NCBI GenBank assembly: GCA_017649855.1
Contig: JAGCGA010000032.1
Location: forward strand, 50,230 to 114,229
DNA length: 64,000 nucleotides
Source of the DNA: Bacteroidales bacterium
GTDB lineage: Bacteria > Bacteroidota > Bacteroidia > Bacteroidales > WCHB1-69
Reading direction: 5' to 3'
Part shown: piece after piece, positions 1 through 64,000 of the stretch
How positions within the stretch are numbered: position 1 is the first letter of the stretch
How the letters are laid out: the number at the start of each line of letters is the position of its first letter
Notes under the pieces: generated by a model
Databases searched by the model: none
Told to the model about the DNA's origin: nothing
The model's input: the letters and a program-made list of their open reading frames with translations, nothing else
Program-made: the position numbers and the translations under genes

Positions 1-960
1 AGCGGCGCCTGTGGTCAGATAGAAACGGGCATTGGGCATGGTGGCCAGCACAGAGGCTGGGTAACGGTTGGAGGGCTTCTCCTCCAGTGCCAGTTGCACC
101 ATCTCGGCCTTGGCCTCACCGGCGGCAAAGATGATGGCTACGGCGTCTTTCTTGAAGCTGATGGTGTGCAACCCGATGGTGATGACGGGCCTGAAGCGCG
201 ACACCTCAATGCCGCCTAGGTCACCTGCCGAAGCAGCCTGCGTCTCGAAGTTGGTGGCCGTCAGCCGGGTGGTGGAATGGAAATCGCTCCCGCGCACATT
301 GAAGGCGATGTGCCCGTCAGGACCGATACCGCCCAAGAAGAAGCCGATGCCGCCCATGTCGATAATTTTCTGCTCATACTGGCTGCACCATTCGTCAATC
401 ATGAAGATAGAACGCTGTTGCAACACCTCTTCCGGGGTCTTGGCTTCCCGATAGCGAAGGGAGAGGTCCACCTTGTAGTCGGGAAAGATCTCCTCATAAC
501 TCTTGCCGTCAGCCAAAGGTATCTCGTCGCAGTTGATGAAGATGCCCTTGGAGGCGTCCAGGCCAAAACCTTCCACATAGAATTTCTGCACATAGTTGTA
601 GAAACTGTTGTGTTGCTTGGGACTGATAGGGTAGAACTCGTCGATCTGCACAAAGCGCAATCCGGAAAGGACGGGCTTCTCTTGCAGCAGTAAGCCGTGC
701 TCTTGCCGGAACTGGGCTCCCTGCGGGGTGTCCCATTCAGCCAATATCCGCTTGACCCAGGTGATGAAATACTCGGGAGTCTTGCCCGTAGGCAGACTGA
801 TGACACCATCGGGATTGTCGGCTGCCCACTCCAGAAAACGCAGGGCGGTCAGCAGACCTAAGGTTGGGAAATTGTCCACCGTGATGTAGGGTATGTTGGT
901 GGGGAAACGATAGTTCTTGTCTTTCAAGAAACTTTTTTCTACAGCAGAAAATTGTGTCAT
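1..960 (-). CDS. glucosamine-6-phosphate deaminase-like protein (long NagB/6PGL-fold form); N-terminal part only, runs off the left edge
   Basis: Own translation from ATG at 958-960 (MTQFSAVEKSFLKDKNYRF...) stays open to position 1. It contains GGIGPDGHIAFN, the deaminase/isomerase signature. It is absent from the ORF track because no stop lies in the window. Confidence 0.6.
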   Translation of the reverse strand, partial: MTQFSAVEKSFLKDKNYRFPTNIPYITVDNFPTLGLLTALRFLEWAADNPDGVISLPTGKTPEYFITWVKRILAEWDTPQGAQFRQEHGLLLQEKPVLSGLRFVQIDEFYPISPKQHNSFYNYVQKFYVEGFGLDASKGIFINCDEIPLADGKSYEEIFPDYKVDLSLRYREAKTPEEVLQQRSIFMIDEWCSQYEQKIIDMGGIGFFLGGIGPDGHIAFNVRGSDFHSTTRLTATNFETQAASAGDLGGIEVSRFRPVITIGLHTISFKKDAVAIIFAAGEAKAEMVQLALEEKPSNRYPASVLATMPNARFYLTTGAA

Positions 961-969
961 GTTATGATG

Positions 970-2634
970 TTATTTATATAGGAATCGTTTGATACTCTTC
1001 TTGGGTGTCTTGTCAAATTCGTCTTTCTGAAGCTCGATTTTGGAGATCTGACTGTATTTGGGCAACAGGTTGTTGATTTTTTGCAGGTTTTCTTTCATGA
1101 GTGCCACAATGCGGGAGTCGAACTCCAGGTTGCCGTCTTTGGCATAGTCGGGGAACACCAAGGCGACCAGTTTACCTTCACGTTCCACCACGACTGACTC
1201 GACCACACCCTCCATGTTGTTGAGCTTGTCTTCAATCTCTTCCGGATAGATGTTCTGGCCGGAGGCACCCAGGATCATGTTCTTGTTTCTTCCTTTGATG
1301 AAGATGTTATTGTTCTTGTCGATGAGGCCGAGGTCTCCGGTGCGCAGCCAACCGTCTTCCGTGAAGGCAGCCTTCGTGGCCTCTTCATTCTTGTAGTAGC
1401 CCATCATGACGTGCTCGCCACGGATGAGGATCTCACCCACCTCGCGGTAGGGGTCTGCCGAGTCGATCCGGATCTCATTGTTGGGCAGGATATGACCGCT
1501 TGAACGTGGCACGAAGTCTTTGATGTGACAACCGCCAATCAGAGGGCCGCATTCGGTCATGCCGTAACCCACCACCAGCGGGAAGCCGACATTCAGCAGG
1601 TTGCGCTCTACATCCTCGTTGAGGGCGGCGCCGCCCACCATGAAGTACTTCAACTCGCCGCCGAAGGCCTTCATCAACTTGTTCTTGATGACCTTCTTGA
1701 TGACTCGGTTGAAGAGGGGCACATACATGATGCTCTTGATGACCTTCTTGTCGAGTACGGGCGCCAGACTGCGTTTGTAGATTTTCTCGATGACCAGCGG
1801 GACCGTCACCACCTCGTAGGGATGCACCTCGGCGAAGGCTTTCATCAGCAGGGTAGGGGTGGGGGTCTTGGTCAGGAAGTAGATGTGGCATCCATTGGCC
1901 AGCGGATACAGGAACTCGGCCAATTGTCCGTACATGTGCGCCAAGGGAAGCATGGAGACCACCTTCCAGCCCGGTTTGTTGGGCAGGAATTTCAGTCCGG
2001 CCTCGATGTTGGAGGAGAGGCTTCGATAGGAGAGCATCACCCCTTTGGGCGCTCCCATGGACCCCGAGGTGTAGTTGATCATCAGCTGATTGTCAGGGTT
2101 GCGCACTGGGAAGCAGAACTGCTCGCAGTCCACCACCGGAATCTCAAAGTCCTCCAGCGATATGGACTCGGTGGCAGAAAAGAGGGTGGAGAAGTCGGTC
2201 AGCGAGATGATGGTCTGCAGCTGAGGGAGCATCTCCCGGATGGGGTCGCCGTCCACCAAGATGTTCTTGTAGGCTTCCTCTTCCAAAATGCCCTTCAAGA
2301 CGTAGGGGCCGATGAAGAGGGCTTTGGAGTCGGAGTGTTTGAGCAACTCCTTGATGTCGTCGCCATGAAAGTCTTGCAGGATGGAGACGATGATGCCGCC
2401 GTAGGAGGCGATGGCGAGGTAGGCGACAGCCCAGTTGGCGCAGTTTCGGCCGCAGATGGCAATCTTGTCGCCCGGCTGGATGCCGATGGTGCGGAAATAG
2501 TTGCCGATGCGCTGGACCTGTGCCGCCACGTCGCCGAAGGTGTAGCTCACATCACCGTTATAGTCGGTGAGTGCCGGCTCGTTCCATCGTGCAGGGAAGA
2601 CTTCGTTGAAATATTCAAAAAAGTGTTTGGTCAT
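970..2634 (-). CDS. AMP-dependent synthetase/ligase (long-chain fatty acid-CoA ligase type)
   Basis: 554 aa. Motifs seen: YTSGSMGAPKGV (AMP-binding), GYGMTECGP and WLRTGDLG. Confidence 0.85.
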   Translation of the reverse strand: MTKHFFEYFNEVFPARWNEPALTDYNGDVSYTFGDVAAQVQRIGNYFRTIGIQPGDKIAICGRNCANWAVAYLAIASYGGIIVSILQDFHGDDIKELLKHSDSKALFIGPYVLKGILEEEAYKNILVDGDPIREMLPQLQTIISLTDFSTLFSATESISLEDFEIPVVDCEQFCFPVRNPDNQLMINYTSGSMGAPKGVMLSYRSLSSNIEAGLKFLPNKPGWKVVSMLPLAHMYGQLAEFLYPLANGCHIYFLTKTPTPTLLMKAFAEVHPYEVVTVPLVIEKIYKRSLAPVLDKKVIKSIMYVPLFNRVIKKVIKNKLMKAFGGELKYFMVGGAALNEDVERNLLNVGFPLVVGYGMTECGPLIGGCHIKDFVPRSSGHILPNNEIRIDSADPYREVGEILIRGEHVMMGYYKNEEATKAAFTEDGWLRTGDLGLIDKNNNIFIKGRNKNMILGASGQNIYPEEIEDKLNNMEGVVESVVVEREGKLVALVFPDYAKDGNLEFDSRIVALMKENLQKINNLLPKYSQISKIELQKDEFDKTPKKSIKRFLYK

Positions 2635-2648
2635 TGTCGTGTTAAGGG

Positions 2649-3449
2649 TTACATAGGTTTGATTTTGCGGGCCAGCTTGGCGCAGAGTCCCGGGAAGAAT
2701 CGCTTGATGTGAGCCATGATGAGCTCGCCGCTGCCCACCAGCTTCTCCCTCTTTTCCTTGGCGATGGCCTTGAAGATGATGCGGGAGGCCTTCTCGGCGG
2801 TGATGCCGCCCGCCTGACCCGCGTCCATCTTGCCGTGCTGCCGTCCGTCTTTCTCTAACGAGTTGACGGATATGTTGGTCTGCACGCGCCCCGGCGTGAG
2901 GATGGTCACCCGGATGTTGTTCTTGAAGTTCTCCGCCGCGATGGTCTCGAAGAAGCCGTACAACGCGTGCTTGGCCGAGGAGTAGGCGCAGCGCAGCGGG
3001 AACCCGAAGAGCCCGGCAATGCTGGTGGTCACCGCCAACTGGCCGCCGCCCTGCTCAATCATCTTGGGCAAAACGGCTTTTGTCAGGATGACCGGCGCGT
3101 AGAAGTCGATGTCCATCACCTTGCGGATGACGGCCATGTCGGTCTCCACGGTGGTGCCGCGCTGGCTGATGCCGGCGTTGTTGTAGAACAGGTCGATGCG
3201 CCCATAGGCGTTGAGGGCGTCGTCGGCGAGTTGCGGCAAAGCATCCGTCTGCGACAGGTCGAAGGGCAGGCAGGTCACCGCCTTAGCGCCTAACTTCAGG
3301 CACTCCTCGCGCACCTGCTCCAACAGGTCGGGCTCCAACGCGGTGAGGATGAGCCGTGCACCAGCCTCGGCAAAGCGGAAGGCCACCTCCTTGCCCATGC
3401 CGGAGGAGGTGCCCGTAATCCAAACTACTTGGTCGGTATAGTCGTTCAT
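2649..3449 (-). CDS. short-chain dehydrogenase/reductase (SDR); candidate 3-keto (dehydrocapnine-type) reductase
   Basis: 266 aa. Motifs seen: TGTSSGMG (TGxxxGxG), NNAG and YSSAK (YxxxK). The role is inferred from neighbours only. Confidence 0.8.
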   Translation of the reverse strand: MNDYTDQVVWITGTSSGMGKEVAFRFAEAGARLILTALEPDLLEQVREECLKLGAKAVTCLPFDLSQTDALPQLADDALNAYGRIDLFYNNAGISQRGTTVETDMAVIRKVMDIDFYAPVILTKAVLPKMIEQGGGQLAVTTSIAGLFGFPLRCAYSSAKHALYGFFETIAAENFKNNIRVTILTPGRVQTNISVNSLEKDGRQHGKMDAGQAGGITAEKASRIIFKAIAKEKREKLVGSGELIMAHIKRFFPGLCAKLARKIKPM

Positions 3450-3536
3450 ATATTAATAGTGATTCAAAAGTGGTTGTATAATCGTCTATGGGGAGCATAA
3501 GTTTGCTTGCACAACAAAACCATTCGTCCCGTCAAA

Positions 3537-3575
3537 ACTAATAACTGTTAGCTAACAACTGCTAACGGTTAACTA
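3537..3575. repeat. GTTAR/CTAAC word tract abutting a stop codon
   Basis: The sequence is actaataactgttagctaacaactgctaacggttaactaag. It includes the 12-bp palindrome TGTTAGCTAACA (3546-3557) and GTTAAC. Confidence 0.85.
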
Positions 3576-4799
3576 AGCTTCGTCTATCATCTTCTTGAAG
3601 AAGGTGGCCCGTGCGGCTCCCTCGCCCGTGTTGAGGAGGACCAGTTCGCCATTGCGGATCTGTCCCTCTTCCAGGGCCTTGTAAAAGCCGGCGAAGCAGA
3701 CGATGGAGGCGGGTCCGAGGTAGATGCCGCGCTCGTCCTTGACAATCTTGCCGTAGTGTGCCAACTCGCTCTCCTTCACACGCAGGAAGGTGCCGCCGCT
3801 CTTGCGCACGATGGGTGCCACGATAGGGTACATGCCCGGGTTGCCGGCAGTGAGGATGGACACGAAGGTCTTGGGGTCTGCGATGATGGGGTAGTCCTTC
3901 TCATAACCTTCGGGGAATCCGGCCTCCACCGCTTTGGTCCAGGCCTGCACCATCGGGTCGCAGGTGTCTTGCTGGATCAGCAGCATGCGGGGCAGCTTGG
4001 TCTCCGGGAAGGTGGTCTGCAGATCACGGATGCCCTTGTCCAAGGCGATGGGACCCGTGCCACCCGCGACAGCCTGCATGTACACGTCGGGCATCTTGCC
4101 CAGCTGGCGCAAGTACTCGAACACCATGGTCTTCTTGGCTTCGACACGGATAGGATCGATGTTGCCCGTGGAGATGAGCACGTGGTTCTTTTCGTGGAAG
4201 TCGTTGGCCTCTTTCTTGGCGAATCCGTAGTTGCCGTCGCATACGATCACGGTCTGGCCGTAGGACTTGATGGCCTCCACGGTGTCCTCAATGGCATCGT
4301 GAGGCATGAAGACGGTGAACTTGATGCCGGCCTCGGCAAGATAGCGGGCGTAGGCGGTGGCCGTGTTGCCGGTCGAGGCTACACAGAACTCCTTCACACC
4401 GTTCTCCTTGAAGAGAGAGGCGGCCAAGGAGGCGGCAATGTCCTTGAAGGTGTTGCTGCCGCCGTTCAGGTCGTTGCGATAGACCATCACCTGGCAGTCG
4501 ATGCCGTATTTCTCTTTCGCTAACTTCTCCAAGAAATCCCACTCCTCGATGGGGATGGCTCCTTCGCCGAAGGAGACGATGTTCTTGGGGTCCATCACCG
4601 GCAGGAAGTCGAAATAATGGTAGAAGTTCTCGGGCTTGTGCTCCGGTTTGGTCAACTCCGTGATCTTGTGATAGTCTGCGGAATATACGACGTCAGCGCG
4701 CTTGCATCCGCATTTACACTGTTGGTTCTGAGAAAACCAAGTGGCAAAGTCGGGGATGACTTCGCCACATTGGGTACATTTCAGTTCGTATTTGTTCAT
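3573..4799 (-). CDS. PLP-dependent threonine-synthase-fold enzyme, cysteate synthase-like
   Basis: 408 aa. It has an N-terminal Cys cluster (CTQCGE...CKCGC) and an NTFKDIAAS PLP-lysine motif of fold-type II enzymes. Its size and context next to the alpha-oxoamine synthase also fit. Confidence 0.6.
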   Translation of the reverse strand: MNKYELKCTQCGEVIPDFATWFSQNQQCKCGCKRADVVYSADYHKITELTKPEHKPENFYHYFDFLPVMDPKNIVSFGEGAIPIEEWDFLEKLAKEKYGIDCQVMVYRNDLNGGSNTFKDIAASLAASLFKENGVKEFCVASTGNTATAYARYLAEAGIKFTVFMPHDAIEDTVEAIKSYGQTVIVCDGNYGFAKKEANDFHEKNHVLISTGNIDPIRVEAKKTMVFEYLRQLGKMPDVYMQAVAGGTGPIALDKGIRDLQTTFPETKLPRMLLIQQDTCDPMVQAWTKAVEAGFPEGYEKDYPIIADPKTFVSILTAGNPGMYPIVAPIVRKSGGTFLRVKESELAHYGKIVKDERGIYLGPASIVCFAGFYKALEEGQIRNGELVLLNTGEGAARATFFKKMIDEA

Positions 4800-4806
4800 G
4801 TAACTA

Positions 4807-4846
4807 TTATCTCTTAACGGTTATCTCTTAACGGTTATCTCTTAAC
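4807..4846. repeat. 3 x 14-bp tandem repeat TTATCTCTTAACGG
   Basis: Units lie at 4807-4820, 4821-4834 and 4835-4846 (the last truncated). They fill the 46-bp spacer between two co-directional biosynthetic genes. Confidence 0.9.
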
Positions 4847-6108
4847 TATTTGATCAGCGCCATGTCCGGCATGGGCTTGTCGTAGTCGCCCTTGGCCAGT
4901 CTCTCCTTGATGTCGCGGAAAGCGTTCAGGGTGTAATTCACGTCCTCCATGCTGTGGGCAGCGGTGGGGATGATGCGGAAGATGAGCATTCCCGGAGGGA
5001 TGACGGGGTAGGTGACGATGGAGCAGAAGATGTTGTAGTTCTCGCGGAGGTCAACGGCAATGTTGGCAGCCTGGTCCACACCGCAATACAAATGCACAGG
5101 GGTGACACATGCCTCTGCCGGCCCGATCTCGTAGCCGAGCTCGCGGAATCCTTTCTGCAGGGCGCGGGTGACTTCCCACAGATGGGCTCTGAGCTTGTCG
5201 CCCTCCTCGCTGCGAATGATCTCCAGACGTTTCAAGCAGCCGACCACGATGGGCATCGGGAGGGCTTTGGCATACATCTGGGAGCGCATGTTGTAACGCA
5301 GGAAGCTGATGATGCTCTTCTCGGAGGCCACGAAGCCGCCGACGGTGGCCATGGACTTGGCGTAGGCGCCGATATAGACGTCGATGTCGTCCATCACGCC
5401 GAAGTGTTCGGAGGTTCCTCTGCCGTGAGGTCCCATCACACCGAAGCCGTGGGCATCGTCAATGAGGATGCGGAACTGGTATTTCTTCTTGAGAGCCGCA
5501 ATCTGATCCAGGATGCCGAGGGCGCCCGTCATGCCGAACACGCCTTCGGTGATCAGCAGCACGCCGCCGTTCTGCTCGTCAGCCATCTTGCAAGCCTTGG
5601 CCAGCACCTTGTCACAGTCTTGGATGTCGTTGTGGCGGAATTTGATCTTCTTTCCGATATGCATGCGGATACCGTCGCGCAGACAGGCGTGGGCCTCTGC
5701 GTCATACACGATGACATCATGGGGGGATACGAGAGAATCGATGGTGGACATGATGCCCTGATAGCCGAAGTTGAACTCGAAGGCGGCCTCCTTGTGCTCA
5801 AACTCAGCTAACTCTCTTTCCAGTTGCTCGTGGAGGGCGGTTTGTCCGGTCATCATACGGCTGCCCATCGGGTAGGCCATGCCCCAGCGGGCAGCACCTT
5901 CCGCGTCAGCCTTGCGGATCTCGGGATGGTTGGCCAAACCGAGGTAGTTGTTGATACTCCAGCAAAGCACATCCTTGCCGTTGAAACGCATGTGCGGACC
6001 CAGCTCGCCTTCCAACTTCGGGAATGCGAAATAACCGTCTATCTTTTCACGATATTGTCCGATCGGACCACCGGATGATTCTTTGATTCTTTCGAAAATG
6101 TCTTTCAT
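4846..6108 (-). CDS. alpha-oxoamine synthase family acyltransferase (cysteate-C-fatty acyltransferase or serine palmitoyltransferase type)
   Basis: 420 aa. Motifs seen: DDAHGFGVMG and GAYAKSMATVGGF (PLP lysine), as in the AONS/KBL/SPT family. Confidence 0.8.
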   Translation of the reverse strand: MKDIFERIKESSGGPIGQYREKIDGYFAFPKLEGELGPHMRFNGKDVLCWSINNYLGLANHPEIRKADAEGAARWGMAYPMGSRMMTGQTALHEQLERELAEFEHKEAAFEFNFGYQGIMSTIDSLVSPHDVIVYDAEAHACLRDGIRMHIGKKIKFRHNDIQDCDKVLAKACKMADEQNGGVLLITEGVFGMTGALGILDQIAALKKKYQFRILIDDAHGFGVMGPHGRGTSEHFGVMDDIDVYIGAYAKSMATVGGFVASEKSIISFLRYNMRSQMYAKALPMPIVVGCLKRLEIIRSEEGDKLRAHLWEVTRALQKGFRELGYEIGPAEACVTPVHLYCGVDQAANIAVDLRENYNIFCSIVTYPVIPPGMLIFRIIPTAAHSMEDVNYTLNAFRDIKERLAKGDYDKPMPDMALIK

Positions 6109-6134
6109 AAGATTGGTATAATTATGGGTTAATA

Positions 6135-7640
6135 TTAATTTTTTCCTTCTTCCGCCTTCCGCTGCTCTATCTTTTCATACTCCTCGAAGAACTGCGGCAG
6201 GTTGAACATGTCGATACGCTTGTTCAAGATAATCCGATGGTCTTTGTTGTCCATCACATACATGGCTGGGTTTCCGGTCTCGTAAATGCCGAAGTAGTCC
6301 AGATAGTCCATGTTGCCTTTGTTTCCCCCTACGTTGATCCAGGGGTAGTTGTTCTCTTTTACATACTTCTTCCAAACGTTCAGATCGGCATTGTCACCGA
6401 TGGCATACACGTCGAAGTTGCGCCGACCGATGCGCTCCAAAGAGTCATACACCTGGCGGAGGTTTTTGGACTCCTTCTTGCAGGTCGGGCAGGTCGGATC
6501 ATAGAACCAAAGGACGGTGTATGGTTTGTTGGAACGGTAGGAGGATTTCCAATCGGCCGGGTTGTCCGACATGTTGGTGTCCGGGATGATGAGCTCCGGA
6601 GCGATCTTGCCAATCAAGGTGGGTTCTAACCGATTCACCCGCTTCTGGTATTTGGCCAGGATGTCCTCATCCAGCCAGTAACACTTGCCAGCCAACTGGT
6701 TGGTCTTGGCAATGTGACAGAAAACGGCGTCGTGACCGATGATTTTGTCGGTCTCGAAATTATAGGAGAGCCAATCCACACAATAGTGGTACATCAGGGT
6801 GTCCTTCTCTGTTTTCGCTAAAAACAGGTCGATGTATTTGTTGAGGGTGTCGGCTTCTGTGTGATAGATGAAATTCAGGAAGTAGTCCTTTAACTTTGGC
6901 TCAAAGGAGGGGATGTAGATGAATCGATGGTCGGCCAAGTCCACGTTGTCCCAATAGTGGTTCTTGTAGTAGTAGTTCTGCGCCACGCGGTCAATCTCCC
7001 CAGTCTCTGTTTTGAACTCCGGCACATCGACGGCTTGGTAAGACTTCTGCATCTTGGAGAAAAGATAGTTGGGATGCTTGGCGATGATCTCGTCGTTGAT
7101 GAAGTGCATCATCTCGTCGTTGAGGCTGACAAGCTTTTGCTGGTAGTAGTCGGCACTGTCTTTCAGCCCGCTTTCTTCGAAGGCTTTGCGCTTCTTTCCC
7201 CAGTCGCTGGCCAACCTCTGGGCCTGGGTGGTCTTGCGCTGGAACTTCAGCATCTCCTCGTTCTCCGGGGAGTTCTTGGTGTAGAAGTTGTCCACATTGC
7301 CCGTGGTGTCCAGATAGTATTCAAAAAACTGGTTATTGTCGATGATAAAGTTGAGGTACAACTTCTTCTTCTCCGAAACCAAGGAATACATGCCATCATC
7401 GTAGGGCTTCTCTCCCTTGAACACAAATAGCCCGGGGGAAACCGGCGGCAGAGAGTCCTTGATGATCAGCTTGTCGTTGTAGTGGATGACCAGATACAGC
7501 AGTTTGTCAGGCGAGTCTTTGATGTGGAAAATAAGCTCGTGACCTTTTTTCGGTACGACATTTTTGCCTCTCTGAGCTTGGAGCTGGCTCAGTGAGAGTA
7601 CCATGATGAAACCTACGAATAAAAGTATCAGTTTTCTCAT
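6135..7640 (-). CDS. thioredoxin-fold (TlpA/AhpC-like) secreted thiol-disulfide oxidoreductase
   Basis: 501 aa. It has a signal peptide (MRKLILLFVGFIMVLSLSQLQAQ) and a WFYDPTCPTCKKE CxxC motif in the C-terminal domain. Confidence 0.75.
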   Translation of the reverse strand: MRKLILLFVGFIMVLSLSQLQAQRGKNVVPKKGHELIFHIKDSPDKLLYLVIHYNDKLIIKDSLPPVSPGLFVFKGEKPYDDGMYSLVSEKKKLYLNFIIDNNQFFEYYLDTTGNVDNFYTKNSPENEEMLKFQRKTTQAQRLASDWGKKRKAFEESGLKDSADYYQQKLVSLNDEMMHFINDEIIAKHPNYLFSKMQKSYQAVDVPEFKTETGEIDRVAQNYYYKNHYWDNVDLADHRFIYIPSFEPKLKDYFLNFIYHTEADTLNKYIDLFLAKTEKDTLMYHYCVDWLSYNFETDKIIGHDAVFCHIAKTNQLAGKCYWLDEDILAKYQKRVNRLEPTLIGKIAPELIIPDTNMSDNPADWKSSYRSNKPYTVLWFYDPTCPTCKKESKNLRQVYDSLERIGRRNFDVYAIGDNADLNVWKKYVKENNYPWINVGGNKGNMDYLDYFGIYETGNPAMYVMDNKDHRIILNKRIDMFNLPQFFEEYEKIEQRKAEEGKN

Positions 7641-7646
7641 AATCTA

Positions 7647-8936
7647 TCAGTTCTTGGGATGCTGTTTAAAAAAAGTTTCAAGTTCTTCTAACGTAATTTG
7701 CCGTTCGATTATTGCAGAGGTTTGGTTGTCTATCAAGAAAATGACCGGTGTGGTCATGATGTCAAAATACTCGATGAAGTCGAGGTTGGCCTCGCCCATG
7801 GAGGTGCTCAGGTTGATCCAGTCCCATAGTTGGTGTTCGTCGGAGAAGATTTTCCATCGTTCGAAATCTTCGTTGACCTCCACGGCGAATACCTCGAAGT
7901 CGGCGATGGTGTCCATCCGTTGGTACATCTCGTGCAGTTGCGGGGTCATCACCTGGCAGTGGTCGCAGTCGGGATCCCAAAACCAGAGCACGGTGTAGCG
8001 GGTGTCGATGTCCTTGGTGGAGTGGGCCTTGCCTTCGATGTCATGGGAGACGAGCTCCGGAATCTTGGCGCCGGGGATGATCTTCCGGGCGCGATCCATC
8101 TTGCGCCACACCAGGCGGGCGCGGTCCTCCCGAATCCAGTCATGGCCGACATCGTCGTAAAGATGCACCAATAATGGATCGTAGTAGGGGTCTCTCAGGT
8201 CTTCTATGGTGGTGAAGATGAATTCGGTGAGGGAATTTAAGGTGGCGCAGTCGCAATGGCTCAGCACGGTGTCCACCACAGCCCATTTCTCTTCCAGGGA
8301 GACGTCGTAGTCGGACAGGTACTCGGCAATGGTTCGGAAGAGGTATGGGGAGACATGCAGCGAGTAGGCGCGATGCAGGTCGTAATAGCGCAGCCATTTT
8401 GAGAAGAAGGAGATGTCCACCGTCTGCTTGAGCTGGGAAAAGTAGAGAATGGCCTTGATGTGGTTGAAGTAGAAGTCGGGAGAGGTCTCCAAGGCCACCT
8501 CAAGATCCTGTGGGAAGACATGTCCGGTGTTCAGTTGCTGGATGAAGCGATGCAGTTCTACGGTGTTCTCCCCGTCCTTGTTTCCCAACACGGTGACACC
8601 CTCTTGGGCATTCGACGGCCAGATGAGAGTGAAGGTGCCTTCGTCGGAGATAAGATCGACAGGGCAGCGGAAGCGGTGGTCTTCGCTGACGATGGTGTAT
8701 ATGCCTTGGGGCACCCAGCGCCTTTTGCTTTTGAACTTGGCGGTGCCCTTCTTGATGACAGCGCTGTCGATGAGCTGGTAGGTGTCCAGATAAGTGCCCC
8801 GCAGGTAGGCTTTCCCCTCAAACGGGAGGTTCTTGACCGTGATGTTGTAGCGGGAGAACCCCTCGACACACTGGGCGTGCAGGGATCCCAACACGCCAAA
8901 GAGCAGGAGGCCGGTGATCAATAGGATCTTTTTCAT
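7647..8936 (-). CDS. thioredoxin-fold (TlpA-like) secreted protein, paralog of the previous gene
   Basis: The start is moved to MKKILLITGLLLFGVLGSLHAQ (ATG 8934-8936), which overlaps the glmM stop as ATGA. It has a WFWDPDCDHCQ CxxC motif. Confidence 0.75.
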   Translation of the reverse strand: MKKILLITGLLLFGVLGSLHAQCVEGFSRYNITVKNLPFEGKAYLRGTYLDTYQLIDSAVIKKGTAKFKSKRRWVPQGIYTIVSEDHRFRCPVDLISDEGTFTLIWPSNAQEGVTVLGNKDGENTVELHRFIQQLNTGHVFPQDLEVALETSPDFYFNHIKAILYFSQLKQTVDISFFSKWLRYYDLHRAYSLHVSPYLFRTIAEYLSDYDVSLEEKWAVVDTVLSHCDCATLNSLTEFIFTTIEDLRDPYYDPLLVHLYDDVGHDWIREDRARLVWRKMDRARKIIPGAKIPELVSHDIEGKAHSTKDIDTRYTVLWFWDPDCDHCQVMTPQLHEMYQRMDTIADFEVFAVEVNEDFERWKIFSDEHQLWDWINLSTSMGEANLDFIEYFDIMTTPVIFLIDNQTSAIIERQITLEELETFFKQHPKN

Positions 8937-10327
8937 TGGGTAATCTTCTTGATGAAAGTCATGATTTCGGAAGCCAAGGCCTCGGCTTCGGCTTCGGTGG
9001 CGGCTTCCGTGTAGATGCGGATGATGGGCTCGGTGTTGGAACTGCGGATGTGCGCCCAACTCTTGGCGAAGTCGATCTTCACCCCGTCGATGCGGGAGAC
9101 GGACTCGTCGGCGTAGTGCTGTGCGACAGCGTCCAGGATGCTGGGCACCGACATGGTGGGGTCGAGCTCTATCTTGTTCTTGGAGATGTGATAGTCAGGG
9201 TATTTCCGGCGCAGCTCCGAGCACTTGCATCTCTCGACGGCCAGATGCGACAGGAACAGGGCGATGCCCACGAGCGCGTCGCGGCCGTAGTGCAGGGCAG
9301 GGTAGATGACGCCTCCATTGCCTTCGCCGCCGATGATGGCGCCCGTCTCTTTCATCTTCTCCACCACATTGACCTCACCCACGGCGGCGGCGCTGTAGCT
9401 GACGCCATGCCATCCGCTCACGTCACGCAACGCGCGCGAGGAGGAGAGGTTGGAGACGGTGTTGCCCTTCTCGTGCTTCAGGATGTAGTCGGCAACGGCC
9501 ACGAGGGTGTACTCCTCGCCGAACATGGTGCCGTCTTCCTGCAGGATGGCTAAGCGGTCTACGTCGGGATCCACCACGAAGCCCACATCGAAACGACCCT
9601 CTTGACGCATCACCCCTGCGATGCCGGTCAGGTTCTCAGGAATGGGCTCCGGCGTGTGCGCGAAGATACCGTTGGCCTCGCCGTTGAGAACGGTCACGTC
9701 GGTGACACCCAGCTGCTCCAATAGCGGGGGCAAGGCTAATGCGCCCGTGGAGTTGATGGTGTCCAATACAACTCGGAAGTTCGCTTTTGCTATGGCATCC
9801 CTGTTGACCAAAGGAAGCGCCAAGATGGCGTCGATATGATGCTGGATGGTGTCGTCAACTTTTTGATATTTACCCAGATGGGAGATGTCGGCATAGCCCA
9901 CATGGTCTAACTGTGCCGCAAGCTCCAAGAGGTGCCGGCCTTCAGCGGCGGAGATGAACTCGCCCTTCGCATTGAGCAGTTTGAGCGCATTCCACTGCAT
10001 CGGGTTGTGGCTGGCGGTGATGATGATGCCGCCGTCGGCTCCGTATTGCGTCACGGCCATCTCGGTGGTCGGGGTGGTGCTCAGACCGGTGTCTATGACA
10101 TCCACGCCCATGCTTTGCAGGGTGCCGCATACTAACGTGCTGACCATCTGGCCGGATACGCGGGCGTCGCGCCCCACGACCATCGTCAGTTTCTCTTTCT
10201 TCGTCTGCTCTTTAATCAGGATGGAAAAGGCGGTGGTCAGTTCCATGATGTCAGCGGGCGTGAGGTTGTCCCCGCATCGGCCCCCGATGGTGCCGCGAAT
10301 GCCTGAAATGGATTTGATGAGTGCCAT
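8933..10327 (-). CDS. glmM: phosphoglucosamine mutase
   Basis: 464 aa. Motifs seen: SGIRGTIGG and the TASHNP phosphoserine loop. Length is typical of alpha-D-phosphohexomutases. Confidence 0.85.
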   Translation of the reverse strand: MALIKSISGIRGTIGGRCGDNLTPADIMELTTAFSILIKEQTKKEKLTMVVGRDARVSGQMVSTLVCGTLQSMGVDVIDTGLSTTPTTEMAVTQYGADGGIIITASHNPMQWNALKLLNAKGEFISAAEGRHLLELAAQLDHVGYADISHLGKYQKVDDTIQHHIDAILALPLVNRDAIAKANFRVVLDTINSTGALALPPLLEQLGVTDVTVLNGEANGIFAHTPEPIPENLTGIAGVMRQEGRFDVGFVVDPDVDRLAILQEDGTMFGEEYTLVAVADYILKHEKGNTVSNLSSSRALRDVSGWHGVSYSAAAVGEVNVVEKMKETGAIIGGEGNGGVIYPALHYGRDALVGIALFLSHLAVERCKCSELRRKYPDYHISKNKIELDPTMSVPSILDAVAQHYADESVSRIDGVKIDFAKSWAHIRSSNTEPIIRIYTEAATEAEAEALASEIMTFIKKITQ

Positions 10328-10428
10328 ACAACTATTTTATATAATAGGGCGCAAAAATATAAAAATATCGCTTATCTTGAAAGGTTGCGAGGGTGAAAAA
10401 ACAAGGGACTGGAATTCAAGAAAAAATG

Positions 10429-10436
10429 TATCTTTG
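10429..10436 (+). promoter_or_regulatory. Bacteroidetes -7 type promoter box TATCTTTG (TAnnTTTG)
   Basis: Exact match to TAnnTTTG, 87 nt upstream of the M20 peptidase start. Confidence 0.45.
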
Positions 10437-10522
10437 CTCCTGCAAAATTCAGAGCCGGCCTGTGTCAGATCATGTGCCTCTGCATTGCTATTTGACGAAT
10501 AATCACAAAATCATATTTCATC

Positions 10523-11881
10523 ATGAACCCTAAAAACTACATTGAAGAAAATCAGAAACGCTTTTTGGAAGAGCTTTTCACCCTTTTGCGTATCCCCTCC
10601 ATCAGCTCGGAGAGCGAACACAAACCCGATATGATCCGCTGTGCGGAACGCTGGCGCGAGCTGATCCTGGCCGCCGGTGCCGACAAGTGCGAGGTGATGC
10701 CCGCCGAGGGCAACCCCATCGTCTATGGCGAGAAGATCATCGACCCCGCCGCCAAGACGGTCCTCGTCTATGGCCACTATGACGTGATGCCCGTGGACCC
10801 CATCGAGCTGTGGAACACCGAACCCTTCGAGCCGGTCATCAAGGACGGCAAGATCTGGGGCCGCGGCGCCGACGACGACAAGGGCCAGTCCTTTATGCAC
10901 GCCAAAGCATTCGAGACGATGATGCAGACCAATACACTGCCCTGCAACGTGAAGTTCATGCTTGAGGGCGAAGAGGAGATCGGCTCCCCGAGTCTCTCCA
11001 AGTGGATTGTGGAAAACAAGGACCTCGTCAAGGCAGATGTGATCCTCGTCTCCGACACGAGCATGATCGCTTCCGATGTGCCCTCCATCACCACGGGCCT
11101 GCGCGGCTTGTCCTATTGGGAAATCGAGGTGACGGGCCCGAACGCGGACCTGCACTCCGGCATCTTCGGTGGCTCGGTGGCCAACCCGCTGAACACCCTC
11201 TGCGAGATGATCGCCCAATGCATGGACGAGAACAACCACATCACCATCCCGCACTTCTATGACGACGTGGTGGAGTGCTCCGACCGTGAGCGCGAGCTGC
11301 TCAATATGGCTCCGTATGATGAGGAGGAATACAAGAAGTCGCTCGGCGTGAAGGCGTTGCGCGGCGAGAAGGGCTACACCAAGATCGAGCACGTGGGCAT
11401 CCGTCCTACCTTCGACCTCTGCGGTATGTGGGGTGGCTACACGGCTGAAGGCTCCAAGACTGTCCTGCCCTCCAAGGCTTATGCCAAACTGTCCTGCCGA
11501 CTGGTGCCCAACCAAGACCACGAGAAGATCGCCGATCTGGTGAAGAACTATTTCGAGCAGAATGCCCCCGACTATGTGACGGTGAAGGTGACCTCTCTGC
11601 ACGGTGGTCAGGCTTACGGTTGCCCGACCGACCATCCGGCCTATAAGGCTGCGGAGGCTGCCTATATGGACACCTACGGCAAACTGCCCATCCCGATGCG
11701 CAGCGGTGGCAGCATCCCGATTATCGCCACTTTCGAGAAGGTGCTCGGCATCAAGTCCATCCTGATGGGCTTCGGCCTCGGCGAGGATGCCATCCACTCA
11801 CCCAACGAGAACTACCGTCTGGATCATTTCTACAAGGGCATCGAGACCATCTGCGCCTTCTACAAACACATCGCAGAGTAA
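10523..11881 (+). CDS. M20 family dipeptidase/metallopeptidase
   Basis: 452 aa. Motifs seen: HYDVMPVD, GRGADDDKGQ and EGEEEIGSP, the metal-ligand motifs of M20/ArgE/DapE enzymes. Confidence 0.85.
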   Translation: MNPKNYIEENQKRFLEELFTLLRIPSISSESEHKPDMIRCAERWRELILAAGADKCEVMPAEGNPIVYGEKIIDPAAKTVLVYGHYDVMPVDPIELWNTEPFEPVIKDGKIWGRGADDDKGQSFMHAKAFETMMQTNTLPCNVKFMLEGEEEIGSPSLSKWIVENKDLVKADVILVSDTSMIASDVPSITTGLRGLSYWEIEVTGPNADLHSGIFGGSVANPLNTLCEMIAQCMDENNHITIPHFYDDVVECSDRERELLNMAPYDEEEYKKSLGVKALRGEKGYTKIEHVGIRPTFDLCGMWGGYTAEGSKTVLPSKAYAKLSCRLVPNQDHEKIADLVKNYFEQNAPDYVTVKVTSLHGGQAYGCPTDHPAYKAAEAAYMDTYGKLPIPMRSGGSIPIIATFEKVLGIKSILMGFGLGEDAIHSPNENYRLDHFYKGIETICAFYKHIAE

Positions 11882-11938
11882 CCGGTTGCCTAAGGTGATT
11901 TCCAAAGGATGCTCCCGACATAATCTAAAGACAGAACA

Positions 11939-12499
11939 ATGAGAAAAACACTGTTTGCTATTGTGGCACTGGCTCTATGCTTGATCTGCACATCTTGCCG
12001 TCATTCCCCAAAAGGATCTGAAAAAGGTGCCGGACAAGGGAATGTGGAGGCGGTGCCGCAGCCTGTCTTGGTTGCTCCAGACCTCGTCTTCTTTGAACTC
12101 CACGGGCCTGTGAAGAAGATGAAGGAGGACTTTCTCGTCTATGAATTTGACGAAAAGGGTAATCTGACCAAACATGATGGGGTATTTACCTTCTCCCGGG
12201 ACGAGAAAGGCCGAATCGTCAAGATGGACGGGCATGAGAATCACGTCACCTATCTGTGGGATGCTGAGCGACCAGTCGGTAGCGAGGCGGCCGCCGAGGG
12301 CATGACATTGTTGGAATCCTACACCTACGACGAGCGTGGCTTTGTCGTGAAGATCAAACACACGGAGGATGGCCAGGTGTCGTACGAGACGCTCACCTAT
12401 TCCGGTTTGGACACCTATGGCAACTGGACCCTAAGGAGCAGTGAAGGTTACAAATATGGCCGGGGTTCCGCGTCAAGGGAGATTGAATACTACGAGTAG
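11939..12499 (+). CDS. hypothetical lipoprotein
   Basis: 186 aa. It has a lipobox-like N-terminus (LALCLICTSC) and repeated DEKG-type turns. Confidence 0.6.
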   Translation: MRKTLFAIVALALCLICTSCRHSPKGSEKGAGQGNVEAVPQPVLVAPDLVFFELHGPVKKMKEDFLVYEFDEKGNLTKHDGVFTFSRDEKGRIVKMDGHENHVTYLWDAERPVGSEAAAEGMTLLESYTYDERGFVVKIKHTEDGQVSYETLTYSGLDTYGNWTLRSSEGYKYGRGSASREIEYYE

Positions 12500-12531
12500 G
12501 GCAATATCATTTAGTTCTCTCGCCATACCCG

Positions 12532-12560
12532 ACCGGTCTCAGATCTGAGGCCGGTTTTTT
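12532..12560 (+). terminator. intrinsic terminator between convergent genes
   Basis: ACCGGTCTCAGA/TCTGAGGCCGGT stem (one G-U pair) followed by TTTTTT. Confidence 0.7.
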
Positions 12561-12574
12561 GGGTTATGAAGATG

Positions 12575-14284
12575 TCACTCTTTTGTCAGATACATCACCA
12601 TCCGTCCGGATTCGTACAATTCTATGGTAATATGGTGGTACGACCACTTCAGATATTTGATTTCCTCATCTGATTTGACAGGCTCTTTGCCGGTCAAGCG
12701 AGTCAGAATTTGGCGTACTTGCGAATGTTTTTTCCCCACATTGTCTATACTTCCAGAACTGCGCCAGGACGAGTTATACACATTGGTCTTTATCCACTCA
12801 AAAAATGCGCCCATGACCATAGAATCGCTTTTATGCACACAATAGTCCACAGATAAGGTCTTTTTAGCATCGATTACGGTATAATAGCTGTATTTTTCAT
12901 ACTCGCCTGTTTGATATTCGTCAGGATAATAATACTTGTCCAAAGCTTGGAACTCACCTTGGCAAGTGGCCTGTAACGACTTCTCCACGCTGTCTGTCTG
13001 GGAAAGCGTCAGATGGTCAAGATGATTCAGGAGAAATTGGAGCAATGGTTCGATGTTGTCTGTGCCTATATGAGGCAGAGAATCCTGATTGTGGATAATG
13101 TGGCAGATGTGGATGAGCGTATCCTGGATTTCCAACACTCCGTAGGAATTCTTATCCTCCTCGAATTGCAAAAAGCATTGGTTTGGAGCTGGATTTTTAC
13201 CTCTGAAGCAATCGTGCCATTGAAAAAAACTGTATGGATGCCCTAAATCGAATTTTTCAATCAGTTTTCCGTTTTCGAGTTGGGCGATGTATGTTTTCTC
13301 CTTTGAATTGATCAGGTAGTAAATATTCCCATTTGTCAAGAATGCGTCTGACAATACTGTGTCGTATGTTATTCCGCCCCACCAATTGCCCTCATCATAT
13401 CTGCCTGTGAATTGGAAAAGAGTAGGGACAGGTTTGACATTGATGCCGCCGGAGCGATAAAGGCTTTCTAAAAAAGCGTGTTCGTCTGCAGAAGCATCTT
13501 CGTATGTAAAGCCCTTTTCACATAATTGTGTTTTCCCTTCCAAGGAAATCAAGGTGTCCACTTTGCTGACCCGAATGAAATAATAGACATTGTCTTTTTT
13601 GATGATGCGCGACAATCCTCTAGGCATAAGGTGCTGGGGGAAATATTCTTTAACTCCAGGATAGGAAGGTTTTATAGTAACAGAGGAACTGCTTTCCCAA
13701 ATGTCCGTGCTCACTTCTTGCGTGTTCTGCAGAACGTCAAGGTGTGACGCTGTTTTATCTATAAACCAGGTGTATTCTCCCCATTCACCAATGTCAACGA
13801 ATGCAACGCTGTATAGGTCATCCTCATATATTACATTGGAGATCACTTCAACGGGTTCCCAATGCCAAGCAGCCATATCAAAATAATAGCCGTCCTGTTC
13901 ATTGCGAAGATGGTATGGCCTTAGGAAGAGCGTGTCGTGTCGCGTAAAAAGGTCGCCATAATAGTTTCTTTGAAAATCTTTGGGCAAACTTACCTCTCTA
14001 ATCTCATTTCCATCTTCTGAAATGACGAGCAGTCGGTTTTTCCATAGCCAATGGTCATAGACTTGTGTGTTTTTGAAAATACAGAAATAATAGCCGTGAT
14101 ATTTGGCGGCCCATTTCATTGTGAAATCCGAAATCGGGCTTATGAAATCAGAGGCGTTAATCCGTAACGTGTCCTCCACCACCCGGAACTGCTGCGCGTA
14201 TGAGGCGAAAGACAGCGCGAGGAATACGATGAGCCATTTCAAGCGTTTCATTTTTCCGATATATAGCGACTTCTGTGTATTCAC
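12575..14284 (-). CDS. hypothetical secreted protein (visibly AT-richer than its surroundings)
   Basis: 569-aa ORF. A signal peptide begins at the internal MKRLKWLIVFLALSFASYAQ, so the start may be 14251. I recognised no family motif. Confidence 0.6.
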   Translation of the reverse strand: MNTQKSLYIGKMKRLKWLIVFLALSFASYAQQFRVVEDTLRINASDFISPISDFTMKWAAKYHGYYFCIFKNTQVYDHWLWKNRLLVISEDGNEIREVSLPKDFQRNYYGDLFTRHDTLFLRPYHLRNEQDGYYFDMAAWHWEPVEVISNVIYEDDLYSVAFVDIGEWGEYTWFIDKTASHLDVLQNTQEVSTDIWESSSSVTIKPSYPGVKEYFPQHLMPRGLSRIIKKDNVYYFIRVSKVDTLISLEGKTQLCEKGFTYEDASADEHAFLESLYRSGGINVKPVPTLFQFTGRYDEGNWWGGITYDTVLSDAFLTNGNIYYLINSKEKTYIAQLENGKLIEKFDLGHPYSFFQWHDCFRGKNPAPNQCFLQFEEDKNSYGVLEIQDTLIHICHIIHNQDSLPHIGTDNIEPLLQFLLNHLDHLTLSQTDSVEKSLQATCQGEFQALDKYYYPDEYQTGEYEKYSYYTVIDAKKTLSVDYCVHKSDSMVMGAFFEWIKTNVYNSSWRSSGSIDNVGKKHSQVRQILTRLTGKEPVKSDEEIKYLKWSYHHITIELYESGRMVMYLTKE

Positions 14285-14347
14285 ACTCCACGCCGTATCT
14301 GCGGATTATGCGAAGTCGTTAAACATGATCCGCGGATATCGACGCTG

Positions 14348-14355
14348 CAAAGATA
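14348..14355 (-). promoter_or_regulatory. -7 type promoter box TATCTTTG
   Basis: Exact TAnnTTTG on the minus strand, upstream of the 12575-14284 gene. Confidence 0.4.
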
Positions 14356-14421
14356 GCAATTATCTGTATCCATTAAGATGCAATGAATGGAAATGGTTGC
14401 AGAGACGGGATGGTTCTTAAT

Positions 14422-14456
14422 GCAAAATACACCGACAATCAGAAGATTATCGGTGT
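14422..14456 (-). terminator. intrinsic terminator just 3' of tmRNA
   Basis: ACACCGA...TCGGTGT 7-bp stem followed by AUUUUG on the minus strand. It starts 9 nt after the tmRNA 3' end. Confidence 0.6.
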
Positions 14457-14464
14457 ATCTCAAG

Positions 14465-14852
14465 TGGAGCCGGAGGGAGTCGAACCCTCGTCCAAACTAG
14501 CCGCAAGATTGCTTTCTACAAGTTTAGTCTTCGTTTGATTGTCGGCGACGGCATGGTACGAGACGGACCTGGCCGCCGCTTATCTCCTGAAGTTTCGCGC
14601 CTGCTGCGGAGCCAGCATTTGCTATCTGTCCTTTTATGACACTTCGGACCGGACGTTGGACGGAAGAACTTCCGGGGAAGCGCCCGCGGCAACAGACCTT
14701 GTCTGGGCGGCGGGATCCGCGGCCGTTAGGCTGCGAATGCATAAGAAGTTTCGCCGTTTATTGGCATCGAGAGTTGAATGTTAACGGAATTGGCTCACAA
14801 TTTCCGACCTGCTTACAATCCCCCGAACTTGCTGTCAAAACCAAACGACCCC
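14465..14852 (-). ncRNA. ssrA: transfer-messenger RNA (tmRNA)
   Basis: The 5' end GGGGUCGUUUGG pairs with the 3' end CCGGCUCCA, including a G3:U pair. A T-arm GGGUUCGACUCCC is present. The tag ORF GGC GAA ACU UCU UAU GCA UUC GCA GCC UAA (GETSYAFAA*) lies at 14726-14755. Confidence 0.9.
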
Positions 14853-14871
14853 GGGGAAAAGAAGGAGAGGA

Positions 14872-15312
14872 TTATTTCACCTCTCCCTTAAGTTGTAAAA
14901 TGACTCTGTCGGTGTTGGCGTTGGAAAGCACCGTCAGACGCTTGCTGATGAGACCCACATTCTTGGCAGAATAGCGTGCCTTGATGGTGCCCTTCTGTCC
15001 CGGCATGATGGGCTCTTTCGACCATTCTACCGTGGTGCAGTCGCAAGAGGAGATCACATCGTCCAGAATCAACGGCTTCTTGCCGATGTTCTTGAAGGTG
15101 ATGGTCACCACTTTCACGTCACCGACTTTCAATGTACCAAAGTCCACGTATGACTTTTCAAACTCTATTTCGGCACCCGTGCCAGTGTATTTGGTCGTTG
15201 ACGTGCTCGTCGCCGAGGTCACTGGTTTGGACGATTTTGAGGTGGTCTTCGACTGGGCTTGCGCGCCAACGAAGAGACCGATGATCAATCCGAGGATGAG
15301 AATCTTTTTCAT
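14872..15312 (-). CDS. DUF1573 domain secreted protein
   Basis: 146 aa. It has a signal peptide and FGTLKVGD...FKNIGKKPLILDDVISSCDCT, typical of DUF1573. Confidence 0.75.
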   Translation of the reverse strand: MKKILILGLIIGLFVGAQAQSKTTSKSSKPVTSATSTSTTKYTGTGAEIEFEKSYVDFGTLKVGDVKVVTITFKNIGKKPLILDDVISSCDCTTVEWSKEPIMPGQKGTIKARYSAKNVGLISKRLTVLSNANTDRVILQLKGEVK

Positions 15313-15339
15313 TGCTATGGATGGTTAGAAATGGATAAA

Positions 15340-15804
15340 TTATCTGGTTTCAGAGCTTTTAACGCTACTGCCCTCGTTCTCAGGAGCGGCTTCCAGCGGT
15401 TTGGCAGCCACATTGCCCTTGATGCTGAGGATGACGCGGTTGTTGGTGGCGTTGGACTCTACCGTGATGGTCTTGTTGATGGCACCGACACGGTTGGTGT
15501 TGTATTTCACCTTGATGACAGCCTTCTTTCCGGGAGGGATGGGATCCTTAGGCCAGGAAGGAACGGTGCAACCACAAGAGGAACGGCAGTTGGTCAGGAT
15601 AAGGTCGGCCTTGCCCGTGTTCTTGAAGACGAACTCGCATTCCCCATTGTCGCCTTGGGTGATGTTGCCATAGTCATGGACTAAATTCTCGAAGGTGATT
15701 TCGGGTTCTTTAACTTTCTTGTTGCTTTTCTCGGTGGCGGCATCTTGTGCCACGCCAGCGAAAACAAATGCTAGAAGCATGCAAACACTCAGTAATTTTT
15801 TCAT
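15340..15804 (-). CDS. DUF1573 domain secreted protein (paralog)
   Basis: 154 aa. Motif seen: FVFKNTGKADLILTNCRSSCGCTVPSW. Confidence 0.75.
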   Translation of the reverse strand: MKKLLSVCMLLAFVFAGVAQDAATEKSNKKVKEPEITFENLVHDYGNITQGDNGECEFVFKNTGKADLILTNCRSSCGCTVPSWPKDPIPPGKKAVIKVKYNTNRVGAINKTITVESNATNNRVILSIKGNVAAKPLEAAPENEGSSVKSSETR

Positions 15805-15876
15805 GATGTTATTAAATTTATAGGTTTTTTCAATTTTGCAAAAACAGATGTATGGACAATTTTGAAAAGGGTAAGT

Positions 15877-16305
15877 TTAACGGTCCTCCTTTTTTTTGAT
15901 GATATGCTCCAATGCCAGGCGGTAGCTGTCGAGGCCGAAGCCGCAGATGGAGCCCGAGCAGTGCGCTGCGATCAGGTCTTGCTGGCGGAAGGTCTCCCGG
16001 TTGAAGATGTTGCTGATGTGCACTTCAATCACGGGGCAGGGGGTCGTCCGGATAGCGTCGGCGAGGGCGATGGAGGTGTGCGTGTAGGCTCCGGGGTTCA
16101 GGATGATCCCGCTGTAGTCGCGAGCCTCCGCGATGGCTTTGGCCAGGAGCCCCTCCTCCTCTTCCTGCAGGTAGTCGATGTCCACCTCCGGGTATTGGTT
16201 GACCAGCTCGCGCAGGTAGTCCTCGAAGGAACGGTGTCCGTAGATGTCCACCTCCCTGGAGCCCAGTTGGCCAAGATTCACGCCGTTGATGATGAAGACC
16301 TTCAT
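15877..16305 (-). CDS. aroQ: type II 3-dehydroquinate dehydratase
   Basis: 142 aa. Motifs seen: INGVNLGQLGSRE..IYG and VHISNIFNRE. Confidence 0.9.
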   Translation of the reverse strand: MKVFIINGVNLGQLGSREVDIYGHRSFEDYLRELVNQYPEVDIDYLQEEEEGLLAKAIAEARDYSGIILNPGAYTHTSIALADAIRTTPCPVIEVHISNIFNRETFRQQDLIAAHCSGSICGFGLDSYRLALEHIIKKKEDR

Positions 16306-16322
16306 GCCCTTTACAGTGTTGT

Positions 16323-16634
16323 TTATTCATAAATCAAGATGAACACATCCTCGTCCGCCTTGTGCATGTTGAGTTGCTCCCGGGCATATCTCTCCAGCAG
16401 GACAGAGTCCGACATGAGTTGCTCGTAGGTGTACTCATTGCTCACCTGGTGCCGGGTGTTGACAATCTTCTTTTCCAGATTGGCAATCTTCCGGTTCAGC
16501 TCCTGGTGCTTTTTGTAGGCATGGTCCGAGAAGATGATGTAGAACAGGAATGCGACGATGGTGACGGCATACACGATCCAAATCACTCTCTTCTTGTGCC
16601 TGGCGGGTTCGGTGACGGTGTTGTTATCTTGCAT
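16323..16634 (-). CDS. septum formation initiator (FtsB/DivIC-like) protein
   Basis: 103 aa with a single TM helix, then a coiled coil. The C-terminal [15 protein letters not shown] is typical of the family. Confidence 0.7.
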
Positions 16635-18168
16635 AGTTTACAGAACGTGTTTCACGTATGACGGTGATTTTGATTTGTCCGGGGTAGGTCATCTCGTTTT
16701 GGATCTTCTTGGAGAGGTCCATGGAGATCTGGTTGGCCTCGGCATCGGTCACCTTCTCGGCGCCCACGATGACGCGCAGCTCACGTCCGGCCTGGATGGC
16801 GTAGGTCTTGACGACGCCAGGGTAGGTGAGGGCGAGGTTCTCGAGGTCGTTGAGACGTTTCATGTAGGCTTCCACCACTTCGCGGCGTGCGCCCGGACGT
16901 GCACCCGAGATGGCGTCGCATACTTGGACGATGGGAGCGATCAGGGTGGTCATCTCCATCTCATCGTGGTGAGCACCGATAGCGTTTACAATCTCCGGAC
17001 GCTCCTTATATTGCTCTGCCAGACGGGCACCGAAGAGTGCGTGCGGCATTTCGGGCTCTGTGTCAGGCACTTTGCCAATGTCGTGCAACAGACCGGCCCG
17101 GCGGGCAATCTTGGGGTTCAGGCCCAATTCGGCAGCCATGGCGGCACTCAGGTTGGCCACCTCCTTGGCGTGCTGCAACAGGTTCTGGCCGTAGGAGGAA
17201 CGGTAGCGCATCTTACCGACCAGTCGCATGAGCTCGTGCGGCATGTTGTTGATGCCCAAGTCGATGCAGGTGCGCTTGCCCAGCTCGGCAATCTCTTGCT
17301 CGATCTGACGCTTCGTCTTGGCCACAATCTCCTCGATGCGGGCAGGGTGGATACGGCCGTCAGAGACCAGCTTCTGCAGGGACAGACGCGCGATCTCACG
17401 TCTCACAGGGTCAAAGCTGGACAACAAGATGGTGTCCGGAGAGTCGTCGATGATGACGTCCACGCCGGTAAGGTTCTCCAAGGTCCGGATGTTACGTCCC
17501 TCACGACCGATGATACGGCCCTTGATCTCGTCATTCTCGATGTTGAAGACCGACACGGTGTTTTCCAGGGCAGTCTCCACACCCGTTCTCTGCAAAGCAT
17601 TGATGATGACCTTTTTGGCTTCCATGTTGGCAGTGGCTTTGGCCTCATCCATGATGTCTTTTACCAATACCATGGCGTCGGCCTTGGCCTCTTCTTGCAT
17701 GAGTTTGACCAACTCCTCTTTTGCTTGGGAGGAGGACATCTCGGCAATGGCCTCCAACTTGCTCTTCTGTATCTCGGTTTGCTTTGCTAAGTCTTTTTCT
17801 TTTTGTACGTTCGCTTGAAGTTGTTTCTCGAGTTTCTCTTGCAGATTGTTGGTTTCGTTCTGTTTCCGGTTCAGGTCTTCCAGTTTTTGGTTGAGGTTAT
17901 TTTCTTTTTGTTTCAGGCGGTTTTCATCGGAGGAGAGTTGACGGTTGCGTTCGTTGACGGTCTTTTCGTATTCGTTTTTAAGCTGGAGGAATTTCTCCTT
18001 TGCTTGCAGAATTTTCTCTTTCTTCAGTAGTTCTCCGTCAGCTTCGGCTTTTTTCAAAGCCTCCTGTCCCGATTTTGTCAGTTGTTTGTTGAGAAATGTG
18101 TAGGCTGCCAATATGCCGGCTGCAATACCAATCACCAAGCCTACGATAATCCAAAGTGCAGTGTTCAT
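16624..18168 (-). CDS. rny: ribonuclease Y
   Basis: 514 aa. It has an N-terminal TM helix, a long coiled coil, a KH domain ([20 protein letters not shown]) and an HD domain (LLHDIGK). Confidence 0.92.
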
Positions 18169-18244
18169 AAATATATGTAGTTTAGTTAATTAAATGATTA
18201 AATAATGAATAGTTTCTTTGACAAGTCGATTGGGAGGGAGGGAT

Positions 18245-18434
18245 AAAAAAAACTGCATAAGCCCCATAGGGTTTCGAAAAACTCCTATCGGTTATGGTTG
18301 AAGGTGCCGTCTCACGTCGAGCGTCCCGCGGGTGTGAACCCTCCTTGCGGAGTCGGGCCTGTTCTAGGCGAAACAAGCGTCCCCTTCAGTTGTTTTACTG
18401 TTGAGTTTAACAAACGTATCCGGGCTTATGCAGG
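18245..18434 (-). ncRNA. candidate structured small RNA, 6S-like (ssrS?)
   Basis: About 190 nt between zapA and rny. A 12-bp closing helix CUGCAUAAGCCC/GGGCUUAUGCAG is followed by U8. Internal hairpins: CUCC-GCAA-GGAG (GNRA), GUUU-UUCG-AAAC and GGGU-UCAC-ACCC. No coding potential. Confidence 0.45.
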
Positions 18435-18459
18435 TTTTCGTGTCAAAGAACGCAGTCTG

Positions 18460-18750
18460 TTAATGCAAATTCTCTGTAAGTTGTTGCAAGGATTCCATCA
18501 TAGGAATCAATTCTTCATCATATTCTTTCAGTCTCTGTTCGTCAGCAAGCCATTTCACCACAAAATTTACCAATAGCATTGATAACAGGTCTTGTTGGTC
18601 TCTATATGTCCAAATTTTTGCAAATTCCAGAAAATTCTCATTGATAACTTTTTCTGCTTCTCGGAAGTAGTGCTCCCACTCTTTTTGGATCTTCAGGGAC
18701 AGCGTTCGCTGTGCCACCTGTATCGATATCGTTATTTTTTCCTCTTCCAT
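18460..18750 (-). CDS. zapA: cell division protein ZapA
   Basis: I placed the start at MEEEKITISIQVAQRTLSLKI (ATG 18748-18750), just after the upstream stop. The size (96 aa) and the pattern of ZapA both fit. The longer 18780 start is an alternative. Confidence 0.6.
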   Translation of the reverse strand: MEEEKITISIQVAQRTLSLKIQKEWEHYFREAEKVINENFLEFAKIWTYRDQQDLLSMLLVNFVVKWLADEQRLKEYDEELIPMMESLQQLTENLH

Positions 18751-18752
18751 TG

Positions 18753-19043
18753 CTACTTCGTTGTGAGCAGATTGATACATTTATCTATCTCCTGCACCCA
18801 ATCTTTAATTTGCTTTTTTATTTCTTGTTTATGTTCTTTATTTATTAATGTTTCTGTTATTGTTACTAATTTTATTCGTTCTTTCGTTTCATCCAACAGG
18901 TGCTCCAACTGCTCTTGCTGTTCTCTTAGCTGCTGGTTTTCGCTTGCCAAGCGGGCATTCTCCTGCTGCAGCACTTTCATCCGTTGGGCTCCTTCCTTCA
19001 CATTGTATTCTATTCTGTTATAGATGCTTTGAAATGTAGCCAT
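18753..19043 (-). CDS. small coiled-coil protein (ZapB-like position upstream of zapA)
   Basis: 96 aa with heptad-rich sequence (QQENARLASENQQLREQQEQLEHLL). Confidence 0.55.
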   Translation of the reverse strand: MATFQSIYNRIEYNVKEGAQRMKVLQQENARLASENQQLREQQEQLEHLLDETKERIKLVTITETLINKEHKQEIKKQIKDWVQEIDKCINLLTTK

Positions 19044-19063
19044 GATGATGTCAGATGAACGTG

Positions 19064-19071
19064 CAAAAATA
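19064..19071 (-). promoter_or_regulatory. -7 type promoter box TATTTTTG
   Basis: Exact TAnnTTTG on the minus strand, 21 nt upstream of the ATG at 19043. Confidence 0.5.
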
Positions 19072-19262
19072 CAATTTTTTTAATGAAAATGTCATTTTTT
19101 TTATGTCCCAACAGGGGGTTCTCCATGATGACGAGCCCTATTTCTTTGGCAGTTAACATCTTATATTTTATTGTAAACATATATATGTTTTTATTTCTTT
19201 TATATTTTACGGCGGATGTTCTTAAAAAATGTTGATTTTTTTTGTCGTTTTAAAAAAAAGAC

Positions 19263-19270
19263 TATTTTTG
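19263..19270 (+). promoter_or_regulatory. -7 type promoter box TATTTTTG
   Basis: Exact TAnnTTTG upstream of the sigma factor gene. Confidence 0.45.
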
Positions 19271-19363
19271 CAGCGTAAAAAGCAAGTAAAACATTTAAAC
19301 TTTAAAGGAGACCGACTATCGATAAAATTCTACTTTTTTAATTTAAAAAGAAAGGAGTTTATT

Positions 19364-19948
19364 ATGAAAGCTGACAAGCTGTCGGACAACGAGTTGGTCT
19401 TGCGATATCAATCCGGTGATGAGAGTGCTTTAAAGGCGTTGATCCAGAGATATGAGAAACGTCTCTTCTCCTATATTCTTGTCTCAGTGAAAAATAAGGA
19501 GTTGGCCGAGGATATTTTCCAGGATACATTTATCAAAGTGATCCATACCATCCGTTCGGGTAATTATTATGAAGAAGGCAAGTTCTTCCATTGGATCATG
19601 CGCATTGCCAATAATCTGAAAGTGGACTACTTCCGCCGTAGCCAGAAGATTCCGGTCATGTCTGCCACCGAAAACTATGATGCGTTGGATTTCCTCACTT
19701 CCAAGGAGGAGTCTGTGGAGCAGACAATGGTGCGCGAGCAGGTGTATGAGGACTTGGCGCGCGTGGTGGACCATCTGCCTGACGAGCAGCGGGAAGTCTT
19801 GATGCTCCGTATTTATAATGATTACAGTTTCAAGGAGATAGCCGAGGCTACGGGTGTGAGCATCAACACCGCGCTTGGACGCATGCGCTATGCCATCATC
19901 AACATGCGCAAGCTGATCAACCAGCATCAGATTTCGGTGGAGTTATAA
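19364..19948 (+). CDS. RNA polymerase sigma-70 family (ECF-type) factor
   Basis: The start is moved to MKADKLSDNELVLRYQSGD (ATG 19364). Region 2 reads FFHWIMRIANNLKVDYFRR and the region 4 HTH reads FKEIAEATGVSINTALGRMRYA. Confidence 0.85.
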   Translation: MKADKLSDNELVLRYQSGDESALKALIQRYEKRLFSYILVSVKNKELAEDIFQDTFIKVIHTIRSGNYYEEGKFFHWIMRIANNLKVDYFRRSQKIPVMSATENYDALDFLTSKEESVEQTMVREQVYEDLARVVDHLPDEQREVLMLRIYNDYSFKEIAEATGVSINTALGRMRYAIINMRKLINQHQISVEL

Positions 19949-19999
19949 GATGCCTTTGTGTTCGCCTGACGGCGGGCACATATTGAAACAATACAGTCT

Positions 20000-20029
20000 G
20001 GAGGCCCCTATATTGGAGCCTCCTTTTTT
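20000..20029 (+). terminator. intrinsic terminator after the sigma factor gene
   Basis: GGAGGC...GCCTCC stem followed by TTTTTT. Confidence 0.65.
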
Positions 20030-20101
20030 CATGCCAAGGGCTTTTATGAGTGACTTTGGCGTTGCTTTCTGTCCCTACTTTGGAGATTTCCAAAAAATAT
20101 G

Positions 20102-20109
20102 TACTTTTG
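20102..20109 (+). promoter_or_regulatory. -7 type promoter box TACTTTTG
   Basis: Exact TAnnTTTG, 37 nt upstream of the efp ATG. Confidence 0.5.
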
Positions 20110-20145
20110 CGCCCTATTTTATAAACCTTAAAATATAGTTTTTTT

Positions 20146-20715
20146 ATGGCTACAACTGCTGATTTTAAAAATGGCTTATGCATTGTACACAATAACGAAT
20201 TGTGGACCATTGTTGAATTTTTGCACGTGAAACCTGGCAAGGGCAATACCTTCGTCCGTACCAAACTGAAAAACATCAAGTCCGGTCGTGTGCAGGAGTT
20301 CAGATTCGATGCCGGCATCAAGGTTGAGCTCGCCCGCGTGGAGCGTCGTCCTTACCAGTTCTTGTACAAAGAGGGTGACACGACTTATAATTTCATGCAC
20401 AATGAGACTTATGAGCAACTTGCTATTGAGAAGGATATGATCAACAATCCGGACCTCTTGAAAGAGGGCCAGCTCGTTGAGGTGATGTATCATACCGATA
20501 CCGACACCCCGCTCACCTGCGAACTTCCTCCGTTCGTGGATCTGGAAGTAATCGAGGCTGATCCCGGCGTGAAGGGCGATACGGCCACCAACTCCCTGAA
20601 ACGTGCTGTCGTGGAGACCGGCGCTGAGGTTTATGTGCCTCTTTTCATCAATGTGGGTGACAAGATCAAAGTGGATACTCGCAATAACAAATATTCTGAA
20701 AGAGTAAAAGAGTAA
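20146..20715 (+). CDS. efp: elongation factor P
   Basis: 189 aa. Motif seen: FKNGLCI...VKPGKGNTFVRTKLKN. Confidence 0.92.
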   Translation: MATTADFKNGLCIVHNNELWTIVEFLHVKPGKGNTFVRTKLKNIKSGRVQEFRFDAGIKVELARVERRPYQFLYKEGDTTYNFMHNETYEQLAIEKDMINNPDLLKEGQLVEVMYHTDTDTPLTCELPPFVDLEVIEADPGVKGDTATNSLKRAVVETGAEVYVPLFINVGDKIKVDTRNNKYSERVKE

Positions 20716-21686
20716 TGATTTTTCCTGCTCCAATCGCTCTTGAAGACCTCCTGAAAATACTCCGTAGATCCGTCAAGGTGATCGGAACCCCTCAGGGGCC
20801 AGTCAAGGGCTTGAATGAATACCATTCCGTTCAGGAAGGGGAGTTGACATTTGCCGATTGCGACAAATATTACCGCAAGGTTATGGAAAGCAAGGCCTCC
20901 TTTGTTCTGTTGAACAAGGAGATGGAGACTTGTCCGGAAGACAAGGTGGTGATTATCAGCGAGGATCCGTTGCTGGACTATCTCGATGTGGTGCACCATT
21001 ATGTGGAGTTTCATCCCCAGACTTCTGCCATCCACCCGGATGCGGAGATTGGGGAGGGCACCGTCATCCAGCCGTTGGTCTTCATCGGCGAAGATGTCAA
21101 GATCGGCAAGAACTGCATCATCCACTCCAACGTCAGCATCTATGGGCATACGGTCATTGGCGACAATGTGGTGATCCACTCCAACACGACCATTGGCGGT
21201 GATGCCTGCTATTTCCAGAAACGTCCTGACCGTTGGGTGAAATTCGACTCCTGCGGTCGTGTGGAGATTGGCAATGGTGTGGAGATCGGTTGCAGCTGTT
21301 GCATAGACCGCGGCGTGTCCGGTACCACCTACATCGGTGACGGCACCATCTTTGACAATCTTGTCCAGATTGGCCACGACACCCACATCGGCAAGCGCGT
21401 CCTGCTGGGTGCCCAATGCGGCATTGCAGGCTGCTCCTTCATCGACGACGACTGCAAGATATGGGCCAAGGCCAGCGTGAACAGCAATGTCTATATGGCC
21501 AAACACACGGTTCTCTATGCGCTGTCGGCCGTTGACAAGAGTATTCAGGAGGAGGGCCGGACACTCTTCGGGGTCCCGGCTGACGACGTACAAAAAGTGT
21601 GGAAAGAAGTCGCTTACCAACGAAAACTTTCCACACTGTTCGAGGAGGTTGCCCTCCTGAAAAAAGAGTTAGAAAGCAGGAAATAA
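20715..21686 (+). CDS. lpxD: UDP-3-O-acylglucosamine N-acyltransferase-like (LpxD family, left-handed beta-helix)
   Basis: 323 aa. Hexapeptide repeats (IGEGTVIQPLVFIGEDVKIGKNCIIHSNVSIYGHTVIGDNVVIHSNTTIGG) are followed by a C-terminal helix. The start overlaps the efp stop (TAATG). Confidence 0.7.
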   Translation: MIFPAPIALEDLLKILRRSVKVIGTPQGPVKGLNEYHSVQEGELTFADCDKYYRKVMESKASFVLLNKEMETCPEDKVVIISEDPLLDYLDVVHHYVEFHPQTSAIHPDAEIGEGTVIQPLVFIGEDVKIGKNCIIHSNVSIYGHTVIGDNVVIHSNTTIGGDACYFQKRPDRWVKFDSCGRVEIGNGVEIGCSCCIDRGVSGTTYIGDGTIFDNLVQIGHDTHIGKRVLLGAQCGIAGCSFIDDDCKIWAKASVNSNVYMAKHTVLYALSAVDKSIQEEGRTLFGVPADDVQKVWKEVAYQRKLSTLFEEVALLKKELESRK

Positions 21687-21704
21687 TCCTGCTTTCTTTT
21701 TTTT
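21671..21704 (+). terminator. intrinsic terminator overlapping the lpxD stop
   Basis: AGAAAGCAGGA-AATAA-TCCTGCTTTCT perfect 11-bp stem followed by a T-run. Confidence 0.75.
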
Positions 21705-22386
21705 AACGGGAGGCCTTTGCCTCTTTGATCTTGGCTTGAACACCATCGATCTCTACCTGCTTCTTCTCTACTTTCTCTCCAAGTTTCTCGATTTTCTTCT
21801 GGGATTTCTCGATGTTCCTGTTGATCTTTTCAATCTTCTTGTTCTCCTTGGCTATGGCCTTGTTGTTTTTGGCAATCTCGTTGTCGAGGCTGGCTTTCTC
21901 TTTCTGCAGTTTGGCTAACTCAGCTTCCAGAGCTTCAATCTGCTGGGAGATGGCGAAGGAAGGAACGGTGGCCAGGAAGTCTTCCAAGAAGTTCTTGACT
22001 CTTCTGGCGATGTCGGGGTCGGTGGAGGAGGTGATAGCGTTCATATTACCCTTGGTGATGATGAAGCTGATCTGGGTGGTTTTGTTTTTCTTCTTGCCGA
22101 ACTCGCTCACCTGATAATAGATGTCGTAGCTGTCAGGGCCGAAGGTGGCGCAGGGTTGGTTCAGATAGGCTCTGAAGCTGCCCTCTTTGCTGGCTTTCAA
22201 CTGGAATTCTTTCTCCAGTTTGGTGCGCATGGCCAGGTCAACCACGTCCATGGTGTAGCCGTTGATATTGGCCAGATAGCCGCTCACCTGAGTCTTGTTG
22301 AACTTGACGGTGGATTCTTTAACATTCTGTGCGCTGGCGAAAGAAACCAGGCAGATGGTCGTAAGGAATAAAAGTAACTTTTTCAT
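21703..22386 (-). CDS. hypothetical secreted protein with C-terminal coiled coil
   Basis: 227 aa with a signal peptide (MKKLLLFLTTICLVSFASAQ) and a K/E-rich heptad C-terminus. Confidence 0.6.
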   Translation of the reverse strand: MKKLLLFLTTICLVSFASAQNVKESTVKFNKTQVSGYLANINGYTMDVVDLAMRTKLEKEFQLKASKEGSFRAYLNQPCATFGPDSYDIYYQVSEFGKKKNKTTQISFIITKGNMNAITSSTDPDIARRVKNFLEDFLATVPSFAISQQIEALEAELAKLQKEKASLDNEIAKNNKAIAKENKKIEKINRNIEKSQKKIEKLGEKVEKKQVEIDGVQAKIKEAKASR

Positions 22387-22427
22387 ACGGATATTATTTT
22401 GTAGTTGATAATAATTTCAATTGGCTG

Positions 22428-22435
22428 CAAAAATA
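22428..22435 (-). promoter_or_regulatory. -7 type promoter box TATTTTTG
   Basis: Exact TAnnTTTG on the minus strand upstream of the 22386 start. It is divergent from the box at 22444. Confidence 0.45.
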
Positions 22436-22443
22436 AAAAAATA

Positions 22444-22451
22444 TACTTTTG
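22444..22451 (+). promoter_or_regulatory. -7 type promoter box TACTTTTG
   Basis: Exact TAnnTTTG, 12 nt upstream of the ATG at 22463. This argues against the TTG start at 22421. Confidence 0.5.
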
Positions 22452-22462
22452 CCGCATCAATT

Positions 22463-23443
22463 ATGTCGCAAATATCGCATTTTTTATCGCAAATGTCTTT
22501 TCCAGTCTATCTGGCTCCCATGGAGGGCGTTACAGACAGGGCCTTCCGGCTCCAGTGCAAGCGCCAAGGGGCGGATGTGCTGATTTCGGAGTTCATTTCC
22601 TCGGATGCTTTGTCGCGGGAAGTGGACAAAAGTATGCGTAAGATGTGTTTTGACGAGGAGGAGCGTCCCTTCGGAGTGCAGATCTTCGGGCATGACGAGC
22701 ACTCCTTGGTGACGGCGGCCCGCTATGCGGAGGAGCGTCGTCCGGACTTCATCGACATCAACTGGGGCTGTCCAGTCAAGAAGATCGTGAGCAAGGGGGC
22801 GGGTTCTGCCATTTTGCAGGACATCCCGAAGATGGTTGCGCTCACCTCGGCGGTGGTGAAGGCGGTCGGATTGCCTGTCACCGTGAAGACGCGATTGGGC
22901 TGGGACAGTAGCAGCAAGCCCATTGTGGAGGTTGCTGAGCGACTGCAGGACATTGGCATACAGGCGATTGCGATACATGGCCGCACGCGGGCCCAGATGT
23001 ATGGGGGAGAGGCAGACTGGTCATTGATCGGGGCGGTGAAAGAGAATCCCCGCATGACGATTCCCGTCATCGGGAACGGCGATATCAATAGTGCCGCCAA
23101 GGCGGTCGAGTACAAGGAGCGCTATGGGGTGGACGCCGTGATGATCGGGCGCGCCGCCATCGGAAACCCTTGGATTTTTGCCCAGGTCAAGGCGCGCCTG
23201 GCCGGATTGCCCGAGCATGTCCCCACCTACGAGGAGCGCGTGGCCATGGTGCTGCAGCAACTGCAGACCACAGCCGAGGAGAAAGGGGAGCGCAGGGCAG
23301 TGCTCGAGATGCGCAGCCAATATGCCGGCTACTTCAAGGCCATCCCTCATTTCAAGAGCACCCGCATGCAGCTGATGGCAGCCACCTCCATAGAAGAGTG
23401 TGCCCGCCTGCTGAACAGTTTTGTTGTTCCCCGGGAGCCCTGA
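22463..23443 (+). CDS. dusB: tRNA-dihydrouridine synthase
   Basis: Motifs seen: VYLAPMEGVTD, DINWGCPVKKI and IAIHGRT, typical of Dus-family TIM barrels. Confidence 0.85.
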   Translation: MSQISHFLSQMSFPVYLAPMEGVTDRAFRLQCKRQGADVLISEFISSDALSREVDKSMRKMCFDEEERPFGVQIFGHDEHSLVTAARYAEERRPDFIDINWGCPVKKIVSKGAGSAILQDIPKMVALTSAVVKAVGLPVTVKTRLGWDSSSKPIVEVAERLQDIGIQAIAIHGRTRAQMYGGEADWSLIGAVKENPRMTIPVIGNGDINSAAKAVEYKERYGVDAVMIGRAAIGNPWIFAQVKARLAGLPEHVPTYEERVAMVLQQLQTTAEEKGERRAVLEMRSQYAGYFKAIPHFKSTRMQLMAATSIEECARLLNSFVVPREP

Positions 23444-23642
23444 GTCCGTCCGATTCCAACCCAACCCTTTGCCATTTTGGCTGTTTCCGTACCGGAGAAT
23501 TCTTCCCATTGAAGGCCCTTGACAATGTCTGCTGGATATTTGTAAACAATTGTGTTGCAGTTGTTTAAATGGCTGTGTTATTTTTTTTTCCTCCTGTTTG
23601 AGTTTTTCTCATTTTTTTTGAGAAAGGATAAAGAAAAAAATG

Positions 23643-23650
23643 TATTTTTG
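23643..23650 (+). promoter_or_regulatory. -7 type promoter box TATTTTTG
   Basis: Exact TAnnTTTG in the AT-rich leader, 68 nt upstream of the giant ORF. Confidence 0.45.
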
Positions 23651-23717
23651 GCTCCTTATTTTTATAGTGAATAATATACACTAATTAGAGTAATAATATA
23701 AAAACATAACAACAAAA

Positions 23718-26700
23718 ATGAAAAGGATTTTACTCACTCTTGTCACGCTGATTGCACCGTTTGTGATCTTTGCTCAAATTGCGCAGACTTCCATCGTCTT
23801 CGAGGAGTCATTTGACCAATCCACCGTGCAGATGACCACTACATCCAACCACGATCAGACGAATGGTGACTGGCACAAGGACAACACCTTGCATGTGTCT
23901 GGGACCTCTTCGTTCCATACGCCTGTTTACCCCACATCTACCAACTCCAGTGCCACGACTGCGGATATCCCGTTGACAGATCCCACCATCTCGAACATCA
24001 ATCACATCTACCTGGAGTTCGACCAGATCTGTAAGGTGAACAATTTGGATAACGCTACCATCTACTATGCTGTGGCGTACGGTTACAACTCTGACGGTGA
24101 CTTGAACTGGAGTACTTGGAACCAGTTAGTGTTCACCAGTACCAGCCCGTTCTATTTCGGCTCAGGTACCTATACGGGAGGTAAGTTCAATGCGAACTGT
24201 TACTCTAACTGGGCGGCTAACAACAACAATACCGTGCCGACCAACGTTTGGTGGCATCATGAGTATTTTGACCTGTCCAGCTTCATCTTCCAACAGGGTG
24301 CAACCCACTGTAAATTCCAGTTGCGTTGTAACAAGATCTCTCCTTCTTCATCCGGCACGGAAGTGTGCGCAGGTTGGTATATCGACAACTTCAAAGTCAT
24401 CCTTTCCAACTGCGAGCTGGAGCGTCCTACCATCCAGCTGACTGCGCCGATCTATGTGAATAAGAACAACAACATGCTGAACAACATCGGACCTTACACC
24501 ATCCATGCCACACTGCATGACAATGACACACTCAATCTGGACTCCCTCTATTGCAAGTATAAAATCAACAGTGGCGCGTGGACCACTTGTCCGAATGTTA
24601 TCAACACCAACAACCTGACCGCTTCCGGTCATAACGTGACTGCCCAATGGGATTTCCCGACCATTTGTTATTATGATACAATCTATTATCGCATTCATGT
24701 GAACGATGTGCACGGCAGTCAGGCACAGTTGGATACGCCGATGATTGCTTGGCATAACCAAAACAACATACAGAACAATGACTGTGCATTGGACAGCACG
24801 GCCACCTTTGCCCCATTCCCCCATTGTTTCATCACGGGTGATGCACAGCCGGTAACGCTCCACTTCAAGAACAAGAGTGACGCTACCCATTCTCAAAGTA
24901 CGGGTAGCCCATATCAGACGGCCTTGAATGTGACCTTGAAGGTTGAGAATGAAAACCATGTGGTGACGCATACCAGCTCCCATTCCTGGACCGGTTCCCT
25001 CTGCTTTGACGAGCCGTCCACCCTCTCTTTGGGTACCTTCACGCCTAGTCATGGCTACAACTATGTTACCATCTACGTCAATACGCGTAATGGTCAGGTG
25101 GATGGCAACCATTTGAACGATACCATCCGTTTCAGAGGTTATGCCTGCGATAGTCTGTTGCATGGCGACTATACCGTCGGCGGTACCAACCCCGATTTCG
25201 CCACGATGGCGGATGTGAAAGCCGCGTTGACCTATTGCGGCGTGGATGGTCCCACCGTTTTCCATTTCCGTCCCGGCACCTATCAGGACTTTGACTTCAC
25301 GGAGAACTTTATCGGACAGTCGGCCACCAACACCATCACCTTCCAAGGCGACAATGTGAACACGGTCATCATCACCAATAACCACACCGATGCGGGTACC
25401 AACCTCTTTGGTGCAGTCACCTTGGTGAATGTCAACAACTTCATCTTCCGCAATCTGACCCTGCAAGGCAAGAACAATGCGGTGTCCAGAGGTGTGGTCA
25501 TCAGAGGCAATGGTTCCACGAACATCACCTTCGACGGTTGTCATATCACGGCTTACAACACCAACTCCACGGCCAACACCAGTTTTGCCATCGGTCGTTC
25601 CGTAGCCGCCACCACCATTCCGGATACGGTTACCATTCAGAACTGTACCATCACGGGTGGTAACTACGGTGTTTACTACTATGGTTCCAACGCCCGCAAG
25701 AATGTGTTGAACATCACGGGCAACACGGTTCGTTCCTGCTATCGTGGTATCTACACTTATTATAGTACCTCCACGATTGCCAACAACCATGTCAGCCAGG
25801 TGAGCATGTCGAGCCCGCAGAACTTCACCGGTATCTATGTGGACTATGTCTCTGGCGCCGATATCAATGGCAACACCATCGACAGCACCTATGATGTGGA
25901 ATACGGTATCTTCTTCCGTTATGCCACCTTGGCAGACTTTTATATCCGCAACAACCATGTGAAGGTGGGCAACTCCAATTTCGGTATTGATATTGAGAAC
26001 AGCTCTTCCACCACTGCCATTACCGGTTATGTCTATAACAACGAGGTGATCCTCTACCCGGTGACGGCTGCCGCCTCTTACGCTATGCAAATCAAGACCA
26101 GTAACCTGTTGAAGGTCATCAACAACAGCTTGTATGTCAAGTCTGATGCTCCTTATTCCAACACGGCGGCATTGCGTATTGAGAACAACAACAATACATA
26201 TTTAGATAATAATATCCTTATTAATAATGTCAACTGCAGTGACAACACGAATTATCCGTTGTATCTGAATGCCAACTCCACGGTCACGGGTGCTTACAAT
26301 GACTTCTACTCCAATTCTGGCATTGTAGGTTACAAGACGGTGACGCGCAATACGGTCGCTGAGTTGGAGAATGCAGTGACCACGTTGACGAACAGTATCA
26401 GTGAGATGCCGGCCATCGATAATCCGACCAGCAGTTTGCTGCCCACTGCTTTCACGGGCTTTGAGTGTCCGCGTATTGCTCCGGTTAATGCGGATATCCG
26501 TCAACTTGAGCGTTCTGCCCTGACCTACATGGGTGCCTATGCAGCGTTGATCGCCTCTGTGGATGCTTCCATCGTGGCCATGACCAATCCTGCCTTGGGT
26601 TCTTGCCCGCAGAACAGCTACAACGTTACCGTGTCCATTGCCAACAAGGGTGCTGAAGCCTTGAGCTTTGCTTCACATCCGGCTACCATCACCATCCATT

Positions 26701-29700
26701 CCGACAGCCTGAACTTGCATCAGACGGTGACTGTCAACACGGGCAATATCCCGGTGCTGGGTTTCTTGTCACAGGTGGTTGCGAACAATGTCAACATTCC
26801 GGTGAACCAGATGATTGACCTTACCTTCATCATCACCACCAATGGCGATAACAACCATGCCAACGACACCCTGCATACGATGTTCGTGATGGAGGCTGCC
26901 ATCCCCGACTACGAGGAGGTCTTCTCCAACGGTACCCAGCAGACATGGACCATCGAGCAGTTGAGTGGTGCTGGTAACTGGTCCTTCCAGGAGGGTACGG
27001 GTGTCAACCCGGCCATCGCTCCTGTCTATGGTACGGGTCGTCTCTTCTTCAACTCCAAGACCTTTGCCAATGCCACGCAGTCTCGTGCCATCATGCCGGT
27101 GGTGCAGCTGGCCAATGCTGTGAACCCCATCTTGGAAATGTGGTTCGCTCATGACAATGTCTCCAATAAGACGTTAGAGGGTGTTACCGTGAAGATCTCT
27201 ACCGATGGTGGCAACACCTTCACCAACCTGATCCCGCAAGGACAGACGGCAGCGCTTGTCAAACGTTATTTGAATACGGCCACCACGCCTACGTGGACGC
27301 TTTACACCTATGACCTTTCCAACTATGTATCCTCCGGTTGTGTCTATATTGCCTTCGACGCCTATTCCCAGGCTGGTAACAATATCAATATCGACCGTAT
27401 TCGTTTGAGAAGTCTCTTCGACAACGACCTGGCGGTGACCAACATCTATGCCCAAGGTGAGACCCCGGCACAGTTGGGTATGGGTAATGTGATCAGTGCG
27501 TTGGTGCGTAACGAGGGTTATCAGACCCAGACCAATGCCAAGGTCTATTTGACCGTCACAGGTGCTACCGAGACCTATACTGACTCACTGACGATTCCGT
27601 CCTTGGCTTCCGGTGCTGAAACGCTGGTGACCTTCCCGGATCATCACTACAACGTGACCGAGGTGAAGAATGTGGAGGTACGTTCCCGCAATGACCAACA
27701 CAATGTGAACAATGCTCAGAACTGGCGTATGGTGACGACCACTAACATCGCCAACTATGCCGACACCTCTGAAGTGGGCCTGATGACGGGCGATTATAAT
27801 AATGTTATTCGTCCTTGTGTCCGTTACAAGCTGGCTGAGCCGTTGTGTGTGACTGCCGTGAAGTACTATTATGACAACACCTATATTGCCAATCCTTCCA
27901 ACGGCATGAGAGCATTTGTCTCCAATGCAGCTGGTGAGATTGTGGCTACTTCTGCCCTTGTCGATTTTGAGTCCTTGCAGCAAGGTGCTTGGAATATCAT
28001 CCCGATTGAGAACTTTGCTTTGACCAACATGAGCGGTGAGTTTTATGTGGGTATTGAGATGCTCTCCAACGGTGACTATCTCTGCTCCCAAATTGAGACT
28101 CCTCTCCGTGATTCCACCTTCTTCTATCTGGCTAATGGTGTTTATACGCCGCAGACCTTCGGTCGTTTCATGATCGGTGCGCAGGTAGATACACCGTATG
28201 TCAAGGATATGGCACTGCTCGAAGTGTTGAATCCGACTACCCGTTGCGACCTGGGACATGAGCATATCACGGTGGCCATTACCAATAACGGCTTTGAGGA
28301 CATCCCTGCCGGTACGATATTCCACTATACGGTGAATGGTCTGCCCACGGTGACAGACACCATGCAGGTGGCGCTGCCCAGCCATGCAACCTCAGAGTTC
28401 GCCTTCCCGACCATCTTCGACTTCACCAACCAACAGGTGGATATTGACAGCAACTACAGCATCCGTGTCTGGGTTGACCGTGTCACGGGCGACAGATTGC
28501 AGTTCAATGATACGATTGCTGTTGACATCGTCTCCATCGGTAAATCCCACACTCCTATTGTGCAAGATACCGTCAACATCTCTTATTCCACCTCTGGTGT
28601 GCTGACGGCCCAGCTGCCTTCCACCATCCAGACGGGTGAGATTGGTTGGTATGCGAGCACAGGCTATGAGTCTTGGGAGTTGCTGACCTACACCAACAAC
28701 TTCACGACGCCGGTTATCTACTTCGACACTACCTTCTATGCTACCGCTAATCCAGGCTTCATCTTCGACACGATTGTGGGTGATGGTACTTTGACGGGTG
28801 CGCAGCCGTTTGTCTTCACAAATGGCTATTCTCGTGGCCGTATCATCTATACCGCCGATGAGATTGGCATGCATGGTCCTATCACCAGCATCGGATTGTA
28901 TGTGACTACGGCTTCCAATGCCACCGCATCTGCCGGTATTCCAATCAAGTTGTACATGAAGACTACGGATCAGAATACCTTCCCGACCACGGCTAACTTC
29001 AACTGGAACGATGACATCAATGGTGCCACACTGGTATATGATGGTCGTATCTATTTCAATCAGACGGGTTGGTTTATGATTCCGCTCATGCACTCCTTTG
29101 ATTTCGATGCTGACAACCTGATCGTCTTCACCGAAACCAACTGTGCTGATTATTGTACTGGTACGGGTACCCAGTGTAACAACTGTGGTGCCTATGTGTC
29201 TGGCGGTGCCAGCTATCCGGTCTTCCAGATGACTACGGTTCCCAATGGTCTTGTCCAACATAAAAATGCCAACACGGAGACCATGACGGGTACCTACACC
29301 AATTTTGCAAGACGCTTGAATATGCGTTTCAAGATTGCTAATCTGGAGTGTGGTAGTGAAAAGATTCCAGTTCATATTCATGTGCCTGATATCCCGACCT
29401 ACGATGTGCAGACGATGGAGTTGGTATCCCCGACAGGTGGTTGCGCCATGGCTGCCGATGAACATATCCAAGTCAATGTGAAGAACCTCTTGAATACTGC
29501 CATCCCGGCGAATAAGGTTGTGGTTTATGCCACCATCAATGGCAACACGATCAGCCATACGGTGGATGAGCCTTTCGCTCCCGAAGAGTTGAAGACGGTG
29601 ACCTTCACCACTCCGTTCAACTTCACTGCACCTACGGCCAACGTGACCTACAACTACACGATCTATACCAACATGCCTACGGAGACTGTGGTGTACAGAG

Positions 29701-32700
29701 GCAATGACACCATCACGGGTCAGTTGGTTTCTACCTATACTGCTCCGCTGCTCGATCAATACACCTACACTGGTAGCTACACGCAGCCGTATGTGATCTT
29801 GCAACCTGAGCATCGTTTGAGCAACGTGACGCAATACTATTTCTATGCTAACGAGAATGATGCCACACCGATTCATACGACTACCACGGCTGCTCCGTAT
29901 TATACCACGCCTGCTCTGTATGACTCCGTGACCTATTGGGTGGCCGGAAAGACTCAGTCGAGCAACTGTACCACGAAGCGCAAACCGATTTACATCAATG
30001 TGTTCCGTCCGCAATATGACTTGATTACCAATGAGTTGGTGGCCCCGGTTTCCTATCAGTGTGGTCTTCCGAACAGTCCGCAGTTGCAGGTGAATGTGGG
30101 TAATACAGATACTACCTCTACCTCTGTGATCCCGGCCGGAACCTTCAACCTGACGGCCAACTTCACGGGTACCCATACGGCTACGGGCACCTCATCTGTC
30201 AACGTGCCTATCTCCTCGTTGCAAAATGCCACCATCACTTTTGCCAACGGTATCAACATTGGATCTGCCACTCAGAACAACTCTTATACCTATCATATTT
30301 ATAGTAATCCTGCAAGCTCTATGGGTGTGTATCGTTTGAATGATACCATCTCCGGACGCTTGTATATCCCTGCCAACCCGGTGGCTCCTCCGGCCTTGAC
30401 CTACACGGCCACGTATGGTATGCCTTATACCATCACCCCGAACAGCAATGTCTTGGATTACTATTATTTCTATCAGAACCAGAATGACAACACCCCGATA
30501 GGTCAAGGTAGTTCCTTCACGACCGATCCTGTTTACTCCTCTCCGATGGTATTATACTACAGCGGACGTATTGAGGATGATGACTTTGACACTTTGGTTC
30601 AAGTGGGTACGGGTACTTCCGGACAGTCGTATCCGTTCACCTTCACCAATGGTCACTCCTATGCCAAGGTTCTCTACTCCGCTTCTGAAGTAGGTCCTGC
30701 CGGCAGAATTGACACTTTGTTCTTCTCTGTGCAGACTGTCAACACCAGCGGTTCCTCCATCCCCGTGAAGATGTGGTTGAAGAACCATACGGATGATATG
30801 GATCAGATTGCCAATGCGGCCACCTCCATCAACTGGACCACCGAGACGAATGGTGCCACGTTGATCTTTGACGGTGAGTTGGAGTTTGCCACCCTCAACT
30901 GGTTCGCCATCCCTGTTCCTGGCGGTTTTGACTATAACGGAAAGGCCCTCTTCCTCTATGTGGAGCACAACTGTGGCGATGCCAGCTGTGTGACGAACAA
31001 TGGTATCAACCCGGTGCCGAAGTTCCACAACACCTCCATCCAGAAGAAAGTGCTCTACAAGGCTCAGAATACGGCCCTGACGGCTGCCTCTTCCTTCGCA
31101 TTGCAGAACAACCGCTGGAACACCCGCTTCAAGATGAGCTATACTTGTGAGTCTCCGAAGTCAACCATCACCATCAACACCAATGTTCCGCAACATGATG
31201 TGGGTGTGATCGCCATCAACACGCCGGTGACTCCGAGCAACACCTATACGGCCACCAATCCGGTACAAGTGGTAATCAAGAACTTCGGTTCTCAGGCTGC
31301 TTCAAACTTCCCGGTATCCTATCGCTTGGCCAACGGCACGCCTGTCAGCCAGAACTACACGAGTTCTTTGGCTGCCGGTGCCACCGCCACGGTGAACTTC
31401 ACCACCTCCTGCGATTTGAGTGCCATTTACTATGATACTCCTTTCCAGGCTTACACCGGCCTTACCAGCGATACCTATCATGGCAACGATACCACGACCA
31501 TCATGGTTCGCAAAGAGGATCCTTGTATCTCCCGTCCGTTGTCACTGGCTACTGGCGCCGACATTTCCAATGTGACCTTCGCTGGTATCAACAATGGTCC
31601 GGGTACGCCGTACACCAACTACACTCCTGCCGGTGACGGCCTCTATACTGACTATACCGGTACGGTTGCTGCTGGCGAGTTGGTGCAAGGACAGACCTAT
31701 CAGTTGGCTGTCACGCACTCCTTCACCGCTACGGCTACGGCTACGGTCTACAAGACGGTCTATGTGGACTACAACCGCAATGGAGTCTTCGAGACCAACG
31801 AGCAGATCTTCACTTCCGGTGCTGTGCCGGCGGGCCAAGCTAATGCCACCGCCAATGCTACCATTGTGGTGCCGACCACCACGGCCCTCGGTCTTACCCG
31901 CATGCGCGTTATCTGTGCTGCCGGCAACTATACCAGCGCTTGTGGTACCTATAACTACGCCGGTGAAACCGAAGACTATGCTATCCTCCTGTCTCCGCCA
32001 GTGACTACCGATATGGGTATTGTGAATTACATCCACCCGGTGGGCAATGTTTGTCAGGACAACAATGCAACTGTGCGCGTCAGAGTGAGAAACTATGGTT
32101 CACAAGCTCAGACGCTCTCCATCGACAATCCGTTGACCCTGACGGTGACGGTTACCGGTGCTGCCACAGGCACCTACACCACCAGCCTGACCTCAGGTAC
32201 TTACCAACCGTATCAGGATATTATCATGTCGATTGAAAATGTCAACTTGGGTGCTGCTGGAGATTATACCTTGAATGCCTCTATCGCTTATAGCGGCGAC
32301 CTCTATGTGTCCAACAACACCATGATTGGCAATGCCCATGTGGATGCTGGTGCTGCTGCTATCCCATATCTGGAGAACTTCGACTCCGGTACGGGTTCAG
32401 ATGGTGAGTACTTCTTTACGCCTGACTGGTCTGTGAATATGTCCGCTTCCAACTACAAGTGGGAAGTCTTCCAGGCTGCCAGCCCGAATGCCAACACCAA
32501 TGGCGGTCCTGCTCATGATCATACGCAGGCAGGTACCGTCTTTGAAGCCTTCGGTCGCTATGCATCCGTCCAAGGTGTCAGCGGTTCCAATAACGCTACC
32601 AAGTGGACCACCTTGACCTCTAAGTGTCTTAACCTGCACTATCAGAACGGCTATCCTGCTGAGCTCTCCTTCTACAAGTATTTCACAGGACCGAACAACT

Positions 32701-33557
32701 CTGACTTCCAGATGACGGTGGAGGTTGGCTCCGGTGGCAATTTCATTCCTTTGGATACCCTTACCAAAGCCGATGGCGAAACCGGCATTTGGTCCAGATA
32801 TGTCATCGCATTGACTGGTTACGATGAGGTGGGTCAGATCAGATTCAGAATGACTGGCCAAACCAACAAGATAGACCCGTCTATTGATGATGTTAATGTG
32901 ACCCCGGGTCTTCCGGATCTTGCTGTTGACAAGGTGGTTTATCCGTATGACTTCAACGATGCTGAGCATTCAGGCGAGTGTCTGTCCTTGACAGATACGG
33001 TACATCCTATTGTCCGTTTCTACAATAATGGTGACTCTCCGATCTCCGAGTTCGACGCTATGAGCGAGTTGGCCGTCGGTATCCTGAAAGATACGATTGT
33101 TGAGCATGTGGTGGCAACCATCATGCCGGGTGAGTATTATGACTACGAGTTTACACAGGGCTTTGTCATCCCGGAGAATGTTTACCACTGTCAGATTGCA
33201 GCCTTCGCGATTATTTACTTGGATAAAGATCTTACGAACAACACCAAGCGTGTGATTCCGTGTACTTCCTTGGATGTTCCGAATTACGAAGCTGAACAAG
33301 GTATCGTGCTGTATCAGAATATGCCGAACCCGGCCGAGAACCAGACTACCATCGTCTGCCTGCTTCCGGATTATGGCAAGGCAACCCTGCAGATCTACTC
33401 CGCTATGGGTCAGCTGCTCTACACCGATGCACAAGACGGCGTCTTCGGTCAGAACCAATTCGAAGTCAAGACTTCTGACTGGTCTGCAGGTGTGTACTAC
33501 TACACCTTGACATTCAAGAACGCTACGTTAACCAAGAAGATGGTTATTCAAAAATAA
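23718..33557 (+). CDS. giant T9SS-sorted cell-surface protein (3279 aa; adhesin-like, multi-domain)
   Basis: It starts with a signal peptide. A parallel beta-helix-like region lies at about 25170-26300. There are at least 8 CARDB-like module starts (D[LVM]A[VL]..i..P). Two ~200-aa paralogous modules are present (FVFTNGYSRGRIIYTADEIG / FTFTNGHSYAKVLYSASEVG). A GEVED-type motif YAGETEDYAI lies near 31962 and a MAM-like domain (GGPAHDHTQ) near 32360-32900. The C-terminal Por/T9SS sorting domain reads MPNPA...GVYYYTLTF. Confidence 0.9.
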   Translation: MKRILLTLVTLIAPFVIFAQIAQTSIVFEESFDQSTVQMTTTSNHDQTNGDWHKDNTLHVSGTSSFHTPVYPTSTNSSATTADIPLTDPTISNINHIYLEFDQICKVNNLDNATIYYAVAYGYNSDGDLNWSTWNQLVFTSTSPFYFGSGTYTGGKFNANCYSNWAANNNNTVPTNVWWHHEYFDLSSFIFQQGATHCKFQLRCNKISPSSSGTEVCAGWYIDNFKVILSNCELERPTIQLTAPIYVNKNNNMLNNIGPYTIHATLHDNDTLNLDSLYCKYKINSGAWTTCPNVINTNNLTASGHNVTAQWDFPTICYYDTIYYRIHVNDVHGSQAQLDTPMIAWHNQNNIQNNDCALDSTATFAPFPHCFITGDAQPVTLHFKNKSDATHSQSTGSPYQTALNVTLKVENENHVVTHTSSHSWTGSLCFDEPSTLSLGTFTPSHGYNYVTIYVNTRNGQVDGNHLNDTIRFRGYACDSLLHGDYTVGGTNPDFATMADVKAALTYCGVDGPTVFHFRPGTYQDFDFTENFIGQSATNTITFQGDNVNTVIITNNHTDAGTNLFGAVTLVNVNNFIFRNLTLQGKNNAVSRGVVIRGNGSTNITFDGCHITAYNTNSTANTSFAIGRSVAATTIPDTVTIQNCTITGGNYGVYYYGSNARKNVLNITGNTVRSCYRGIYTYYSTSTIANNHVSQVSMSSPQNFTGIYVDYVSGADINGNTIDSTYDVEYGIFFRYATLADFYIRNNHVKVGNSNFGIDIENSSSTTAITGYVYNNEVILYPVTAAASYAMQIKTSNLLKVINNSLYVKSDAPYSNTAALRIENNNNTYLDNNILINNVNCSDNTNYPLYLNANSTVTGAYNDFYSNSGIVGYKTVTRNTVAELENAVTTLTNSISEMPAIDNPTSSLLPTAFTGFECPRIAPVNADIRQLERSALTYMGAYAALIASVDASIVAMTNPALGSCPQNSYNVTVSIANKGAEALSFASHPATITIHSDSLNLHQTVTVNTGNIPVLGFLSQVVANNVNIPVNQMIDLTFIITTNGDNNHANDTLHTMFVMEAAIPDYEEVFSNGTQQTWTIEQLSGAGNWSFQEGTGVNPAIAPVYGTGRLFFNSKTFANATQSRAIMPVVQLANAVNPILEMWFAHDNVSNKTLEGVTVKISTDGGNTFTNLIPQGQTAALVKRYLNTATTPTWTLYTYDLSNYVSSGCVYIAFDAYSQAGNNINIDRIRLRSLFDNDLAVTNIYAQGETPAQLGMGNVISALVRNEGYQTQTNAKVYLTVTGATETYTDSLTIPSLASGAETLVTFPDHHYNVTEVKNVEVRSRNDQHNVNNAQNWRMVTTTNIANYADTSEVGLMTGDYNNVIRPCVRYKLAEPLCVTAVKYYYDNTYIANPSNGMRAFVSNAAGEIVATSALVDFESLQQGAWNIIPIENFALTNMSGEFYVGIEMLSNGDYLCSQIETPLRDSTFFYLANGVYTPQTFGRFMIGAQVDTPYVKDMALLEVLNPTTRCDLGHEHITVAITNNGFEDIPAGTIFHYTVNGLPTVTDTMQVALPSHATSEFAFPTIFDFTNQQVDIDSNYSIRVWVDRVTGDRLQFNDTIAVDIVSIGKSHTPIVQDTVNISYSTSGVLTAQLPSTIQTGEIGWYASTGYESWELLTYTNNFTTPVIYFDTTFYATANPGFIFDTIVGDGTLTGAQPFVFTNGYSRGRIIYTADEIGMHGPITSIGLYVTTASNATASAGIPIKLYMKTTDQNTFPTTANFNWNDDINGATLVYDGRIYFNQTGWFMIPLMHSFDFDADNLIVFTETNCADYCTGTGTQCNNCGAYVSGGASYPVFQMTTVPNGLVQHKNANTETMTGTYTNFARRLNMRFKIANLECGSEKIPVHIHVPDIPTYDVQTMELVSPTGGCAMAADEHIQVNVKNLLNTAIPANKVVVYATINGNTISHTVDEPFAPEELKTVTFTTPFNFTAPTANVTYNYTIYTNMPTETVVYRGNDTITGQLVSTYTAPLLDQYTYTGSYTQPYVILQPEHRLSNVTQYYFYANENDATPIHTTTTAAPYYTTPALYDSVTYWVAGKTQSSNCTTKRKPIYINVFRPQYDLITNELVAPVSYQCGLPNSPQLQVNVGNTDTTSTSVIPAGTFNLTANFTGTHTATGTSSVNVPISSLQNATITFANGINIGSATQNNSYTYHIYSNPASSMGVYRLNDTISGRLYIPANPVAPPALTYTATYGMPYTITPNSNVLDYYYFYQNQNDNTPIGQGSSFTTDPVYSSPMVLYYSGRIEDDDFDTLVQVGTGTSGQSYPFTFTNGHSYAKVLYSASEVGPAGRIDTLFFSVQTVNTSGSSIPVKMWLKNHTDDMDQIANAATSINWTTETNGATLIFDGELEFATLNWFAIPVPGGFDYNGKALFLYVEHNCGDASCVTNNGINPVPKFHNTSIQKKVLYKAQNTALTAASSFALQNNRWNTRFKMSYTCESPKSTITINTNVPQHDVGVIAINTPVTPSNTYTATNPVQVVIKNFGSQAASNFPVSYRLANGTPVSQNYTSSLAAGATATVNFTTSCDLSAIYYDTPFQAYTGLTSDTYHGNDTTTIMVRKEDPCISRPLSLATGADISNVTFAGINNGPGTPYTNYTPAGDGLYTDYTGTVAAGELVQGQTYQLAVTHSFTATATATVYKTVYVDYNRNGVFETNEQIFTSGAVPAGQANATANATIVVPTTTALGLTRMRVICAAGNYTSACGTYNYAGETEDYAILLSPPVTTDMGIVNYIHPVGNVCQDNNATVRVRVRNYGSQAQTLSIDNPLTLTVTVTGAATGTYTTSLTSGTYQPYQDIIMSIENVNLGAAGDYTLNASIAYSGDLYVSNNTMIGNAHVDAGAAAIPYLENFDSGTGSDGEYFFTPDWSVNMSASNYKWEVFQAASPNANTNGGPAHDHTQAGTVFEAFGRYASVQGVSGSNNATKWTTLTSKCLNLHYQNGYPAELSFYKYFTGPNNSDFQMTVEVGSGGNFIPLDTLTKADGETGIWSRYVIALTGYDEVGQIRFRMTGQTNKIDPSIDDVNVTPGLPDLAVDKVVYPYDFNDAEHSGECLSLTDTVHPIVRFYNNGDSPISEFDAMSELAVGILKDTIVEHVVATIMPGEYYDYEFTQGFVIPENVYHCQIAAFAIIYLDKDLTNNTKRVIPCTSLDVPNYEAEQGIVLYQNMPNPAENQTTIVCLLPDYGKATLQIYSAMGQLLYTDAQDGVFGQNQFEVKTSDWSAGVYYYTLTFKNATLTKKMVIQK

Positions 33558-33579
33558 TCCGTCTTTTTAACATAAGTAG

Positions 33580-33611
33580 GACTACCCGATTGAGGTCGGG
33601 TAGTCTTTTTT
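33580..33611 (+). terminator. intrinsic terminator after the giant gene
   Basis: GACTACCCGA-TTGAGG-TCGGGTAGTC perfect 10-bp stem followed by TTTTTT. Confidence 0.8.
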
Positions 33612-33628
33612 ATACCATAACCTATTAG

Positions 33629-34876
33629 ATGATGAAGATACTGAGATTGGCAATGATATGCCTGATGATTTTCGGTGCCGCGCAGGCGCAAGTGAGGCCG
33701 GGAGCGTGGCGTTTAGACCGTTACCTGCCCCTGCTGGAGGGCAAGCGTGTGGCGGTGTGTGGCAACCAGACCTCGTTGGTGGATACCTGCCGCTATGAAA
33801 CCCTTTCTGCCGACTCCAGCGTGCTCCGGATAGACTGCTCTTGTGGCTCCCTCCGCTCTGCAGAGTTGCCGCATTTGGTGGACGTCCTGTTGGCCAATAA
33901 GGTGCAAGTGGTCAAGATCTTCTGCCCGGAGCATGGCTTCCGGGGCAATGCCGAGGCGGGTGCCCATATCGCCTCTGGCGTTGACGAGCGCACTGGGCTT
34001 CCCATCATCTCCCTCTATGGCAACAACAAGAAGCCACAAGCATCCCAGCTGTCGGATGTGGATGTCTTCGTCTTCGATTTGCAGGATGTGGGCTGCCGCT
34101 TCTACACCTATATCTCCACCTTGCATTACGTGATGGAGGCTGCGGCCGAACATGGCGTGGAGGTCATCGTCCTGGATCGCCCCAACCCGAATGGCTATTT
34201 CGTGGACGGACCGGTGCTCCAGCCCCAGTGGCGCTCCTTTGTGGGCATGCACCCCGTGCCGGTGGTCTATGGCATGACGATAGGGGAGTACGCCTTCATG
34301 ATCAATGGGGAAGGATGGCTCTCCGAAGGCCGTAAGTGCGATTTGACGGTTGTCCCCATTAGCGGATATACCCATCAGACGCGCTATACGTTGCCCGTGC
34401 GGCCGTCGCCCAACCTGCCCAACGACGAGTCCATCTATCTCTATCCCTCCCTCTGTTTCTTTGAGGGTACTAACGTCAGCATTGGGCGGGGCACGGACTA
34501 TCCGTTCCAGCTCTATGGTTCCCCCTCGTTCACGAAGGGAGACTACACCTTCACCCCGAAGCCCATTAAGGGCGTTTCGGAGAATCCTCCCTGCAAGGGA
34601 CAGCTCTGCCGGGGCTATTTTCTCTATTCCTATGCCCATGACTCTCTGCAAGGCTCGAACAGCCTTAATTTGGAGTATTTGCTCAATGCCTACCGCTGCA
34701 CGCCTGACAAGAGCACCTTCTTCACCAATGCCGCCTTTTTTGACAAACTGGCTGGCACCGACCAACTGCGGAAGCAAATCATACAGGGTCTCACGGAAGA
34801 GCAGATCCGTGCCTCTTGGCAAGCCGACCTGGACCGCTTCAAGGAGGTCAGGGGGAGGTACTTGCTATATGAGTAG
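33629..34876 (+). CDS. DUF1343 family protein (exo-beta-N-acetylmuramidase NamZ-like)
   Basis: 415 aa with a signal peptide. Motifs seen: CGNQTS, CPEHGFRG and DLQDVGCRFYTYISTL, typical of DUF1343. Confidence 0.75.
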   Translation: MMKILRLAMICLMIFGAAQAQVRPGAWRLDRYLPLLEGKRVAVCGNQTSLVDTCRYETLSADSSVLRIDCSCGSLRSAELPHLVDVLLANKVQVVKIFCPEHGFRGNAEAGAHIASGVDERTGLPIISLYGNNKKPQASQLSDVDVFVFDLQDVGCRFYTYISTLHYVMEAAAEHGVEVIVLDRPNPNGYFVDGPVLQPQWRSFVGMHPVPVVYGMTIGEYAFMINGEGWLSEGRKCDLTVVPISGYTHQTRYTLPVRPSPNLPNDESIYLYPSLCFFEGTNVSIGRGTDYPFQLYGSPSFTKGDYTFTPKPIKGVSENPPCKGQLCRGYFLYSYAHDSLQGSNSLNLEYLLNAYRCTPDKSTFFTNAAFFDKLAGTDQLRKQIIQGLTEEQIRASWQADLDRFKEVRGRYLLYE

Positions 34877-34924
34877 TTAAACTTGTCAGTTAGGAGTTGT
34901 GGCAAATAGCGTCAATACTGAGGG

Positions 34925-34980
34925 TTAAGAAACTAAGAAATTAAGAAACTAAGAAATTAAGAAACTAAGAAGTTAAGAGA
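34925..34980. repeat. 7 x 8-bp tandem words (TTAAGAAA/CTAAGAAA)
   Basis: Read directly: ttaagaaa ctaagaaa ttaagaaa ctaagaaa ttaagaaa ctaagaag ttaagaga. The last unit forms an 8-bp stem, CTAAGAAG (34965-34972) with CTTCTTAG (34987-34994). Confidence 0.9.
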
Positions 34981-35048
34981 GTTTAGCTTCTTAGCTCCTT
35001 CATGGGTCACTCCAAAAGCCTTGGAACGAGAAATTGCGAGGTGATTGT

Positions 35049-35074
35049 CAAAGTCAAAGTTCAAAGTCAAAGTT
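35049..35074. repeat. CAAAGTY word tract (caaagtcaaagttcaaagtcaaagtt)
   Basis: Read directly. The same word string recurs at 43152, 55433, 55523 and 55606. Confidence 0.9.
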
Positions 35075-35087
35075 ATTTAGTTCGTCA

Positions 35088-35315
35088 TCAATCCTCCTCG
35101 TCAAAATCCTTTTTAGCCCAACACCAGAATGCTCCAAACAGTACGATGGGTACGATTAACCACCAGTCCTGAAGGATGTCAGACCAACTTTGAGGTCCCA
35201 TTCCTAGAAAGCTGAAATAGTGCGTGGGAAGGACGATGATGCAAAAACTAAGTACCAGCATTAGAAAGAGATACAACCACTTCTTTGTCTTTTTGCTCAT
35301 TTTTTTCTTTTTCAT
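35088..35315 (-). CDS. small predicted membrane protein
   Basis: I placed the start at MKKKKMSKKTKKW. It has two hydrophobic helices and an acidic tail. The upstream part of the 130-aa ORF covers repeat and palindrome DNA and was dropped. Confidence 0.4.
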   Translation of the reverse strand: MKKKKMSKKTKKWLYLFLMLVLSFCIIVLPTHYFSFLGMGPQSWSDILQDWWLIVPIVLFGAFWCWAKKDFDEED

Positions 35316-35344
35316 GCTCGATAGGTTCTTTGTCTTGGATGGGT

Positions 35345-35370
35345 TAGAGACGTTCCATGGAACGTCTCTA
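35345..35370. repeat. 26-bp perfect palindrome TAGAGACGTTCCATGGAACGTCTCTA
   Basis: Read directly. It lies between the C69 peptidase stop and the small membrane protein start. Confidence 0.9.
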
Positions 35371-35440
35371 CAGGGGGTCCCCGTTAATCGTCTTGCCGCT
35401 CGTTTTCTTTCAAACTGCGAGGATGCAGTCTGCTCCGTTT

Positions 35441-35473
35441 CGCTAACTCCCAACTGACAACTCTTAACTGCTC
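35441..35473. repeat. AGTTAR word tract with GGGAGTTAG head (minus sense)
   Basis: The minus-sense sequence is GAGCAGTTAAGAGTTGTCAGTTGGGAGTTAGCG, immediately 3' of the C69 peptidase stop. Confidence 0.8.
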
Positions 35474-37072
35474 TTACCACATTCCATCAAACACGGTCCA
35501 GAGGTGGTCGCCGAGTCTCCAGGCAGTCTCCACAGCGGTGTTGCCGCATTCGTTGGTGAACTTGGTGAGCAGTTTGATGGCTTCCGTTCTCTGTCCGTTT
35601 CTTAACAGCCGCAGCGCCTCGGTCTCCACCGCGTAGTGCTCTTGGATGAACTCTTTCTCCAGGGGCTCCCACGTCTGGTTGATGACCATGTGCATGTCAC
35701 CCCACCGTTGGCAGGCGATGGTGCCCACGCGGTTGAAGGCCCACCAGGCGGCCTCCTTGCTGAAGCCGGTCTCGCGGCCGTCGGTCTTGTAGGTCGATGG
35801 CAGGTCGGTGACGTTGGCATAGATGGGCACATGGATGGAGGATGCCACGTTGTCGAGAGCGAACCAGCACAAGGCGCCCACCTCATCGGGCAGGTCGGCG
35901 CGGCACTGGATGATGGTACCGTAGACGGTGAAGTGCACGGCGATGTTGCGCTCGCCCAGCTCGTTCCAGCCACCGTTGATCCTGTGGAGCTTCAGCTCGT
36001 CGCTCTTCATGAAGGGGTTAGCCATGGGCGAGATGACCTGTTTGCCATCCTTGTCGGCCACGGTCAGGGTCTTGCGCATATCGTAAGGAGTGCCTTCGTA
36101 GTAGTCTTTGAAGACGCTCATCATCTTCTCGATGGTCACCAAGGAGTCGGGTTTCACGGAGAAGGGGTAGTTCTCGGCGTTGGGGTCGAGGTGCAGGGAG
36201 GGGGCGAGGAGGTCGAAGACACGCCACTCTCTGCGGCGGCAGGCGATCATGGTACGGCTCTGCGGCGCGTAGGCGTAGGCAAAGCGGAAGGTCTCCTTGC
36301 CATCCCACCAGCCGTTCTCCTTGGCCAACGAATAGACATTGTCGGAGGCCATGAAGTAGTCCTTGTCTTTGAGGTTGATCTCGCGGATGGTGGAGGCGTT
36401 GGCGTTGACGGCCACGTGGTCGTCGGGCACGCGCTGGGCGGCCCACACGGCACCCACCTTGCCCTTGCCGGGCCCTAAGATCTCGAGATGCCAGACCTCG
36501 TTCTTGTCGGCGATGGTCAGGCACTCGCCGGCATCTATCCAGCCGTACTCTTTCAGCAGGACGCCTGCCGTGCGGATGGCCTCGCGCGCGGTGGTGCAGC
36601 GCTGCAACAACAGCATGCAGAGGCGCTGGCAGTCGATAAGGCCGCTGTCAGACTTCAGCTCTGCGCGTCCGCCGAAGGTCGATTCGCCGATGGCTAACTG
36701 ATGCTCGTTGACACACGGGTAGGCGGTGTTCAGGAACTGGTAGGTGTGCGCTGCCTGCGGGATGTTCCCCACGGGGATGTCGGCGTAACGGGCCATCTTG
36801 CCGGGCTCGTTGGGAGCCCACACACGCTTGTAGAGGGTCTGCCGCTCGCCCTGGCCATGGTCCTTGGCCGGCTCCACTAGGATGTTGGTGCGCGACCGGT
36901 GACTGTCGTCGGTGTGGGAGGTCATCACCGAACCGTCAGCTGAGGCCTTCTTGCCAATGGTGATACTGGTGCACTCCATGCCCTCCGTGATGGGGTCCAC
37001 AATCTGCGCCGACGACATGTAAATGCCGATGGCCATAAAAAAAACAATGATTAAAATCTTTTTCATATGCAT
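35474..37072 (-). CDS. C69 family dipeptidase (secreted)
   Basis: 532 aa with a signal peptide, followed by CTSITIGKKASADGSVMTSHTDD (N-terminal nucleophile Cys). Confidence 0.85.
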   Translation of the reverse strand: MHMKKILIIVFFMAIGIYMSSAQIVDPITEGMECTSITIGKKASADGSVMTSHTDDSHRSRTNILVEPAKDHGQGERQTLYKRVWAPNEPGKMARYADIPVGNIPQAAHTYQFLNTAYPCVNEHQLAIGESTFGGRAELKSDSGLIDCQRLCMLLLQRCTTAREAIRTAGVLLKEYGWIDAGECLTIADKNEVWHLEILGPGKGKVGAVWAAQRVPDDHVAVNANASTIREINLKDKDYFMASDNVYSLAKENGWWDGKETFRFAYAYAPQSRTMIACRRREWRVFDLLAPSLHLDPNAENYPFSVKPDSLVTIEKMMSVFKDYYEGTPYDMRKTLTVADKDGKQVISPMANPFMKSDELKLHRINGGWNELGERNIAVHFTVYGTIIQCRADLPDEVGALCWFALDNVASSIHVPIYANVTDLPSTYKTDGRETGFSKEAAWWAFNRVGTIACQRWGDMHMVINQTWEPLEKEFIQEHYAVETEALRLLRNGQRTEAIKLLTKFTNECGNTAVETAWRLGDHLWTVFDGMW

Positions 37073-37101
37073 AATATTTCAAATTTTCTACAGACATGAA
37101 A

Positions 37102-37214
37102 CCCCTACGGGGCTGCTCAAGGAATAACTATCATCTATTATCTATTAGCTATTATCTATCATCTGTTATTCTACCCAGCTCTTGCCCCTGCGGGGCTGCT
37201 CAAGGAATAACTAT
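37102..37214. repeat. two copies of a 30-bp module CCCCT(A/G)CGGGGCTGCTCAAGGAATAACTAT, 83 bp apart
   Basis: Copies at 37102-37131 and 37185-37214 match at 29 of 30 positions. Each carries a CCCC-N3-GGGG hairpin and is followed by a period-7/8 word tract. Confidence 0.9.
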
Positions 37215-37251
37215 TAACTATTAACTTTTAACTCTTAACTCTAACTCCCCC

Positions 37252-39717
37252 TCATTCCTCTCCTCCATCCTCATTCTCTCCGCTCCGGCTCTTGGACTCC
37301 AGTTCCATCTTGCCAAAACGGAAGGTGATGCCTGCCGAGATGAAGCGGCTGTTGCGCTTGGTTGTCGAGGTAGAGATGAGGTACGGGTTGTTATTCTGGC
37401 TGGTTGTCTTGTTCCAGTTGAAGATGTCTTTCACGTCGAGATGCACCGAGATCTTGCGGTCGAGGAAACTGGCGCGGAGGCCGGCGTCGATGGAGTAGCG
37501 TGGCTTGGTGGTGGTGAACAGGGAGATGCTCTTGGAGCGGTAGTTCGCGGAGGCGAAGACCTCCAGCACCTTCCACAGCTTGGCCCAGTAGTTGATGCGG
37601 AAGCTGTAACCCAGGTTGGAGAACTCGCGAGGGTCGCTCTCGTTGCGGAACCGGTAGAGCGAGTGGTCGTAGTAAACGTTGCCGTAGAAACGGATGCTCA
37701 TGAAGGCCTTGAGCCGGTAGGTGACGTTGACCTCGGCGCCGGTGTTGAGCGACTTGCCCGCGTTGACGGGCATGGAGAAGGAGACGATGCGTCCGAAGAA
37801 GTCGCTGTATGCCACATCGCTGAGCGAGGAGATCTGCCTGTCGCTGTTGCGGAAGTAGGCGGTGACGCCCACAGAGCCGAACTTCTTGAAGAACTTGGTC
37901 CAGCCGGCCTCTACCATGTTGGTGTAGGAGGGCAGCAGGAGCGGGTTGCCCGTGGAGTAGCTCTCTTCACCGTAGTTGATGAAGGTCGAGAGTTGCGAGG
38001 CCGAGGGGGTCCGCACGCGCCGCGTGTAGCTGAGCTTCAGGTTGTGCATGCTCTTGGTGCGGTAGGTCAGGTGCAGGGAGGGGTATAGGTTCCAGTAGGT
38101 CTTGCTGACGTTGTCCTTGGGTGAGTTGAGCAGGTCGTAGCGGTAGTTGTTCACTTCCGAGCGGAGGCCCGCCTTGATGGTGAAGCCGCCGAACTTATGC
38201 TGGATGGTCACGTACTGGCCGGAGCCGAAGTTTTGGTTGCGGGAATCGACAAAGCGGATGGAGTCCAGGACAAACAGATCGTCAGACAGATAGACGAGCG
38301 TATCTTCACGGGAGGTGTTTCCGCCTCTTCCGTAGTTGCCGCTGATGCCCATCGAGATCTCCCCGTTCTTGTGATAGGGGATGGTATAGTCCACACTCGC
38401 ATTGAAACTATAGTTGAATAACTTGACAGTGTCAAAGCAGTACTTGTCCAGATAGTCTTGTGTGAGATAGTCGCGGAAGCTGTGCGATTTGGTGCTGCCG
38501 GCGTTGAAGTTGGTGTTCAGGCTGGCGTCTATCTGGTGTCCCTCCTGGTTGAACTTGTGGCGGAACCAGATGCCGCCGTAGCCGTTGGCACTTAACGATC
38601 TGCTCTCCCCATCATAACCATAGTCGAAAAGTTCTGCTTCGCGATCATCTTCGGGGTACATCTCATAGCGCATCTGGTGTGCAGTGCTGAAACTCCATCG
38701 ACGGTTAGGATGGGTGCCGAGCCAGAAACTCAGCGAGTTGGAGCTGTCGATGGTGTAGGAGCCGTTGAAATGGATGTTGCCATTGATATTGCGGTTCCGG
38801 TTGAAGGTGGTGTCTATCTGGATGCTGGCCGTGTCAAGATCCTTGTTCAGACGGGTCAGATGGCTGTGACTGTTGGTGCGGTTGGCAGCATAGCTGGCGT
38901 TGACGTAGAGGCTGAGGGACAGCTTCTTGTTGGCCCAGACGTATGAAAACCAGGGTGACACGTTGGGGCGTGAGGAGCCGTTGATGCCGAAGCTGATGAA
39001 CTGGTTCTTCTGGATGGCGGCGGTGGTGACGATGTTGATGATGCCGCCGTCGGTGTTGGCGCCGTACTTGGCTGAGGGGTTGGTGATGACCTCAATGCGT
39101 TCGATGCTGTTGGCGGGCATCTGCTGGATGAACTCCTTGAGGGTCTCCGCGGTGAGGTTGGAGGGCTTGTCGTTGAGCCATATCTCCACGGAAGAGACGC
39201 CGCGCAGGGTGATGTTGCCTTCGATGTCAACCTCCACGCCCGGGGCATTCTGCAGGGCGTCGGCGGCGGTGCCCGTCTGCACCATCGGGTCCTCCGACAC
39301 ATTATAGAGCGTCTTCTCACCCTCCATCATGTAGACTGGCTTCTCGGCGGTGACACTCACCTCGCCCAGCATGGTCGCGGCCTTGTGCAGCCAGATGTTC
39401 CCTAGCTGGATGTTGCGGTCACTGCCTCCGACAGTCACGGGGACAGTCTTCAGCTCGTAGCCCACCAGCATGACTTTCAAAAAATAGTTGCCCGCGGGGA
39501 TGTCCTCCAGCAGAAAACGACCGTTGGTTTCGGAGTAGGTGACGGCCACATTGCGCATGGAAGAGTCCGTGGTGGTGAGGCCTACCGTGGCGTAAAAGAT
39601 CTTCTGCCCATTGGCGGTGTCGCAGACCACTCCTTGCAGGCGGTAGTTCTGAGCCGACAAAGTCTGAAGGAGTCCTGCCAGCAGGGCGAATATAAGGTAT
39701 ATCCTAAATTTCTTCAT
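37252..39717 (-). CDS. TonB-dependent receptor with N-terminal carboxypeptidase-regulatory-like domain
   Basis: 821 aa with a signal peptide. It has a CarboxypepD_reg-like start (YRLQGVVCD), a plug motif (ALQNAPGVEVD) and a C-terminal beta-barrel ending ITFRFG. Confidence 0.85.
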   Translation of the reverse strand: MKKFRIYLIFALLAGLLQTLSAQNYRLQGVVCDTANGQKIFYATVGLTTTDSSMRNVAVTYSETNGRFLLEDIPAGNYFLKVMLVGYELKTVPVTVGGSDRNIQLGNIWLHKAATMLGEVSVTAEKPVYMMEGEKTLYNVSEDPMVQTGTAADALQNAPGVEVDIEGNITLRGVSSVEIWLNDKPSNLTAETLKEFIQQMPANSIERIEVITNPSAKYGANTDGGIINIVTTAAIQKNQFISFGINGSSRPNVSPWFSYVWANKKLSLSLYVNASYAANRTNSHSHLTRLNKDLDTASIQIDTTFNRNRNINGNIHFNGSYTIDSSNSLSFWLGTHPNRRWSFSTAHQMRYEMYPEDDREAELFDYGYDGESRSLSANGYGGIWFRHKFNQEGHQIDASLNTNFNAGSTKSHSFRDYLTQDYLDKYCFDTVKLFNYSFNASVDYTIPYHKNGEISMGISGNYGRGGNTSREDTLVYLSDDLFVLDSIRFVDSRNQNFGSGQYVTIQHKFGGFTIKAGLRSEVNNYRYDLLNSPKDNVSKTYWNLYPSLHLTYRTKSMHNLKLSYTRRVRTPSASQLSTFINYGEESYSTGNPLLLPSYTNMVEAGWTKFFKKFGSVGVTAYFRNSDRQISSLSDVAYSDFFGRIVSFSMPVNAGKSLNTGAEVNVTYRLKAFMSIRFYGNVYYDHSLYRFRNESDPREFSNLGYSFRINYWAKLWKVLEVFASANYRSKSISLFTTTKPRYSIDAGLRASFLDRKISVHLDVKDIFNWNKTTSQNNNPYLISTSTTKRNSRFISAGITFRFGKMELESKSRSGENEDGGEE

Positions 39718-39739
39718 GAAGGTTGGGAATTAAAAAGCG

Positions 39740-39747
39740 CAAATGTA
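39740..39747 (-). promoter_or_regulatory. -7 type promoter box TACATTTG
   Basis: Exact TAnnTTTG on the minus strand, 23 nt upstream of the TonB receptor ATG. Confidence 0.5.
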
Positions 39748-39758
39748 TGATTTTTTTT

Positions 39759-39766
39759 TATTTTTG
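39759..39766 (+). promoter_or_regulatory. -7 type promoter box TATTTTTG
   Basis: Exact TAnnTTTG, 21 nt upstream of tRNA-Leu. Confidence 0.5.
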
Positions 39767-39786
39767 CGCCCTCATTTTTGCGGCTT

Positions 39787-39867
39787 GCGGATGTGGCGTA
39801 ATGGTAGCCGCGCCAGACTTAGGATCTGGTGGCGAGAGCCGTGGGGGTTCGAGTCCCCCCATCCGCA
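39787..39867 (+). tRNA. tRNA-Leu (anticodon UAG)
   Basis: Manual cloverleaf. The acceptor stem is GCGGATG/CATCCGC. The anticodon stem CCAGA/TCTGG has loop CTTAGGA. There is a long variable arm (GGC-GAGA-GCC) and a T-arm GGGGG-TTCGAGT-CCCCC. CCA is not encoded. Confidence 0.9.
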
Positions 39868-39892
39868 CTTCACGTTCCCATAATCCAACATA

Positions 39893-40309
39893 ATGATGAA
39901 AATCAAATTTCTAATCGCCGCTCTTTTAGTGCTCCTGATATGTCAATCCAGTTGCACGAAACATAGAAAATGTGAATGTCTTACCCAATATACCAACGTC
40001 TCGGGTGTTTTGATTGCTTATGAAGAGCCTCTAAGATTTGGTGTCAATGGGCAATATCCTGTTTATGGATGCATATTGCCTGGAAATCCTTCGCAAGAAG
40101 AAATTGAACATGCTTTGGAAGGGGTGTTGCCTTCTGGTGGAGAAGGAGTGTTGTACCCTAGTGGAATTAGTTATTTTCTCTTGGCAGGTCCATATCACAA
40201 CTATAAAAGATATCACCTGCAATTGGTGAATGTCGCATTGGGAGAGAATTTACATAATTATTTCGATCAGCCTGCGACATACAATGTTTTCTGTATAGAG
40301 AAAGAATAG
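39893..40309 (+). CDS. hypothetical lipoprotein (AT-richer gene next to the tRNA)
   Basis: 138 aa with a lipobox-like LLICQSSC. Confidence 0.55.
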   Translation: MMKIKFLIAALLVLLICQSSCTKHRKCECLTQYTNVSGVLIAYEEPLRFGVNGQYPVYGCILPGNPSQEEIEHALEGVLPSGGEGVLYPSGISYFLLAGPYHNYKRYHLQLVNVALGENLHNYFDQPATYNVFCIEKE

Positions 40310-40360
40310 GCCTCAACCCTGCTGTGAAGAATCCTATTATAGGGATTCCTTGGAGGTTGC

Positions 40361-40795
40361 TTAGATGTTGCTTACACTGGCAGGCTCGTCGAACCATTCC
40401 GCAATGGTGGCGTTGGCCTTGGCGATAATCTCCGGCGTGATTTTGTCTCTCACCTTGCGGATGACCAACACGATGGCGGTGGTCTCATCCATGACGCCTA
40501 ACAGCTTGAAAACCCGCTGTGGAATCAGGTTGATAGGGGAGATGACGTAAAAGATGCAGCCGTAGATGAGCATCCGGTCGCGGGAGGTCAGCGAAGGGTC
40601 TTTCAGGACATAATAGAAAATCAGGAGTGGCTTGGCGGCGATGCGGCCGGCTTTCTTGCCGTAAATCAGAATCTTGTCCTTCACCGACCGGTACATGCCT
40701 TCCCAGTCGATGTTTTTTAACCGGTCAATCAGATGCTTGGGGTCTCTTCCCGTGAGGATGTACACGAAAATCAAAATCAGGGTTGTGGTAATCAT
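40361..40795 (-). CDS. DUF1232 (YkvA-like) membrane protein
   Basis: 144 aa. YVISPINLIPQRVFKLLGVMDE resembles the DUF1232 core. Confidence 0.6.
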   Translation of the reverse strand: MITTTLILIFVYILTGRDPKHLIDRLKNIDWEGMYRSVKDKILIYGKKAGRIAAKPLLIFYYVLKDPSLTSRDRMLIYGCIFYVISPINLIPQRVFKLLGVMDETTAIVLVIRKVRDKITPEIIAKANATIAEWFDEPASVSNI

Positions 40796-40943
40796 TTGCG
40801 TTCGTTTTTGAAAAAGAATAAAGCCTATAGAGTGGTTGGAAAGGCGATAGTTTAAAGATACGTGAAATCATACAATTACTATGCCAACACTATGCATGTG
40901 GAGGTGAGTTTTTTCATTTGTTGGTGCGTATCCGTAATTTATG

Positions 40944-40951
40944 TACCTTTG
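40944..40951 (+). promoter_or_regulatory. -7 type promoter box TACCTTTG
   Basis: Exact TAnnTTTG, 50 nt upstream of the flippase start. Confidence 0.5.
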
Positions 40952-41000
40952 CAGCGTTTTAAGATTTTGTCAGTGACAACGGATAGAAAGGGAAAAGACA

Positions 41001-42320
41001 TTGTTCAATAAGATCATCAACACTTTCGGTACGAAGATAGCGGCGGCCATCCTCAACTTCGCGATTGCGGTGGTCATCTCGCAGATGCTGGGCGACGTGG
41101 GCAAGGGGGTGCAGTCTCTCATGCTGACCACCATCTCCTTCATCCTGATCTTTGCGGAGATAGTCTGTGGCGAGAGTGTGGTCTTCTTGGCATCACGCCA
41201 TCCCTTCTCCAAGATTTTTGTCCCGTCGGTGCTTTGGGCTCTTCTCATCTCCGTGGTGATGGGCATCGGGGTGGCATTGTTCTCCCCGGGAGTCTCCCCG
41301 AATATGGTCGCCCATATCGCAGTGCTCTCGTTCATTGCCTCCGCCAGCGCCATCAACTTCCGATTCCTGATTGGCAAGGAGGAGATCCGGAAGGCCAACT
41401 ATAACACTTTGTTGCAGCCGGTGCTGATAGCGCTAACCGTCATCATCTACTATGTGGTGCTCAAGAAGAGCGACATCTATGGCTACGTGATAGGACTCTA
41501 CTTGGCTTACGGATGCTCTTTTTTGTTGGGAGTCTGGATGTTGCGAGATGAGTATAAGGCATTGCGTCTGTTTGCGCTGAAGGAATACAAGGCGGTACTC
41601 GCGGATCTCTTCAAGTATGGTTTCCTGAACCAGACGGGCCATTTCGTACAGTTCTTCAACCTGCGTTTGAATTACTATCTGCTCTATGCCTACATGGACG
41701 AAGGCCGGGTGGGGGTCTATTCCAATGCAGTCTCCTTGGCCGAGGCCATCTGGATCATCAGCAACAGTATCGCCTTGGTGCAGTATGCCCGGATTTCCAA
41801 TGTGGATGACAGGGCTTATTCCCAAAGACTGACCTTGCAGCTGGGTAAGATATGCCTGCTGGTCTCTTCCTGTGCGGTGCTGGCACTGGCGTTGCTTCCT
41901 TCGGCATTCTATTGCTTTGTCTTTGGACCCGAGTTTGGAGAGATGTCAGGGCTGATACGCATCTTGGCTCCGGGGGTCTTGCTCTATTGCATCTTCTTGA
42001 TCTTGGGGCACTACTACTCCGGCACGGGCCGCTATCAGATGAACACCTTCGCGGCCCTCTGTGGTCTGCTGATGACTTGCGTGTTGGGCTTCACGCTTAT
42101 TCCACGCTTTGATATCCGTGGGGCTGCCCTCACTGCCTCCGTGGCCTACTCGGTTAACGCGCTCTTCCTGCTCGTCATGTTTGTCAGAGAGTCCCGCTTC
42201 CGCTGCCGGGACTTCCTGCTGACCCGTCAGGAGTTGAAGGATTATCTGACAGAAGCGAAGAGACGCTTGGGCGCAGAAAAGAAAAAGGATTACGAACTAC
42301 GGCAAGATGCCGAAAAATAA
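41001..42320 (+). CDS. polysaccharide biosynthesis flippase (MOP/Wzx family)
   Basis: 439 aa and multi-TM throughout. The TTG start comes from the ORF track, and the first in-frame ATG would remove TM1. Confidence 0.7.
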   Translation: MFNKIINTFGTKIAAAILNFAIAVVISQMLGDVGKGVQSLMLTTISFILIFAEIVCGESVVFLASRHPFSKIFVPSVLWALLISVVMGIGVALFSPGVSPNMVAHIAVLSFIASASAINFRFLIGKEEIRKANYNTLLQPVLIALTVIIYYVVLKKSDIYGYVIGLYLAYGCSFLLGVWMLRDEYKALRLFALKEYKAVLADLFKYGFLNQTGHFVQFFNLRLNYYLLYAYMDEGRVGVYSNAVSLAEAIWIISNSIALVQYARISNVDDRAYSQRLTLQLGKICLLVSSCAVLALALLPSAFYCFVFGPEFGEMSGLIRILAPGVLLYCIFLILGHYYSGTGRYQMNTFAALCGLLMTCVLGFTLIPRFDIRGAALTASVAYSVNALFLLVMFVRESRFRCRDFLLTRQELKDYLTEAKRRLGAEKKKDYELRQDAEK

Positions 42321-42326
42321 TAGCGT

Positions 42327-43145
42327 ATGAAATTATCATCCATAAAGAAAGGTTTTAAGGCGTTGGGGCTGGTCTGCCGGCATCCATATCTGCTGAATGC
42401 TGTCGTCAACGATGAGGGCGTGCGCCACGAGGAGGTGGTGAAGCGATATGGGCTGCAGGACGGATTGCCCGTGGTGGAGATCCAGAAGTTGTTTCCAGAC
42501 TTCTCCGAGAGGGTGTCCCCGTATGCCTATCTCTCCGGAGCGACCATGCCCATTGACCTGGCACTGCTTCGGATGCTGGCGCGGCGCCAAGGGGTGCGCG
42601 ACTACTTCGAGATTGGCACGTGGCGCGGGGAGAGTGCCGCCAATATGGCCGCTGTGGCCGAACACTGCACCACCTTCAATCTGCCCAAAGAGAAGATCGT
42701 GGAACTGACCCACAACGAACGCTACGCCGACCTCCATGGCTTCTTCTCCCAGAAGCTTCCGAATGTGACCCATCTTTATGGCGACTCGCAGACCTTTGAT
42801 TTCACCCCCTATCACCAGGCTTTTGACATGGTCTTCATTGATGGGGACCATCATTACGAGGCAGTGAAGAGGGACACCGAGACCGCCTTTCAGCTGTTGC
42901 GCGATGATCATTCAGTGATTGTATGGCACGACTATGCGCTGGATCCTGAAACTGTCCGCTGGAACGTGCTGCTGGCCATTCTGGACGGCGCCCCCGCCGA
43001 CAAGCGCAAAAATCTGTACCATGTCTCCAACACGCTCTGTGCCGTCTATATCCCTGAAGATCTTCCGACGGGGCCGCTGATGCCATACGAAAAGCCTCAG
43101 AAATATTTTGATGTGACCATCGAATCGCATCCCTGCCAATCATAA
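42327..43145 (+). CDS. class I SAM-dependent methyltransferase
   Basis: 272 aa. Motifs seen: EIGTWRGES and FIDGDHHYEAV. Confidence 0.7.
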   Translation: MKLSSIKKGFKALGLVCRHPYLLNAVVNDEGVRHEEVVKRYGLQDGLPVVEIQKLFPDFSERVSPYAYLSGATMPIDLALLRMLARRQGVRDYFEIGTWRGESAANMAAVAEHCTTFNLPKEKIVELTHNERYADLHGFFSQKLPNVTHLYGDSQTFDFTPYHQAFDMVFIDGDHHYEAVKRDTETAFQLLRDDHSVIVWHDYALDPETVRWNVLLAILDGAPADKRKNLYHVSNTLCAVYIPEDLPTGPLMPYEKPQKYFDVTIESHPCQS

Positions 43146-43151
43146 CCAACC

Positions 43152-43166
43152 CAAAGTCAAAGTTCA
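43152..43166. repeat. CAAAGTCAAAGTTCA word motif copy
   Basis: Read directly in the 41-bp spacer after the methyltransferase stop. Confidence 0.8.
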
Positions 43167-43186
43167 GATTATAGTTTTCTCTGCTC

Positions 43187-44344
43187 ATGAACATCCTTCA
43201 TCTCTTAAGCTGGTTTCCAACCCCTGACGATCCCACGCTGGGCAACTTCTGCATCCGGCAGATTGAGTCTTTGCCCGAGGAGTGCCATTCCGTCATCTTG
43301 TCGGTCTATGCCGACCCCAAGGCGGAGGAGACGAAGGTGGTGGAGATGAAGGCGGAGCGATACACCCATGTGCAAGTGCGTTTCCCGGCGCCTCGTTTCC
43401 CGATAGAGACCGTGCGCAAGGGATGGCGCAAATGGCGCATTTACCGGCTCTACCAACGCGGCCTAGACTATGTGCGAGAACACTATTTCGTTCCTGACCT
43501 CATCCATCTTCATGTGGCATATCCTTTGGGCCGGATTGTGCTCCGCTGGCATCAGCGTTATCAGATTCCGTATCTGTTGACAGAGCATTGGACCATCTAC
43601 CAGCCGCAAAACGATGCCCTGTTGAAAGGTCGTCTCCGAAGACGGGTGGTGCGTATCGCCAATGCTGCGGGGGCTATCCTGCCGGTGAGTGACGACCTGC
43701 GGCGCAATATGGAGCGGGTGGGGGTGCGCAATCAGTTCCAGGTCATCTACAATGTCGTGGACACCAGTCGCTTCGTCTCCGCTTCTCCTTCCAGAACGGA
43801 TGGCAAGAAGAGACTTCTCCATATCTCCACCCTGCGTGACGAGGCCAAGAATTTCTCTGGCTTGCTGCGCGTGATGGAACGGATGAAGGAGGTGCGCCAG
43901 GATTTTGAACTCCATGTCATCCATGACTATCCTGCCCCTGATTTTGAAGAATTTGTGCGCCAGCATGGCCTTTCCGACTATGTCATCTTCCATGGTCGTC
44001 AGACATCCGAGGGGGTGGCCCGCTTCTTTTCGCAAAGCGACCTTTTTGTGCTGTTTTCCAATTTTGAAAATCTCCCCTGTGTCATCGTGGAGTCGTTTGC
44101 CTCGGGAGTGCCGGTGCTTTCCACGGATGTGGGTGGCATAGCCGAAATCGTCAGTCCCGAGCGCGGCATGCTGGTCCATGCAGGCGATGAGGATGCCCTC
44201 CTGAGCCGACTGCTATATCTGTTGGATCATCTGGATGAATACGATACTGCAGCCATCCGGCAATATGCCGTTGACACTTTCAGCAAAGAGGAAATAGGAG
44301 GCCAGATATACCGGCAGTATCAAAAACTATTGAAAGTACTCTAG
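43187..44344 (+). CDS. glycosyltransferase family 4 (GT-B fold)
   Basis: 385 aa. ENLPCVIVESFASGVPVLSTDVGG gives the E-x7-E motif. Confidence 0.8.
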   Translation: MNILHLLSWFPTPDDPTLGNFCIRQIESLPEECHSVILSVYADPKAEETKVVEMKAERYTHVQVRFPAPRFPIETVRKGWRKWRIYRLYQRGLDYVREHYFVPDLIHLHVAYPLGRIVLRWHQRYQIPYLLTEHWTIYQPQNDALLKGRLRRRVVRIANAAGAILPVSDDLRRNMERVGVRNQFQVIYNVVDTSRFVSASPSRTDGKKRLLHISTLRDEAKNFSGLLRVMERMKEVRQDFELHVIHDYPAPDFEEFVRQHGLSDYVIFHGRQTSEGVARFFSQSDLFVLFSNFENLPCVIVESFASGVPVLSTDVGGIAEIVSPERGMLVHAGDEDALLSRLLYLLDHLDEYDTAAIRQYAVDTFSKEEIGGQIYRQYQKLLKVL

Positions 44345-44797
44345 AGAGATTCCAAAATCGCTGATGCCTTTCACCTCGTCTTCCCGCATCCCTTGGGTGA
44401 TGGAGAAGGTATAGGTGCCGTTGAAGGGGAAACGGACTTTCGGCTGGAAGAGGAACTTGTTGTCCTTGATGCGGCCTTGCCCTTTGCCGGTCCATTTGCC
44501 GTAGGGATCACAGAGGATGAAGCCCAGTGTGTCCTGCTCGGAATGGCCGTCCGGGTAGGTGGTGCGCATGAAGACGTAGAAGTTCTGTGTCTCAAAGTCG
44601 GTGGTGTTCCGAAGGTGTATGTACATGTTATAGTACTGCATGGAGTCCTCGATGTTCACCGTGAAGGAGAGGGGCTGGTCGATGGCCCATTTCTCGCCGG
44701 GGATGGACTGTATGTCACTATAGAAGACATTGCGCTGGCAGCCGACCATGAGAAGTAGAAAGCACAGCAGGGATAATATAAGATGATTGATTCTCAT
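44327..44797 (-). CDS. gldH: gliding motility / T9SS-associated lipoprotein GldH
   Basis: 156 aa with a lipobox (LLMVGC). The pattern YYNMYIHLRNT..F..QNFYVF...YPDG...DTL...DPYGKWTGKG...GTYTFSITQGMRE matches GldH. Confidence 0.8.
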   Translation of the reverse strand: MRINHLILSLLCFLLLMVGCQRNVFYSDIQSIPGEKWAIDQPLSFTVNIEDSMQYYNMYIHLRNTTDFETQNFYVFMRTTYPDGHSEQDTLGFILCDPYGKWTGKGQGRIKDNKFLFQPKVRFPFNGTYTFSITQGMREDEVKGISDFGISLEYFQ

Positions 44798-44801
44798 TGT
44801 G

Positions 44802-46229
44802 TTATGCGTCTGTAAGGCGTTTAAGCTCGTCCGCGTTGTAGTTGTTGCCTTCGTCGAACTTCTTCTGGTTCACAATGGCAAAGTCTTCCAACTTTTCCGG
44901 GATATTGCCTTTTTCGTTCATCTCGATAATCTGTTTCACTTTGTCCAAGGGGATGGCGAAGATGTTGGAGGAGTCGTTGGCGTAGGTGTACCAGACAATC
45001 TTTTTGAAGATGTCGATTTTGTTATAGATGCCTTTGCCTTTTTTGGTCTTGAGTTGGACATTCGAAGAGGGGAAGTCGCTCAGCTCTTTCTTGTAGGTCT
45101 CCTGCTCGAAGTTGAGGCAGCATTTGAGTTTGCCGCACATGCCGGCGAGTTTCTGGGGGTTGAGCGAGAGCTGCTGGGTGCGGGCGGTGTAGGTGGAGAC
45201 AGACTGGAAGTTGGAAAGCCAGGAGGAGCAGCAGAGTTCGCGGCCGCAGGAGCCGAGTCCGCCCAGACGGGCAGCCTCCTGACGGACACCGATTTGGCGC
45301 ATCTCGATGCGGATGTGGAAGTGCTCTGCCAAAATCTTGATCAGCTCACGGAAGTCCACCCGCTCTTCAGCGGAGTAGTAGAAGATGGCCTTGGTGCCAT
45401 CTCCCTGATATTCCACATCGTTGACCTTCATTTTCAAATCCAGATCCCAAGCGGTATATCTGGACGACAGCATGGTGTCGTGCTCTTTCTGGACGGTGGC
45501 GATCCACTCTTCAATGTCTGCGTAACGGGCCAGGCGATATAGCTTCTTCGTCACGTCGGCAGGGTTGATGTGCTTGTGTTCCAGTTGGCGCTTGACTTGC
45601 AAACCCAGCATGGAGATGATGCCGATGTCGTGGCCGGTGTTGGCCTCGACTGCTACGATGTCCCCGACTTTGAAGACATGGTCGGGAGGAAGGAGGAAGA
45701 AGTCCTTGTGGCTGTTCTTGAAGCGCACCTCAGCGATAGGGAATTCCAGATAATCCAAAGAGATGTCCAGTTTCTCTATCCAGTCGTGGGAGGGTAGCTT
45801 GCAAGCATTGTAGTTGTATTGTCGGCAGTGTGAAGACTCCGGGTCTGGCAGGTCGCTCAGGCCACGGGTGAGGAAGATGTTGCTGGAGATCTTCTGGGAC
45901 TCGGTGGACATGCCCGTGCGGACATCCATGTCCAGATATTTCTCCCAGTCCTCTTCGGGGTTCTGGTAGGTGTCTTCAGCATCGACGACCTTGCCCGGCT
46001 TTTTGCTCTTGTAGGTCCTGGCAATCTGATCTGCTTCTTCGTTGTCGATTTCTTCTTCAGTGGCCTCTTCAACTGCAGTGGGGACCTCCTCGTCTTGGAG
46101 GCGGGGCGCTTCAGTCACCGGCTCTTCTACGGGAGCGGTGTCTTGTGCCGTTTCAGGCTGTGCAGGCTTGTTCTGGCCGTTATGATTGTTATGGTTGTGA
46201 CGATATCTTTTCTTGTTGTTATCTTTCAT
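44802..46229 (-). CDS. PSP1 domain protein (RicT/YaaT-like) with long acidic N-terminal extension
   Basis: 475 aa. The C-terminal region has a Cys cluster (GSCGRELCCSSWL...GMCGKLKCCLNFE) typical of PSP1/RicT. Confidence 0.7.
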   Translation of the reverse strand: MKDNNKKRYRHNHNNHNGQNKPAQPETAQDTAPVEEPVTEAPRLQDEEVPTAVEEATEEEIDNEEADQIARTYKSKKPGKVVDAEDTYQNPEEDWEKYLDMDVRTGMSTESQKISSNIFLTRGLSDLPDPESSHCRQYNYNACKLPSHDWIEKLDISLDYLEFPIAEVRFKNSHKDFFLLPPDHVFKVGDIVAVEANTGHDIGIISMLGLQVKRQLEHKHINPADVTKKLYRLARYADIEEWIATVQKEHDTMLSSRYTAWDLDLKMKVNDVEYQGDGTKAIFYYSAEERVDFRELIKILAEHFHIRIEMRQIGVRQEAARLGGLGSCGRELCCSSWLSNFQSVSTYTARTQQLSLNPQKLAGMCGKLKCCLNFEQETYKKELSDFPSSNVQLKTKKGKGIYNKIDIFKKIVWYTYANDSSNIFAIPLDKVKQIIEMNEKGNIPEKLEDFAIVNQKKFDEGNNYNADELKRLTDA

Positions 46230-46360
46230 TCAAAAGGTTCTTTTTCGGGCTGCAAAAGTACAAAAATATTGTGAGATGGGGTCGCTCCGCTGCCGGGAAT
46301 TTTTACCTTCATGCTGCCTGGCGCTAAAGAGTTCGTGTTTTGGATTTCGGGCGGGTTGTT

Positions 46361-48286
46361 TTACCATCTCCAGGAGGTCTGAACCCTCAGCTCTGTCTTG
46401 TGCGGTTTGTCGATTTGGTTAAGCCCGCTGCTGATGGTTGTGCGGTCCAGATAATAGGTCTGTCCAACCCGAATCCAGCAGGAGAAGGCTTTGTACTGCA
46501 GCCGGACGACCAGATAGCCCCGTATTCCTTTGTAGTAGTAGGAGCCGATGGTGAAGGCGTAGTAGACGTCATCTTCGTAAGCATACAGCCGTTCCTCATA
46601 GCGCTGGGTGTCGAAATAGGCGATGCGGCCGTGAAAGGCCAGACGCTCTTTCCAGCATTTGTGGCCGAAGTCCTGATAGAGTAGCAGTCCGGAAAAGTGC
46701 TCGAAGGGTTGGTCATAGACGTTCAGTTTCCAGACCAAGCCCGACTTGCAGGTGAGTCCTTGGAGAGGCTGGTATTGCCATTGGAATCGCAGACGGTGCA
46801 GATGTTGTTCCCGGACCCGCTTGTAGTGAAGGTCTTCGATGTTGATGGGCTTGTCGCGATATTGGTACCCTAGTGTCCAGTGGCTGTTCCGGGATAGGGA
46901 ACAGGTGAGGGTGGCGCCGGCATCCAGGATGCTGGCGGGCGCGTCCAACCGGTAAGAAGGATCATGCAGCTGGTAGTAGTCGAAATAGCTTTTGAGTTCC
47001 AGCCTTCGGGTGAGGATGTGCTGAAGGCTGATATAGACTCCGCTTTCGCTGTGGTTTTGGCTGTTGGCGCCGAGCGCATTGCCTAGGGGCGCCTCATAGT
47101 CGGGGTTGTAATGTCGCAGGATGACGGCCAACTGGGTGATGGCCGAGAGGGGTGCGACGATCCCCTGCAGCATGGCGGGTTTTCCTTGCGAGGTGATGGC
47201 CACTTCGCCGAAGAGGAGGATCTTGCGGATGGTCGTCTGGTAGTCGAGACCCACCGTGAGACTGCGGAAGGAGAGGGGAGGGTGGCCGGGCGGCCGCGGG
47301 GTGAGGGTGTCCCGAAGGAGCAGGCAGGCCACACGGCCGCCCAAACGGAAGTGCCGATGGGTGTAGGCCACGTTGGCCCCCGTGACATGTTGCGTTGTCC
47401 CAAAGCGATTTCCCCAGAACAACGTTCCTTGCAGCGAGGTGCTCCCCAAGGTGGCCGCCGCTCCCCGCAGAAAGTCCCCCTCGTTGGTGGGCGCGATAGC
47501 CCGGATGCCCGTGCTGAAGCGTCGCAACTGGCTGATGTCCCCACCACGGCCCGACAGCATCGCACTGCCTAGCACCAACCCCTGTCCGTAGTTGAGCCGA
47601 TAGTCGCCCACCACCGCCTGCCGGAGCAAGCCCATGTTCTTGAGGGAGAGACTGCCACTGTAGAAGTCGAAACCATAACGTTGCGCGCCCCGGAAAAACT
47701 GCTCCCCGGCATCCTTCTCTCCTGAAATCTTGAGGGCCAGCTTGTCTTGCGATTCGAAGGTGTATCGGAAGCACAGATGGTCCCGCGAGCCCGGATAGTG
47801 ACTGCTGCGCGCGGTGTCATAACCGGCCTGCCGCTCCAGCACCCAGCTGTCGCGCAACGTCAGGGTGCTCCGATGCTTCTTCCACAGATTCCGCCAGAAC
47901 TCCTGCTTTACCGGCACGGGCTCAGCCACTACCCTGTTCCTTAGCCGCTGTACGTCCTGCTCGCTGAAACCGGCGATGGCCGCCAACTCGTAAATGCTGA
48001 CCAGCGGCCCTGTCTCTTCCAGGTATAACTGCAGCTGATAGTATTGATAGTCAGATAGCTGCAAACGCTGTATCGCTGCCTCGTAAGATAGCGCGTTGAG
48101 ATTCATCTTGCCGCTGTCATCCTCCAGGAGCTCCAAGATCTCCTCGCTCGCAGCAGTCTCTTCCGCGGCCTCCCCGACAGCCTCCCAGCGCTGTTCCATC
48201 TGCTCCAAGAAGTAAAGGCTGTCGGTCTGGCCGATGGCGGTCCCCATCATCAAGCATATCGCTATCGTGATGCTGTGCTTCTTCAT
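46361..48286 (-). CDS. helix-hairpin-helix (ComEA-like) domain protein with large predicted beta-barrel C-terminal region
   Basis: The start is moved to MKKHSITIAICLMM (ATG 48284-48286), which overlaps the upstream stop as ATGA. The HhH-like segment reads MNLNALSYEAAIQRLQLSDYQ...SIYELAAIAGFSEQDVQRL. The protein ends in an aromatic residue (SWRW). Confidence 0.65.
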   Translation of the reverse strand: MKKHSITIAICLMMGTAIGQTDSLYFLEQMEQRWEAVGEAAEETAASEEILELLEDDSGKMNLNALSYEAAIQRLQLSDYQYYQLQLYLEETGPLVSIYELAAIAGFSEQDVQRLRNRVVAEPVPVKQEFWRNLWKKHRSTLTLRDSWVLERQAGYDTARSSHYPGSRDHLCFRYTFESQDKLALKISGEKDAGEQFFRGAQRYGFDFYSGSLSLKNMGLLRQAVVGDYRLNYGQGLVLGSAMLSGRGGDISQLRRFSTGIRAIAPTNEGDFLRGAAATLGSTSLQGTLFWGNRFGTTQHVTGANVAYTHRHFRLGGRVACLLLRDTLTPRPPGHPPLSFRSLTVGLDYQTTIRKILLFGEVAITSQGKPAMLQGIVAPLSAITQLAVILRHYNPDYEAPLGNALGANSQNHSESGVYISLQHILTRRLELKSYFDYYQLHDPSYRLDAPASILDAGATLTCSLSRNSHWTLGYQYRDKPINIEDLHYKRVREQHLHRLRFQWQYQPLQGLTCKSGLVWKLNVYDQPFEHFSGLLLYQDFGHKCWKERLAFHGRIAYFDTQRYEERLYAYEDDVYYAFTIGSYYYKGIRGYLVVRLQYKAFSCWIRVGQTYYLDRTTISSGLNQIDKPHKTELRVQTSWRW

Positions 48287-49059
48287 GACGGCTTGGCTTG
48301 ACTTTGATACAGTAATTCGATCGATGGCGTGATCCCTGTCCGATAGTACCAGTCGCCCTGCACGAGGAGCCGCAAGGTGCGCCAGCCGACGGATATTCCG
48401 ACGCCACACCGCATGTTGCTGCAGGTGAGATGGAACGATACCGCCCGTTTGGGTGTGTAGTGCGCCATGCTCCCTATCTCGAACCCTATCGGCAACCGCT
48501 TCTCGATGTTCAGGTCTAACAGAACCGTACGCCCTGCAGCATAACGCAGCATCACGTTGAACGACATGGGGATCACCTCCTGACCCACGATGCCATATTT
48601 CATGCGTATGGGATTGTACAACGTCACCGCTAATAGCAGCTTTTGACTCATCTGATAGGCCATGGAGAGGTGGATGGTGAAGGAGTGCACACCTGGATAG
48701 TGGCGGGCATGTCGCCATAGGTAGCATCCCTGCAGGACCACGCCTACCTGCTTCCCGAACCTCCGACCGTATCCGAGTCGGCACTCCATCGTCCCAAAGC
48801 CGGTGAATCCAATATGCCGGATGCTCCACAACAAGCCGTTGCCTTGGAAGGTATGACTTCCCGCCCATTCCATGTCTGAGATCTCCTTGGTTAAGAAGTG
48901 AGGCTGATATTGACCATATACGACGTGCCCATTCTCCCAAAGGAGGGTGGCGGGGTGGTGGGCAAGCAGGCAATGTCCCGCCCCAAACATGCCCTGACCC
49001 GATGCCACCCCTGATAAGAGTATGCAGAAAAGCCCCAGATAGTATTTTGTCCGCGTCAT
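48283..49059 (-). CDS. hypothetical outer-membrane beta-barrel-like protein
   Basis: I placed the start at MTRTKYYLGLFCILLSGVASGQ (49059) because the TAnnTTTG box at 49081-49088 overlaps the longer start. The sequence has an alternating hydrophobic pattern. Confidence 0.55.
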   Translation of the reverse strand: MTRTKYYLGLFCILLSGVASGQGMFGAGHCLLAHHPATLLWENGHVVYGQYQPHFLTKEISDMEWAGSHTFQGNGLLWSIRHIGFTGFGTMECRLGYGRRFGKQVGVVLQGCYLWRHARHYPGVHSFTIHLSMAYQMSQKLLLAVTLYNPIRMKYGIVGQEVIPMSFNVMLRYAAGRTVLLDLNIEKRLPIGFEIGSMAHYTPKRAVSFHLTCSNMRCGVGISVGWRTLRLLVQGDWYYRTGITPSIELLYQSQAKPS

Positions 49060-49080
49060 AGTCGTTTGTTTTTCCAGCGG

Positions 49081-49088
49081 CAAAAATA
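49081..49088 (-). promoter_or_regulatory. -7 type promoter box TATTTTTG
   Basis: Exact TAnnTTTG on the minus strand, 22 nt upstream of the ATG at 49059. Confidence 0.5.
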
Positions 49089-49208
49089 CGATGAATTTTA
49101 TTTAATTGCAAATAAAAATCAATAAATTATTTAAATTTACAATTGATAGTAAAAGATAAAAAGGGGGTATGCCTATTGGCACAGACTCTCCTTTCGCGGT
49201 GGGTGGGC

Positions 49209-49919
49209 CTAGTGCAAGACCGAGGCAAGGATCTCCACGGAGGTGATCTGGCGCAGTTGGTCGTTGTGAATTTGGTAATAGCGGATGAGGTAATGGAGCA
49301 GGTTCATCCGGACCTGTCGGGTTGTGGCGGGGGCCGATTCTGTGATGAGCTGGTGGAGGTACAGGCTCTCTTCCGCCGGCATGGTGTCCTGCTCGTCCCA
49401 CAGATAGGGTTGGAATTGTCCGTTTTGTAGGGAGAAGTAGGGATTCTGCGCAGAGTAGTTGTCTTCGGGAACAATACCTAGAAGGATGCTCAGGCGGATC
49501 AGAAACTGGAGAGGCAGGATGTTGAGTGTCACCTCCGGGGAGGTCAGTTTCAGGATCTCTTCTTCCAGAAAATGGAAAAGGACAGGGTCTTCGCCGGCGT
49601 CGTATAGCAGCTTGTATAACAGCTCGCAGTAGAACATCCGGATGGTGGTCACCGCCGGGTCGAAGTCGCATGGGGAGGCGTCGTGCCGGAGATCGGCATC
49701 CTTGAGGTATTTGAGTTTGTTGAGGTAATGGTCGTCGAAGGTGATGTTGAGCAGAGCCAGCGGGGCAAACAGGGAGGCGCGGAGGTTTTTCTTCTTGGAG
49801 AAGGCGTTTTTGATGATAAAGGATTGGGTGCCGTGTTTCTCAGTGAAGAGTTTGACGATGATGGAGGTGTCGGAGTATTTGGTGGAGTGAAGCACTATGC
49901 CTTGGGTGGAGACATACAT
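49209..49919 (-). CDS. recO: DNA repair protein RecO
   Basis: 236 aa. The N-terminal OB-fold pattern is MYVSTQGIVLHSTKYSDTSIIVKLFTEKHG. Confidence 0.8.
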   Translation of the reverse strand: MYVSTQGIVLHSTKYSDTSIIVKLFTEKHGTQSFIIKNAFSKKKNLRASLFAPLALLNITFDDHYLNKLKYLKDADLRHDASPCDFDPAVTTIRMFYCELLYKLLYDAGEDPVLFHFLEEEILKLTSPEVTLNILPLQFLIRLSILLGIVPEDNYSAQNPYFSLQNGQFQPYLWDEQDTMPAEESLYLHQLITESAPATTRQVRMNLLHYLIRYYQIHNDQLRQITSVEILASVLH

Positions 49920-49934
49920 GGCCGTGAGTGTTTG

Positions 49935-52298
49935 TTAGTTGATAAACAGGAACTTGCCGGCGATGTGCTCTTTGCCGTTCTCATCAGACACCATGACATA
50001 GTACACGCCGGTGGCGGGGCGTCGGCCGTAGAAATCGGTGCAATTCCAGACCACCTGTCCTCCGTTGCTGTAGCCTTGCCAGATCAGTTTGCCGAGGGAG
50101 TCGGTGATCTTGCAGAGGGAGTGCTCTTTCAGCCCGCGAATGGCCACCACGCCGGAATAGTCGTGGCGCACGGGATTGGGGTAGATGAACAGTTCGTCCT
50201 GGTATTTCTCGAATCCCCGGATGGCATCGCCCCGGTAGCTGACGAGCCCTTTGTCGGTGGCAAAGAACACTTCGCCGCTGATGTCGTCAATGCAAATGTT
50301 CTTGATGCTGTTGGATAACAGGGGATGGTCTTCGGCGGTGAAATGAAGGAGTTGGGTCTGCCCGTCTTCGCTCATCAGGAAGACGCCTGCTTTGCTGGTG
50401 CCGATCCATTTCCGGTTGGCACCGTCCACGGCGATGGCGGTGACCTCTTCCCACTCGAACAAGACCGACACATAGCCATCCTGTTCGAGGAGGATGTTGC
50501 GCGGAGTGGCCGTGCCCTTGAAGACATTCTGGGGGTAATAGATGACCTTGACCCCCTTGTCCGTCCCCAGCCAGATCTCCCCATCCAGATCCTCGGCGAT
50601 GCAATAGACGGTGGAGGAGGCGACCTCGGCGGTGGCATTCATGCTTATCCCGATGAACTGGTCGTCACCGGGGTTGTCGTAGGTGCCGTTCTCGTTGAAG
50701 GCAACCAAGTTGTATCGGTTCAGCGAGGAGTTGCGGGGGAAGGTGATCCATTTGTACCCCCGGGAGTCCACCAACACATCCTTAGCCACAACGCCGAGGG
50801 GCGAGGAAACCAGCACCCCGCGAGTGATGTTGTACTCGTGCCAGGTTCCGTTGGGCTCCAGCATCTTCAACATATTGTCCGTCTGGCTGTTGGTAATCCA
50901 TAAGTTGCCTTTGCTGTCGAAGTCCAGACCCGACACAAAGGTGAAGCCGTTGGCGTTGGGTTCCAAAGGTGAGTTGTCGTTGAGGTAATGGACCACGGGC
51001 CGGTGCTTGTCACACTTGAAGAGCCCCTCGCCCCAGGAGGCCACGTACCACTCGTCCTCGTTGTTCGGGTTGATGATGACATTGACCAAGTCGGAGACGG
51101 GCAGACTGTCGGTGAAGTTGACAAAGTCATTGGCGTTGGAAGCCCACTGCTGGTTTTGATACCAGCTGAGAGAGGGGAACAGGAATCCTTTGGCATAGGT
51201 GGAGTTGCTGTATTGGCCGGGCACGATGGCAGTGATGCCGTTATGGCTGCACATCCCCAGCACATTGTTGCTGAAAGGTCCTGAAGAAGTGTAATATTTT
51301 TTGTAGAAGTAAGTCCGATTGCACAACACCAACCCGAGAGACTGGTCTGTTACCCAGATGTTGTCCTGATCCAACACGGTTTCCATGGCTTGCGGGTATC
51401 CGCCCTCTTCGGGATACCAGACAGCGGTGAAGACCTCCTGCATGTCTGTGTTGAACACTTGGACGAAGTCCCAATTGCAGATGGCCATCTCGGTCCCGTT
51501 GCTGTAGAGGTCGCGCACGTCTTGAAAGGTCAGCGTTGTGGGTGTCCAGCTCCCTTGGTCCAGGGCGTACAGCGTGTAAAGAGTCTCTTCTGCCAAGATG
51601 TCAGGCTTGCGCACGGCGAACAGGGTCTCGCCGAAATAGCAAAGCTGTCGGAACTCCACTCCGGAAGTCTCAGGCGCCAAACGCCACTCCCCGAAATTGG
51701 CAGGGTTTACATAACTCCGGGAGATGCTGAAGATACCTTTGTCGGTGCTGATGACGTAGTCCGTGGCGGTGATGGCAAAGTCGTAGGCGTGGTACATGAC
51801 ATTGCTGGTCTTGGTGAACCAGGTGTCTTCGATCAACAACTCATCGATGTTGATGATGACCACCCCGAAGGGATAGACCAGGTAGGCAAGACCATCGCTG
51901 CAGTGTATCTCGGAGAGCTCTTTGGAACTGGAGATTTGCCGCTCCTTGATGTTGTTGATGTTGAAGAGCTTGTCGTCTTTGATGAAGTCCAGGTTGCCAT
52001 TGATGTAGCTGACGATAAGGGTCTTGGTTTCCACATCATAGTACACCTTGTTGATGTCCACGTCGGAGAGGCCGTCCACTTTGGTCCAGGAACTTGTGGC
52101 TGGGCGGTCGTCATTCATGGTGGACTTCTGCAGGAGCATCAAGCCGTTTTCGGCGGCGGCATATACATAGTCGTCGGTGACAGCCAGAGAGTGGAAGCTG
52201 TGCAGCGGGATGTGGGTGCTGAACTTGCCTATGGCCGACTGGCAATGCAGGGCCAGACAGAGCATCATACAACCTATGGTTAGCAATAATCGATTCAT
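49935..52298 (-). CDS. beta-propeller repeat protein with T9SS C-terminal domain, PorZ-like
   Basis: 787 aa with a signal peptide. It has two-component-regulator-propeller-like repeats and GLSDVDINKVYYD...YINGNLDF. The C-terminal sorting domain reads IYPNPV...GVYYVMVSDENG. Confidence 0.55.
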   Translation of the reverse strand: MNRLLLTIGCMMLCLALHCQSAIGKFSTHIPLHSFHSLAVTDDYVYAAAENGLMLLQKSTMNDDRPATSSWTKVDGLSDVDINKVYYDVETKTLIVSYINGNLDFIKDDKLFNINNIKERQISSSKELSEIHCSDGLAYLVYPFGVVIINIDELLIEDTWFTKTSNVMYHAYDFAITATDYVISTDKGIFSISRSYVNPANFGEWRLAPETSGVEFRQLCYFGETLFAVRKPDILAEETLYTLYALDQGSWTPTTLTFQDVRDLYSNGTEMAICNWDFVQVFNTDMQEVFTAVWYPEEGGYPQAMETVLDQDNIWVTDQSLGLVLCNRTYFYKKYYTSSGPFSNNVLGMCSHNGITAIVPGQYSNSTYAKGFLFPSLSWYQNQQWASNANDFVNFTDSLPVSDLVNVIINPNNEDEWYVASWGEGLFKCDKHRPVVHYLNDNSPLEPNANGFTFVSGLDFDSKGNLWITNSQTDNMLKMLEPNGTWHEYNITRGVLVSSPLGVVAKDVLVDSRGYKWITFPRNSSLNRYNLVAFNENGTYDNPGDDQFIGISMNATAEVASSTVYCIAEDLDGEIWLGTDKGVKVIYYPQNVFKGTATPRNILLEQDGYVSVLFEWEEVTAIAVDGANRKWIGTSKAGVFLMSEDGQTQLLHFTAEDHPLLSNSIKNICIDDISGEVFFATDKGLVSYRGDAIRGFEKYQDELFIYPNPVRHDYSGVVAIRGLKEHSLCKITDSLGKLIWQGYSNGGQVVWNCTDFYGRRPATGVYYVMVSDENGKEHIAGKFLFIN

Positions 52299-53539
52299 AT
52301 CATGGATGTTTTGTTGATGGATTTTTTGAGCATGTGGGCAGGCAGGATGGCAGTGAGGACGTTGATCAGCAAGATGGTGATCAAGATGAGCAGGAGATCG
52401 GTAAGGTGCATCTCGACCGGATAGTAGGGGATGGCATAGTAGCCGTCGCCACCGCCCAGCTTGATGAGGTGGAAGGTCTGTTGCAGCCAGCAGACGATCA
52501 CGCCGAGGAGGATGCCTAAGATGCCGCCGATGAGGGATACGGCCATGCCTTCGTACAGGAAGATACGCTGGATCAGCGATGGCGATGCCCCCAGACTGTA
52601 GAGGATGGCATTGTCGCGCTGCTTCTCCAGCACGAGCATGCCGATGGCCCCGATGATGTTGAAGGCAGCCACAAAGAGGATGAAGGCCAGTATGATGTAG
52701 GTGACCAGCTTCTCCGACTGCATGGTCTTGAAGAGGGTCTCCTCCTGCTGTTGCTGATTCTTGACGACAAAAGAGGGCCCGACGATGGTCTCTATCTCAT
52801 GTTGTAGTTTTTTGACATCGGCAGACGGATTCGTGTAGATGGCCATGGAGGTCGCCTGATCCTGATAATGCATCAGGTTGCGGGCGAACTCGATGGGACA
52901 GACAAGATAGTTCTGGTCGTGGTCGGTGTTGGAGGCGAAGACGCCGGTGGGGTAGAGGTAGTCGGTATTGAAGGCGCTGGCGGGGTCGGCGAGGTTCTTT
53001 TTGGTGCGCTTGGGGTAATAGACCTTCAGCAGGTCGTAGCTCTTCAGGTTGACGAGCAGCTTGCCCGCCGCCACGGTGCCGAGGTTGGCGCAGGCCTGCT
53101 CCCCGTAGTAGGGGCGCGCGTCCCCGTCCACGAGCACGTCGGCATACACCTGCATCGTGCGCGAGCCCGTGTCCACGCCGATCAACTGCAGCAGCTCCTG
53201 CCGGTCTTGGTAGGTCACCAAGGCCAAGTCGCTGACCATCTCGTCCACCTCGGTGACCCCATCGAGGTGCTGGAGCTTCTCCATGGGAAACTCTGCCGTC
53301 TCAAATGACTTGCCCTCCCGGAGCGTGATCATGAAGTCGGGGTTGTTGTCGTTGAACCAGCCGCTGATAGTCTCCTCCAGTCCGTTGAAGACGGAGAGGA
53401 CGATGACCAATGCCGCCGTGCACACCATGATGCCCACCATCGAGACGATGGAGATGACATTGATGATGTTGTGTTTCTTGCGGGACACAACATATCGCTT
53501 GGCGATGAAAAAGGCGGTCTGACGGCTGGCAGATTTCAC
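52295..53539 (-). CDS. FtsX-like ABC transporter permease (LolC/E-like)
   Basis: 414 aa. TM1, a large periplasmic loop and three C-terminal TM helices match the MacB/FtsX topology. Confidence 0.75.
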   Translation of the reverse strand: MKSASRQTAFFIAKRYVVSRKKHNIINVISIVSMVGIMVCTAALVIVLSVFNGLEETISGWFNDNNPDFMITLREGKSFETAEFPMEKLQHLDGVTEVDEMVSDLALVTYQDRQELLQLIGVDTGSRTMQVYADVLVDGDARPYYGEQACANLGTVAAGKLLVNLKSYDLLKVYYPKRTKKNLADPASAFNTDYLYPTGVFASNTDHDQNYLVCPIEFARNLMHYQDQATSMAIYTNPSADVKKLQHEIETIVGPSFVVKNQQQQEETLFKTMQSEKLVTYIILAFILFVAAFNIIGAIGMLVLEKQRDNAILYSLGASPSLIQRIFLYEGMAVSLIGGILGILLGVIVCWLQQTFHLIKLGGGDGYYAIPYYPVEMHLTDLLLILITILLINVLTAILPAHMLKKSINKTSMI

Positions 53540-53541
53540 GG

Positions 53542-53877
53542 CTATTGTTTCAGCAGTTCGTCAATGTGTTCGATATAGTCCAAGGTGTCGTCCAGGAAGA
53601 ACTCCAGCTGAGGCACTACGCGCAACTGGTTGCGGATGCGCTGCCCCAAGCGGAAACGGATGTCCTTGGTGTTGGCGCGCACCGCAGCCACGATGGCCTC
53701 TTTGTCAGGCGCCATATAGACGCTCAAATAGGCCCTCGCAATGGAAAGGTCAGACGTGATGGTCGTCTTCGTCACCGTGATGAGGCAGTTGTAAATGTTT
53801 CGACCGTCGGCTACAAAGATGTTGGCCAACTCTTTTTGCAATAATGCTGCTATCTTATTCTGTCTTGTCGTATTCAT
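53542..53877 (-). CDS. rbfA: ribosome-binding factor A
   Basis: The start is moved to MNTTRQNKIAALLQKELANIF (ATG 53875-53877), giving 111 aa. The upstream part of the 221-aa ORF is non-coding-like. Confidence 0.85.
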   Translation of the reverse strand: MNTTRQNKIAALLQKELANIFVADGRNIYNCLITVTKTTITSDLSIARAYLSVYMAPDKEAIVAAVRANTKDIRFRLGQRIRNQLRVVPQLEFFLDDTLDYIEHIDELLKQ

Positions 53878-53908
53878 ACTAAAATATCCTATCGTGATAA
53901 TCAGGCGG

Positions 53909-53916
53909 CAAAGATA
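53909..53916 (-). promoter_or_regulatory. -7 type promoter box TATCTTTG
   Basis: Exact TAnnTTTG on the minus strand, 32 nt upstream of the rbfA ATG. Confidence 0.5.
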
Positions 53917-53940
53917 CGCATTTTGTTGGAAATAGCGATT

Positions 53941-53990
53941 AGGAGTTGTTGGGTGGGAGGTGAGGGAGTTAGAAGTTAGGCAAAGTGAGA
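53941..53990. repeat. word tract with GGGAGTTAG head (plus sense)
   Basis: The sequence is aggagttgttgggtgggaggtgagggagttagaagttaggcaaagtgaga. It overlaps the end of the RT fragment. Confidence 0.75.
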
Positions 53991-54331
53991 CTAATTGTTT
54001 TGAAGCCAACGATACTTGGCTTGTCACGATGCCATCCCGAATTGCCCCGGAGAGGCGTGATCTCAATAACCCCAGACAAATGGTGAACGATGTGATCGCG
54101 AGAATCGGCAGCGAATACTTCTCTTTTCTTCGGGCCGGTAATGATGAAGCAAGTAGAAGATTTTGGAGAGTAGGTTCGTGTGTAGAGTTCATTACACAAC
54201 GTATCAAAATTATTCCTCAAGTCGGTTTCAAACCTTTGCTGATAAAGTTTGAATCGTTTGTGGCGGCGAGCATCAAGCCAAGCCTGACTCAGGCGGCCGT
54301 TGTCCTCTTGGGTGTGTGGGGGCGGAACAAG
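53969..54331 (-). pseudogene. reverse transcriptase N-terminal fragment (DGR/retron-type RT remnant)
   Basis: The frame reads ...GRLSQAWLDARRHKRFKLYQQRFETDLRNNFDTLCNELYTRTYSPKSSTCFIITGPKKREVFAADSRDHIVHHL... This matches the xNLxxAxxxxxxxKR / Y.P / PKKRE.F.A..RD.IVHH pattern of RT domains 0-2. There is no ATG or GTG start. Similarity ends after HHL, and motifs 3-7 (YxDD) are absent. Confidence 0.6.
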
Positions 54332-54333
54332 GG

Positions 54334-55065
54334 TTAGTGCTGACTGGCACGCACCGCACGCACAGGATATCCCTCATAGCGGTAGCTGGCGGAGGCGTAC
54401 ATGCCCTCGCGACCCGAGCTGAATCCGAAGGCCCACGCGAGCCCCGGGTAGTCCAGGTACAGCGCACTCGACCAGTAGAAGCCGAACTCACCCGTGCCAT
54501 CGATACTCGGGCCGAAGGGGGCGCCGGCAGCGGGCAGGAAGAGGCTCTTACCATTGGATCCGGTCAGAAGGTGGCCGTTAACCCCATTTAGAACAATCCA
54601 AATGCTGGTAGTGTAGTCTATCAACTCTTCCCACTCGTTTTTAGTCGGTGTGCGGGCTCCACCGCCAAGGTTAGCCGTGGCGGCATCGTCAGAGGCCTGA
54701 AGGATGGTCTGGTTGTCTGTAAAGCCGTTAAGACCGTATGAAGCCTTATTGCAGTATTTAGTGAGCTTACCGTCGTCATTGCCGAATGCGTAGGTGCTCC
54801 AGCTATAGACATTCTTCGGGGTGGTCTCGCCCCAAGCGTAATAATTACCATAGTCCTCGAGGGCGCTGGCACCCACATTCCGATCTGCCCACAAGAGACC
54901 GCTCGGCAACCCGAGGTCAACCCAAACAACAGAAGACGAGTTGCCGCCATTATTGCCACCATTGTTGCCGCCATTGTTGTCGCCATTGTTGTCTTCTCTG
55001 TCGCAGGACTGTAGCCCCACACCTAACAGAATTGCAACCATAAAAAATAAAACTGATCTTTTCAT
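54334..55065 (-). CDS. lipoprotein with lectin-like FISUMP/DUF1566-type domain (DGR-target-like C-terminus)
   Basis: 243 aa with a lipobox (GLQSC) and an (NNGG)n linker. Motifs seen: GLPSGLLWADRNVGA, YYAWGE, PTKNEWEEL, LPAAG and GFYWSS. It ends YEGYPVRAVRASQH. Confidence 0.7.
   Translation of the reverse strand: MKRSVLFFMVAILLGVGLQSCDREDNNGDNNGGNNGGNNGGNSSSVVWVDLGLPSGLLWADRNVGASALEDYGNYYAWGETTPKNVYSWSTYAFGNDDGKLTKYCNKASYGLNGFTDNQTILQASDDAATANLGGGARTPTKNEWEELIDYTTSIWIVLNGVNGHLLTGSNGKSLFLPAAGAPFGPSIDGTGEFGFYWSSALYLDYPGLAWAFGFSSGREGMYASASYRYEGYPVRAVRASQH
54943..54990. repeat. 4 x 12-bp coding tandem repeat (GCCNCCATTRTT), encoding the NNGG linker
   Basis: Read directly: gccgccattatt gccaccattgtt gccgccattgtt gtcgccattgtt. 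Confidence 0.9.
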
Positions 55066-55260
55066 CGCAAAATATGTCCGAGGACCTCGGTTTTCTCTTA
55101 ATCATGACGTTCTCATACCCTGCGAGGTCCTTTGAACAGGATATGGGAAAACATCGCTGCAAATATATAAATATTTTACAAATGTACAAATATTTTATTG
55201 ATTATATTGTTTATTTATTAATAAAGTGAAATTTTTTGTGAGAATAACCGAAGTTTCGTT

Positions 55261-55268
55261 TATTTTTG
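55261..55268 (+). promoter_or_regulatory. orphan -7 type promoter box TATTTTTG
   Basis: Exact TAnnTTTG with no annotated gene downstream. A GC-rich ~100-nt segment follows, then the repeat tracts. Confidence 0.35.
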
Positions 55269-55370
55269 CAGGCATGTCGGAGGTGTGCGGGGGACGACAC
55301 GATGGGCGAGCGGCCGTTTGCGGATAACGCGTGCAGATGGGCGGAATCCCCGTGAATGGCGGGGGCGATT

Positions 55371-55620
55371 GGGAGTTAGATAATAGTTAATAGTTATGGG
55401 TAGTTCGGGGCTAATGGCTAATAGCAAACGGCCAAAGTTCAAAGTTCAATGTCAAGGTTAGGAGGTTAAAAGGTTAATAGGTTAAGCGGTTAGAAGGTTA
55501 ACGGGTTAATGGGTTAATGGGTTCAAAGTCAAAGTTCAAAGTTCAATCTCAAGGTCATGGTTTTGACGGCCAACAGCTAACAGCTAACGGCTAACAGCTA
55601 ACAGCCAAAGTTCAAAGTTT
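55371..55620. repeat. composite array of short-period word repeats
   Basis: The array starts with the head GGGAGTTAG at 55371. AGGTTAnn repeats 8 times (period 8) at 55455-55518. TAACAGC repeats 5 times (period 7) at 55571-55605. CAAAGTY tracts start at 55433, 55523 and 55606. A 26-bp direct repeat CAAAGTTCAAAGTTCAAT(G/C)TCAAGGT occurs at 55433 and 55530. Confidence 0.9.
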
Positions 55621-55625
55621 TTTTA

Positions 55626-55633
55626 TATTTTTG
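55626..55633 (+). promoter_or_regulatory. -7 type promoter box TATTTTTG
   Basis: Exact TAnnTTTG upstream of the SPFH gene. Confidence 0.45.
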
Positions 55634-55712
55634 CCGATTCTTCGATTATTCCGTGCATGATGATGGGGGAATTCAAAATCATATGGAAATCTATAACAAA
55701 AAAAATCATATC

Positions 55713-56510
55713 ATGGCATACGCACAACAATCTACCAGCAAATTTTTCAAATGGGTGCGCTACTCCTTTTTGGGCTTGGTGGTGCTCATCACCATCTTCA
55801 GCTCATTCTATACGGTGAAGTCCACCGAGCGTGGCGTGCTCTCCACCTTCGGCAAGATCCAGGACAAGGCGGTCGGCGACGGCTTGCACATCAAGATCCC
55901 CTTCATCCAGCATGTACAGAAGGTCAACGTGCAACAGAAGAAGTTCGATGGCACCGAGAACTCCTACACGCGAGACGTGCAGACATCCGAGGTCACCTAC
56001 ACCATCAACTACGACCTGGTGACCGACAATGTCAGCTTGCTGATCAAGAAGGTGGGCAATGACTACCACACGCGCATCGTGGAACCCTACATCCGCAGTG
56101 CCGTCAAGAGCAGCTTCGGTAACTTCAACGCCACCCAGATTGTGGAGAACCGCGACAAGGTGCGGGCCCAGATCGAGACGAAGCTGCGCGAGACCCTCGA
56201 CAGCCGGTATTTCACCAATATCCATTTCCAGCTGGTCAACATCGACTTTGACGACCAGTTCGAGACAGCCATCAAGGAAAAACAGGTGGCCGAGCAGAAC
56301 GCCCTGAAGGCGAAGAATGTGACCATCCAGATCGAGGAGCAGGCCAAGCAGACCAAAATCAAGGCTGAAGCCGAGGCGGAAGCCATCCGCATCAAGGCCA
56401 ACGCTTTGGAGAAGAATCCCAAGTTGGTGGAATATGAGGCGGTGCAGAAGTGGGACGGCAAGCTGCCCGAATACACGGGCGGCGCGGTGCCGTTTATCAA
56501 TATCAAGTAA
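55713..56510 (+). CDS. SPFH/band 7 (prohibitin family) membrane protein
   Basis: I chose the start at MAYAQQSTSKFFKW (ATG 55713, A-rich upstream). The track's GTG at 55653 and the ATG at 55683 are alternatives. It has a TM helix, then an SPFH core and an A/E/K-rich coiled coil. Confidence 0.75.
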   Translation: MAYAQQSTSKFFKWVRYSFLGLVVLITIFSSFYTVKSTERGVLSTFGKIQDKAVGDGLHIKIPFIQHVQKVNVQQKKFDGTENSYTRDVQTSEVTYTINYDLVTDNVSLLIKKVGNDYHTRIVEPYIRSAVKSSFGNFNATQIVENRDKVRAQIETKLRETLDSRYFTNIHFQLVNIDFDDQFETAIKEKQVAEQNALKAKNVTIQIEEQAKQTKIKAEAEAEAIRIKANALEKNPKLVEYEAVQKWDGKLPEYTGGAVPFINIK

Positions 56511-56544
56511 AGAATCTTATCAACTATAAAATTTGTAATCCATT

Positions 56545-57651
56545 ATGTACGACAACGATAAAAGAATAGTGGTGACTATGGATGCCGGCGGTACCTTCTT
56601 CCGCTTCGGTGCCATTCAAGGCAACAAACCTATGATGGAAGAGATTACTTTCCCTTCCGAATCGCGTAATCTTGAAAAATGTCTGAACACCATCGTGAAC
56701 GGCTTCGGGGCTGTCATGTCCCGCCTGCCGGAGAAGCCCGTGGCTATCAGCTTCGCCTTCCCGGGACCGGCCGACTATCCAAACGGCATCTTCCCGACCC
56801 TGCTGACCAACTTCCCCTGCTTCGCGGAGGGAGTGGCGCTGGGACCGTTCCTCGAGTCCAAGTTCAACCTGCCGGTCTTCATCAACAACGATGCCGACCT
56901 CTTCACCTATGGCGAAGCCCTGGCGGGCCTGCTGCCCCATGTGAACAGCGTGCTCAAAGAGCGGGGCAGCGCCAAGGTCTATCGCAACATGGTCGGCTTC
57001 ATCCTCGGCACCGGCTTCGGCATCGGCATCACGACCAACAACCAGATGTATATCGGTGACAACTGCTGTTCGGAGATCTACTGTACTCCCAACAAGCTGG
57101 AACCCGAACTCATCGTGGAGGAGGGCGTGTCGGCGCGTGCCGTGTTGCACAACTATCGCCTCTTCGCCAACGATCCCAAGGCGGCCGACTATACCGACTC
57201 GTACGACATCTACCAGATCGCCGACGGCACCAAGCCTGGCGACCAGGCCGCGGCACTGAAGGCCTTCGCCCGTTTCGGGGAGGTGGCCGGCAACACCATC
57301 GCCAATGCGGTCTGCATGCTCGATGGCATTATCGTGCTCGGCGGTGGCGTCTCCAAATCGCACAAGTTCTATATGCCTGCCCTGCTGCGCGAACTGCGCA
57401 CGAAACTGACCACCCGCACAGGCATCGTCATCCAGCGCGTGCCCTCTTACGTCTATAACCTGGAAGACGAGGCCGAACTTGACCGCTTCATCCAAGGCGA
57501 ACAACGCGAGATCCCCGTCTTCGGCACCGACCGCTCCGTGAAGTGCGATGTCCAGAAACGCCTCGCCATCGGCATCTCCCGTCTGGGCACTACGCAGGCC
57601 ACGACCATCGGCGCCTACTGCTTCGCCCTCCACAAACTCGACGAAAAATAG
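56545..57651 (+). CDS. ROK family sugar kinase
   Basis: 368 aa. It has an MDAGGTFFRFG ATP-binding N-terminus and glycine-rich GFILGTGFGIG. Confidence 0.75.
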   Translation: MYDNDKRIVVTMDAGGTFFRFGAIQGNKPMMEEITFPSESRNLEKCLNTIVNGFGAVMSRLPEKPVAISFAFPGPADYPNGIFPTLLTNFPCFAEGVALGPFLESKFNLPVFINNDADLFTYGEALAGLLPHVNSVLKERGSAKVYRNMVGFILGTGFGIGITTNNQMYIGDNCCSEIYCTPNKLEPELIVEEGVSARAVLHNYRLFANDPKAADYTDSYDIYQIADGTKPGDQAAALKAFARFGEVAGNTIANAVCMLDGIIVLGGGVSKSHKFYMPALLRELRTKLTTRTGIVIQRVPSYVYNLEDEAELDRFIQGEQREIPVFGTDRSVKCDVQKRLAIGISRLGTTQATTIGAYCFALHKLDEK

Positions 57652-57659
57652 CCAACGAC

Positions 57660-59528
57660 ATGAGTGATAAGCATAAACAGGAAAAACGGAAGGACGAGCC
57701 CCAGAATGTCGATGGCATTGAGGGCAAGATGACCTTGGGTGAGCTGCTCAAGAACATCTTTCCGTTTGTCAAGCCCTACAAATGGTTGGTCTCCGCCACG
57801 CTGATCTTCACCTTCGTCAGCTCCCTGATGGCGCAGGTGAACGCCGTGGTGCTCGACCGGGCCGTGGACGCCATCAACGAGCTGTTGCAGAAAGGCAACT
57901 TCCTCTGGAGCGCCGCCGCCAAGATCCTGATCACCATCAGCGTCATCCTGCTGGCCAAGGAGGTGATCGCCGCCCTGCTGACCTTCGCCCAGCGCTATTT
58001 CGGTGAGAAGATGCGCATCATGGTCAGTCGCGACCTCTCCCTGCGCGTCATCGACAAGATCCTCTCCTTCCGCATGGCCTTCTATTCCTCGGATGTCAAT
58101 GAGCCCGGCAAGCTGCAGTCGCGTATCGACCGCGGCGTGAGCAGCCTCAGCAGCACCGTCAACAACCTCTTCATCGAAATCCTGCCGCTCTTCACCAGTG
58201 CCATCCTGGCCCTGATCTTGATGTTCATGGCCAATGTGTATGTGGGCTTGGTGGCGCTTTGCATCGTGCCTATCTATTTTTATATCACCTATTTGCAGGC
58301 AAAACATCTGAAGGGGTGGCGCCGCGGCATCTTCGGAAGCCACCAGGCACTGAGCCAGGGTATCCTCAACATAATCGAGAGCATCACCGTCATCAAGTCC
58401 TTCAACCGCGAGGATATTGAGGCGAAACGCCAGGCTAACCTGCAGCAGCAAATCACGGACCAGCAGATGACCACCCGCCGGCTAAGCTATATCTACAATG
58501 GCGTCAAGTCGTTTGTGGAACAGATCGGCACGGTACTTATCATCATCCTGACCGCCTACTTGGTGCTAATCCACTACCCGGGCATGAGCATCGGTAAGAT
58601 CATGTACCACGTGCTGCTCTTCAACAATGTGAGCGCCCCCATCCGTCAACTGCACCGTATCTATGACGATATGAACGACGCACTCATCTATGCCGAGGGC
58701 TTCTTTGGCATCCTGCATGATGAAAAGGAGATAGAGGATCGAGGACACTATCGTCCTGAAAAGGTGGTGGGCAATTTCGAGATCAGCGGGGTGGACTTCA
58801 CCTACGGCAACGGCACCCAGGCTTTGTTTGATGTCAGCATGAACATTGAACCGGGCAAGATCACCGCGTTGGTCGGGCTGAGCGGCGCGGGCAAGAGCAC
58901 GGTGGTCAACCTGCTCGACAACTTCTATGAGCCCGACTGCGGCAGCATCAAGTTAGACGGGGTCGATTTGCGGGATTGGGACACCCAGTGGCTGCGAGAC
59001 AATGTGGGCCTGGTGCTGCAGAAAAACCACATCTTCAGCGGCACGATTGAGGAGAATATCCGTTACGGCAACCCCAACGCCACCTTTGAGGAGGTGGAGG
59101 AGGCTGCCAAGAAAGCCTATATTTACGACCAGATTGTGCAACTGCCCAAGGGGTTCCAGTCACAGGCCCTGCAGTTGAGCGGCGGACAGCAGCAGCGTAT
59201 CGCCATCGCCCGTATGTTCATCAAGAATCCGCCCATCATCTTCCTCGATGAGCCGACGGCCAGTCTGGATGCCATCGCCACGGAGCAGATCAAGGCCAGC
59301 ATCGACGCCATCAAGGCGGGCCGTACGGTCATCATCATCTCCCACAACATCGGCCAGATCATCAATGCCGACAAGATCTTCGTCTTGCAGAAAGGCCATC
59401 TGGAGCAGTCTGGCACGCCCGATGAGGTCTATCGCCAGGGCGGCATCTACAAGGAGATTCTCGACTCCAGCGCCCGCAGCATGAATGTCGATAAGATCGC
59501 GCAAACGATAGAGGGGGATAATGATTAA
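57660..59528 (+). CDS. ABC transporter, fused permease/ATPase (MsbA-like exporter)
   Basis: The start is moved to MSDKHKQEK (ATG 57660). It has six TM helices, Walker A GLSGAGKST, signature LSGGQQQR and Walker B IIFLDEPT. Confidence 0.88.
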   Translation: MSDKHKQEKRKDEPQNVDGIEGKMTLGELLKNIFPFVKPYKWLVSATLIFTFVSSLMAQVNAVVLDRAVDAINELLQKGNFLWSAAAKILITISVILLAKEVIAALLTFAQRYFGEKMRIMVSRDLSLRVIDKILSFRMAFYSSDVNEPGKLQSRIDRGVSSLSSTVNNLFIEILPLFTSAILALILMFMANVYVGLVALCIVPIYFYITYLQAKHLKGWRRGIFGSHQALSQGILNIIESITVIKSFNREDIEAKRQANLQQQITDQQMTTRRLSYIYNGVKSFVEQIGTVLIIILTAYLVLIHYPGMSIGKIMYHVLLFNNVSAPIRQLHRIYDDMNDALIYAEGFFGILHDEKEIEDRGHYRPEKVVGNFEISGVDFTYGNGTQALFDVSMNIEPGKITALVGLSGAGKSTVVNLLDNFYEPDCGSIKLDGVDLRDWDTQWLRDNVGLVLQKNHIFSGTIEENIRYGNPNATFEEVEEAAKKAYIYDQIVQLPKGFQSQALQLSGGQQQRIAIARMFIKNPPIIFLDEPTASLDAIATEQIKASIDAIKAGRTVIIISHNIGQIINADKIFVLQKGHLEQSGTPDEVYRQGGIYKEILDSSARSMNVDKIAQTIEGDND

Positions 59529-59580
59529 TTAAATCATCTATTCTGCGATAAAAAACTCTTTTTTGTGTCCTAGAATTGAT

Positions 59581-59588
59581 TATTTTTG
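59581..59588 (+). promoter_or_regulatory. -7 type promoter box TATTTTTG
   Basis: Exact TAnnTTTG, 35 nt upstream of the ATG at 59623. Confidence 0.5.
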
Positions 59589-59622
59589 CCGCCGTTTTCA
59601 AACAAGATTGTTTTTACAGGTA

Positions 59623-60666
59623 ATGATCGTTCTATTAGCGTTTCTCATAGGCACATTGATTGTCTCTTTTTGCTGCTCCCTGCTGGAGTCGGTGCTGCTT
59701 TCCACGCCGATATCATTCATCTCCATGCGGGAGGAAGAAGGGGACCCCAATGCGCCGCTGATGATGAAGATGAAGGAGGAGTCGGACCGTCCGTTGGCCG
59801 CCATCCTCTCGTTGAACACCATCGCCAACACGGTCGGTGCCGCCGGCGTGGGACATCAGACAACCCTCTTGCTGGGCAACTACTGGTTCGGCATCATGTC
59901 GGCCATCATGACGATCCTCATCCTGATCTTTGCGGAGATCATCCCCAAGACCATCGGAACCGTCTATTACCGCAAGTTCCTCTGGCTCGCCAAGCCCATG
60001 AACGTCCTGATATACATCCTTTTCCCGATTGTCAAGTTGATGGAGCTCTTCAGCTACCTGATCTCCAGAAACGAGGACGACCAGGCGGTGGTCAGCCGTG
60101 ACGAGGTGTCCGCCATGGCCAATATCGGCGAGGAGGAGGGTGTGATCGACGAGTCGGAGAACAAGGTGATCCAGAATATCATCCAGCTCGACAACATCAA
60201 GGCCTACGATGTGATGACCCCTCGCGTGGTGGCCGCCATCGCCTCCGAACGACTCTCCTTGCAAGACTTCTATAAGGATGAGGCCCTCTCACCCTATTCC
60301 CGTATTCCCGTCTATGCCGAGTCGCCGGATTATATCACCGGCTATGTGCTCCGTAACGATGTGCTGGAACTCTTGGCGGAGGATAAGTTCGACACGCCGC
60401 TGAGCGAGGTGAGACGCGAGATCGTCTCGTTCAATGAGGAGACCACGATCGGCGATATCTGGGACTCCTTCCAGAGTACGAACGACCATATCGCCGTGGT
60501 TATTGACGATTACGGCAGCTTCCAGGGTATCATCACGTTGGAGGATGTCATTGAGACCATCCTGGGCCTGGAGATCGTGGATGAGAACGACGAGATTGCC
60601 GATATGCAGCAATACGCCAAGGAGCGCTGGGAGAAGCTGAAAAGCCAGCGGACGGAGCATCCATAA
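59623..60666 (+). CDS. CNNM/DUF21 plus CBS-pair transporter (HlyC/CorC family)
   Basis: The start is moved to MIVLLAFLIGTLIV. It has an N-terminal DUF21 TM region and CBS-like segments (DVMTPRV..., VVIDDYGSFQGIITLEDV). Confidence 0.8.
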   Translation: MIVLLAFLIGTLIVSFCCSLLESVLLSTPISFISMREEEGDPNAPLMMKMKEESDRPLAAILSLNTIANTVGAAGVGHQTTLLLGNYWFGIMSAIMTILILIFAEIIPKTIGTVYYRKFLWLAKPMNVLIYILFPIVKLMELFSYLISRNEDDQAVVSRDEVSAMANIGEEEGVIDESENKVIQNIIQLDNIKAYDVMTPRVVAAIASERLSLQDFYKDEALSPYSRIPVYAESPDYITGYVLRNDVLELLAEDKFDTPLSEVRREIVSFNEETTIGDIWDSFQSTNDHIAVVIDDYGSFQGIITLEDVIETILGLEIVDENDEIADMQQYAKERWEKLKSQRTEHP

Positions 60667-60679
60667 TTACCTTTTTTAA

Positions 60680-60853
60680 GAGATATGTCCCGAATATGCC
60701 GACAAGAAGATCTTTTTGGCTGTGGCAGGGGTCAATTTTGAGCGTGATTCTGATCTGTATGCACACCAAAGAGGATTGTTTGTCATCCGTGTCTCCAACG
60801 ATGACATCTTCACCCTCGATCCCTCCGAAGGTGATGTGCTGACCACTCTATAG
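60680..60853 (+). pseudogene. start-less C-terminal gene fragment
   Basis: The open frame reads EICPEYADKKIFLAVAGVNFERDSDLYAHQRGLFVIRVSNDDIFTLDPSEGDVLTTL* and is bounded upstream by TAA at 60677. It has no start codon. It looks like the tail of a larger protein, and I cannot assign a family. Confidence 0.3.
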
Positions 60854-60865
60854 AATGAAAAGAGC

Positions 60866-61729
60866 CTATTTGGTGGCTATGCTTCTGGTGTGAAGCAGTT
60901 CTTTGCCCGCCAAGGTGAGCATTGGCTCAATGGTGGAGTAGGAGAGCTTGCAACTGGGCATGCCGACAACGTAGGGCGCAATCTCATATAGTTGATAAAC
61001 GAAGTAAACGCCATCTTTAGTGAAATAGGGCGGGTATTCCGGCAACGGCAGGGTTGTATAGTAGTCATACATCGAGTTCCGGAATTCGGCGGTGTCATTT
61101 TCGAAAAAGTCTTTGAGCAGTTCCTTCTTCAAGATCGAAGCCAGGTTGTCCAGCTCTTCGTTCTGAAAGAAGTCGAGCCCCACACGCCGTCCATCCGATT
61201 TGCGGAAGGTCTGCCCGTGGGCGACACGCCAGCCGTGGGCTCCACCGGAATAGCCTTGCTCATAATAATTGTAGGTCACATATTGGTCGGTCTCGTGAAT
61301 CTTCTCAATCTGGATGTCGGTGTCAAAGACCATCCCCTCTATGAAGGCTGAATCTTCTGCGCCGAAGTCTTTGGCGCAGTCGTTCAGGTCTTGGAGGGCC
61401 TGTTGTGCATAATGGGTCAGCATGGCCTTTCCATTGTCGGGTGTGCCAGTGAAGGAGCCGCCCAGCTGCTCTGATATCCATTCGCGGATGCTATTGACGA
61501 CCAGGAAGTTCCCGTCTGTTGGAAAATCAGCCTTGACGCTTACTTTGGCGGGAATGCTATATTGTCGCATGGAGTCGATGATAGCGATGGAGTCTGTGGT
61601 CACCTCTCCGCCGGCAAGCTGTGCCAACGAGGTGATGCCGTTCAACGCGTTAGTCTCCACGCGGTGTTTGCAACCGCTGCACCAGATCAGACTAGTAAAG
61701 GCCAACAATATCAGGAAATAGTTTTTCAT
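60866..61729 (-). CDS. DUF3298/DUF4163-like lipoprotein
   Basis: I placed the start at MKNYFLILLAFTSLIWCSGC (ATG 61727-61729). The YSGGAHG motif is typical of DUF3298. Confidence 0.7.
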   Translation of the reverse strand: MKNYFLILLAFTSLIWCSGCKHRVETNALNGITSLAQLAGGEVTTDSIAIIDSMRQYSIPAKVSVKADFPTDGNFLVVNSIREWISEQLGGSFTGTPDNGKAMLTHYAQQALQDLNDCAKDFGAEDSAFIEGMVFDTDIQIEKIHETDQYVTYNYYEQGYSGGAHGWRVAHGQTFRKSDGRRVGLDFFQNEELDNLASILKKELLKDFFENDTAEFRNSMYDYYTTLPLPEYPPYFTKDGVYFVYQLYEIAPYVVGMPSCKLSYSTIEPMLTLAGKELLHTRSIATK

Positions 61730-61739
61730 AGGGCAGGTG

Positions 61740-62342
61740 TTATTCTGTGAATACCGCTTCTCTCCCACATTGGGCCAGAAAAGTGGTGATGGTTTCTTTG
61801 GCGATTTGTTTGGATTTCTTGCGGTTTTCCGCGGTGTTGTATTTCTTGGCCACCTTGCGCTCCACCTCCTTGATCAGAGGCTTTTCTTAATAGCTGACCG
61901 CATGCTCCTCGTTTTCACTGTCAGAGGTGAACCAGCTGCTCAAGGTCGATTGATGAAACTCTATGGCGGGAAGGGTCACAAAGACCTTGTTGGAGCCCTC
62001 TTCGGGATCTTCCGTGTAGGTGACCTTGTCCAAGTCCAGAGTGAAGTTTACCTGTTGGCGCAGCACCTGTACACAGTCGTGCTCTTTTTTCAAGATACCC
62101 TTGTCTTTGCCCAAGATGCTGCTTCCGAGGCCACTGCCCATGAAGGAGCCCTTGGCATACTCCTCGGTGATGGTGGAGTAGAGGTAGAGGATGCCGGTGG
62201 GACGCACGGCCTCCACTGAGGCGATGGTGGGCTTCAGGGTGATCTCCTCGGTACGGGAACGCCGACTGATCATCCAAATCAACAGGATGAACGACACGAC
62301 AAAGAGTGCGATGATGCCGATTTTAAGACCTTTTCGTTTCAT
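61740..62342 (-). pseudogene. DUF4230-like protein interrupted by an in-frame TAA (61887-61889)
   Basis: The 151-aa ORF ends ...EEHAVSY*. The same frame continues for 48 codons (EKPLIKEVERKVAKKYNTAENRKKSKQIAKETITTFLAQCGREAVFTE*) to a TAA at 61740-61742. That extension aligns in pattern with the C-terminus of the upstream paralog. Confidence 0.6.
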
Positions 62343-62998
62343 GGCTGACTGTTTTGGGTGACAAACTTAGGCGTGAGTCCCATAGGACGCAGCATGGAGG
62401 TGAAGACTATCTCTATGTTTTGCACAATCTCATCGGAAAAGCTGTTCTTGAGTTGCTTTTCGTCGGCAATCACATCCTGGAAGGCCATGGTCTTGACCTG
62501 CTGCATGGTGGATTCCCCCACCTTCTTGCGTTTTCCGGTGGTGAGGGCGACCACCTCCTGGTGGTTGCTGACGGGCTCGAAGGAGCGATCGATGATCTTC
62601 GGCTGGGGAAGCCGGATCAAGACGGTGTCATGAGGAAGTAACTGCACGTCGTTGGGCTTCATGTCATTCAAGTCGATGCCATACAGAATCTTGATGTCCA
62701 CTGGGATGACGCAGAGGCGCGTGCCCAACTTCCAAGTGGCTGGGTTGATGGAGACGAACTCGGTGCCAGACTCATAGATGCCGATCTTGCGGATGGTGAT
62801 CTCGGTGGAGGCAATCTTGTTCTGTCGCTGCAGCATCATCAGCAACTCCTTGGAAGAGGGGTCGGCAGAGGCGAGCGACTTGAGGTTCGTCTTCGGCGGC
62901 AAGCGGAAAGCGATAAACAGCATGATCCCGCTGACCAGAAGGAGAAGCAGGTAGGGGAGAATTCTTTTGAAAGTTCCTTTGGAGCCGTCGTTGTTCAT
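62339..62998 (-). CDS. DUF4230-like membrane-anchored protein
   Basis: 219 aa with an N-terminal TM helix. It is a paralog of the downstream gene and is ATGA-coupled to it. Confidence 0.65.
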   Translation of the reverse strand: MNNDGSKGTFKRILPYLLLLLVSGIMLFIAFRLPPKTNLKSLASADPSSKELLMMLQRQNKIASTEITIRKIGIYESGTEFVSINPATWKLGTRLCVIPVDIKILYGIDLNDMKPNDVQLLPHDTVLIRLPQPKIIDRSFEPVSNHQEVVALTTGKRKKVGESTMQQVKTMAFQDVIADEKQLKNSFSDEIVQNIEIVFTSMLRPMGLTPKFVTQNSQP

Positions 62999-63002
62999 CC
63001 TG

Positions 63003-63530
63003 TTATTTTTTGAGACGGCGTACCAGATACTGCCCGAGACACAACAAGAGAGCGATTCCCAGTACGGTGATCAGAATCGGATAGAAAGAAGAGGTGGAGA
63101 CGCCCAAGCGCTTGGCATTCTTCTGGGCATAGCTCAATCCGGCCTGCACGTTCTGGATGAGGGCGTTGGAAGAGTAGGTGGCTCCGCTGACGGCATCTAC
63201 CTTCAGCTTGGCGGCATCGGAAATCTTCTTGCCTTCCCAGGATTTCAAGATGATGGCTGCGCGCTGGAAGAAACTCGGTGTCTCCTCGTTAGGCAAGGCG
63301 ACGACCTTCTGTACTTTGCCACTCTTGATATATATCTCGACTGGCGTAGTGCCGTTAAAACCAAGGACATTCTTGCACAAGGGGGTCGTGTTGATGATCA
63401 GCGTGCCGTTGTTGTCATACCGTACCGTATCGTTCTTCAACAAGGAATGATGGGCTGCGTTGCCAGTGACGGGTCCTGCCAGCAGAAGGACGAACAGAGG
63501 GAGCAAGATGCGTTTAAATAGCTGTTTCAT
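63003..63530 (-). CDS. FMN-binding domain protein with C-terminal TM anchor
   Basis: 175 aa with a signal peptide. VDAVSGATYSS is the flavinylation-type motif of FMN_bind domains. Confidence 0.7.
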   Translation of the reverse strand: MKQLFKRILLPLFVLLLAGPVTGNAAHHSLLKNDTVRYDNNGTLIINTTPLCKNVLGFNGTTPVEIYIKSGKVQKVVALPNEETPSFFQRAAIILKSWEGKKISDAAKLKVDAVSGATYSSNALIQNVQAGLSYAQKNAKRLGVSTSSFYPILITVLGIALLLCLGQYLVRRLKK

Positions 63531-63535
63531 GATGA

Positions 63536-64000
63536 TTAGTGGCTTAAGATGGTTTTATAGCGCATGTCGCCAGTGAGGACTGCGTTGATGGGGATGCCCA
63601 GGACGGTGGTGGAGGCACTGCCGCTTGCGATGCTGGTCCATTCCATAATGCCGTTTACCGGTGGTTGGATGATGGGGTGAGCCATGCTGACACTGACACC
63701 GAAGTTGATGGGGTAGTTTCCGATGGTGGTGTCAATGACCATATTGACCGTGTCGTTTTCAAGATGGAGGCCGTCGATGTCAACAATACCGTGCAGATAA
63801 AGAGCGTCGTTGTTGCTGATGATCACGCCGTTTTCGACAGCAGGGTCGGATTTCACGGTGACCATTTCAACATCAAGGTCTTTGTCGAGCGGGAAGGAAA
63901 ACATGCCGAGCACATTGATGGAGAGCTCGGTGTGGCGGCTCATCAGGTATTTGCCCAAATAGGGCGTGATGTCGATGGTGGGTTCGTCGGGGTTGGTGTT
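63536..64000 (-). CDS. hypothetical protein, C-terminal part; continues past the right edge
   Basis: The frame stays open upstream of the listed Met (NTNPDEPTIDITPYLGKYLMSRH...), so the true start lies outside the window. Confidence 0.6.
   Translation of the reverse strand, partial: NTNPDEPTIDITPYLGKYLMSRHTELSINVLGMFSFPLDKDLDVEMVTVKSDPAVENGVIISNNDALYLHGIVDIDGLHLENDTVNMVIDTTIGNYPINFGVSVSMAHPIIQPPVNGIMEWTSIASGSASTTVLGIPINAVLTGDMRYKTILSH

Follow-up and report, generated by a model that had tools for sequence, protein, structure and literature searches.

Intergenic tracts of seven- and eight-nucleotide words in uncultured rumen Bacteroidales are long simple-sequence repeats anchored at stop codons

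Introduction

In enterobacteria, REP units follow a conserved consensus and, being imperfect palindromes, fold into stem-loops, and a heptamer simple-sequence repeat (SSR) in front of the Haemophilus gene hmw1A is an example of phase variation. Long simple-sequence repeats (LSSRs), described by Mrazek et al. 2007 and summarised in PMC4679880 and PMC4692102, are tandem arrays of 5–11 nt units. Heptamers are the dominant and most abundant class, and units of a length not divisible by three occur only in intergenic DNA. LSSRs are patchily distributed among taxa, and polymerase slippage is the proposed origin. TAACTGA direct repeats occur in Beggiatoaceae, Cyanobacteria and five Bacteroidetes; in the latter, which include the Bacteroidales member Paludibacter, MacGregor 2015 (PMC4679880) describes direct repeats of TAACTGA and of other heptamers in intergenic DNA. 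Read in one orientation, these arrays have stops in every frame; some overlap the stop codon of the upstream gene, and Gramella, Aequorivita and Elizabethkingia also carry other heptamer repeats. In the Beggiatoaceae genome, according to the same report, one word dominates; it immediately precedes start codons and keeps one orientation. The cyanobacterial STRR, the Xanthomonas GGGAATC repeats and the Nostoc GGGGA(C/T)T repeats are 7-bp intergenic tandem arrays, which according to PMC2670836 and PMC4692102 lie between the same gene pairs in related species, vary greatly in length and sequence, are occasionally inverted, and have either G-runs with G-quadruplex potential or few species-specific units.

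Here we analyse a 64-kb stretch of Bacteroidales DNA (the window) together with 80 related loci. The gaps between genes of this group of uncultured rumen Bacteroidales contain 'word tracts', which are long simple-sequence repeats of 7- and 8-nt units. Their closest known relatives are heptamer SSRs (STRR, Xanthomonas GGGAATC and the TAACTGA repeats of five Bacteroidetes), and other bacteria thus already provide examples of such repeats. A preliminary description of the window knew of no Bacteroidota precedent; the repeats reported in MacGregor 2015 are one.

Tracts in the window

Tracts were recovered with Tandem Repeats Finder (TRF) and our own period detector as arrays of period 6–8, and neighbouring genes were annotated with Pfam. 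Several tracts begin directly at a stop codon. Tract A (3531–3572, minus strand; sense strand TTAACCGTTAGCAGTTGTTAGCTAACAGTTATTAGTTTTGAC) begins with the nucleotide that follows the TAG stop (3573–3575) of a gene for a PLP-dependent enzyme (3573–4799). Tract B (4800–4845, minus), (TTAAGAGATAACCG)x3, has a 14-nt unit that joins two 7-mers (TRF period 14, 2.9 copies, 100% match) and forms the entire spacer between the TAG stop of an aminotransferase gene (4846–4848) and the ATG of the next gene (4797–4799). Tract D1 (34877–34902, plus; TTAAACTTGTCAGTTAGGAGTTGTGG), G-rich and C-poor on the sense strand, adjoins the TAG stop of a NamZ-like gene (33629–34876); it is followed by tract D2 (34925–34978, plus; TTAAGAAA/CTAAGAAA), with 6.8 copies of an 8-nt unit by TRF, and tract D3 (35047–35074, plus), built of GTCAAA and GTTCAAA units and including CAAAGTCAAAGTTCA (TRF). 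Tract E (35443–35473, minus; GAGCAGTTAAGAGTTGTCAGTTGGGAGTTAG) adjoins the TAA stop (35474–35476) of a C69 peptidase gene and ends in a copy of GGGAGTTAG; a tract is also present at the orthologous site in two relatives (L002 and L005). Tract F1 (37209–37251, minus), GGGGGAGTTAG AGTTAAG AGTTAAA AGTTAAT AGTTAAT AGTT, has no C on the sense strand and adjoins the TGA stop (37252–37254) of a TonB-dependent receptor gene (37252–39717, minus; Pfam).

Tract F2 (37126–37164, minus), AGATGAT AGATAAT AGCTAAT AGATAAT AGATGAT AGTT, has a TRF period of 7 and has on either side a copy of the hairpin module ATTCCTTGAGCAGCCCCG(Y)AGGGG (37185–37208 and 37102–37125, together spanning 37102–37208, minus). The two copies delimit tracts F1 and F2 and belong to a separate dispersed element that is not itself a tract. 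Tracts adjoin the dispersed hairpin module TTCCTTGAGCAG-CCYCGNAGRGG in at least eight independent cases, and REP-like palindromes, GTAGAGACG...CGTCTCTAC, occur in the same genomes.

Tract G (43152–43176, plus; CAAAGTCAAAGTTCAGATTATAGTT) lies in the 41-nt spacer between a methyltransferase stop (43143–43145) and a glycosyltransferase ATG (43187). Tract H (53937–53980, plus; GATTAGGAGTTGTTGGGTGGGAGGTGAGGGAGTTAGAAGTTAGG), of degenerate NNNAGTT units, occupies the gap upstream of rbfA (53542–53877, minus). Finally, tract I (55367–55619, plus) is a composite array of about 250 nt with the block order AATAGTT, GGCTAAT, CAAAGTT, NNGGTTAA (nine units of 8 nt), CAAAGT(T), AACAGCT, CAAAGTT. It stops at an A/T run and a TATATTTTTG box before a Band-7 gene (55683–56510); judged by the promoter consensus, this is the putative Band-7 promoter, and tract I lies upstream of the promoter boxes and not between them.

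Shared words

The preliminary description had singled out recurrent words. GGGAGTTAG occurs four times in the window as it had reported (35443–35451 and 37241–37249, minus; 53964–53972 and 55371–55379, plus), as against 0.31 expected, and none of 100 shuffles of the window reaches four. CAAAGTCAAAGTTCA is found three times (0.00 expected in the window), at 35049 and 43152 as described and at 55524, one base from the position first given. All copies of both words in the window are intergenic. The GGGAGTTAG copy at 53964 falls within a mechanical 221-aa open reading frame of which only residues 115–219 form the RbfA domain; the gene calls of the source contig place rbfA at 53542–53877, so the copy is outside the gene. 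The copy next to the TonB-dependent receptor begins 2 nt past the stop (TGA GG GGGAGTTAG), not 1 nt as first stated. CAAAGTTCAAAGTT does recur at 55433, 55530 and 55606 (0.01 expected in the window), but all three copies lie within one tract and are therefore tandem, not dispersed.

Within one genome, some words recur in unlinked tracts. Identical units are shared by 3.3% of tract pairs within a locus and 0.4% between loci, and shared 9-mers are found in 14.5% and 3.9% of such pairs, respectively. The tracts are a real, non-random and dispersed class, as had been proposed, although the fixed 'head' motif ascribed to them finds no support. The shared motifs GGGAGTTAG and CAAAGTCAAAGTTCA probably reflect a reused vocabulary and not copies of a mobile element.

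Structure and mobility

The preliminary description had likened the tracts to a family of REP/BIME-like miniature elements. Like REP units, the tracts are dispersed and intergenic, often at gene 3' ends or within operons; a mobile family, REP/BIME-like or MITE-like, would also accommodate their adjacency to hairpin modules and the REP-like palindromes of the same genomes. However, the tracts are direct repeats without self-complementarity: no palindromic units or inverted repeats were found within them, no terminal inverted repeats at their edges, and no conserved ends or fixed length across them, and their length changes by indels of whole units. Their predicted folding energy is weak (−0.075 kcal/mol per nt versus −0.143 for other intergenic DNA). 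It is no weaker than that of their own shuffles (mean z = −0.67), and the weak folding is therefore due to base composition and not to base arrangement. GC-rich hairpins are as frequent in gaps with tracts (27%) as in tract-free gaps (28%). Searches of Rfam, proposed earlier as a way to find a catalogued family, returned no tract match: Rfam 15 matched only tmRNA and tRNA in the window, nothing meaningful at E ≤ 5 in 34850–37300, and only tRNA, 5S rRNA and DUF805b in ten related loci. A mobile miniature element family is thus highly improbable. REP/BIME identity is rejected on the missing palindromic stem-loop unit, the weak predicted folding, a vocabulary of at least 97 units and the different words at orthologous sites, and MITE identity on the missing terminal inverted repeats and on lengths of 18 to 212 nt.

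Repeat class

The census covered the window and the 80 related loci, whose stretches are about 2–22 kb each, with genes called by a crude longest-ORF rule. Period-7 arrays number 713 per Mb in intergenic DNA and 9.9 per Mb in coding DNA, and period-8 arrays 326 and 1.6 per Mb, an intergenic-to-coding density ratio of about 70–200; the counts are 94 versus 12 for period 7 and 43 versus 2 for period 8, with nine times more coding DNA. Arrays of periods 5, 10 and 11 are near zero. Tracts are 18 to 212 nt long in this survey and use at least 97 distinct units. They share the defining features of LSSRs: short units stand head to tail well above chance (TRF arrays; word counts versus shuffles), units that are not a multiple of three are kept out of coding DNA, and copy number changes by whole units among close relatives.

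Differences from the described systems are also clear. Compared with LSSRs, arrays of 8-nt units account for about a third of the total, many related words are combined into mosaic arrays, and the host lineage lies outside those described in PMC4679880 and PMC4692102. Those accounts, as far as available, contain neither the stop-codon anchoring nor the sense-strand rule presented below. With the TAACTGA repeats the tracts share intergenic heptamer arrays, stops in all frames of one orientation, and overlap of some arrays with the stop of the preceding gene. The reverse complement of TAACTGA, TCAGTTA, belongs to the NNNAGTT word type of the tracts (gtcagttagg), but the window holds only two isolated copies of TAACTGA (4.9 expected), none of them tandem. 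In place of the single dominant start-proximal word of the Beggiatoaceae, there are many words, anchored at stop codons and without excess at start codons. Finally, the tracts resemble the STRR, Xanthomonas and Nostoc arrays in recurring between the same gene pairs of related species with very different lengths and sequences, and in their occasional inversion; unlike them, they are A/T-rich and weakly folding by prediction, with a large vocabulary.

Turnover between relatives

Tracts turn over by whole units. Between the window and its relative L002 (93% nucleotide identity), the only differences inside tracts are exact unit indels of 16 nt and 13 nt, with near-identical flanks: L002 has one 16-nt double unit fewer in tract D2 and one 13-nt double unit fewer in tract D3. 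L082 has about 30 nt of tract I and L090 about 70 nt, as against about 250 nt in the window; the flanking protein in these two relatives is 96–97% identical. Polymorphism in copy number is also seen among L092, L093 and L095. Orthologous sites in relatives at 93% nucleotide identity carry different words. Tracts also diversify in place, neighbouring blocks within a tract being a mean of 1.56 edits apart (typically 1–2) versus 3.54 for random block pairs.

By analogy with contingency loci such as that of hmw1A, a change in copy number could switch or tune the expression of a neighbouring gene. Polymorphism among near-identical strains beside promoters and 5' regions would suit such phase variation, as would the position of tract I, which ends at the putative Band-7 promoter. 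By position, tracts follow stop codons, fill spacers within operons or precede the putative promoter. The promoter consensus nevertheless places tract I upstream of the promoter boxes and not between them, tracts occupy 27–31% of all gaps, including spacers of housekeeping operons and post-stop positions, and surface or virulence functions are not over-represented among the flanking genes. Phase variation appears quite improbable.

Stop-codon anchoring and strand rule

In 38 of 86 gaps, a tract begins no more than 5 nt from the stop codon of the gene upstream, as against 13.1 expected (z = 9.6), which bears out the link to gene 3' ends seen in the preliminary description. No excess is found at start codons in the same gap set (23 versus 19.4 expected), start codons being especially uncertain under our gene calls. 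The suggested association with convergent gaps or operon ends finds no support: 31% of convergent gaps contain a tract, as do 27% each of divergent and co-directional gaps.

Tracts that abut a stop codon have more G than C on the sense strand in 48 cases and fewer in 12 (33:9 in co-directional and 15:3 in convergent gaps), and the ratio is 35:3 where the stop codon lies outside the repeat. No comparable skew is seen in ordinary DNA after stop codons (G 0.20, C 0.21), and the rule fades at 6–25 nt from the stop. Viral contigs replicate it (46:20, p = 0.002). Among stop-abutting tracts, 48% have a stop in every frame within 30 nt, as against 3% of controls, the sense strand closing more frames than the antisense strand in 22 tracts and fewer in 8. 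In 25 of 63 cases, the first repeat unit opens with the stop codon itself as its first triplet. Stop codons alone are insufficient to explain the strand rule, because the excess of G remains outside stop triplets (717 G versus 297 C). Start-abutting tracts (G 9%, A 38%) have the opposite composition to stop-abutting ones (Mann-Whitney p = 0.0013). Pooled over all positions, orientation with respect to transcription is random. The strand pattern may reflect a DNA-level cause combined with position-dependent filtering, or a true RNA function.

We consider that the tracts are probably slippage-made spacers shaped by selection at the level of mRNA, a reading drawn from sequence patterns. Heptamer repeats as such have precedents in PMC4679880, PMC4692102 and PMC2670836. 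Replication slippage, which we infer as the generating process, would produce arrays in the non-coding spacers of this uncultured rumen Bacteroidales lineage; a unit would mutate and the variant re-expand, and composite arrays of closely related 'words' would therefore arise. Selection on the mRNA, the presumed cause of the strand rule, would set which arrays persist and where. Arrays that are G-rich and C-poor on the sense strand, with stops in all three frames, would accumulate directly after stop codons, and those abutting start codons would be G-poor and A-rich. The net effect would be a spacer that folds weakly, is rich in stops and drifts fast in length; any benefit to the cell is presumptive.

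Slippage could also act alone, leaving neutral microsatellites wherever DNA is unconstrained, with no selection on position, orientation or content. The fast turnover by whole units, the similar frequency in the three kinds of gap, the very broad vocabulary and the random pooled orientation all agree with this, and viral contigs hold the composition-matched control (AAGTGTA)3 in 22 stretches versus 21 for (AGTTAAG)3. Neutrality does not, however, predict the anchoring at stop codons, a G excess that is absent from ordinary post-stop DNA and fades with distance, its replication in viral contigs, or the opposite compositions at stops and starts, and we regard it as unlikely.

Word-specific recognition

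Alternatively, the tracts could be a sequence-specific platform, in which an RNA- or DNA-binding protein peculiar to the lineage would recognise a constant core with variable positions and control translation or mRNA fate, by analogy with TRAP/HutP sites or with the regulator proposed for TAACTGA and the Nostoc heptamers. Units like NNNAGTT and NNGGTTAA combine a constant core with variable positions; these, and the reuse of words within one genome, are in keeping with this. Against it stand the vocabulary of at least 97 units, the different words at orthologous sites and the lack of orientation bias in any word family; variable unit positions are clustered no more than chance in the 18 arrays tested, all from outside the window, and no candidate protein was identified. 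A TRAP/HutP-type site was rejected, as cores vary among tracts, word families occur in both orientations relative to transcription and no adjacent terminator logic was seen, GC-rich hairpins not being enriched. A platform of this kind seems improbable. A forward orientation upstream of starts, as in the TAACTGA family, is seen only for the clade-specific (AATTCAR)n, which as (AATTCAR)2–4 is invariant and lies 0–3 nt before the ATG of at least three different genes in six species. The same heptamer, as (TTCAAAA)3, is found upstream of Nostoc genes, where deletion of heptamer repeats changed reporter regulation (10.1101/2022.06.06.494920); both observations would fit such a platform.

Composition and distribution of the tracts

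The tracts are long simple-sequence repeats (SSRs) of the heptamer/octamer class, a conclusion that stands much firmer than the account of their origin proposed below and that follows from their period, location, unit diversity and patchy presence among relatives. The comparison set was built from the C69 peptidase (35474-37072), the relatives of which come from 80 species-level genomes, nearly all of them rumen or gut Bacteroidales MAGs (best match 97% identical). A simple period detector was run on the window and these 80 loci, in which coding DNA amounts to 1.22 Mb and intergenic DNA to 0.13 Mb. The density of period-7 arrays is 713 per Mb in intergenic versus 9.9 per Mb in coding DNA, and that of period-8 arrays 326 versus 1.6; arrays of periods 5, 10 and 11 are essentially nil, and those of periods 6 and 9 are minor. 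Merging yielded 137 intergenic tracts, the longest 212 nt, with 97 distinct exactly doubled units. Many distant relatives lack tracts entirely. Density in this lineage of uncultured Bacteroidales is very high: the gaps of the window, read directly, hold eleven tract segments in eight gaps, and their coordinates sum to about 630 nt, or about 11% of its intergenic DNA. In tract-bearing relatives, tracts occupy 31% of convergent, 27% of divergent and 27% of co-directional gaps, which does not bear out a preference for convergent gaps, an association raised in the preliminary description.

Across all 195 tracts of the window and 160 related loci, some palindromic tetramers are nearly missing (GTAC 0, CATG 1, CTAG 1 and TCGA 2, each versus 12 expected) and AGCT is enriched (26 versus 12 expected), under a null model that ignores dinucleotide frequencies; these biases may be genome-wide. 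Clumping of variable positions within units, as a core plus spacer, was unsupported in 18 qualifying arrays, none of them from the window.

The kind of repeat is already known. In the parts of the literature covered here, heptamers are described as the prevailing class of long SSR in many bacterial genomes (PMC4679880, PMC4692102). Intergenic heptamer arrays have a history that goes back to the STRR heptamers of Cyanobacteria (PMC2670836); Xanthomonas and Nostoc have G-rich arrays that lie between the same genes with widely variable length (PMC4692102). MacGregor describes TAACTGA repeats between the genes of Beggiatoaceae, Cyanobacteria and five Bacteroidetes; some of these repeats overlap upstream stop codons and put stops in all three frames (PMC4679880). 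TAACTGA itself is unrepeated in the window, but its reverse complement is one of the window's NNNAGTT words. The tracts described here stand out by their lineage, by a mosaic vocabulary in which 8-nt units make up one third, and by stop anchoring and a strand rule, both of them quantified; the latter two were not found in the covered parts of published accounts of heptamer repeats.

Words recur within a genome region, and the tracts lack the features of mobile elements

The recurrence of words noticed initially is real. The 9-mer GGGAGTTAG occurs four times, at 35443-35451(-), 37241-37249(-), 53964-53972(+) and 55371-55379(+), compared with a mean of 0.31 in dinucleotide shuffles, none of 100 of which reached four. 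CAAAGTCAAAGTTCA is present at 35049, 43152 and 55524, where none is expected. CAAAGTTCAAAGTT does occur three times, but all three copies lie within one array (55433-55619) and are not separate dispersed copies. All word copies are intergenic. The GGGAGTTAG copy at 53964 falls within a mechanical 221-aa ORF (53542-54207, minus) that extends rbfA too far: only residues 115-219, the C-terminal half of this ORF, belong to the RbfA domain, and the source contig's own gene calls place rbfA at 53542-53877. Thus, the tract-bearing gap upstream of rbfA is non-coding. Tracts can mislead gene callers in this way; they can also break short-read assemblies, and could serve as strain-level markers. The copy beside the TonB-dependent receptor adjoins its stop codon as described, although it starts 2 nt past the TGA rather than 1 nt. 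Exact-protein look-ups gave no match outside the source contig. Elsewhere, the window encodes a 3279-aa protein that combines a GEVED domain with a C-terminal sorting domain for type IX secretion (23718-33557, plus), a tmRNA with the tag GETSYAFAA (14462-14852, minus) and a tRNA-Leu (39787-39868, plus).

Words are genuinely reused within a genome region: 14.5% of tract pairs within a locus have a 9-mer in common versus 3.9% between loci, and 3.3% versus 0.4% have identical units. The window's words are not globally special, since a composition-matched control heptamer is equally frequent in viral contigs. These contigs hold many exact triple heptamers, with an abundance that depends on the word (TAACTGA 107 stretches, CAAAGTT 38 and AGTTAAG 21; controls AAGTGTA 22 and AGACATT 2). 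Viral contigs found by one heptamer word (L163, L165, L185 and others) typically carry several other intergenic heptamer tracts. Some have a G+C content of about 62-63%, and not all are therefore likely to be phages of Bacteroidales.

The preliminary description had interpreted the tracts as a REP/BIME-like family of miniature elements, or a binding platform at gene 3′ ends, with no described precedent known to it in Bacteroidota. A dispersed class linked to gene 3′ ends is upheld; the REP/BIME-like identity and the lack of precedent are not. Tracts have no internal inverted repeats and no conserved length or ends, and the proposed Rfam search, at gathering and relaxed thresholds, returned no family for them or for the hairpin module described below. 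Their predicted folding energy is weak (-0.075 kcal/mol per nt, versus -0.143 for other intergenic DNA). This is because of base composition: tracts are not less structured than their own shuffles (mean z = -0.67). Finally, GC-rich hairpins occur in 27% of tract-bearing versus 28% of tract-free gaps, and no general tie of tracts to such hairpins or REP-like modules was found. On these grounds, we reject a REP/BIME or MITE identity.

Tracts turn over between close relatives

Between the window and locus L002, which are 93% identical in nucleotide sequence, the tracts downstream of the NamZ-like gene differ solely by exact loss or gain of one 16-nt and one 13-nt double unit, and the DNA between these tracts is near-identical. 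Between the genes for the TonB-dependent receptor and the peptidase, the gap carries words that differ among the window and four relatives (L001, L002, L004 and L005). The largest tract of the window, tract I (55367-55619), spans about 250 nt here, versus some 30 nt in L082 and some 70 nt in L090, despite 96-97% identity of the adjacent Band-7 protein; copy number differs among L092, L093 and L095. Adjacent blocks in one tract have a mean cyclic edit distance of 1.56, compared with 3.54 for random blocks, a close kinship that we read, from sequence comparison, as the signature of slippage, point mutation and re-expansion.

The non-repeat block 34979-35046, between tracts D2 (34925-34978) and D3 (35047-35074), has a single mismatch to L002, compared with an identity of only about 93% in the genes on either side. 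Candidates for this block are a small RNA, a terminator and a conserved element of the 3′ UTR. L082 and L090, both close relatives, have nothing corresponding to the GC-rich stretch of about 100 nt (55270-55366) that immediately precedes tract I. The first part of this tract is flanked by a 10-nt inverted repeat (55312-55321 / 55424-55433), which may be due to chance.

Stop-codon anchoring and a strand rule

The link to gene 3′ ends is real. Among 86 co-directional gaps with a single tract, 38 have a tract start no more than 5 nt from the upstream stop codon, compared with 13.1 expected from uniform placement (z = 9.6); there is no such excess at start codons (23 observed, 19.4 expected). In 25 of 63 stop-abutting tracts, the repeat includes the stop codon, which forms the opening triplet of its first unit.

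With all positions pooled, tract orientation relative to transcription looks random (GC skew 44:40), and analyses by per-word families and by within-locus consistency were both null. A signal emerged only once tracts were sorted by how far they lie from the stop or start codon: in stop-abutting tracts, it is the sense strand of the preceding gene that is rich in G and poor in C. G exceeds C on this strand by 33:9 in co-directional and 15:3 in convergent gaps, by 17:1 once orthologous sites are collapsed and by 35:3 for tracts whose repeat excludes the stop codon, weakening to 15:10 for tracts 6-25 nt from the stop. Ordinary post-stop DNA has no such skew (G 0.20, C 0.21). The rule was replicated in stop-abutting tracts of the viral contigs (G>C 46 versus 20, p = 0.002), an independent set retrieved with heptamer words, from which tracts containing the query words were left out. 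In the window, sense G exceeds C in five of six post-stop segments, all directly after a stop (3531-3572, 4800-4845, 34877-34902, 35443-35473 and 37209-37251); the exception is the spacer holding tract G (43152-43176), which also abuts a start codon. Start-abutting tracts have the opposite composition (9% G, 38% A) and resemble the ordinary pre-start DNA of the same loci (12-14% G).

A stop-codon guard on the sense strand is not the sole cause of the rule, because the G excess remains outside stop triplets (717 G versus 297 C). All three frames are closed within 30 nt past the annotated stop in 48% of tract-bearing cases versus 3% of controls, and the next in-frame stop lies at a median of 7 codons with a tract versus 15 without. 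A buffering role against one recoded stop codon was not supported: the type of stop changes at the next in-frame stop as often with a tract (28 of 46 cases) as without (123 of 202).

Probable origin and possible function

The account that we consider probable, on the basis of these sequence comparisons, is a composite one. Replication slippage, which Mrazek et al. proposed as the source of heptamer SSRs (according to the covered parts of PMC4679880 and PMC4692102), would generate the arrays, and selection at the mRNA level would then filter which of them persist, and where. The outcome would be post-stop spacers that are weakly structured, stop-rich and C-poor, and pre-start spacers that are G-poor. 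Avoidance of C after the stop might reflect a sense transcript that escapes Rho loading or, alternatively, a C-rich site at which Rho could load onto antisense transcripts that read in.

A further step, which we regard as improbable, would be that the stop-anchored, strand-biased arrays are devices maintained by selection and not junk that is tolerated. Such an array would, on the sense strand, act as an unstructured pad that ends translation in all three frames, limiting read-through and frameshift products. The effect could be relevant to hosts infected by gut phages whose suppressor tRNAs recode stop codons (10.1101/2021.08.26.457843; PMC9523058). The antisense strand of stop-anchored arrays is C-rich and G-poor, and could offer a Rho loading site to transcripts entering the gene from downstream, the sense transcript meanwhile being refractory to Rho. 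If so, the rule shared by the viral contigs would point to a general solution in this host-virus community, and the long-unexplained heptamer repeats of other phyla might be accounted for in the same way. Natural variation in rumen metagenomes exposed both stop anchoring and the G-rich, C-poor sense strand, and these rules make the function of heptamer arrays approachable by orientation-swap experiments.

Other dispersed modules

A dispersed intergenic hairpin module, TTCCTTGAGCAG-CCYCG(N)AGRGG-CAAGA..., is found between co-directional genes of unrelated function. It is present in the window at 37102-37125 and 37185-37208 (both minus), and in related loci at L030 ~13040-13131(-), L083 1089-1185 and 2631-2725, L085 ~7025-7121(-), L088 8538-8630 and 595-685(-), L023 225-315, L094 4478-4570(-), L005 ~16255(-), L015 ~4555, L092 ~2852 and L122 ~702(-). 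In its long form (about 80 nt), the module comprises three hairpins, their loops being of the C-GAA-G type, and two base pairs show compensatory changes. A word tract abuts the 5′ side of the module in at least eight independent cases.

Many loci also contain REP-like perfect palindromes of the form GTAGAGACG(N8-10)CGTCTCTAC, for example at L010 4437 and 9850, L014 9877, L024 17037 and L042 98. The copy in the window (35344-35371, TTAGAGACGTTCCATGGAACGTCTCTAC) has 13-nt arms and no loop. GTAGAGACG has 66 matches on both strands of the window and 160 related loci, every palindrome being counted twice.

In one clade, (AATTCAR)2-4 lies 0-3 nt before the ATG of three or more different genes and is in sense orientation at every site (L034 10694; L036 8060 and 9980; L038 9987 and 11714; L040 9974; L041 9980; L042 4981 and 6715). 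It is invariant across six species, whereas the surrounding non-coding DNA varies. A rotated form of this heptamer, as (TTCAAAA)3, precedes genes in Nostoc PCC 7120 (10.1101/2022.06.06.494920). A second clade-specific module, ATGCGGTGGAACCG...CGCATAGCCCGAAGGGCGGGATAGTGAC, repeats in successive operon spacers (L036 ~9910-9975 and ~11660-11700, with equivalents in L038 and L042), with GGTTAGT/GGTCAGT tracts upstream and an AATTCAR tract downstream.

Follow-up and report, generated by a model that had tools for sequence, protein, structure and literature searches.

The lipoprotein gene and the adjoining reverse transcriptase (RT) fragment described here are, to judge from comparison with related sequences, very probably the remnant of a chromosomal Bacteroidales diversity-generating retroelement (DGR) whose original layout was a target gene carrying the variable region (VR), post-VR hairpins, a MutS-like accessory gene, a template repeat (TR) and an RT. 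The lipoprotein target gene is intact; the element's TR, accessory gene and targeting hairpin, together with about 83% of its RT, were lost in two deletions, and the once-hypervariable C-terminal tip of the lipoprotein is now a fixed allele. Incomplete or inactive DGR loci have been described previously, the same type of decay recurs across the clade and is common and known, and the locus reveals no new mechanism. The initial annotation had read the locus as a DGR left without its TR and with little of its RT, and this is borne out: full-length relatives of the RT fragment are DGR RTs with adenine-biased TR/VR pairs, and the window, by which is meant the whole 64-kb stretch of DNA analysed, has no TR, no accessory gene and no RT motifs 3-7.

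In the working element, as reconstructed from the relatives, the TR RNA would have been copied by the RT with errors at adenines, and the cDNA would then have replaced the last ~70 codons of a DUF1566/FISUMP-type surface lipoprotein. Inactivation, as the alignments show, came about through a first deletion that took everything from the long post-VR hairpin to the start of the RT, accessory gene and TR included, and a second that took all RT sequence beyond motif 1/2. The leftover RT codons are untranslatable debris that is starting to collect changes at invariant residues, and the lipoprotein gene has persisted intact, with its last diversified VR sequence becoming a fixed allele.

Table 1. 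Features of the locus in window coordinates, followed by the map of the intact cassette L090 in its own coordinates
Feature	Position	Strand	Basis
rbfA, housekeeping gene outside the element, marking its downstream limit	53545..53877	-	identical to a gene annotated as Pfam RBFA in L088 and L091
180 nt from the RT remnant to the region upstream of rbfA, in the low-divergence island	53897..54076	-	among L001-L091, similar only to the same locus in L008, L088 and L091
Deletion 2 junction, RT homology ending after ...HIVHHL	54076..54077	-	alignment, blastx coordinates
RT remnant, 72 codons, residues about 38-110 of a P0002/L090-type DGR RT (domain 0 to motif 1/2)	54077..54292	-	blastx
Deletion 1 junction, post-VR flank joined to about RT codon 37	54293..54297	-	alignment to relatives
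Stub of the original post-VR flank with degraded proximal hairpin	54297..54333	-	matches post-VR flanks, not post-TR sequence, of L090, L089, L001 and L033 (TAACCCTTGTTCCG...CAACGG)
Intact lipoprotein gene, 243 aa, former DGR variable protein	54334..55065	-	ORF call
Former VR, last 70 codons of the lipoprotein, now fixed, about 210 nt	54337..54546	-	aligns to VR and TR of both L090 and L001
TATATTTG box, candidate promoter element, about 95 nt upstream of the lipoprotein start	55160..55167	-	read from sequence
L090 VR	1823-2027		
L090 accessory gene	2160-2699		
L090 TR	2843-3047		
L090 RT	2987-4273		

The target had been described at the outset as a 243-aa lipoprotein of the lectin-fold FISUMP/DUF1566 type, and both the gene and the motifs quoted for it (LLWAD, YYAWGE, EWEEL, LPAAG, FYWSS and GYPVRAVRASQH) are present where that description placed them. 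In the protein, a signal peptide with lipobox Cys21 is followed by a G/N-rich linker and by a probable DUF1566/Lcl_C/FISUMP-type domain; the lipobox, MKRSVLFFMVAILLGVGLQSC, is read directly in the translation, and in 49 homologues S20 and C21 hardly vary. Profile searches, which had been suggested as a check, gave matches that lie under both cut-offs, with Pfam Lcl_C (PF07603) reaching 26.9 bits (E=6.5e-6) against a gathering cut-off of 34.9 and FISUMP (TIGR02145) reaching 15.5 bits (E=0.021) against 41.65. There are more than 7,500 homologues, many of which carry a precomputed PF07603 assignment and one of which is named DUF1566. The two best BFVD matches of the AF2 model of the lipoprotein (pLDDT 75.8) are phage FISUMP-domain proteins (E=2.8e-4 and 9e-3, probability 1.00, TM 0.31-0.34). 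A fold search of the PDB with the same model returned nothing significant, the matches to snake-venom C-type-lectin-like proteins being weak (E about 1), so that this search gave no confirmation of a C-type lectin fold against solved structures, and sequence and profile searches of the PDB gave only a spurious signal-peptide match to GH71.

That this family serves DGRs as a variable protein with the VR at the extreme C-terminus, as was also claimed, holds for the relatives, whose targets are homologues of the window lipoprotein with such a VR; the target of the intact DGR L090 has 71% amino acid identity to it. Most close homologues in metagenomes have no RT within 5 kb, so that belonging to the family is not by itself a sign of former association with a DGR. 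At the window locus, past linkage is concluded because RT debris adjoins the lipoprotein gene.

This debris lies on the same strand, in an open frame (54373..53969, minus strand) that reads ...AWLDARRHKR...GPKKREVFAADSRDHIVHH... and that, in agreement with the initial reading of a fragment with no start codon and no catalytic motifs, has no ATG, GTG or TTG at its 5' end and contains neither IGNLTSQ nor YxDD; the full length of a DGR RT is ~400-430 residues. About 100 codons had been assigned to the RT, and the similarity itself is upheld by blastx (71% identity to full-length relatives, E=5e-28), but the RT-derived part amounts to 72 codons, and the last 35 codons of the open frame have no matches. 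Nor does the fragment follow directly on the lipoprotein stop, as had been supposed, for about 40 nt of original post-VR flank intervene. The proposed search against RT profiles gave a divided result, in that the fragment matches the PADLOC RT model (E=7e-5), with a weak LmuA match, and receives no score from Pfam RVT_1 because too little of the domain remains. Among 32 positions with conservation of at least 90%, the fragment differs at 5, and these changes include F to S and R to H at residues that are invariant in 70 full-length RTs. No further RT debris is present in 53897-54076 or elsewhere in the window, and blastx detected no second RT in the 64 kb.

The origin of the fragment is established by its relatives. 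A genome scan with the fragment yielded 80 listed loci and 89 further matches, and the loci analysed are these 80 together with L001 (81 in all). Among the 80 listed relatives nearly all have full RTs bearing YxDD, and the relatives carry IGNLTSQ, a motif typical of DGR RTs; a full-length relative that contains it passes Pfam RVT_1 with 58 bits against a cut-off of 29.6. TR/VR pairs whose mismatches fall overwhelmingly at TR adenines (37/37, 29/29 and 20/20, for example) are found in 58 of the 81 loci, and the layout of these 58 is target(VR), MutS-like accessory gene, TR, RT. In the closest intact cassette, L090, 25 of 25 TR mismatches are at A, and the accessory gene encodes a 179-aa protein that matches MutS_I weakly (E=0.012).

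These cassettes are also what decides against a derivation of the fragment from a defence-type RT (retron, Drt or Abi), a hedge that the initial annotation had left standing, or from a group II intron, with the adjacency of the lipoprotein gene being coincidental. Such a derivation, which has practically no probability, could appeal to the fact that the sole model match of the fragment is the generic PADLOC RT, apart from the weak LmuA match, and to partial sub-threshold matches of full-length relatives to group II, retron St85 and Drt2/3 models. However, the scores lie far under the curated cut-offs (111.6 against 300 bits, for example, and, for a full-length relative searched with NCBIfam, 48.9 against 235 for retron St85, 48.6 against 390 for Drt2 and 46.7 against 200 for Drt3a), and no NCBIfam retron, Drt or Abi cut-off is approached. 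Moreover, 58 relatives sit directly 3' of a TR whose mismatches to a VR are adenine-specific, the window lipoprotein is homologous to the targets of these cassettes, the relatives bear the DGR-type IGNLTSQ motif, and there is no effector gene or ncRNA near the fragment, an Rfam search of 53000-56000 being without a match. A defence RT was rejected because the relatives lie in TR/VR cassettes and score far under the family cut-offs.

The former VR was placed correctly at the C-terminus of the lipoprotein in the initial annotation, but its extent, given there as 54337-54480, is about 210 nt in the alignments. It retains an adenine-mutagenesis footprint relative to the TRs of the clade. Compared with the TR of L001, mismatches occur at 38 of 57 template-A positions (67%) and at 22 of 150 non-A positions (15%; Fisher p=1e-12), and the footprint is significant against seven heterologous TRs (p=1e-12 to 5e-6), although the test uses the TRs of relatives, not the window's own lost TR, and ligand-binding positions might vary fast without any DGR. 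At 8 of 22 AAY-aligned VR codons the third base differs from the L090 TR, and the VR contains a 6-nt insertion when compared with the TR and VR of any relative; both are compatible with drift after decay or with a divergent lost TR. The conserved 3' end of the VR (GTGCGTGCGGTGCGTGCCAGTCAGCACT) is intact and equals the 3' end of the L001 TR.

On either side of what is missing, both gene order and sequence follow those of an intact DGR from the same clade. Window positions 55176-54297 align to L090 1206-2060 with 80.7% nucleotide identity, and positions 54546-54076 align to L090 2843-3317 with 72%. Collinearity with L090 and L001 runs through the target and 31-40 nt of flank, resumes at the RT codons LADL|RQAY and ends at HHL. 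Deletion 1 begins about 40 nt past the stop codon of the VR, at the point that marks the start of the long hairpin in L090 and other relatives, and extends over about 1.0 kb in L090 coordinates, while deletion 2 accounts for at least 0.95 kb of missing RT coding sequence.

The identity of the ~40 nt after the stop bears directly on a different route to the same arrangement, in which homologous recombination between VR and TR would have collapsed the element and left the RT directly after a VR/TR hybrid, with no illegitimate junction. The VR and TR are an obvious substrate for this, being ~200-nt direct repeats with 80-90% identity, and the distance from the repeat end to AY.DARRHKR is about 50 nt in the window against 57 nt in the TR-to-RT segment of L001. 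Yet the ~40 nt match the post-VR flanks of L090, L089, L001 and L033 and not post-TR sequence, the window VR contains no Asn/AAC-rich stretch and no visible TR-derived part, and the stretch of the RT gene encoding about residues 21-36, located after the TR in the relatives, is missing. A collapse of this kind was rejected on the alignment of the post-VR flank and must be considered extremely improbable.

The window has no RT with an intact catalytic core (motif 4 [ILV]GxxxSQ and motif 5 YxDD), and in its 64 kb there is no TR paired with the VR with mismatches confined to template adenines, and no second or TR-like copy of the VR of any kind, which accords with the initial remark that there was no room for a TR. 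An accessory gene (Avd, MSL or similar) adjoining a TR is likewise absent from the 64 kb, the best tblastn match of the L090 MutS-like protein to the whole window having E=0.17, and the window contains no paralogue. There is also no target-site hairpin or cruciform 3' of the VR. The post-VR structure of the relatives comprises a small proximal hairpin and a bulged hairpin of ~25-35 bp, and 52 of the 57 loci with a TR/VR pair have strong structure there (z<-3); the post-VR DNA of the window is not predicted to fold stably (z=-1.2 and -0.8, against -6 to -8.6 in relatives).

For the phage DGR of BPP-1, whose target site consists of an IMH and a hairpin/cruciform, experiments have shown that the hairpin is needed for retrohoming (Guo et al. 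2011, PMC3240598). The relatives share with this site GC-rich inverted repeats about 10-110 nt after the VR; the predicted post-VR structures of the clade are larger, and in the window they are degraded or deleted. Given the degraded state of the proximal hairpin and the loss of the long one, the window VR is probably closed to further diversification, including by a DGR located elsewhere in that genome, if the BPP-1 requirement is extrapolated to Bacteroidales DGRs.

This loss weighs against a scenario in which only the cis machinery is dead and the lipoprotein is still a live remote target, its VR being diversified in trans by the RT and TR of a DGR outside the window. Since the genome is visible only as these 64 kb, a compatible TR and RT may exist elsewhere in it; incomplete DGR loci have been reported to be diversified in trans (bioRxiv 10.1101/2023.09.22.558884); the 3' end of the window VR is intact and identical to that of the L001 TR; and a strong post-stop hairpin is kept in 14 of 31 RT-less paralogue loci in metagenomes, as expected of remote targets. 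In the window, however, that hairpin is gone, the VR is base-for-base identical across independent assemblies of two lineages, and the third-base changes and 6-nt insertion relative to the TRs and VRs of all relatives do not fit ongoing templated replacement. As weak evidence, no other RT of the L008 genome is among the 80 loci listed (with 89 further matches). Diversification in trans is accordingly judged very unlikely.

Comparison across strains, another check proposed initially, found no intact version of the exact locus. Among the genome matches listed only L008 represents it, with the same remnant, and exact-protein look-ups found L088 and L091, both again with the same remnant. The metagenome scan contained no relative above 74% identity, and hence no intact allele at the rbfA locus was found. 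The relatives form a full decay series, from the intact L090 through an internal RT deletion (L001), loss of the TR (L067) and RT debris alone (the window and L161/162) to a clean orphan target (L089), and independent stages of decay are represented by L001, L067, L010, L071, L043, L099, L161/162, L110, L157 and L089.

Among known systems, the closest are the chromosomal DGRs of Bacteroidales and Bacteroides that pair an Msl accessory gene with targets of the DUF1566/Fib_succ_major type, known as "category d" or CLec2-VR (Wu et al. 2018, PMC5758913; bioRxiv 10.1101/2024.11.15.621889). They have the same target family, a short lipoprotein with a VR at its extreme C-terminus, and the same RT clade as the window remnant. 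L090 and L001 resemble these elements in their order of target, MutS_I-like 179-aa gene, TR and RT and in their adenine-only mismatches. According to Wu et al. 2018 (PMC5758913), DGRs with MSL also carry avd; in the relatives here, one accessory gene, of the MutS-like type, lies between VR and TR, and no avd was noticed. Unlike the Msl-type DGRs, the window has no TR, accessory gene, RT start or catalytic core, and its element therefore cannot function. The incomplete or inactive loci of Thiohalocapsa PB-PSB1 (bioRxiv 10.1101/2023.09.22.558884) likewise have no complete RT and/or TR and a target that is no longer diversifying, and they raise the same question of trans activity versus inactive remnant. 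There, however, the rearrangements are transposon-driven and some loci are rescued in trans, whereas the window shows two plain deletions whose junctions carry no mobile element, and the hairpin for target recognition is gone as well.

The neighbours of the locus are rbfA and an SPFH gene. Upstream of the lipoprotein gene, conservation with L001, L090 and L089 reaches to 55176. The TATATTTG box in this region, to which TATGTTTG corresponds in L001, is a candidate Bacteroidetes -7 promoter element; a scan for promoters and terminators gave nothing above chance. The 180 nt that separate the RT remnant from the rbfA upstream region show no similarity to L001-L091 beyond L008, L088 and L091, and no Rfam match. 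The initial expectation of a frozen target is supported by the invariance of the VR, which is identical in the window and L088 and in L008 and L091, representing two lineages and at least three assemblies. The VR and the RT debris are identical between these lineages, which are ~5% divergent in the flanks, and the island 53897-55096 contains 3 substitutions against about 60 expected (P about 3e-22).

The locus is a clean, well-mapped case of DGR death, with both junctions defined, the hairpin lost and the last VR allele fixed. For annotation, it indicates that DUF1566/FISUMP lipoproteins beside short RT-like open frames are best labelled as former DGR targets, and not as defence RTs or active DGRs. 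It is also conceivable, though rather unlikely, that the loss of the DGR was a "lock-in", in which deletion of the template, RT and target hairpin fixed one advantageous variant and the frozen cassette of ~1.2-1.5 kb then spread by homologous recombination between the ~5% divergent lineages. If this were true, DGR decay in rumen Bacteroidales would be a selected end to diversification, not neutral erosion.

The locus is very probably what decay has left of a chromosomal DGR, of a type already known from Bacteroidales, with a DUF1566/FISUMP target and a MutS-like accessory gene, in which the target is frozen but intact. The initial annotation described a lipoprotein followed by a start-less, RT-like frame, and this observation is real, since translation of the ORF recovers every motif that had been quoted, the frame is open, and the RT fragment is matched by the PADLOC RT model (E=7e-5). 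Of the profile comparisons that it proposed, those with the lipoprotein gave weak matches to Pfam Lcl_C/DUF1566 (E=6.5e-6, under the gathering score) and NCBIfam FISUMP (E=0.021), while Pfam RVT_1 does not match the fragment, which is too short. The segment is indeed RT-derived, but its length must be reduced from about 100 codons, its codons do not directly follow the stop but are separated from it by ~40 nt of non-RT sequence, and the VR is longer than the span of 54337-54480 first assigned to it.

Features of the decayed locus (window), of the closest intact DGR cassette (L090) and of post-VR hairpins in relatives
Locus	Feature	Position	Strand	Remarks
Window	Lipoprotein ORF	54334-55065	minus	Intact, 243 aa; lipoprotein signal peptide (…LLGVGLQSC); G/N-rich linker
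Window	VR	~54337-54546	minus	
Window	Start-less open frame	54373 to 53969	minus	Downstream of lipoprotein; reads …LSQAWLDARRHKRFKLYQQRFETDL…CFIITGPKKREVFAADSRDHIVHHL…
Window	RT-derived part of open frame	54292-54077	minus	72 codons only
L090	Target	1343-2029		
L090	VR	1823-2027		
L090	Accessory gene	2160-2699		
L090	TR	2843-3047		25/25 mismatches at A
L090	RT	2987-4273		RVT_1
L090	Long hairpin	2064-2133		
L001	Long hairpin	9081-9151		
L089	Long hairpin	1162-1231		

The lipoprotein has more than 7,500 homologues in a protein search, among them P0017 (71% amino acid identity), which is encoded in L090. An AlphaFold2 model built from an alignment of 49 homologues has a mean pLDDT of 75.8, with a core above 90, and in BFVD it best matches two proteins from phages, both with the ‘Fibrobacter succinogenes major paralogous domain’ (E=2.8e-4 and 9e-3, probability 1.00), so that the predicted structure supports the assignment to FISUMP/DUF1566 made initially; a PDB search with the same model gave no significant match, with weak snake-venom C-type-lectin-like matches at E ~1, and so did not confirm a C-type lectin fold. 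The proposed link of this family to DGRs is already documented, since Wu et al. 2018 (PMC5758913) class DUF1566/DUF823/Fib_succ_major proteins, frequently short lipoproteins, as the ‘category d’ targets found in 14% of DGRs, and in many of the 80 genome-scan loci described below a lipoprotein homologue also precedes the RT. The GNN linker is encoded by a 12-nt tandem repeat (GTTGCCGCCATT x4.3, window 54940-54991) that varies in length, with one extra unit in the related locus L008 and a scaffold gap there in L091.

The relatives of the RT fragment belong to DGRs. Used as a protein query, the fragment retrieved eight short proteins, one of which, P0002, starts with MNNNNRNNGFSVRAVRASQH, an Asn-rich copy of the lipoprotein C-terminus, and continues into RT sequence. 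Its contig, L001, encodes a 235-aa lipoprotein homologue (63% identical) and carries a 179-aa gene as well as a ~200-nt repeat of the lipoprotein 3' end, just upstream of the RT ORF and overlapping it; 31 of the 40 mismatches within this repeat pair fall on adenines of the downstream copy. For the 179-aa gene there is a weak hit to MutS_I (E=0.012), in keeping with both the ‘MSL’ class of accessory genes in Wu et al. 2018 (PMC5758913) and the Msl described from DGRs of Bacteroides (bioRxiv 10.1101/2024.11.15.621889). When one genome per species was scanned with an alignment of the RT fragments, at least 80 loci were obtained, nearly all with a full-length RT that contains YxDD and extends 355-426 aa past the match start. 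TR/VR pairs are found in 58 of the 81 loci analyzed (80 and L001), with mismatches overwhelmingly at TR adenines (37/37, 29/29 and 20/20, for example), and most loci that lack a pair merely lack upstream sequence. A representative full-length RT, which carries GLPIGNLTSQ and YVDD, passes Pfam RVT_1 (58 bits vs 29.6) and falls far under all NCBIfam group II, retron, Drt and Abi cut-offs. The alternative origin first suggested for the fragment, a defence-type RT, is rejected because the relatives have adenine-biased TR/VR pairs and their representative RT scores under all the NCBIfam defence cut-offs.

In the closest relatives (L001 10001-10513; L037; L090 2987-) the RT ORF begins at an ATG within the TR, and the first ~20 RT residues (MNNNNRNNGFSVRAVRASQH) are the translated TR 3' end. 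Chromosomes of Pseudomonas spp. (L080, L082, L083, L084, L086) carry DGRs in which the RT N-terminus shares 54% identity with the Bacteroidales fragment and the TR/VR pairs, of ~104 nt, have mismatches at adenines only, so the RT clade crosses phyla. Bacteroidales-type DGR RTs also occur in bins labelled as Acutalibacteraceae (L062), Rhodoferax (L073) and Mycobacteriaceae (L078), which are probably mis-binned MAG contigs rather than cases of transfer.

The VR of the window records past activity and present stasis. Aligned with the TR of its relative L001, it mismatches 38 of the 57 template adenines but just 22 of the 150 remaining positions (p=1e-12), and the adenine bias is seen against seven TRs. 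Comparison of the locus across strains, which had been suggested as a route to an intact version, returned the same remnant each time: in L008 (sheep-rumen MAG RGIG7025), which is collinear with the window and ~94-96% identical, in L091 of the L008 lineage, and in L088, which is identical to the window. Neither the VR nor the RT debris differs by a single base between the two lineages, in agreement with the proposal that the target is frozen.

The proposed loss of the TR and most of the RT is borne out by the mapping of two deletions against L090, and no TR-like copy, other RT, accessory gene or lipoprotein paralogue was found within the 64-kb window. Window 55176-54297, which takes in the gene, its candidate promoter region and the first 31 nt past the stop, aligns with L090 1206-2060 (80.7%), and window 54546-54076 aligns with L090 2843-3317, the TR and the RT 5' part. 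In multi-way alignments the ~40 nt past the window stop (TAACCCTTGTTCCG…GGACAACGG) correspond to the post-VR flank of L090, L089, L001 and L033, not to post-TR sequence, and this flank is fused directly to RT codons at the boundary between …LA(D)L and RQAY…, ~codon 37 in P0002 numbering. The RT homology stops abruptly past …HIVHHL at 54077, and for the 180 nt beyond (54076-53897) no match turned up among the loci compared. Given this junction and this end, two deletions account for the locus: the first, of ~1.0 kb in L090 coordinates, removed the long post-VR hairpin, accessory gene, TR and RT start, and the second, of at least 0.95 kb, the remainder of the RT. Homologous recombination between VR and TR is ruled out by the retained post-VR flank and by the absence of RT codons 21-36. 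The RT debris shows signs of loss of constraint, being off-consensus at 5 of 32 positions of at least 90% conservation, with F to S and R to H changes in FAADFRDRIVHH at residues that are invariant among 70 full-length RTs.

In relatives, two hairpins lie within ~110 nt of the VR, a small proximal one and a long, bulged one of ~25-35 bp; post-VR folding reaches z = -6 to -8.6 in the closest relatives and is below -3 in 52 of 57 loci with TR/VR, whereas the post-VR DNA of the window is unstructured (z -0.8 to -1.2). The start of the long hairpin in L090 is the exact start point of the first deletion. This hairpin is conserved 35-110 nt past the VR stop, with equivalents in L037, L033 and L024, and consists of a ~25-35-bp stem, a 6-nt TACCCA bulge, an inner 6-bp stem and a GGAG-type loop, the pairing being preserved although stem sequences vary among loci. 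It may be a target-recognition element of the DGR clade, a terminator, or both. Efficient retrohoming in phage BPP-1 needs a hairpin/cruciform past the VR (PMC3240598), and by analogy the VR of the window would probably resist diversification even by a DGR that acts in trans.

Comparison of the window with L008 shows 3 substitutions and a single 12-nt indel, in a repeat, at positions 53897-55096, where the ~5% divergence of the surrounding 15 kb (up to 10% just upstream) predicts ~60 differences (Poisson P ~3e-22). This deficit implies that the already-decayed cassette was recently exchanged by recombination between the lineages or swept through them, and selection on the frozen allele is possible. 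The island of low divergence spans window 53897-55400 and L008 ~8900-10400. Short-period (6-8 nt) degenerate AT-rich tandem repeats, such as AAGGTTAA, GTTCAAA, AACAGCT and GAATTAA, occur in many intergenic regions of these rumen Bacteroidales (window 55377-55605, 37102-37240 and 53940-53990; L001 8081-8126; past stop codons in L101, L102, L097, L106 and L136).

DGR decay is frequent in the clade, and other genomes hold independent decay stages of the one DGR type. in L001 an internal deletion leaves the RT as ORFs of 170 and 158 aa, and 9 of the TR/VR mismatches are not at A; in L067 the accessory gene is fused to RT residue ~60 and the TR is lost; L010, L043 and L071 have truncated RTs; RT pieces adjoin the target in L099 and L161/162, an RT C-terminal scrap being among the stages; L110 and L157 retain accessory-gene scraps; and L089 retains target and hairpin, with nothing else up to the next gene. 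When metagenomes were scanned with the lipoprotein as seed, the 80 closest loci (42-74% identity) almost all lacked an RT within 5 kb, and a strong post-stop hairpin is kept at about half of the RT-less loci (14/31), which may be either remote or former targets. The literature already describes DGR loci that are incomplete or inactive, as well as rescue in trans (bioRxiv 10.1101/2023.09.22.558884). The present locus is a dead example of an already known DGR type, and its main value lies in the precise map that it provides within a natural decay series.

Follow-up and report, generated by a model that had tools for sequence, protein, structure and literature searches.

The 250-bp tract at positions 55371-55620 of the window (the whole 64,000-nucleotide stretch of rumen Bacteroidales DNA that was analysed) is probably slippage-generated, non-coding simple-sequence spacer DNA whose words have been filtered by selection, as judged from the sequence. 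It would have originated, probably, by replication slippage or unequal exchange together with a few segmental duplications, with selection against harm then determining which words survive. Near gene ends, the words favored would be ones with stop codons and little C; words that are G-poor on the strand read into a gene would therefore be without NTG starts and TTTG promoter motifs. The base composition would also tend to keep RNA weakly structured, and no word-specific reader need be invoked. If the tract has a role, it is probably to separate or insulate the divergent promoters, as a spacer of variable length. Only firing of the upstream promoter-like site, P1, would make it a transcribed leader, and it may yet have a role at the RNA level or as an insulator.

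Composition of the tract

The tract, unusually large for its class, is a composite of imperfect tandem arrays and higher-order direct repeats, and is one of at least nine tracts of its class in the window (Table 1). An earlier note on this DNA had listed the sequence elements of the block, all of which were recovered at the same positions. TRF assigns the TAGTTAA-type words at 55377-55396 a period of 7 and 2.9 copies, and the AACAGCT array proper, at 55572-55605, a period of 7, 4.9 copies and 92% matches. CAAAGT occurs seven times in three clusters (55433/55440, 55524/55530/55537 and 55606/55613). The higher-order repeats, all direct and none inverted, comprise a 37-nt family, D4 (55410-55446 and 55583-55619, 89% identical), and a 26-bp family, D2 (55433-55458 and 55530-55555, 96% identical). 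The left edge is also similar to the reverse complement of window positions 37204-37251, a region directly after a stop codon.

Table 1. Coordinates of the tract's components, of its flanking features and of further tracts in the window
Feature	Position	Strand	Remarks
GTTAG/GTTAT words	3536..3572	-	Run from stop codon of gene 3573..4799
TTATCTCTTAACGG x2.9	4800..4845	-	Occupies entire spacer between two co-directional genes
TTAAGAAA/CTAAGAAA x6.8, plus GTCAAAGT words (35047-35075)	34920..35075	.	After NamZ stop codon
AGTTAAG/AGTTGNC-type words, - strand reading	35440..35473	-	Run from stop codon of gene 35474..37072
CTATTAT x6 and AACTATT/AACTCTT x5.9 arrays	37115..37251	-	Duplicated GC hairpin module before each
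CAAAGTCAAAGTTCAG	43150..43170	+	Same vocabulary; in 41-nt spacer between two + strand genes
Left flanking gene	54334..55065	-	Weak Lcl_C match; internal in-frame 12-nt repeat
Bipartite promoter-like site of leftward gene 54334..55065	55160..55190	-	Promoter scan
P1, orphan bipartite promoter-like site	55235..55268	+	TTTG-N22-TATTTTTG, directed into tract
GC-rich unique segment	55272..55370	+	Between P1 and tract; this species only
Tract left edge	55371..55409	+	GGGAGTTAG at 55371, then AGTTAAT-type heptamer words; nearly C-free
A1, GCTAAYRG words	55410..55432	+	Within first copy of 37-nt repeat
B1, CAAAGTT words	55433..55458	+	Copy 1 of 26-bp repeat
C, octamer array GGTTARnn	55454..55528	+	Consensus AAGGTTAA, 9.4 copies, 76% matches, period 8
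B2, CAAAGTY words	55521..55555	+	Includes copy 2 of 26-bp repeat
A2, heptamer array AACAGCT/AACGGCT	55566..55605	+	C>G on + strand; adjoins promoter P2
B3, CAAAGTT x2	55606..55619	+	Abuts T-run and P2 -7 box
P2, Bacteroidetes-type -7 box of Band_7 gene	55625..55632	+	TATTTTTG, read from sequence; kept in L002 and L082
Right flanking gene, Band_7/SPFH	55683..56510	+	Start probably ATG at 55714

Within the octamer array GGTTA occurs eight times at a spacing of exactly 8 nt, the core being invariant and the spacer of 2-3 nt variable. Counted by unit position, mismatches number 6, 4, 0, 0, 0, 0, 1 and 2, a degree of clustering with P ~0.001 under uniform mutation.

That stop-rich words with 7- or 8-nt periods rotate stops through all frames, as proposed in the earlier note, is borne out by the stop counts. 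All six frames are closed (9, 7 and 7 stops on the + strand and 9, 7 and 11 on the - strand) and the longest open stretch within the tract is 30 codons. The + strand total of 23 is what base composition would lead one to expect (19.1 ± 3.0); the - strand total of 27 exceeds its expectation of 11.8 ± 2.6.

Affiliations of other kinds were sought. A gathering-threshold scan of the window with Rfam 15 yielded only tmRNA and a tRNA, both outside the tract, and in a permissive scan of 55050-55720 the best hits had E = 0.42 and 1.2, far under gathering scores. The tract's units, of 6-8 nt, are head-to-tail without the spacers of a CRISPR array, and no cas domains are present in the flanking genes examined. 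The G-quadruplex motif (G3+N1-7 x4) is absent from both strands of the tract; CAGGGGT arrays in the related loci L013 and L076 would satisfy it.

For the other tracts of the window, the arrays at 37115..37251 begin 4 nt past the stop codon of gene 37252..39717, and a REP-like module there (37108/37191) proved to be merely a local duplication, absent from related loci.

Promoters and flanking genes

The tract sits in a divergent intergenic region of 617 bp, between the orphan site P1 and the promoter, P2, of the Band_7/SPFH gene; it reaches to within 5 nt of the P2 -7 box. Relatives share the ATG at 55714, which probably marks the start of that gene. A sigma-70 promoter scan and a terminator scan detected nothing within the tract, and the promoter search was switched from the former to a Bacteroidetes-specific TTTG/TAnnTTTG scan, which gives seven bipartite matches in the whole window, six of them intergenic. 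TAnnTTTG itself has 24 matches within 5.6 kb of intergenic sequence and 11 within 58 kb of ORFs. P1 has no conserved ORF behind it, and the site is kept in L002, an independent assembly dealt with below. The GC-rich segment that separates P1 from the tract (55272-55370) has no significant fold and, among 80 related loci, a homologue only in L001 and L002; the mini-ORFs that can be read in it are not conserved in L002, and it does not resemble the ends of an IS3-like element present in another relative, L082.

Differences between relatives

Relatives have tracts that are longer or shorter by whole units, a point on which the earlier note had suggested that the matter might turn. A second contig, L001, with 2 SNPs in 6.8 kb, has an identical tract of the same length. 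Homologous tracts are present in the independent assemblies L002 and L082. The non-array flanks of the window and L002 differ by 2.3%, and the tract has indels of 16, 15 and 7 nt. The octamer array of L002 has four fewer units, with GGTTA cores intact and different spacers, and the promoter-proximal AACRGCY array differs in unit content among the window, L002 and L082. The right boundary of the tract and the P2 core are identical in all three, and all three lineages retain the promoter-proximal array, also where other DNA has taken the place of that upstream of it. A metagenome scan with the left-flank pattern gave no matches; the right-flank pattern gave two, L082 being informative and L083 an unrelated chance match. 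In a close relative an IS3-family element lies 25 nt from the array.

One locus shows how an array can grow out of a lone heptamer with a stop codon in it: the ROK-ABC spacer, which measures 8 nt (one unit) in the window, is a six-unit array in L002, and both start with the same TAG stop codon.

The class of arrays in the lineage

Class statistics cover 1.4 Mb, made up of the window and 80 related loci from rumen Bacteroidales MAGs. Real intergenic DNA holds 169 arrays with periods of 5-9, compared with 5-8 in dinucleotide shuffles (~25x); density is 12.8 per 10 kb in intergenic DNA vs 0.8 in ORFs (16x), and 4.8% of intergenic bases belong to arrays. Where there are at least three copies, period 7 accounts for 151 arrays, period 6 for 69 and period 8 for 40. 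Period 7 arrays are intergenic in 131 cases vs 14 in ORFs, and those of periods 6 and 9 are mostly within ORFs. Convergent regions have 2.37 arrays per kb and divergent regions 0.84, the tract under consideration being in the latter, rarer context. Arrays often begin on a stop codon, the distance to a stop being 5 nt or less for 57 of 187, and their median length is 33 nt. The genes with which they are associated, the flanking genes of the tract included, are in general of housekeeping types and not surface antigens. The earlier note had made its interest in such tracts conditional on their placement and on their occurrence in relatives: placement with respect to genes and strands is strongly non-random over the window and the 80 loci, and tracts are present in related genomes. 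Its further point that each word carries a stop on one strand or the other has its class-level counterpart, with such words being commoner than in letter-shuffled units (35 units are stop-free on both strands vs 50.9 ± 4.6).

Among the 127 heptamer arrays there are 74 distinct canonical words and no shared core, which rules out a single shared motif or reader. Identical words at non-orthologous loci form 74 pairs vs 11.3 ± 3.2 for letter-shuffled units, a count that includes orthologous arrays and inverted partners. Mismatches cluster slightly at particular unit positions across the class (0.68 vs 0.61 expected, p = 0.003).

Orientation with respect to genes

Arrays obey a polarity rule: reading outward from the nearest gene, one meets a strand rich in G and poor in C. 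For arrays nearer the left gene, the + strand has G>C in 56 and C>G in 16; for those nearer the right gene the figures are 23 and 54 (p = 4.8e-9), and the effect is also present in solitary arrays (p = 3e-4). Near stop codons the gene-sense strand has G>C in 58 vs 21 arrays, and where arrays touch the stop in 43 vs 8. At 40 nt or less from a start, C>G prevails (25 vs 5) and G content is just 6%. ATG on the C-rich strand is depleted (24 vs 44.9 ± 6.3). The tract, with a G-rich left part and a C-richer AACAGCT right part, has the same polarity as the arrays of the lineage.

Two simple sources of the skew were considered. Amplification of local composition is rejected, the surrounding non-array skew being -0.04 and -0.12 and not predictive of polarity; a mere by-product of stop codons accounts for the G>C skew only in part, since G is still 551 vs C 442 with stops masked. 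Some orientation-aware force is required by the polarity rule. Arrays are not less structured than their own shuffles, so that their low structure is due to composition and not to word order.

As a counterpoint to the reading of the tract as filtered slippage product, polarity, stop excess and an invariant GGTTA core with variable spacer are not expected from neutral slippage alone, and selection or a biased mechanism is therefore needed, the choice between the two being interpretive. The excess of identical words at non-orthologous loci over the letter-shuffle expectation is also pertinent. Slippage may now be slow, the units being imperfect (76% matches for the octamer array), and the two near-identical contigs do not differ in tract length; retention of the promoter-proximal array in three lineages could reflect function rather than linkage.

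Alternative explanations

It is unlikely, though with a real chance of being correct, that the lineage as a whole uses its arrays as a cis-acting code for RNA or transcription, with G-rich, C-poor tails full of stops behind stop codons and G-poor, C/A-rich tracts on each strand read into a gene, the latter serving as unstructured ribosome-loading leaders or as rut-like Rho sites against read-in or antisense transcription, with the tract insulating the divergent genes and/or being a P1-driven Band_7 leader. The G>C arrays at stops, especially those that touch them, the G-poor C>G arrays near starts and the ATG-depleted C-rich strand are all in keeping with it, as is a polarity that surpasses or opposes the surrounding composition and extends to solitary arrays. 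P1, one of just seven bipartite matches in the window, is directed into the tract; initiation in Bacteroidetes does not use Shine-Dalgarno sequences, depending instead on adenines upstream and weak mRNA structure (PMC6847099), and the analogous Xanthomonas repeats are mostly transcribed (PMC4692102). However, where a -7 box is recognizable, arrays are upstream of it in 34 cases and inside the 5′ UTR in only 3, and the tract itself, being upstream of the P2 -7 box, is therefore not transcribed from P2. Arrays are also missing from 27 of the 80 related loci and at times from orthologous positions in close relatives, and are therefore dispensable; their median length is short for a Rho loading site, and the vocabulary, of 74 words, is highly diverse.

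That the oriented arrays amount to a genome-wide, composition-based insulation code in Shine-Dalgarno-independent Bacteroidales is quite unlikely. Were it true, each gene boundary would carry padding of this kind, by which RNA leaving a gene would be G-rich, C-poor and full of stops, RNA entering one would be G-poor, C/A-rich and unstructured, and inward transcripts would get either Rho loading or a signal-free ribosome landing. There would be no inward-facing start codons or TTTG promoters, the padding would be constantly regenerated by slippage, and the 250-bp tract would be a double insulator between two divergent promoters.

An improbable reading has the tract as a contingency locus, or rheostat, in which slippage tunes or switches the Band_7 gene or the divergent one, as at hmw1A, where control by heptamer repeats is established (PMC8262952, PMC12721329). 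It draws on the whole-unit differences among relatives and on the position of the tract between two promoters, so close to the P2 -7 box; in the lineage, 35 arrays are associated with promoters, and 14 of these finish 6-27 nt short of a -7 box. Against it, imperfect units (76-92% matches) suppress slippage, and the identity of the right boundary and P2 core in three lineages means that unit changes leave promoter spacing unaltered. The tract is neither in an ORF nor between promoter hexamers, and would be in a 5′ UTR only with P1 active. The two near-identical contigs have tracts of equal length, the neighbors are of housekeeping type, as is likewise so for the Xanthomonas and Nostoc repeats (PMC4692102), and the phenomenon is genome-wide instead of bound to particular genes.

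Decidedly improbable is a reading in which some protein that binds DNA or RNA recognizes GGTTA every 8 nt along the octamer array; such a protein might be a regulator, a nucleoid protein or an RNA binder of OB-fold/CSD type. The constancy of GGTTA over eight consecutive units with a variable spacer, the intact cores of L002 and the slight class-wide clustering of mismatches are suggestive, and the literature names S1, Csp and CsrA as putative binders of TAACTGA repeats (PMC4679880). However, the heptamer arrays share no core, an 8-bp period would put successive sites on different faces of the helix, L002 has about half as many units, and block duplication of several units at a time could also explain the clustering.

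The earlier note had envisaged a long imperfect hairpin formed by the GGTTAR and CTAAC halves; such a structure, in a transcript or in the DNA, might act as a terminator, a stabilizer or a cruciform. For the tract this is very improbable: the + strand RNA folds with z = +0.95 (equalled or bettered by 168 of 200 shuffles) and the - strand with z = -0.15, the inter-array GGTTAR x CTAAC duplex, at -19.0 kcal/mol, is at shuffle level (-17.9 ± 3.3), and the higher-order repeats are direct, not inverted. Elsewhere in the lineage inverted arrays of the same word do build long intergenic hairpins, with -63.5 kcal/mol for L035 and further examples in L044/L054, L050/L051, L027/L030 and L068/L069, and each of two orthologous pairs has one compensatory double change.

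It is scarcely credible that the tract is an artefact of metagenome assembly, or that it is a MITE, an eroded CRISPR array or some other foreign or mobile DNA. It does come from a metagenome scaffold, and the IS3-family element near the array in a close relative has to be borne in mind, but the same or homologous tracts are present in assemblies made independently in different studies; its units are imperfect, which makes k-mers across it unique, and there are no terminal inverted repeats, no repeat-spacer architecture and no similarity to IS ends.

Wider relevance

Heptamer arrays were flagged in 2007 as the most over-represented long simple-sequence repeats of bacteria, according to the account of Mrazek et al. 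given in PMC4679880, and still have no accepted function. The present lineage is a natural experiment in this regard, with dozens of words, clear polarity with respect to genes and visible birth of an array from a stop-codon seed; at some of its loci inverted arrays stand in for canonical terminator hairpins. If the polarity reflects selection at transcription/translation boundaries, it bears on how genes are delimited in Bacteroidia, which ignore Shine-Dalgarno sequences. If the tracts are only slippage products filtered by selection, they are not to be misread as genes, RNAs or CRISPRs, would be useful markers for strain typing, and are likely break points in short-read assemblies of rumen MAGs.

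Relation to known repeats

The earlier note held that no known logic explains the block, which stands to the extent that no gene, Rfam family or CRISPR fits it; however, the block does fit intergenic heptameric simple-sequence repeats that have been described (PMC4692102, PMC4679880). The tract class is thus of a known kind, itself without established function, and the host lineage and the diversity of words differ from those reported. As relayed in PMC4679880 and PMC4692102, the long simple-sequence repeats (LSSRs) of prokaryotes described by Mrazek et al. (2007) have units of 5-11 nt, most commonly 7, and a sporadic phylogenetic distribution; those with periods that are not multiples of 3 are kept out of coding DNA, and polymerase slippage is the proposed origin, with heptamers the most abundant class. 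In the present case too there are direct tandem units of 5-11 nt beyond chance, period 7 is dominant and non-multiples of 3 are largely out of coding DNA. At class level, proximity to stops, orientation of the G-rich strand, depletion from divergent regions and unit variation between relatives also agree. In those accounts LSSRs are mainly from Burkholderia, Xanthomonas, cyanobacteria and actinobacteria, in contrast to the uncultured rumen Bacteroidales dealt with here, and many different words are here joined in one composite tract.

Closer parallels come from the GGGAATC and GGGGA(C/T)T repeats of Xanthomonas and Nostoc (PMC4692102). These are ~90% intergenic, and lie nearest, and often overlap, the stop of an upstream ORF with the G-rich strand being coding; on the upstream side of ORFs it is the non-coding strand that is rich in G, and there is under-representation between divergent genes. 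Some form inverted pairs, units combine a conserved core with variable positions, and close relatives vary extensively in length and sequence, again with no function assigned. The difference is that they comprise essentially one G-quadruplex-forming word (PMC4692102), whereas the tract has no such motif and the lineage has at least 74 words.

Also comparable are the TAACTGA repeats of Beggiatoaceae, cyanobacteria and five Bacteroidetes, which are intergenic stop-bearing heptamers with indel steps of 7 nt between strains and no established mechanism, and which in Gramella, Aequorivita and Elizabethkingia are within larger, mixed heptamer assemblages (PMC4679880). In Cand. Maribeggiatoa they are just upstream of starts (PMC4679880), in contrast to the positions here, mostly at stops or upstream of promoters. 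The TAACTGA word itself forms no tandem set in the window or in any of the loci. The short tandemly repeated repetitive (STRR) heptanucleotides of Calothrix and Nostoc, reported by Mazel et al. in 1990 in a paper that PMC4692102 cites, comprise several tandem heptamers dispersed in the non-coding DNA of one lineage, as here. They are cyanobacterial and use a small fixed set of words, unlike the lineage under consideration.

The Haemophilus influenzae hmw1A and hmw2A genes have 7-nt units, variable in number, between promoter(s) and gene, and to that extent resemble the present locus (PMC8262952, PMC12721329). Those repeats are perfect, hypermutable within a population and in the 5′ UTR of adhesin genes (PMC8262952, PMC12721329), whereas the tract is imperfect, precedes the proximal promoter of a gene of housekeeping type, and is one of hundreds in its lineage.

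Anatomy and setting of the tract

The composite word-repeat tract at 55371-55620 is real and statistically robust, and the elements that an earlier note described there are borne out almost entirely by reading of the sequence from 54800 to 56200, Tandem Repeats Finder and a repeat finder (see the table), with every higher-order repeat detected by the latter being direct. In the octamer array, GGTTA occurs 8 times at a spacing of exactly 8 nt and is unchanged across the 8 units, and two neighboring positions account for 10 of the 13 mismatches (P ~0.001 under uniform mutation). All six reading frames through the tract are closed, with 7-11 stops per frame. C is scarce on the + strand (34, against 84 A, 66 G and 66 T), where the 23 stops are as predicted from base composition (19.1 +/- 3.0); the 27 on the - strand, versus 11.8 +/- 2.6 predicted, are a true excess.

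Features of the tract, its surroundings and related loci (window positions unless a locus is named)
Feature	Position	Strand	Remarks
Opening of block	55371		GGGAGTTAG
TAGTTAA-type words	55377-55396
Octamer array	55454-55528		9.4 copies, 76% matches
CAAAGTY words			three clusters in tract
AACAGCT array	55572-55605		4.9 copies
26-bp higher-order repeat	55433 and 55530		96% identical
37-nt repeat	55410 and 55583		89% identical
Left flanking gene	54334..55065	-	weak Lcl_C match
Right flanking gene, Band_7/SPFH	start 55683, more probably 55714	rightward
Bipartite promoter site of left gene	55190-55160	-
P1, orphan bipartite Bacteroidetes-type promoter match	55235-55268	+	directed into tract; without conserved ORF downstream
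P2, -7 box of Band_7 gene	55625-55632	+	5 nt beyond tract end
Same-vocabulary tract	3536-3572
Same-vocabulary tract	4800-4845
Same-vocabulary tract	34920-34985
Same-vocabulary tract	35047-35075
Same-vocabulary tract	35440-35473
Same-vocabulary tract	37115-37170
Same-vocabulary tract	37200-37251
Same-vocabulary tract	43150-43170
Inverted-word hairpins, related loci	L044 14062-14160; L054 7791-7882; L035 17283-17381; L068 4043-4121; L069 2279-2378
(C/T)TAATTTGC word-family sites, related loci	L020 3083-3128; L026 2794-2825; L071 14720-14741; L013 ~15625-15660

The tract lies in a divergent intergenic region of 617 bp. Promoters of the organism are of the Bacteroidetes type, the bipartite pattern TTTG-N17-23-TAnnTTTG having only 7 matches in the whole window, 6 of them intergenic. 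Between the orphan site P1 and the tract are 100 nt of GC-rich, non-coding sequence, confined to this species and without a significant fold. P1 could drive a small RNA or a long leader through the repeats, and only if it is active is the tract transcribed. The left gene has an in-frame 12-nt tandem repeat (GTTGCCGCCATT x4.3, 54940-54991), and since its orthologue in L002, the RGIG7025 locus, has one additional unit, this neighbor is length-polymorphic too. Elsewhere the window contains a tmRNA gene (14462-14852, - strand, 120.5 bits), a tRNA gene (39787-39867, + strand) and a single ORF of 9.8 kb (23718-33557, + strand, 3279 aa).

A class of intergenic arrays

The host is an uncultured rumen Bacteroidales for which a near-identical ENA scaffold exists, and its closest species representative is the sheep-rumen MAG RGIG7025 (98% amino-acid identity). 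At least 8 further tracts of the same vocabulary are present in the window, every one intergenic, and the majority of them begin at a stop codon or a few bases away. With 80 related loci fetched and one pipeline applied to 1.4 Mb, period 7 dominates among arrays of at least 3 copies (151, as opposed to 69 of period 6 and 40 of period 8). The period-7 arrays include 131 between genes and 14 within ORFs; those of periods 6 and 9 are mainly in ORFs. Array density is 16 times higher between genes than within ORFs, and arrays make up 4.8% of intergenic bases. Placement relative to stop codons in relatives, a check proposed at the outset, proves non-random, with 57 of 187 array-to-stop distances being 5 nt or less. 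Intergenic arrays number 169, versus 5-8 in dinucleotide shuffles. Density is highest in convergent regions (2.37 per kb) and lowest in divergent ones (0.84 per kb).

Presence is patchy, with 15-22% of intergenic bases at some loci and no arrays at 27 of the 80. The heptamer arrays draw on many words (74 canonical ones across 127 arrays), some of which recur at non-orthologous loci, and class-wide clustering of mismatches by unit position is weak (0.68 versus 0.61, p = 0.003). Given a median array length of 33 nt and a 90th percentile of 56 nt, the tract is near the upper end in size; comparably large composites occur at L011 (275 bp) and L010 (165 bp). Arrays of G-quadruplex-capable CAGGGGT/TAGGGGT or telomere-like TTAAGGG x7 are seen at L013 10838-10886, L076 1304-1373 and L010 1718-1783.

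Where a -7 box is recognizable, 34 arrays are upstream of it versus 3 inside the 5' UTR, and 14 of 35 promoter-associated arrays terminate 6-27 nt ahead of it, so the position of the tract with respect to P2 is typical. One word family, (C/T)TAATTTGC, includes the TTTG -33 motif and in several species recurs directly 5' of a TAnnTTTG -7 box; promoter -33 elements may thus be supplied by arrays in some cases.

Polarity with respect to genes

Array strand in relatives is likewise non-random. Arrays following a stop have, in the sense of that gene, G in excess of C in 58 cases versus 21 for the reverse (p = 4e-5), and for those touching the stop the figures are 43 and 8. Ahead of start codons, at distances of up to 40 nt, the bias is opposite in the gene's sense (C>G in 25, G>C in 5, with G only 6%). 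Restated, whichever way the nearest gene points, the strand leading away from it is the G-rich one: among arrays closer to the left gene, the + strand is G>C in 56 cases and C>G in 16, and among those closer to the right gene in 23 and 54 (p = 4.8e-9). The polarity persists in solitary arrays (p = 3e-4), is not accounted for by the composition of surrounding non-array DNA, and is only partly accounted for by stop codons. Repeat units stopless on both strands number 35, versus 50.9 +/- 4.6 in letter-shuffled units. The tract itself conforms, being G-rich on its left and C-richer (AACAGCT) beside Band_7.

RNA structure

The long imperfect hairpin proposed earlier is wrong for the tract. Folding of the + strand RNA is slightly worse than that of shuffles (z = +0.95), the - strand has no folding beyond shuffles (z = -0.15), pairing of the GGTTAR and CTAAC arrays gives no gain (-19.0 versus -17.9 +/- 3.3 kcal/mol shuffled), and the higher-order repeats are direct. 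The accompanying view that no RNA family is involved is upheld, an Rfam search of the region being without a family match, and structured RNA is rejected as the identity of the tract. In relatives, inverted copies of the same heptamer word form long hairpins of 30-40 bp between genes, often with a small stem of GC-rich sequence at the center. One compensatory base-pair change is present in each of two orthologous pairs, and some of these hairpins occupy positions of canonical terminators in other species. Inverted words and compensatory changes together suggest that some arrays, the tract not among them, serve as terminator-like stems. A local duplication of a GC hairpin module, CCCCTRCGGGGCTGCTCAAGGAATAAC, is present at 37095-37251, where the flanking genes encode an outer-membrane receptor and a peptidase C69. 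Its copies are 83 bp apart and precede different heptamer arrays, CTATTAT after the first and AACTATT/AACTCTT after the second; beyond this duplication the module is absent from the rest of the window and the loci.

Turnover between relatives

Tract length, a comparison that the earlier note had called for, differs between relatives. Against L002, non-array flanks diverge by 2.3%, indels in the tract measure 16, 15 and 7 nt and correspond to whole units, and substitutions are concentrated at variable unit positions. The promoter-proximal AACRGCY array is common to the window, L002 and the metagenome contig L082, with its unit content differing among them and its right boundary and P2 identical in all three. 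In L082 all sequence left of this array is replaced, homology to the window stopping exactly at the array's left edge. An IS3-family element there (790-2400; orfA, and orfB with integrase core; terminal inverted repeats of ~110 bp) is 25 nt from the array, at the Band_7 locus of a close relative. Expansion of an array from a stop-containing seed, or its collapse to one, is seen directly in the ROK-ABC transporter spacer, which in the window is 8 nt with the stop counted (57652-57659, TAGCCAACGAC) and in L002 (11939-11985) is a six-unit heptamer array starting from the same TAG stop. Downstream of Band_7, the orthologous site in different species has arrays of unrelated words, inverted arrays, GC-hairpin/T-run terminators, or nothing.

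Origin and role

Neither CRISPR nor a classical contingency locus is accepted as the identity of the tract. In the best-supported account, arrays would be generated by slippage, occasionally by segmental duplication, and build up in any free intergenic space, with selection trimming them at functional boundaries. The heptamer mode, whole-unit indels, birth from a seed, patchiness and word diversity are in keeping with this account. Polarity, stop enrichment and conserved cores show the arrays that survive to be non-randomly sampled, and we infer that a filter against harmful signals shapes them. Such a filter would disfavor frames staying open beyond a slippage-prone gene end, strong RNA structure and, on the gene-inward strand, start codons or TTTG promoter motifs. 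It cannot be told apart from a positive role at the level of RNA, for instance in Rho loading or ribosome landing. Translation initiation in Bacteroidia does not involve Shine-Dalgarno pairing and relies on leaders that are A-rich and lack structure (PMC6847099). The tract itself most likely acts, if it has any effect, as a spacer of variable length separating divergent promoters.

Comparison with known repeats

The phenomenon itself is already known. Heptanucleotides are the commonest class of long simple-sequence repeats, with polymerase slippage having been proposed (Mrazek et al. 2007, as cited in PMC4679880). The GGGAATC and GGGGAYT repeats of Xanthomonas and Nostoc described by Rehm et al. 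(PMC4692102) are ~90% intergenic, are nearest to the stop of the upstream ORF on the coding strand and 5' of ORFs on the non-coding strand, are depleted at divergent gene pairs, form inverted pairs in some cases, have units with core and variable positions, and differ extensively in length among close relatives; no function was found. These properties match the arrays of the present lineage, though those genomes, unlike it, have a single G-quadruplex-forming word. MacGregor's TAACTGA repeats, which in a few Bacteroidetes include assemblages of mixed heptamers (PMC4679880), are built from a word that does not occur as a tandem repeat in the window or loci. The initial statement that nothing known explains the block is overstated, as a described heptamer-repeat class fits; it holds in that this class is without explanation and the tract is neither CRISPR nor structured RNA. 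The most useful results are the lineage-wide polarity rule and the example of array birth, which make the function of heptamer repeats testable, and the match to those already described makes the tract an addition, in a new host lineage, to a known unexplained kind.
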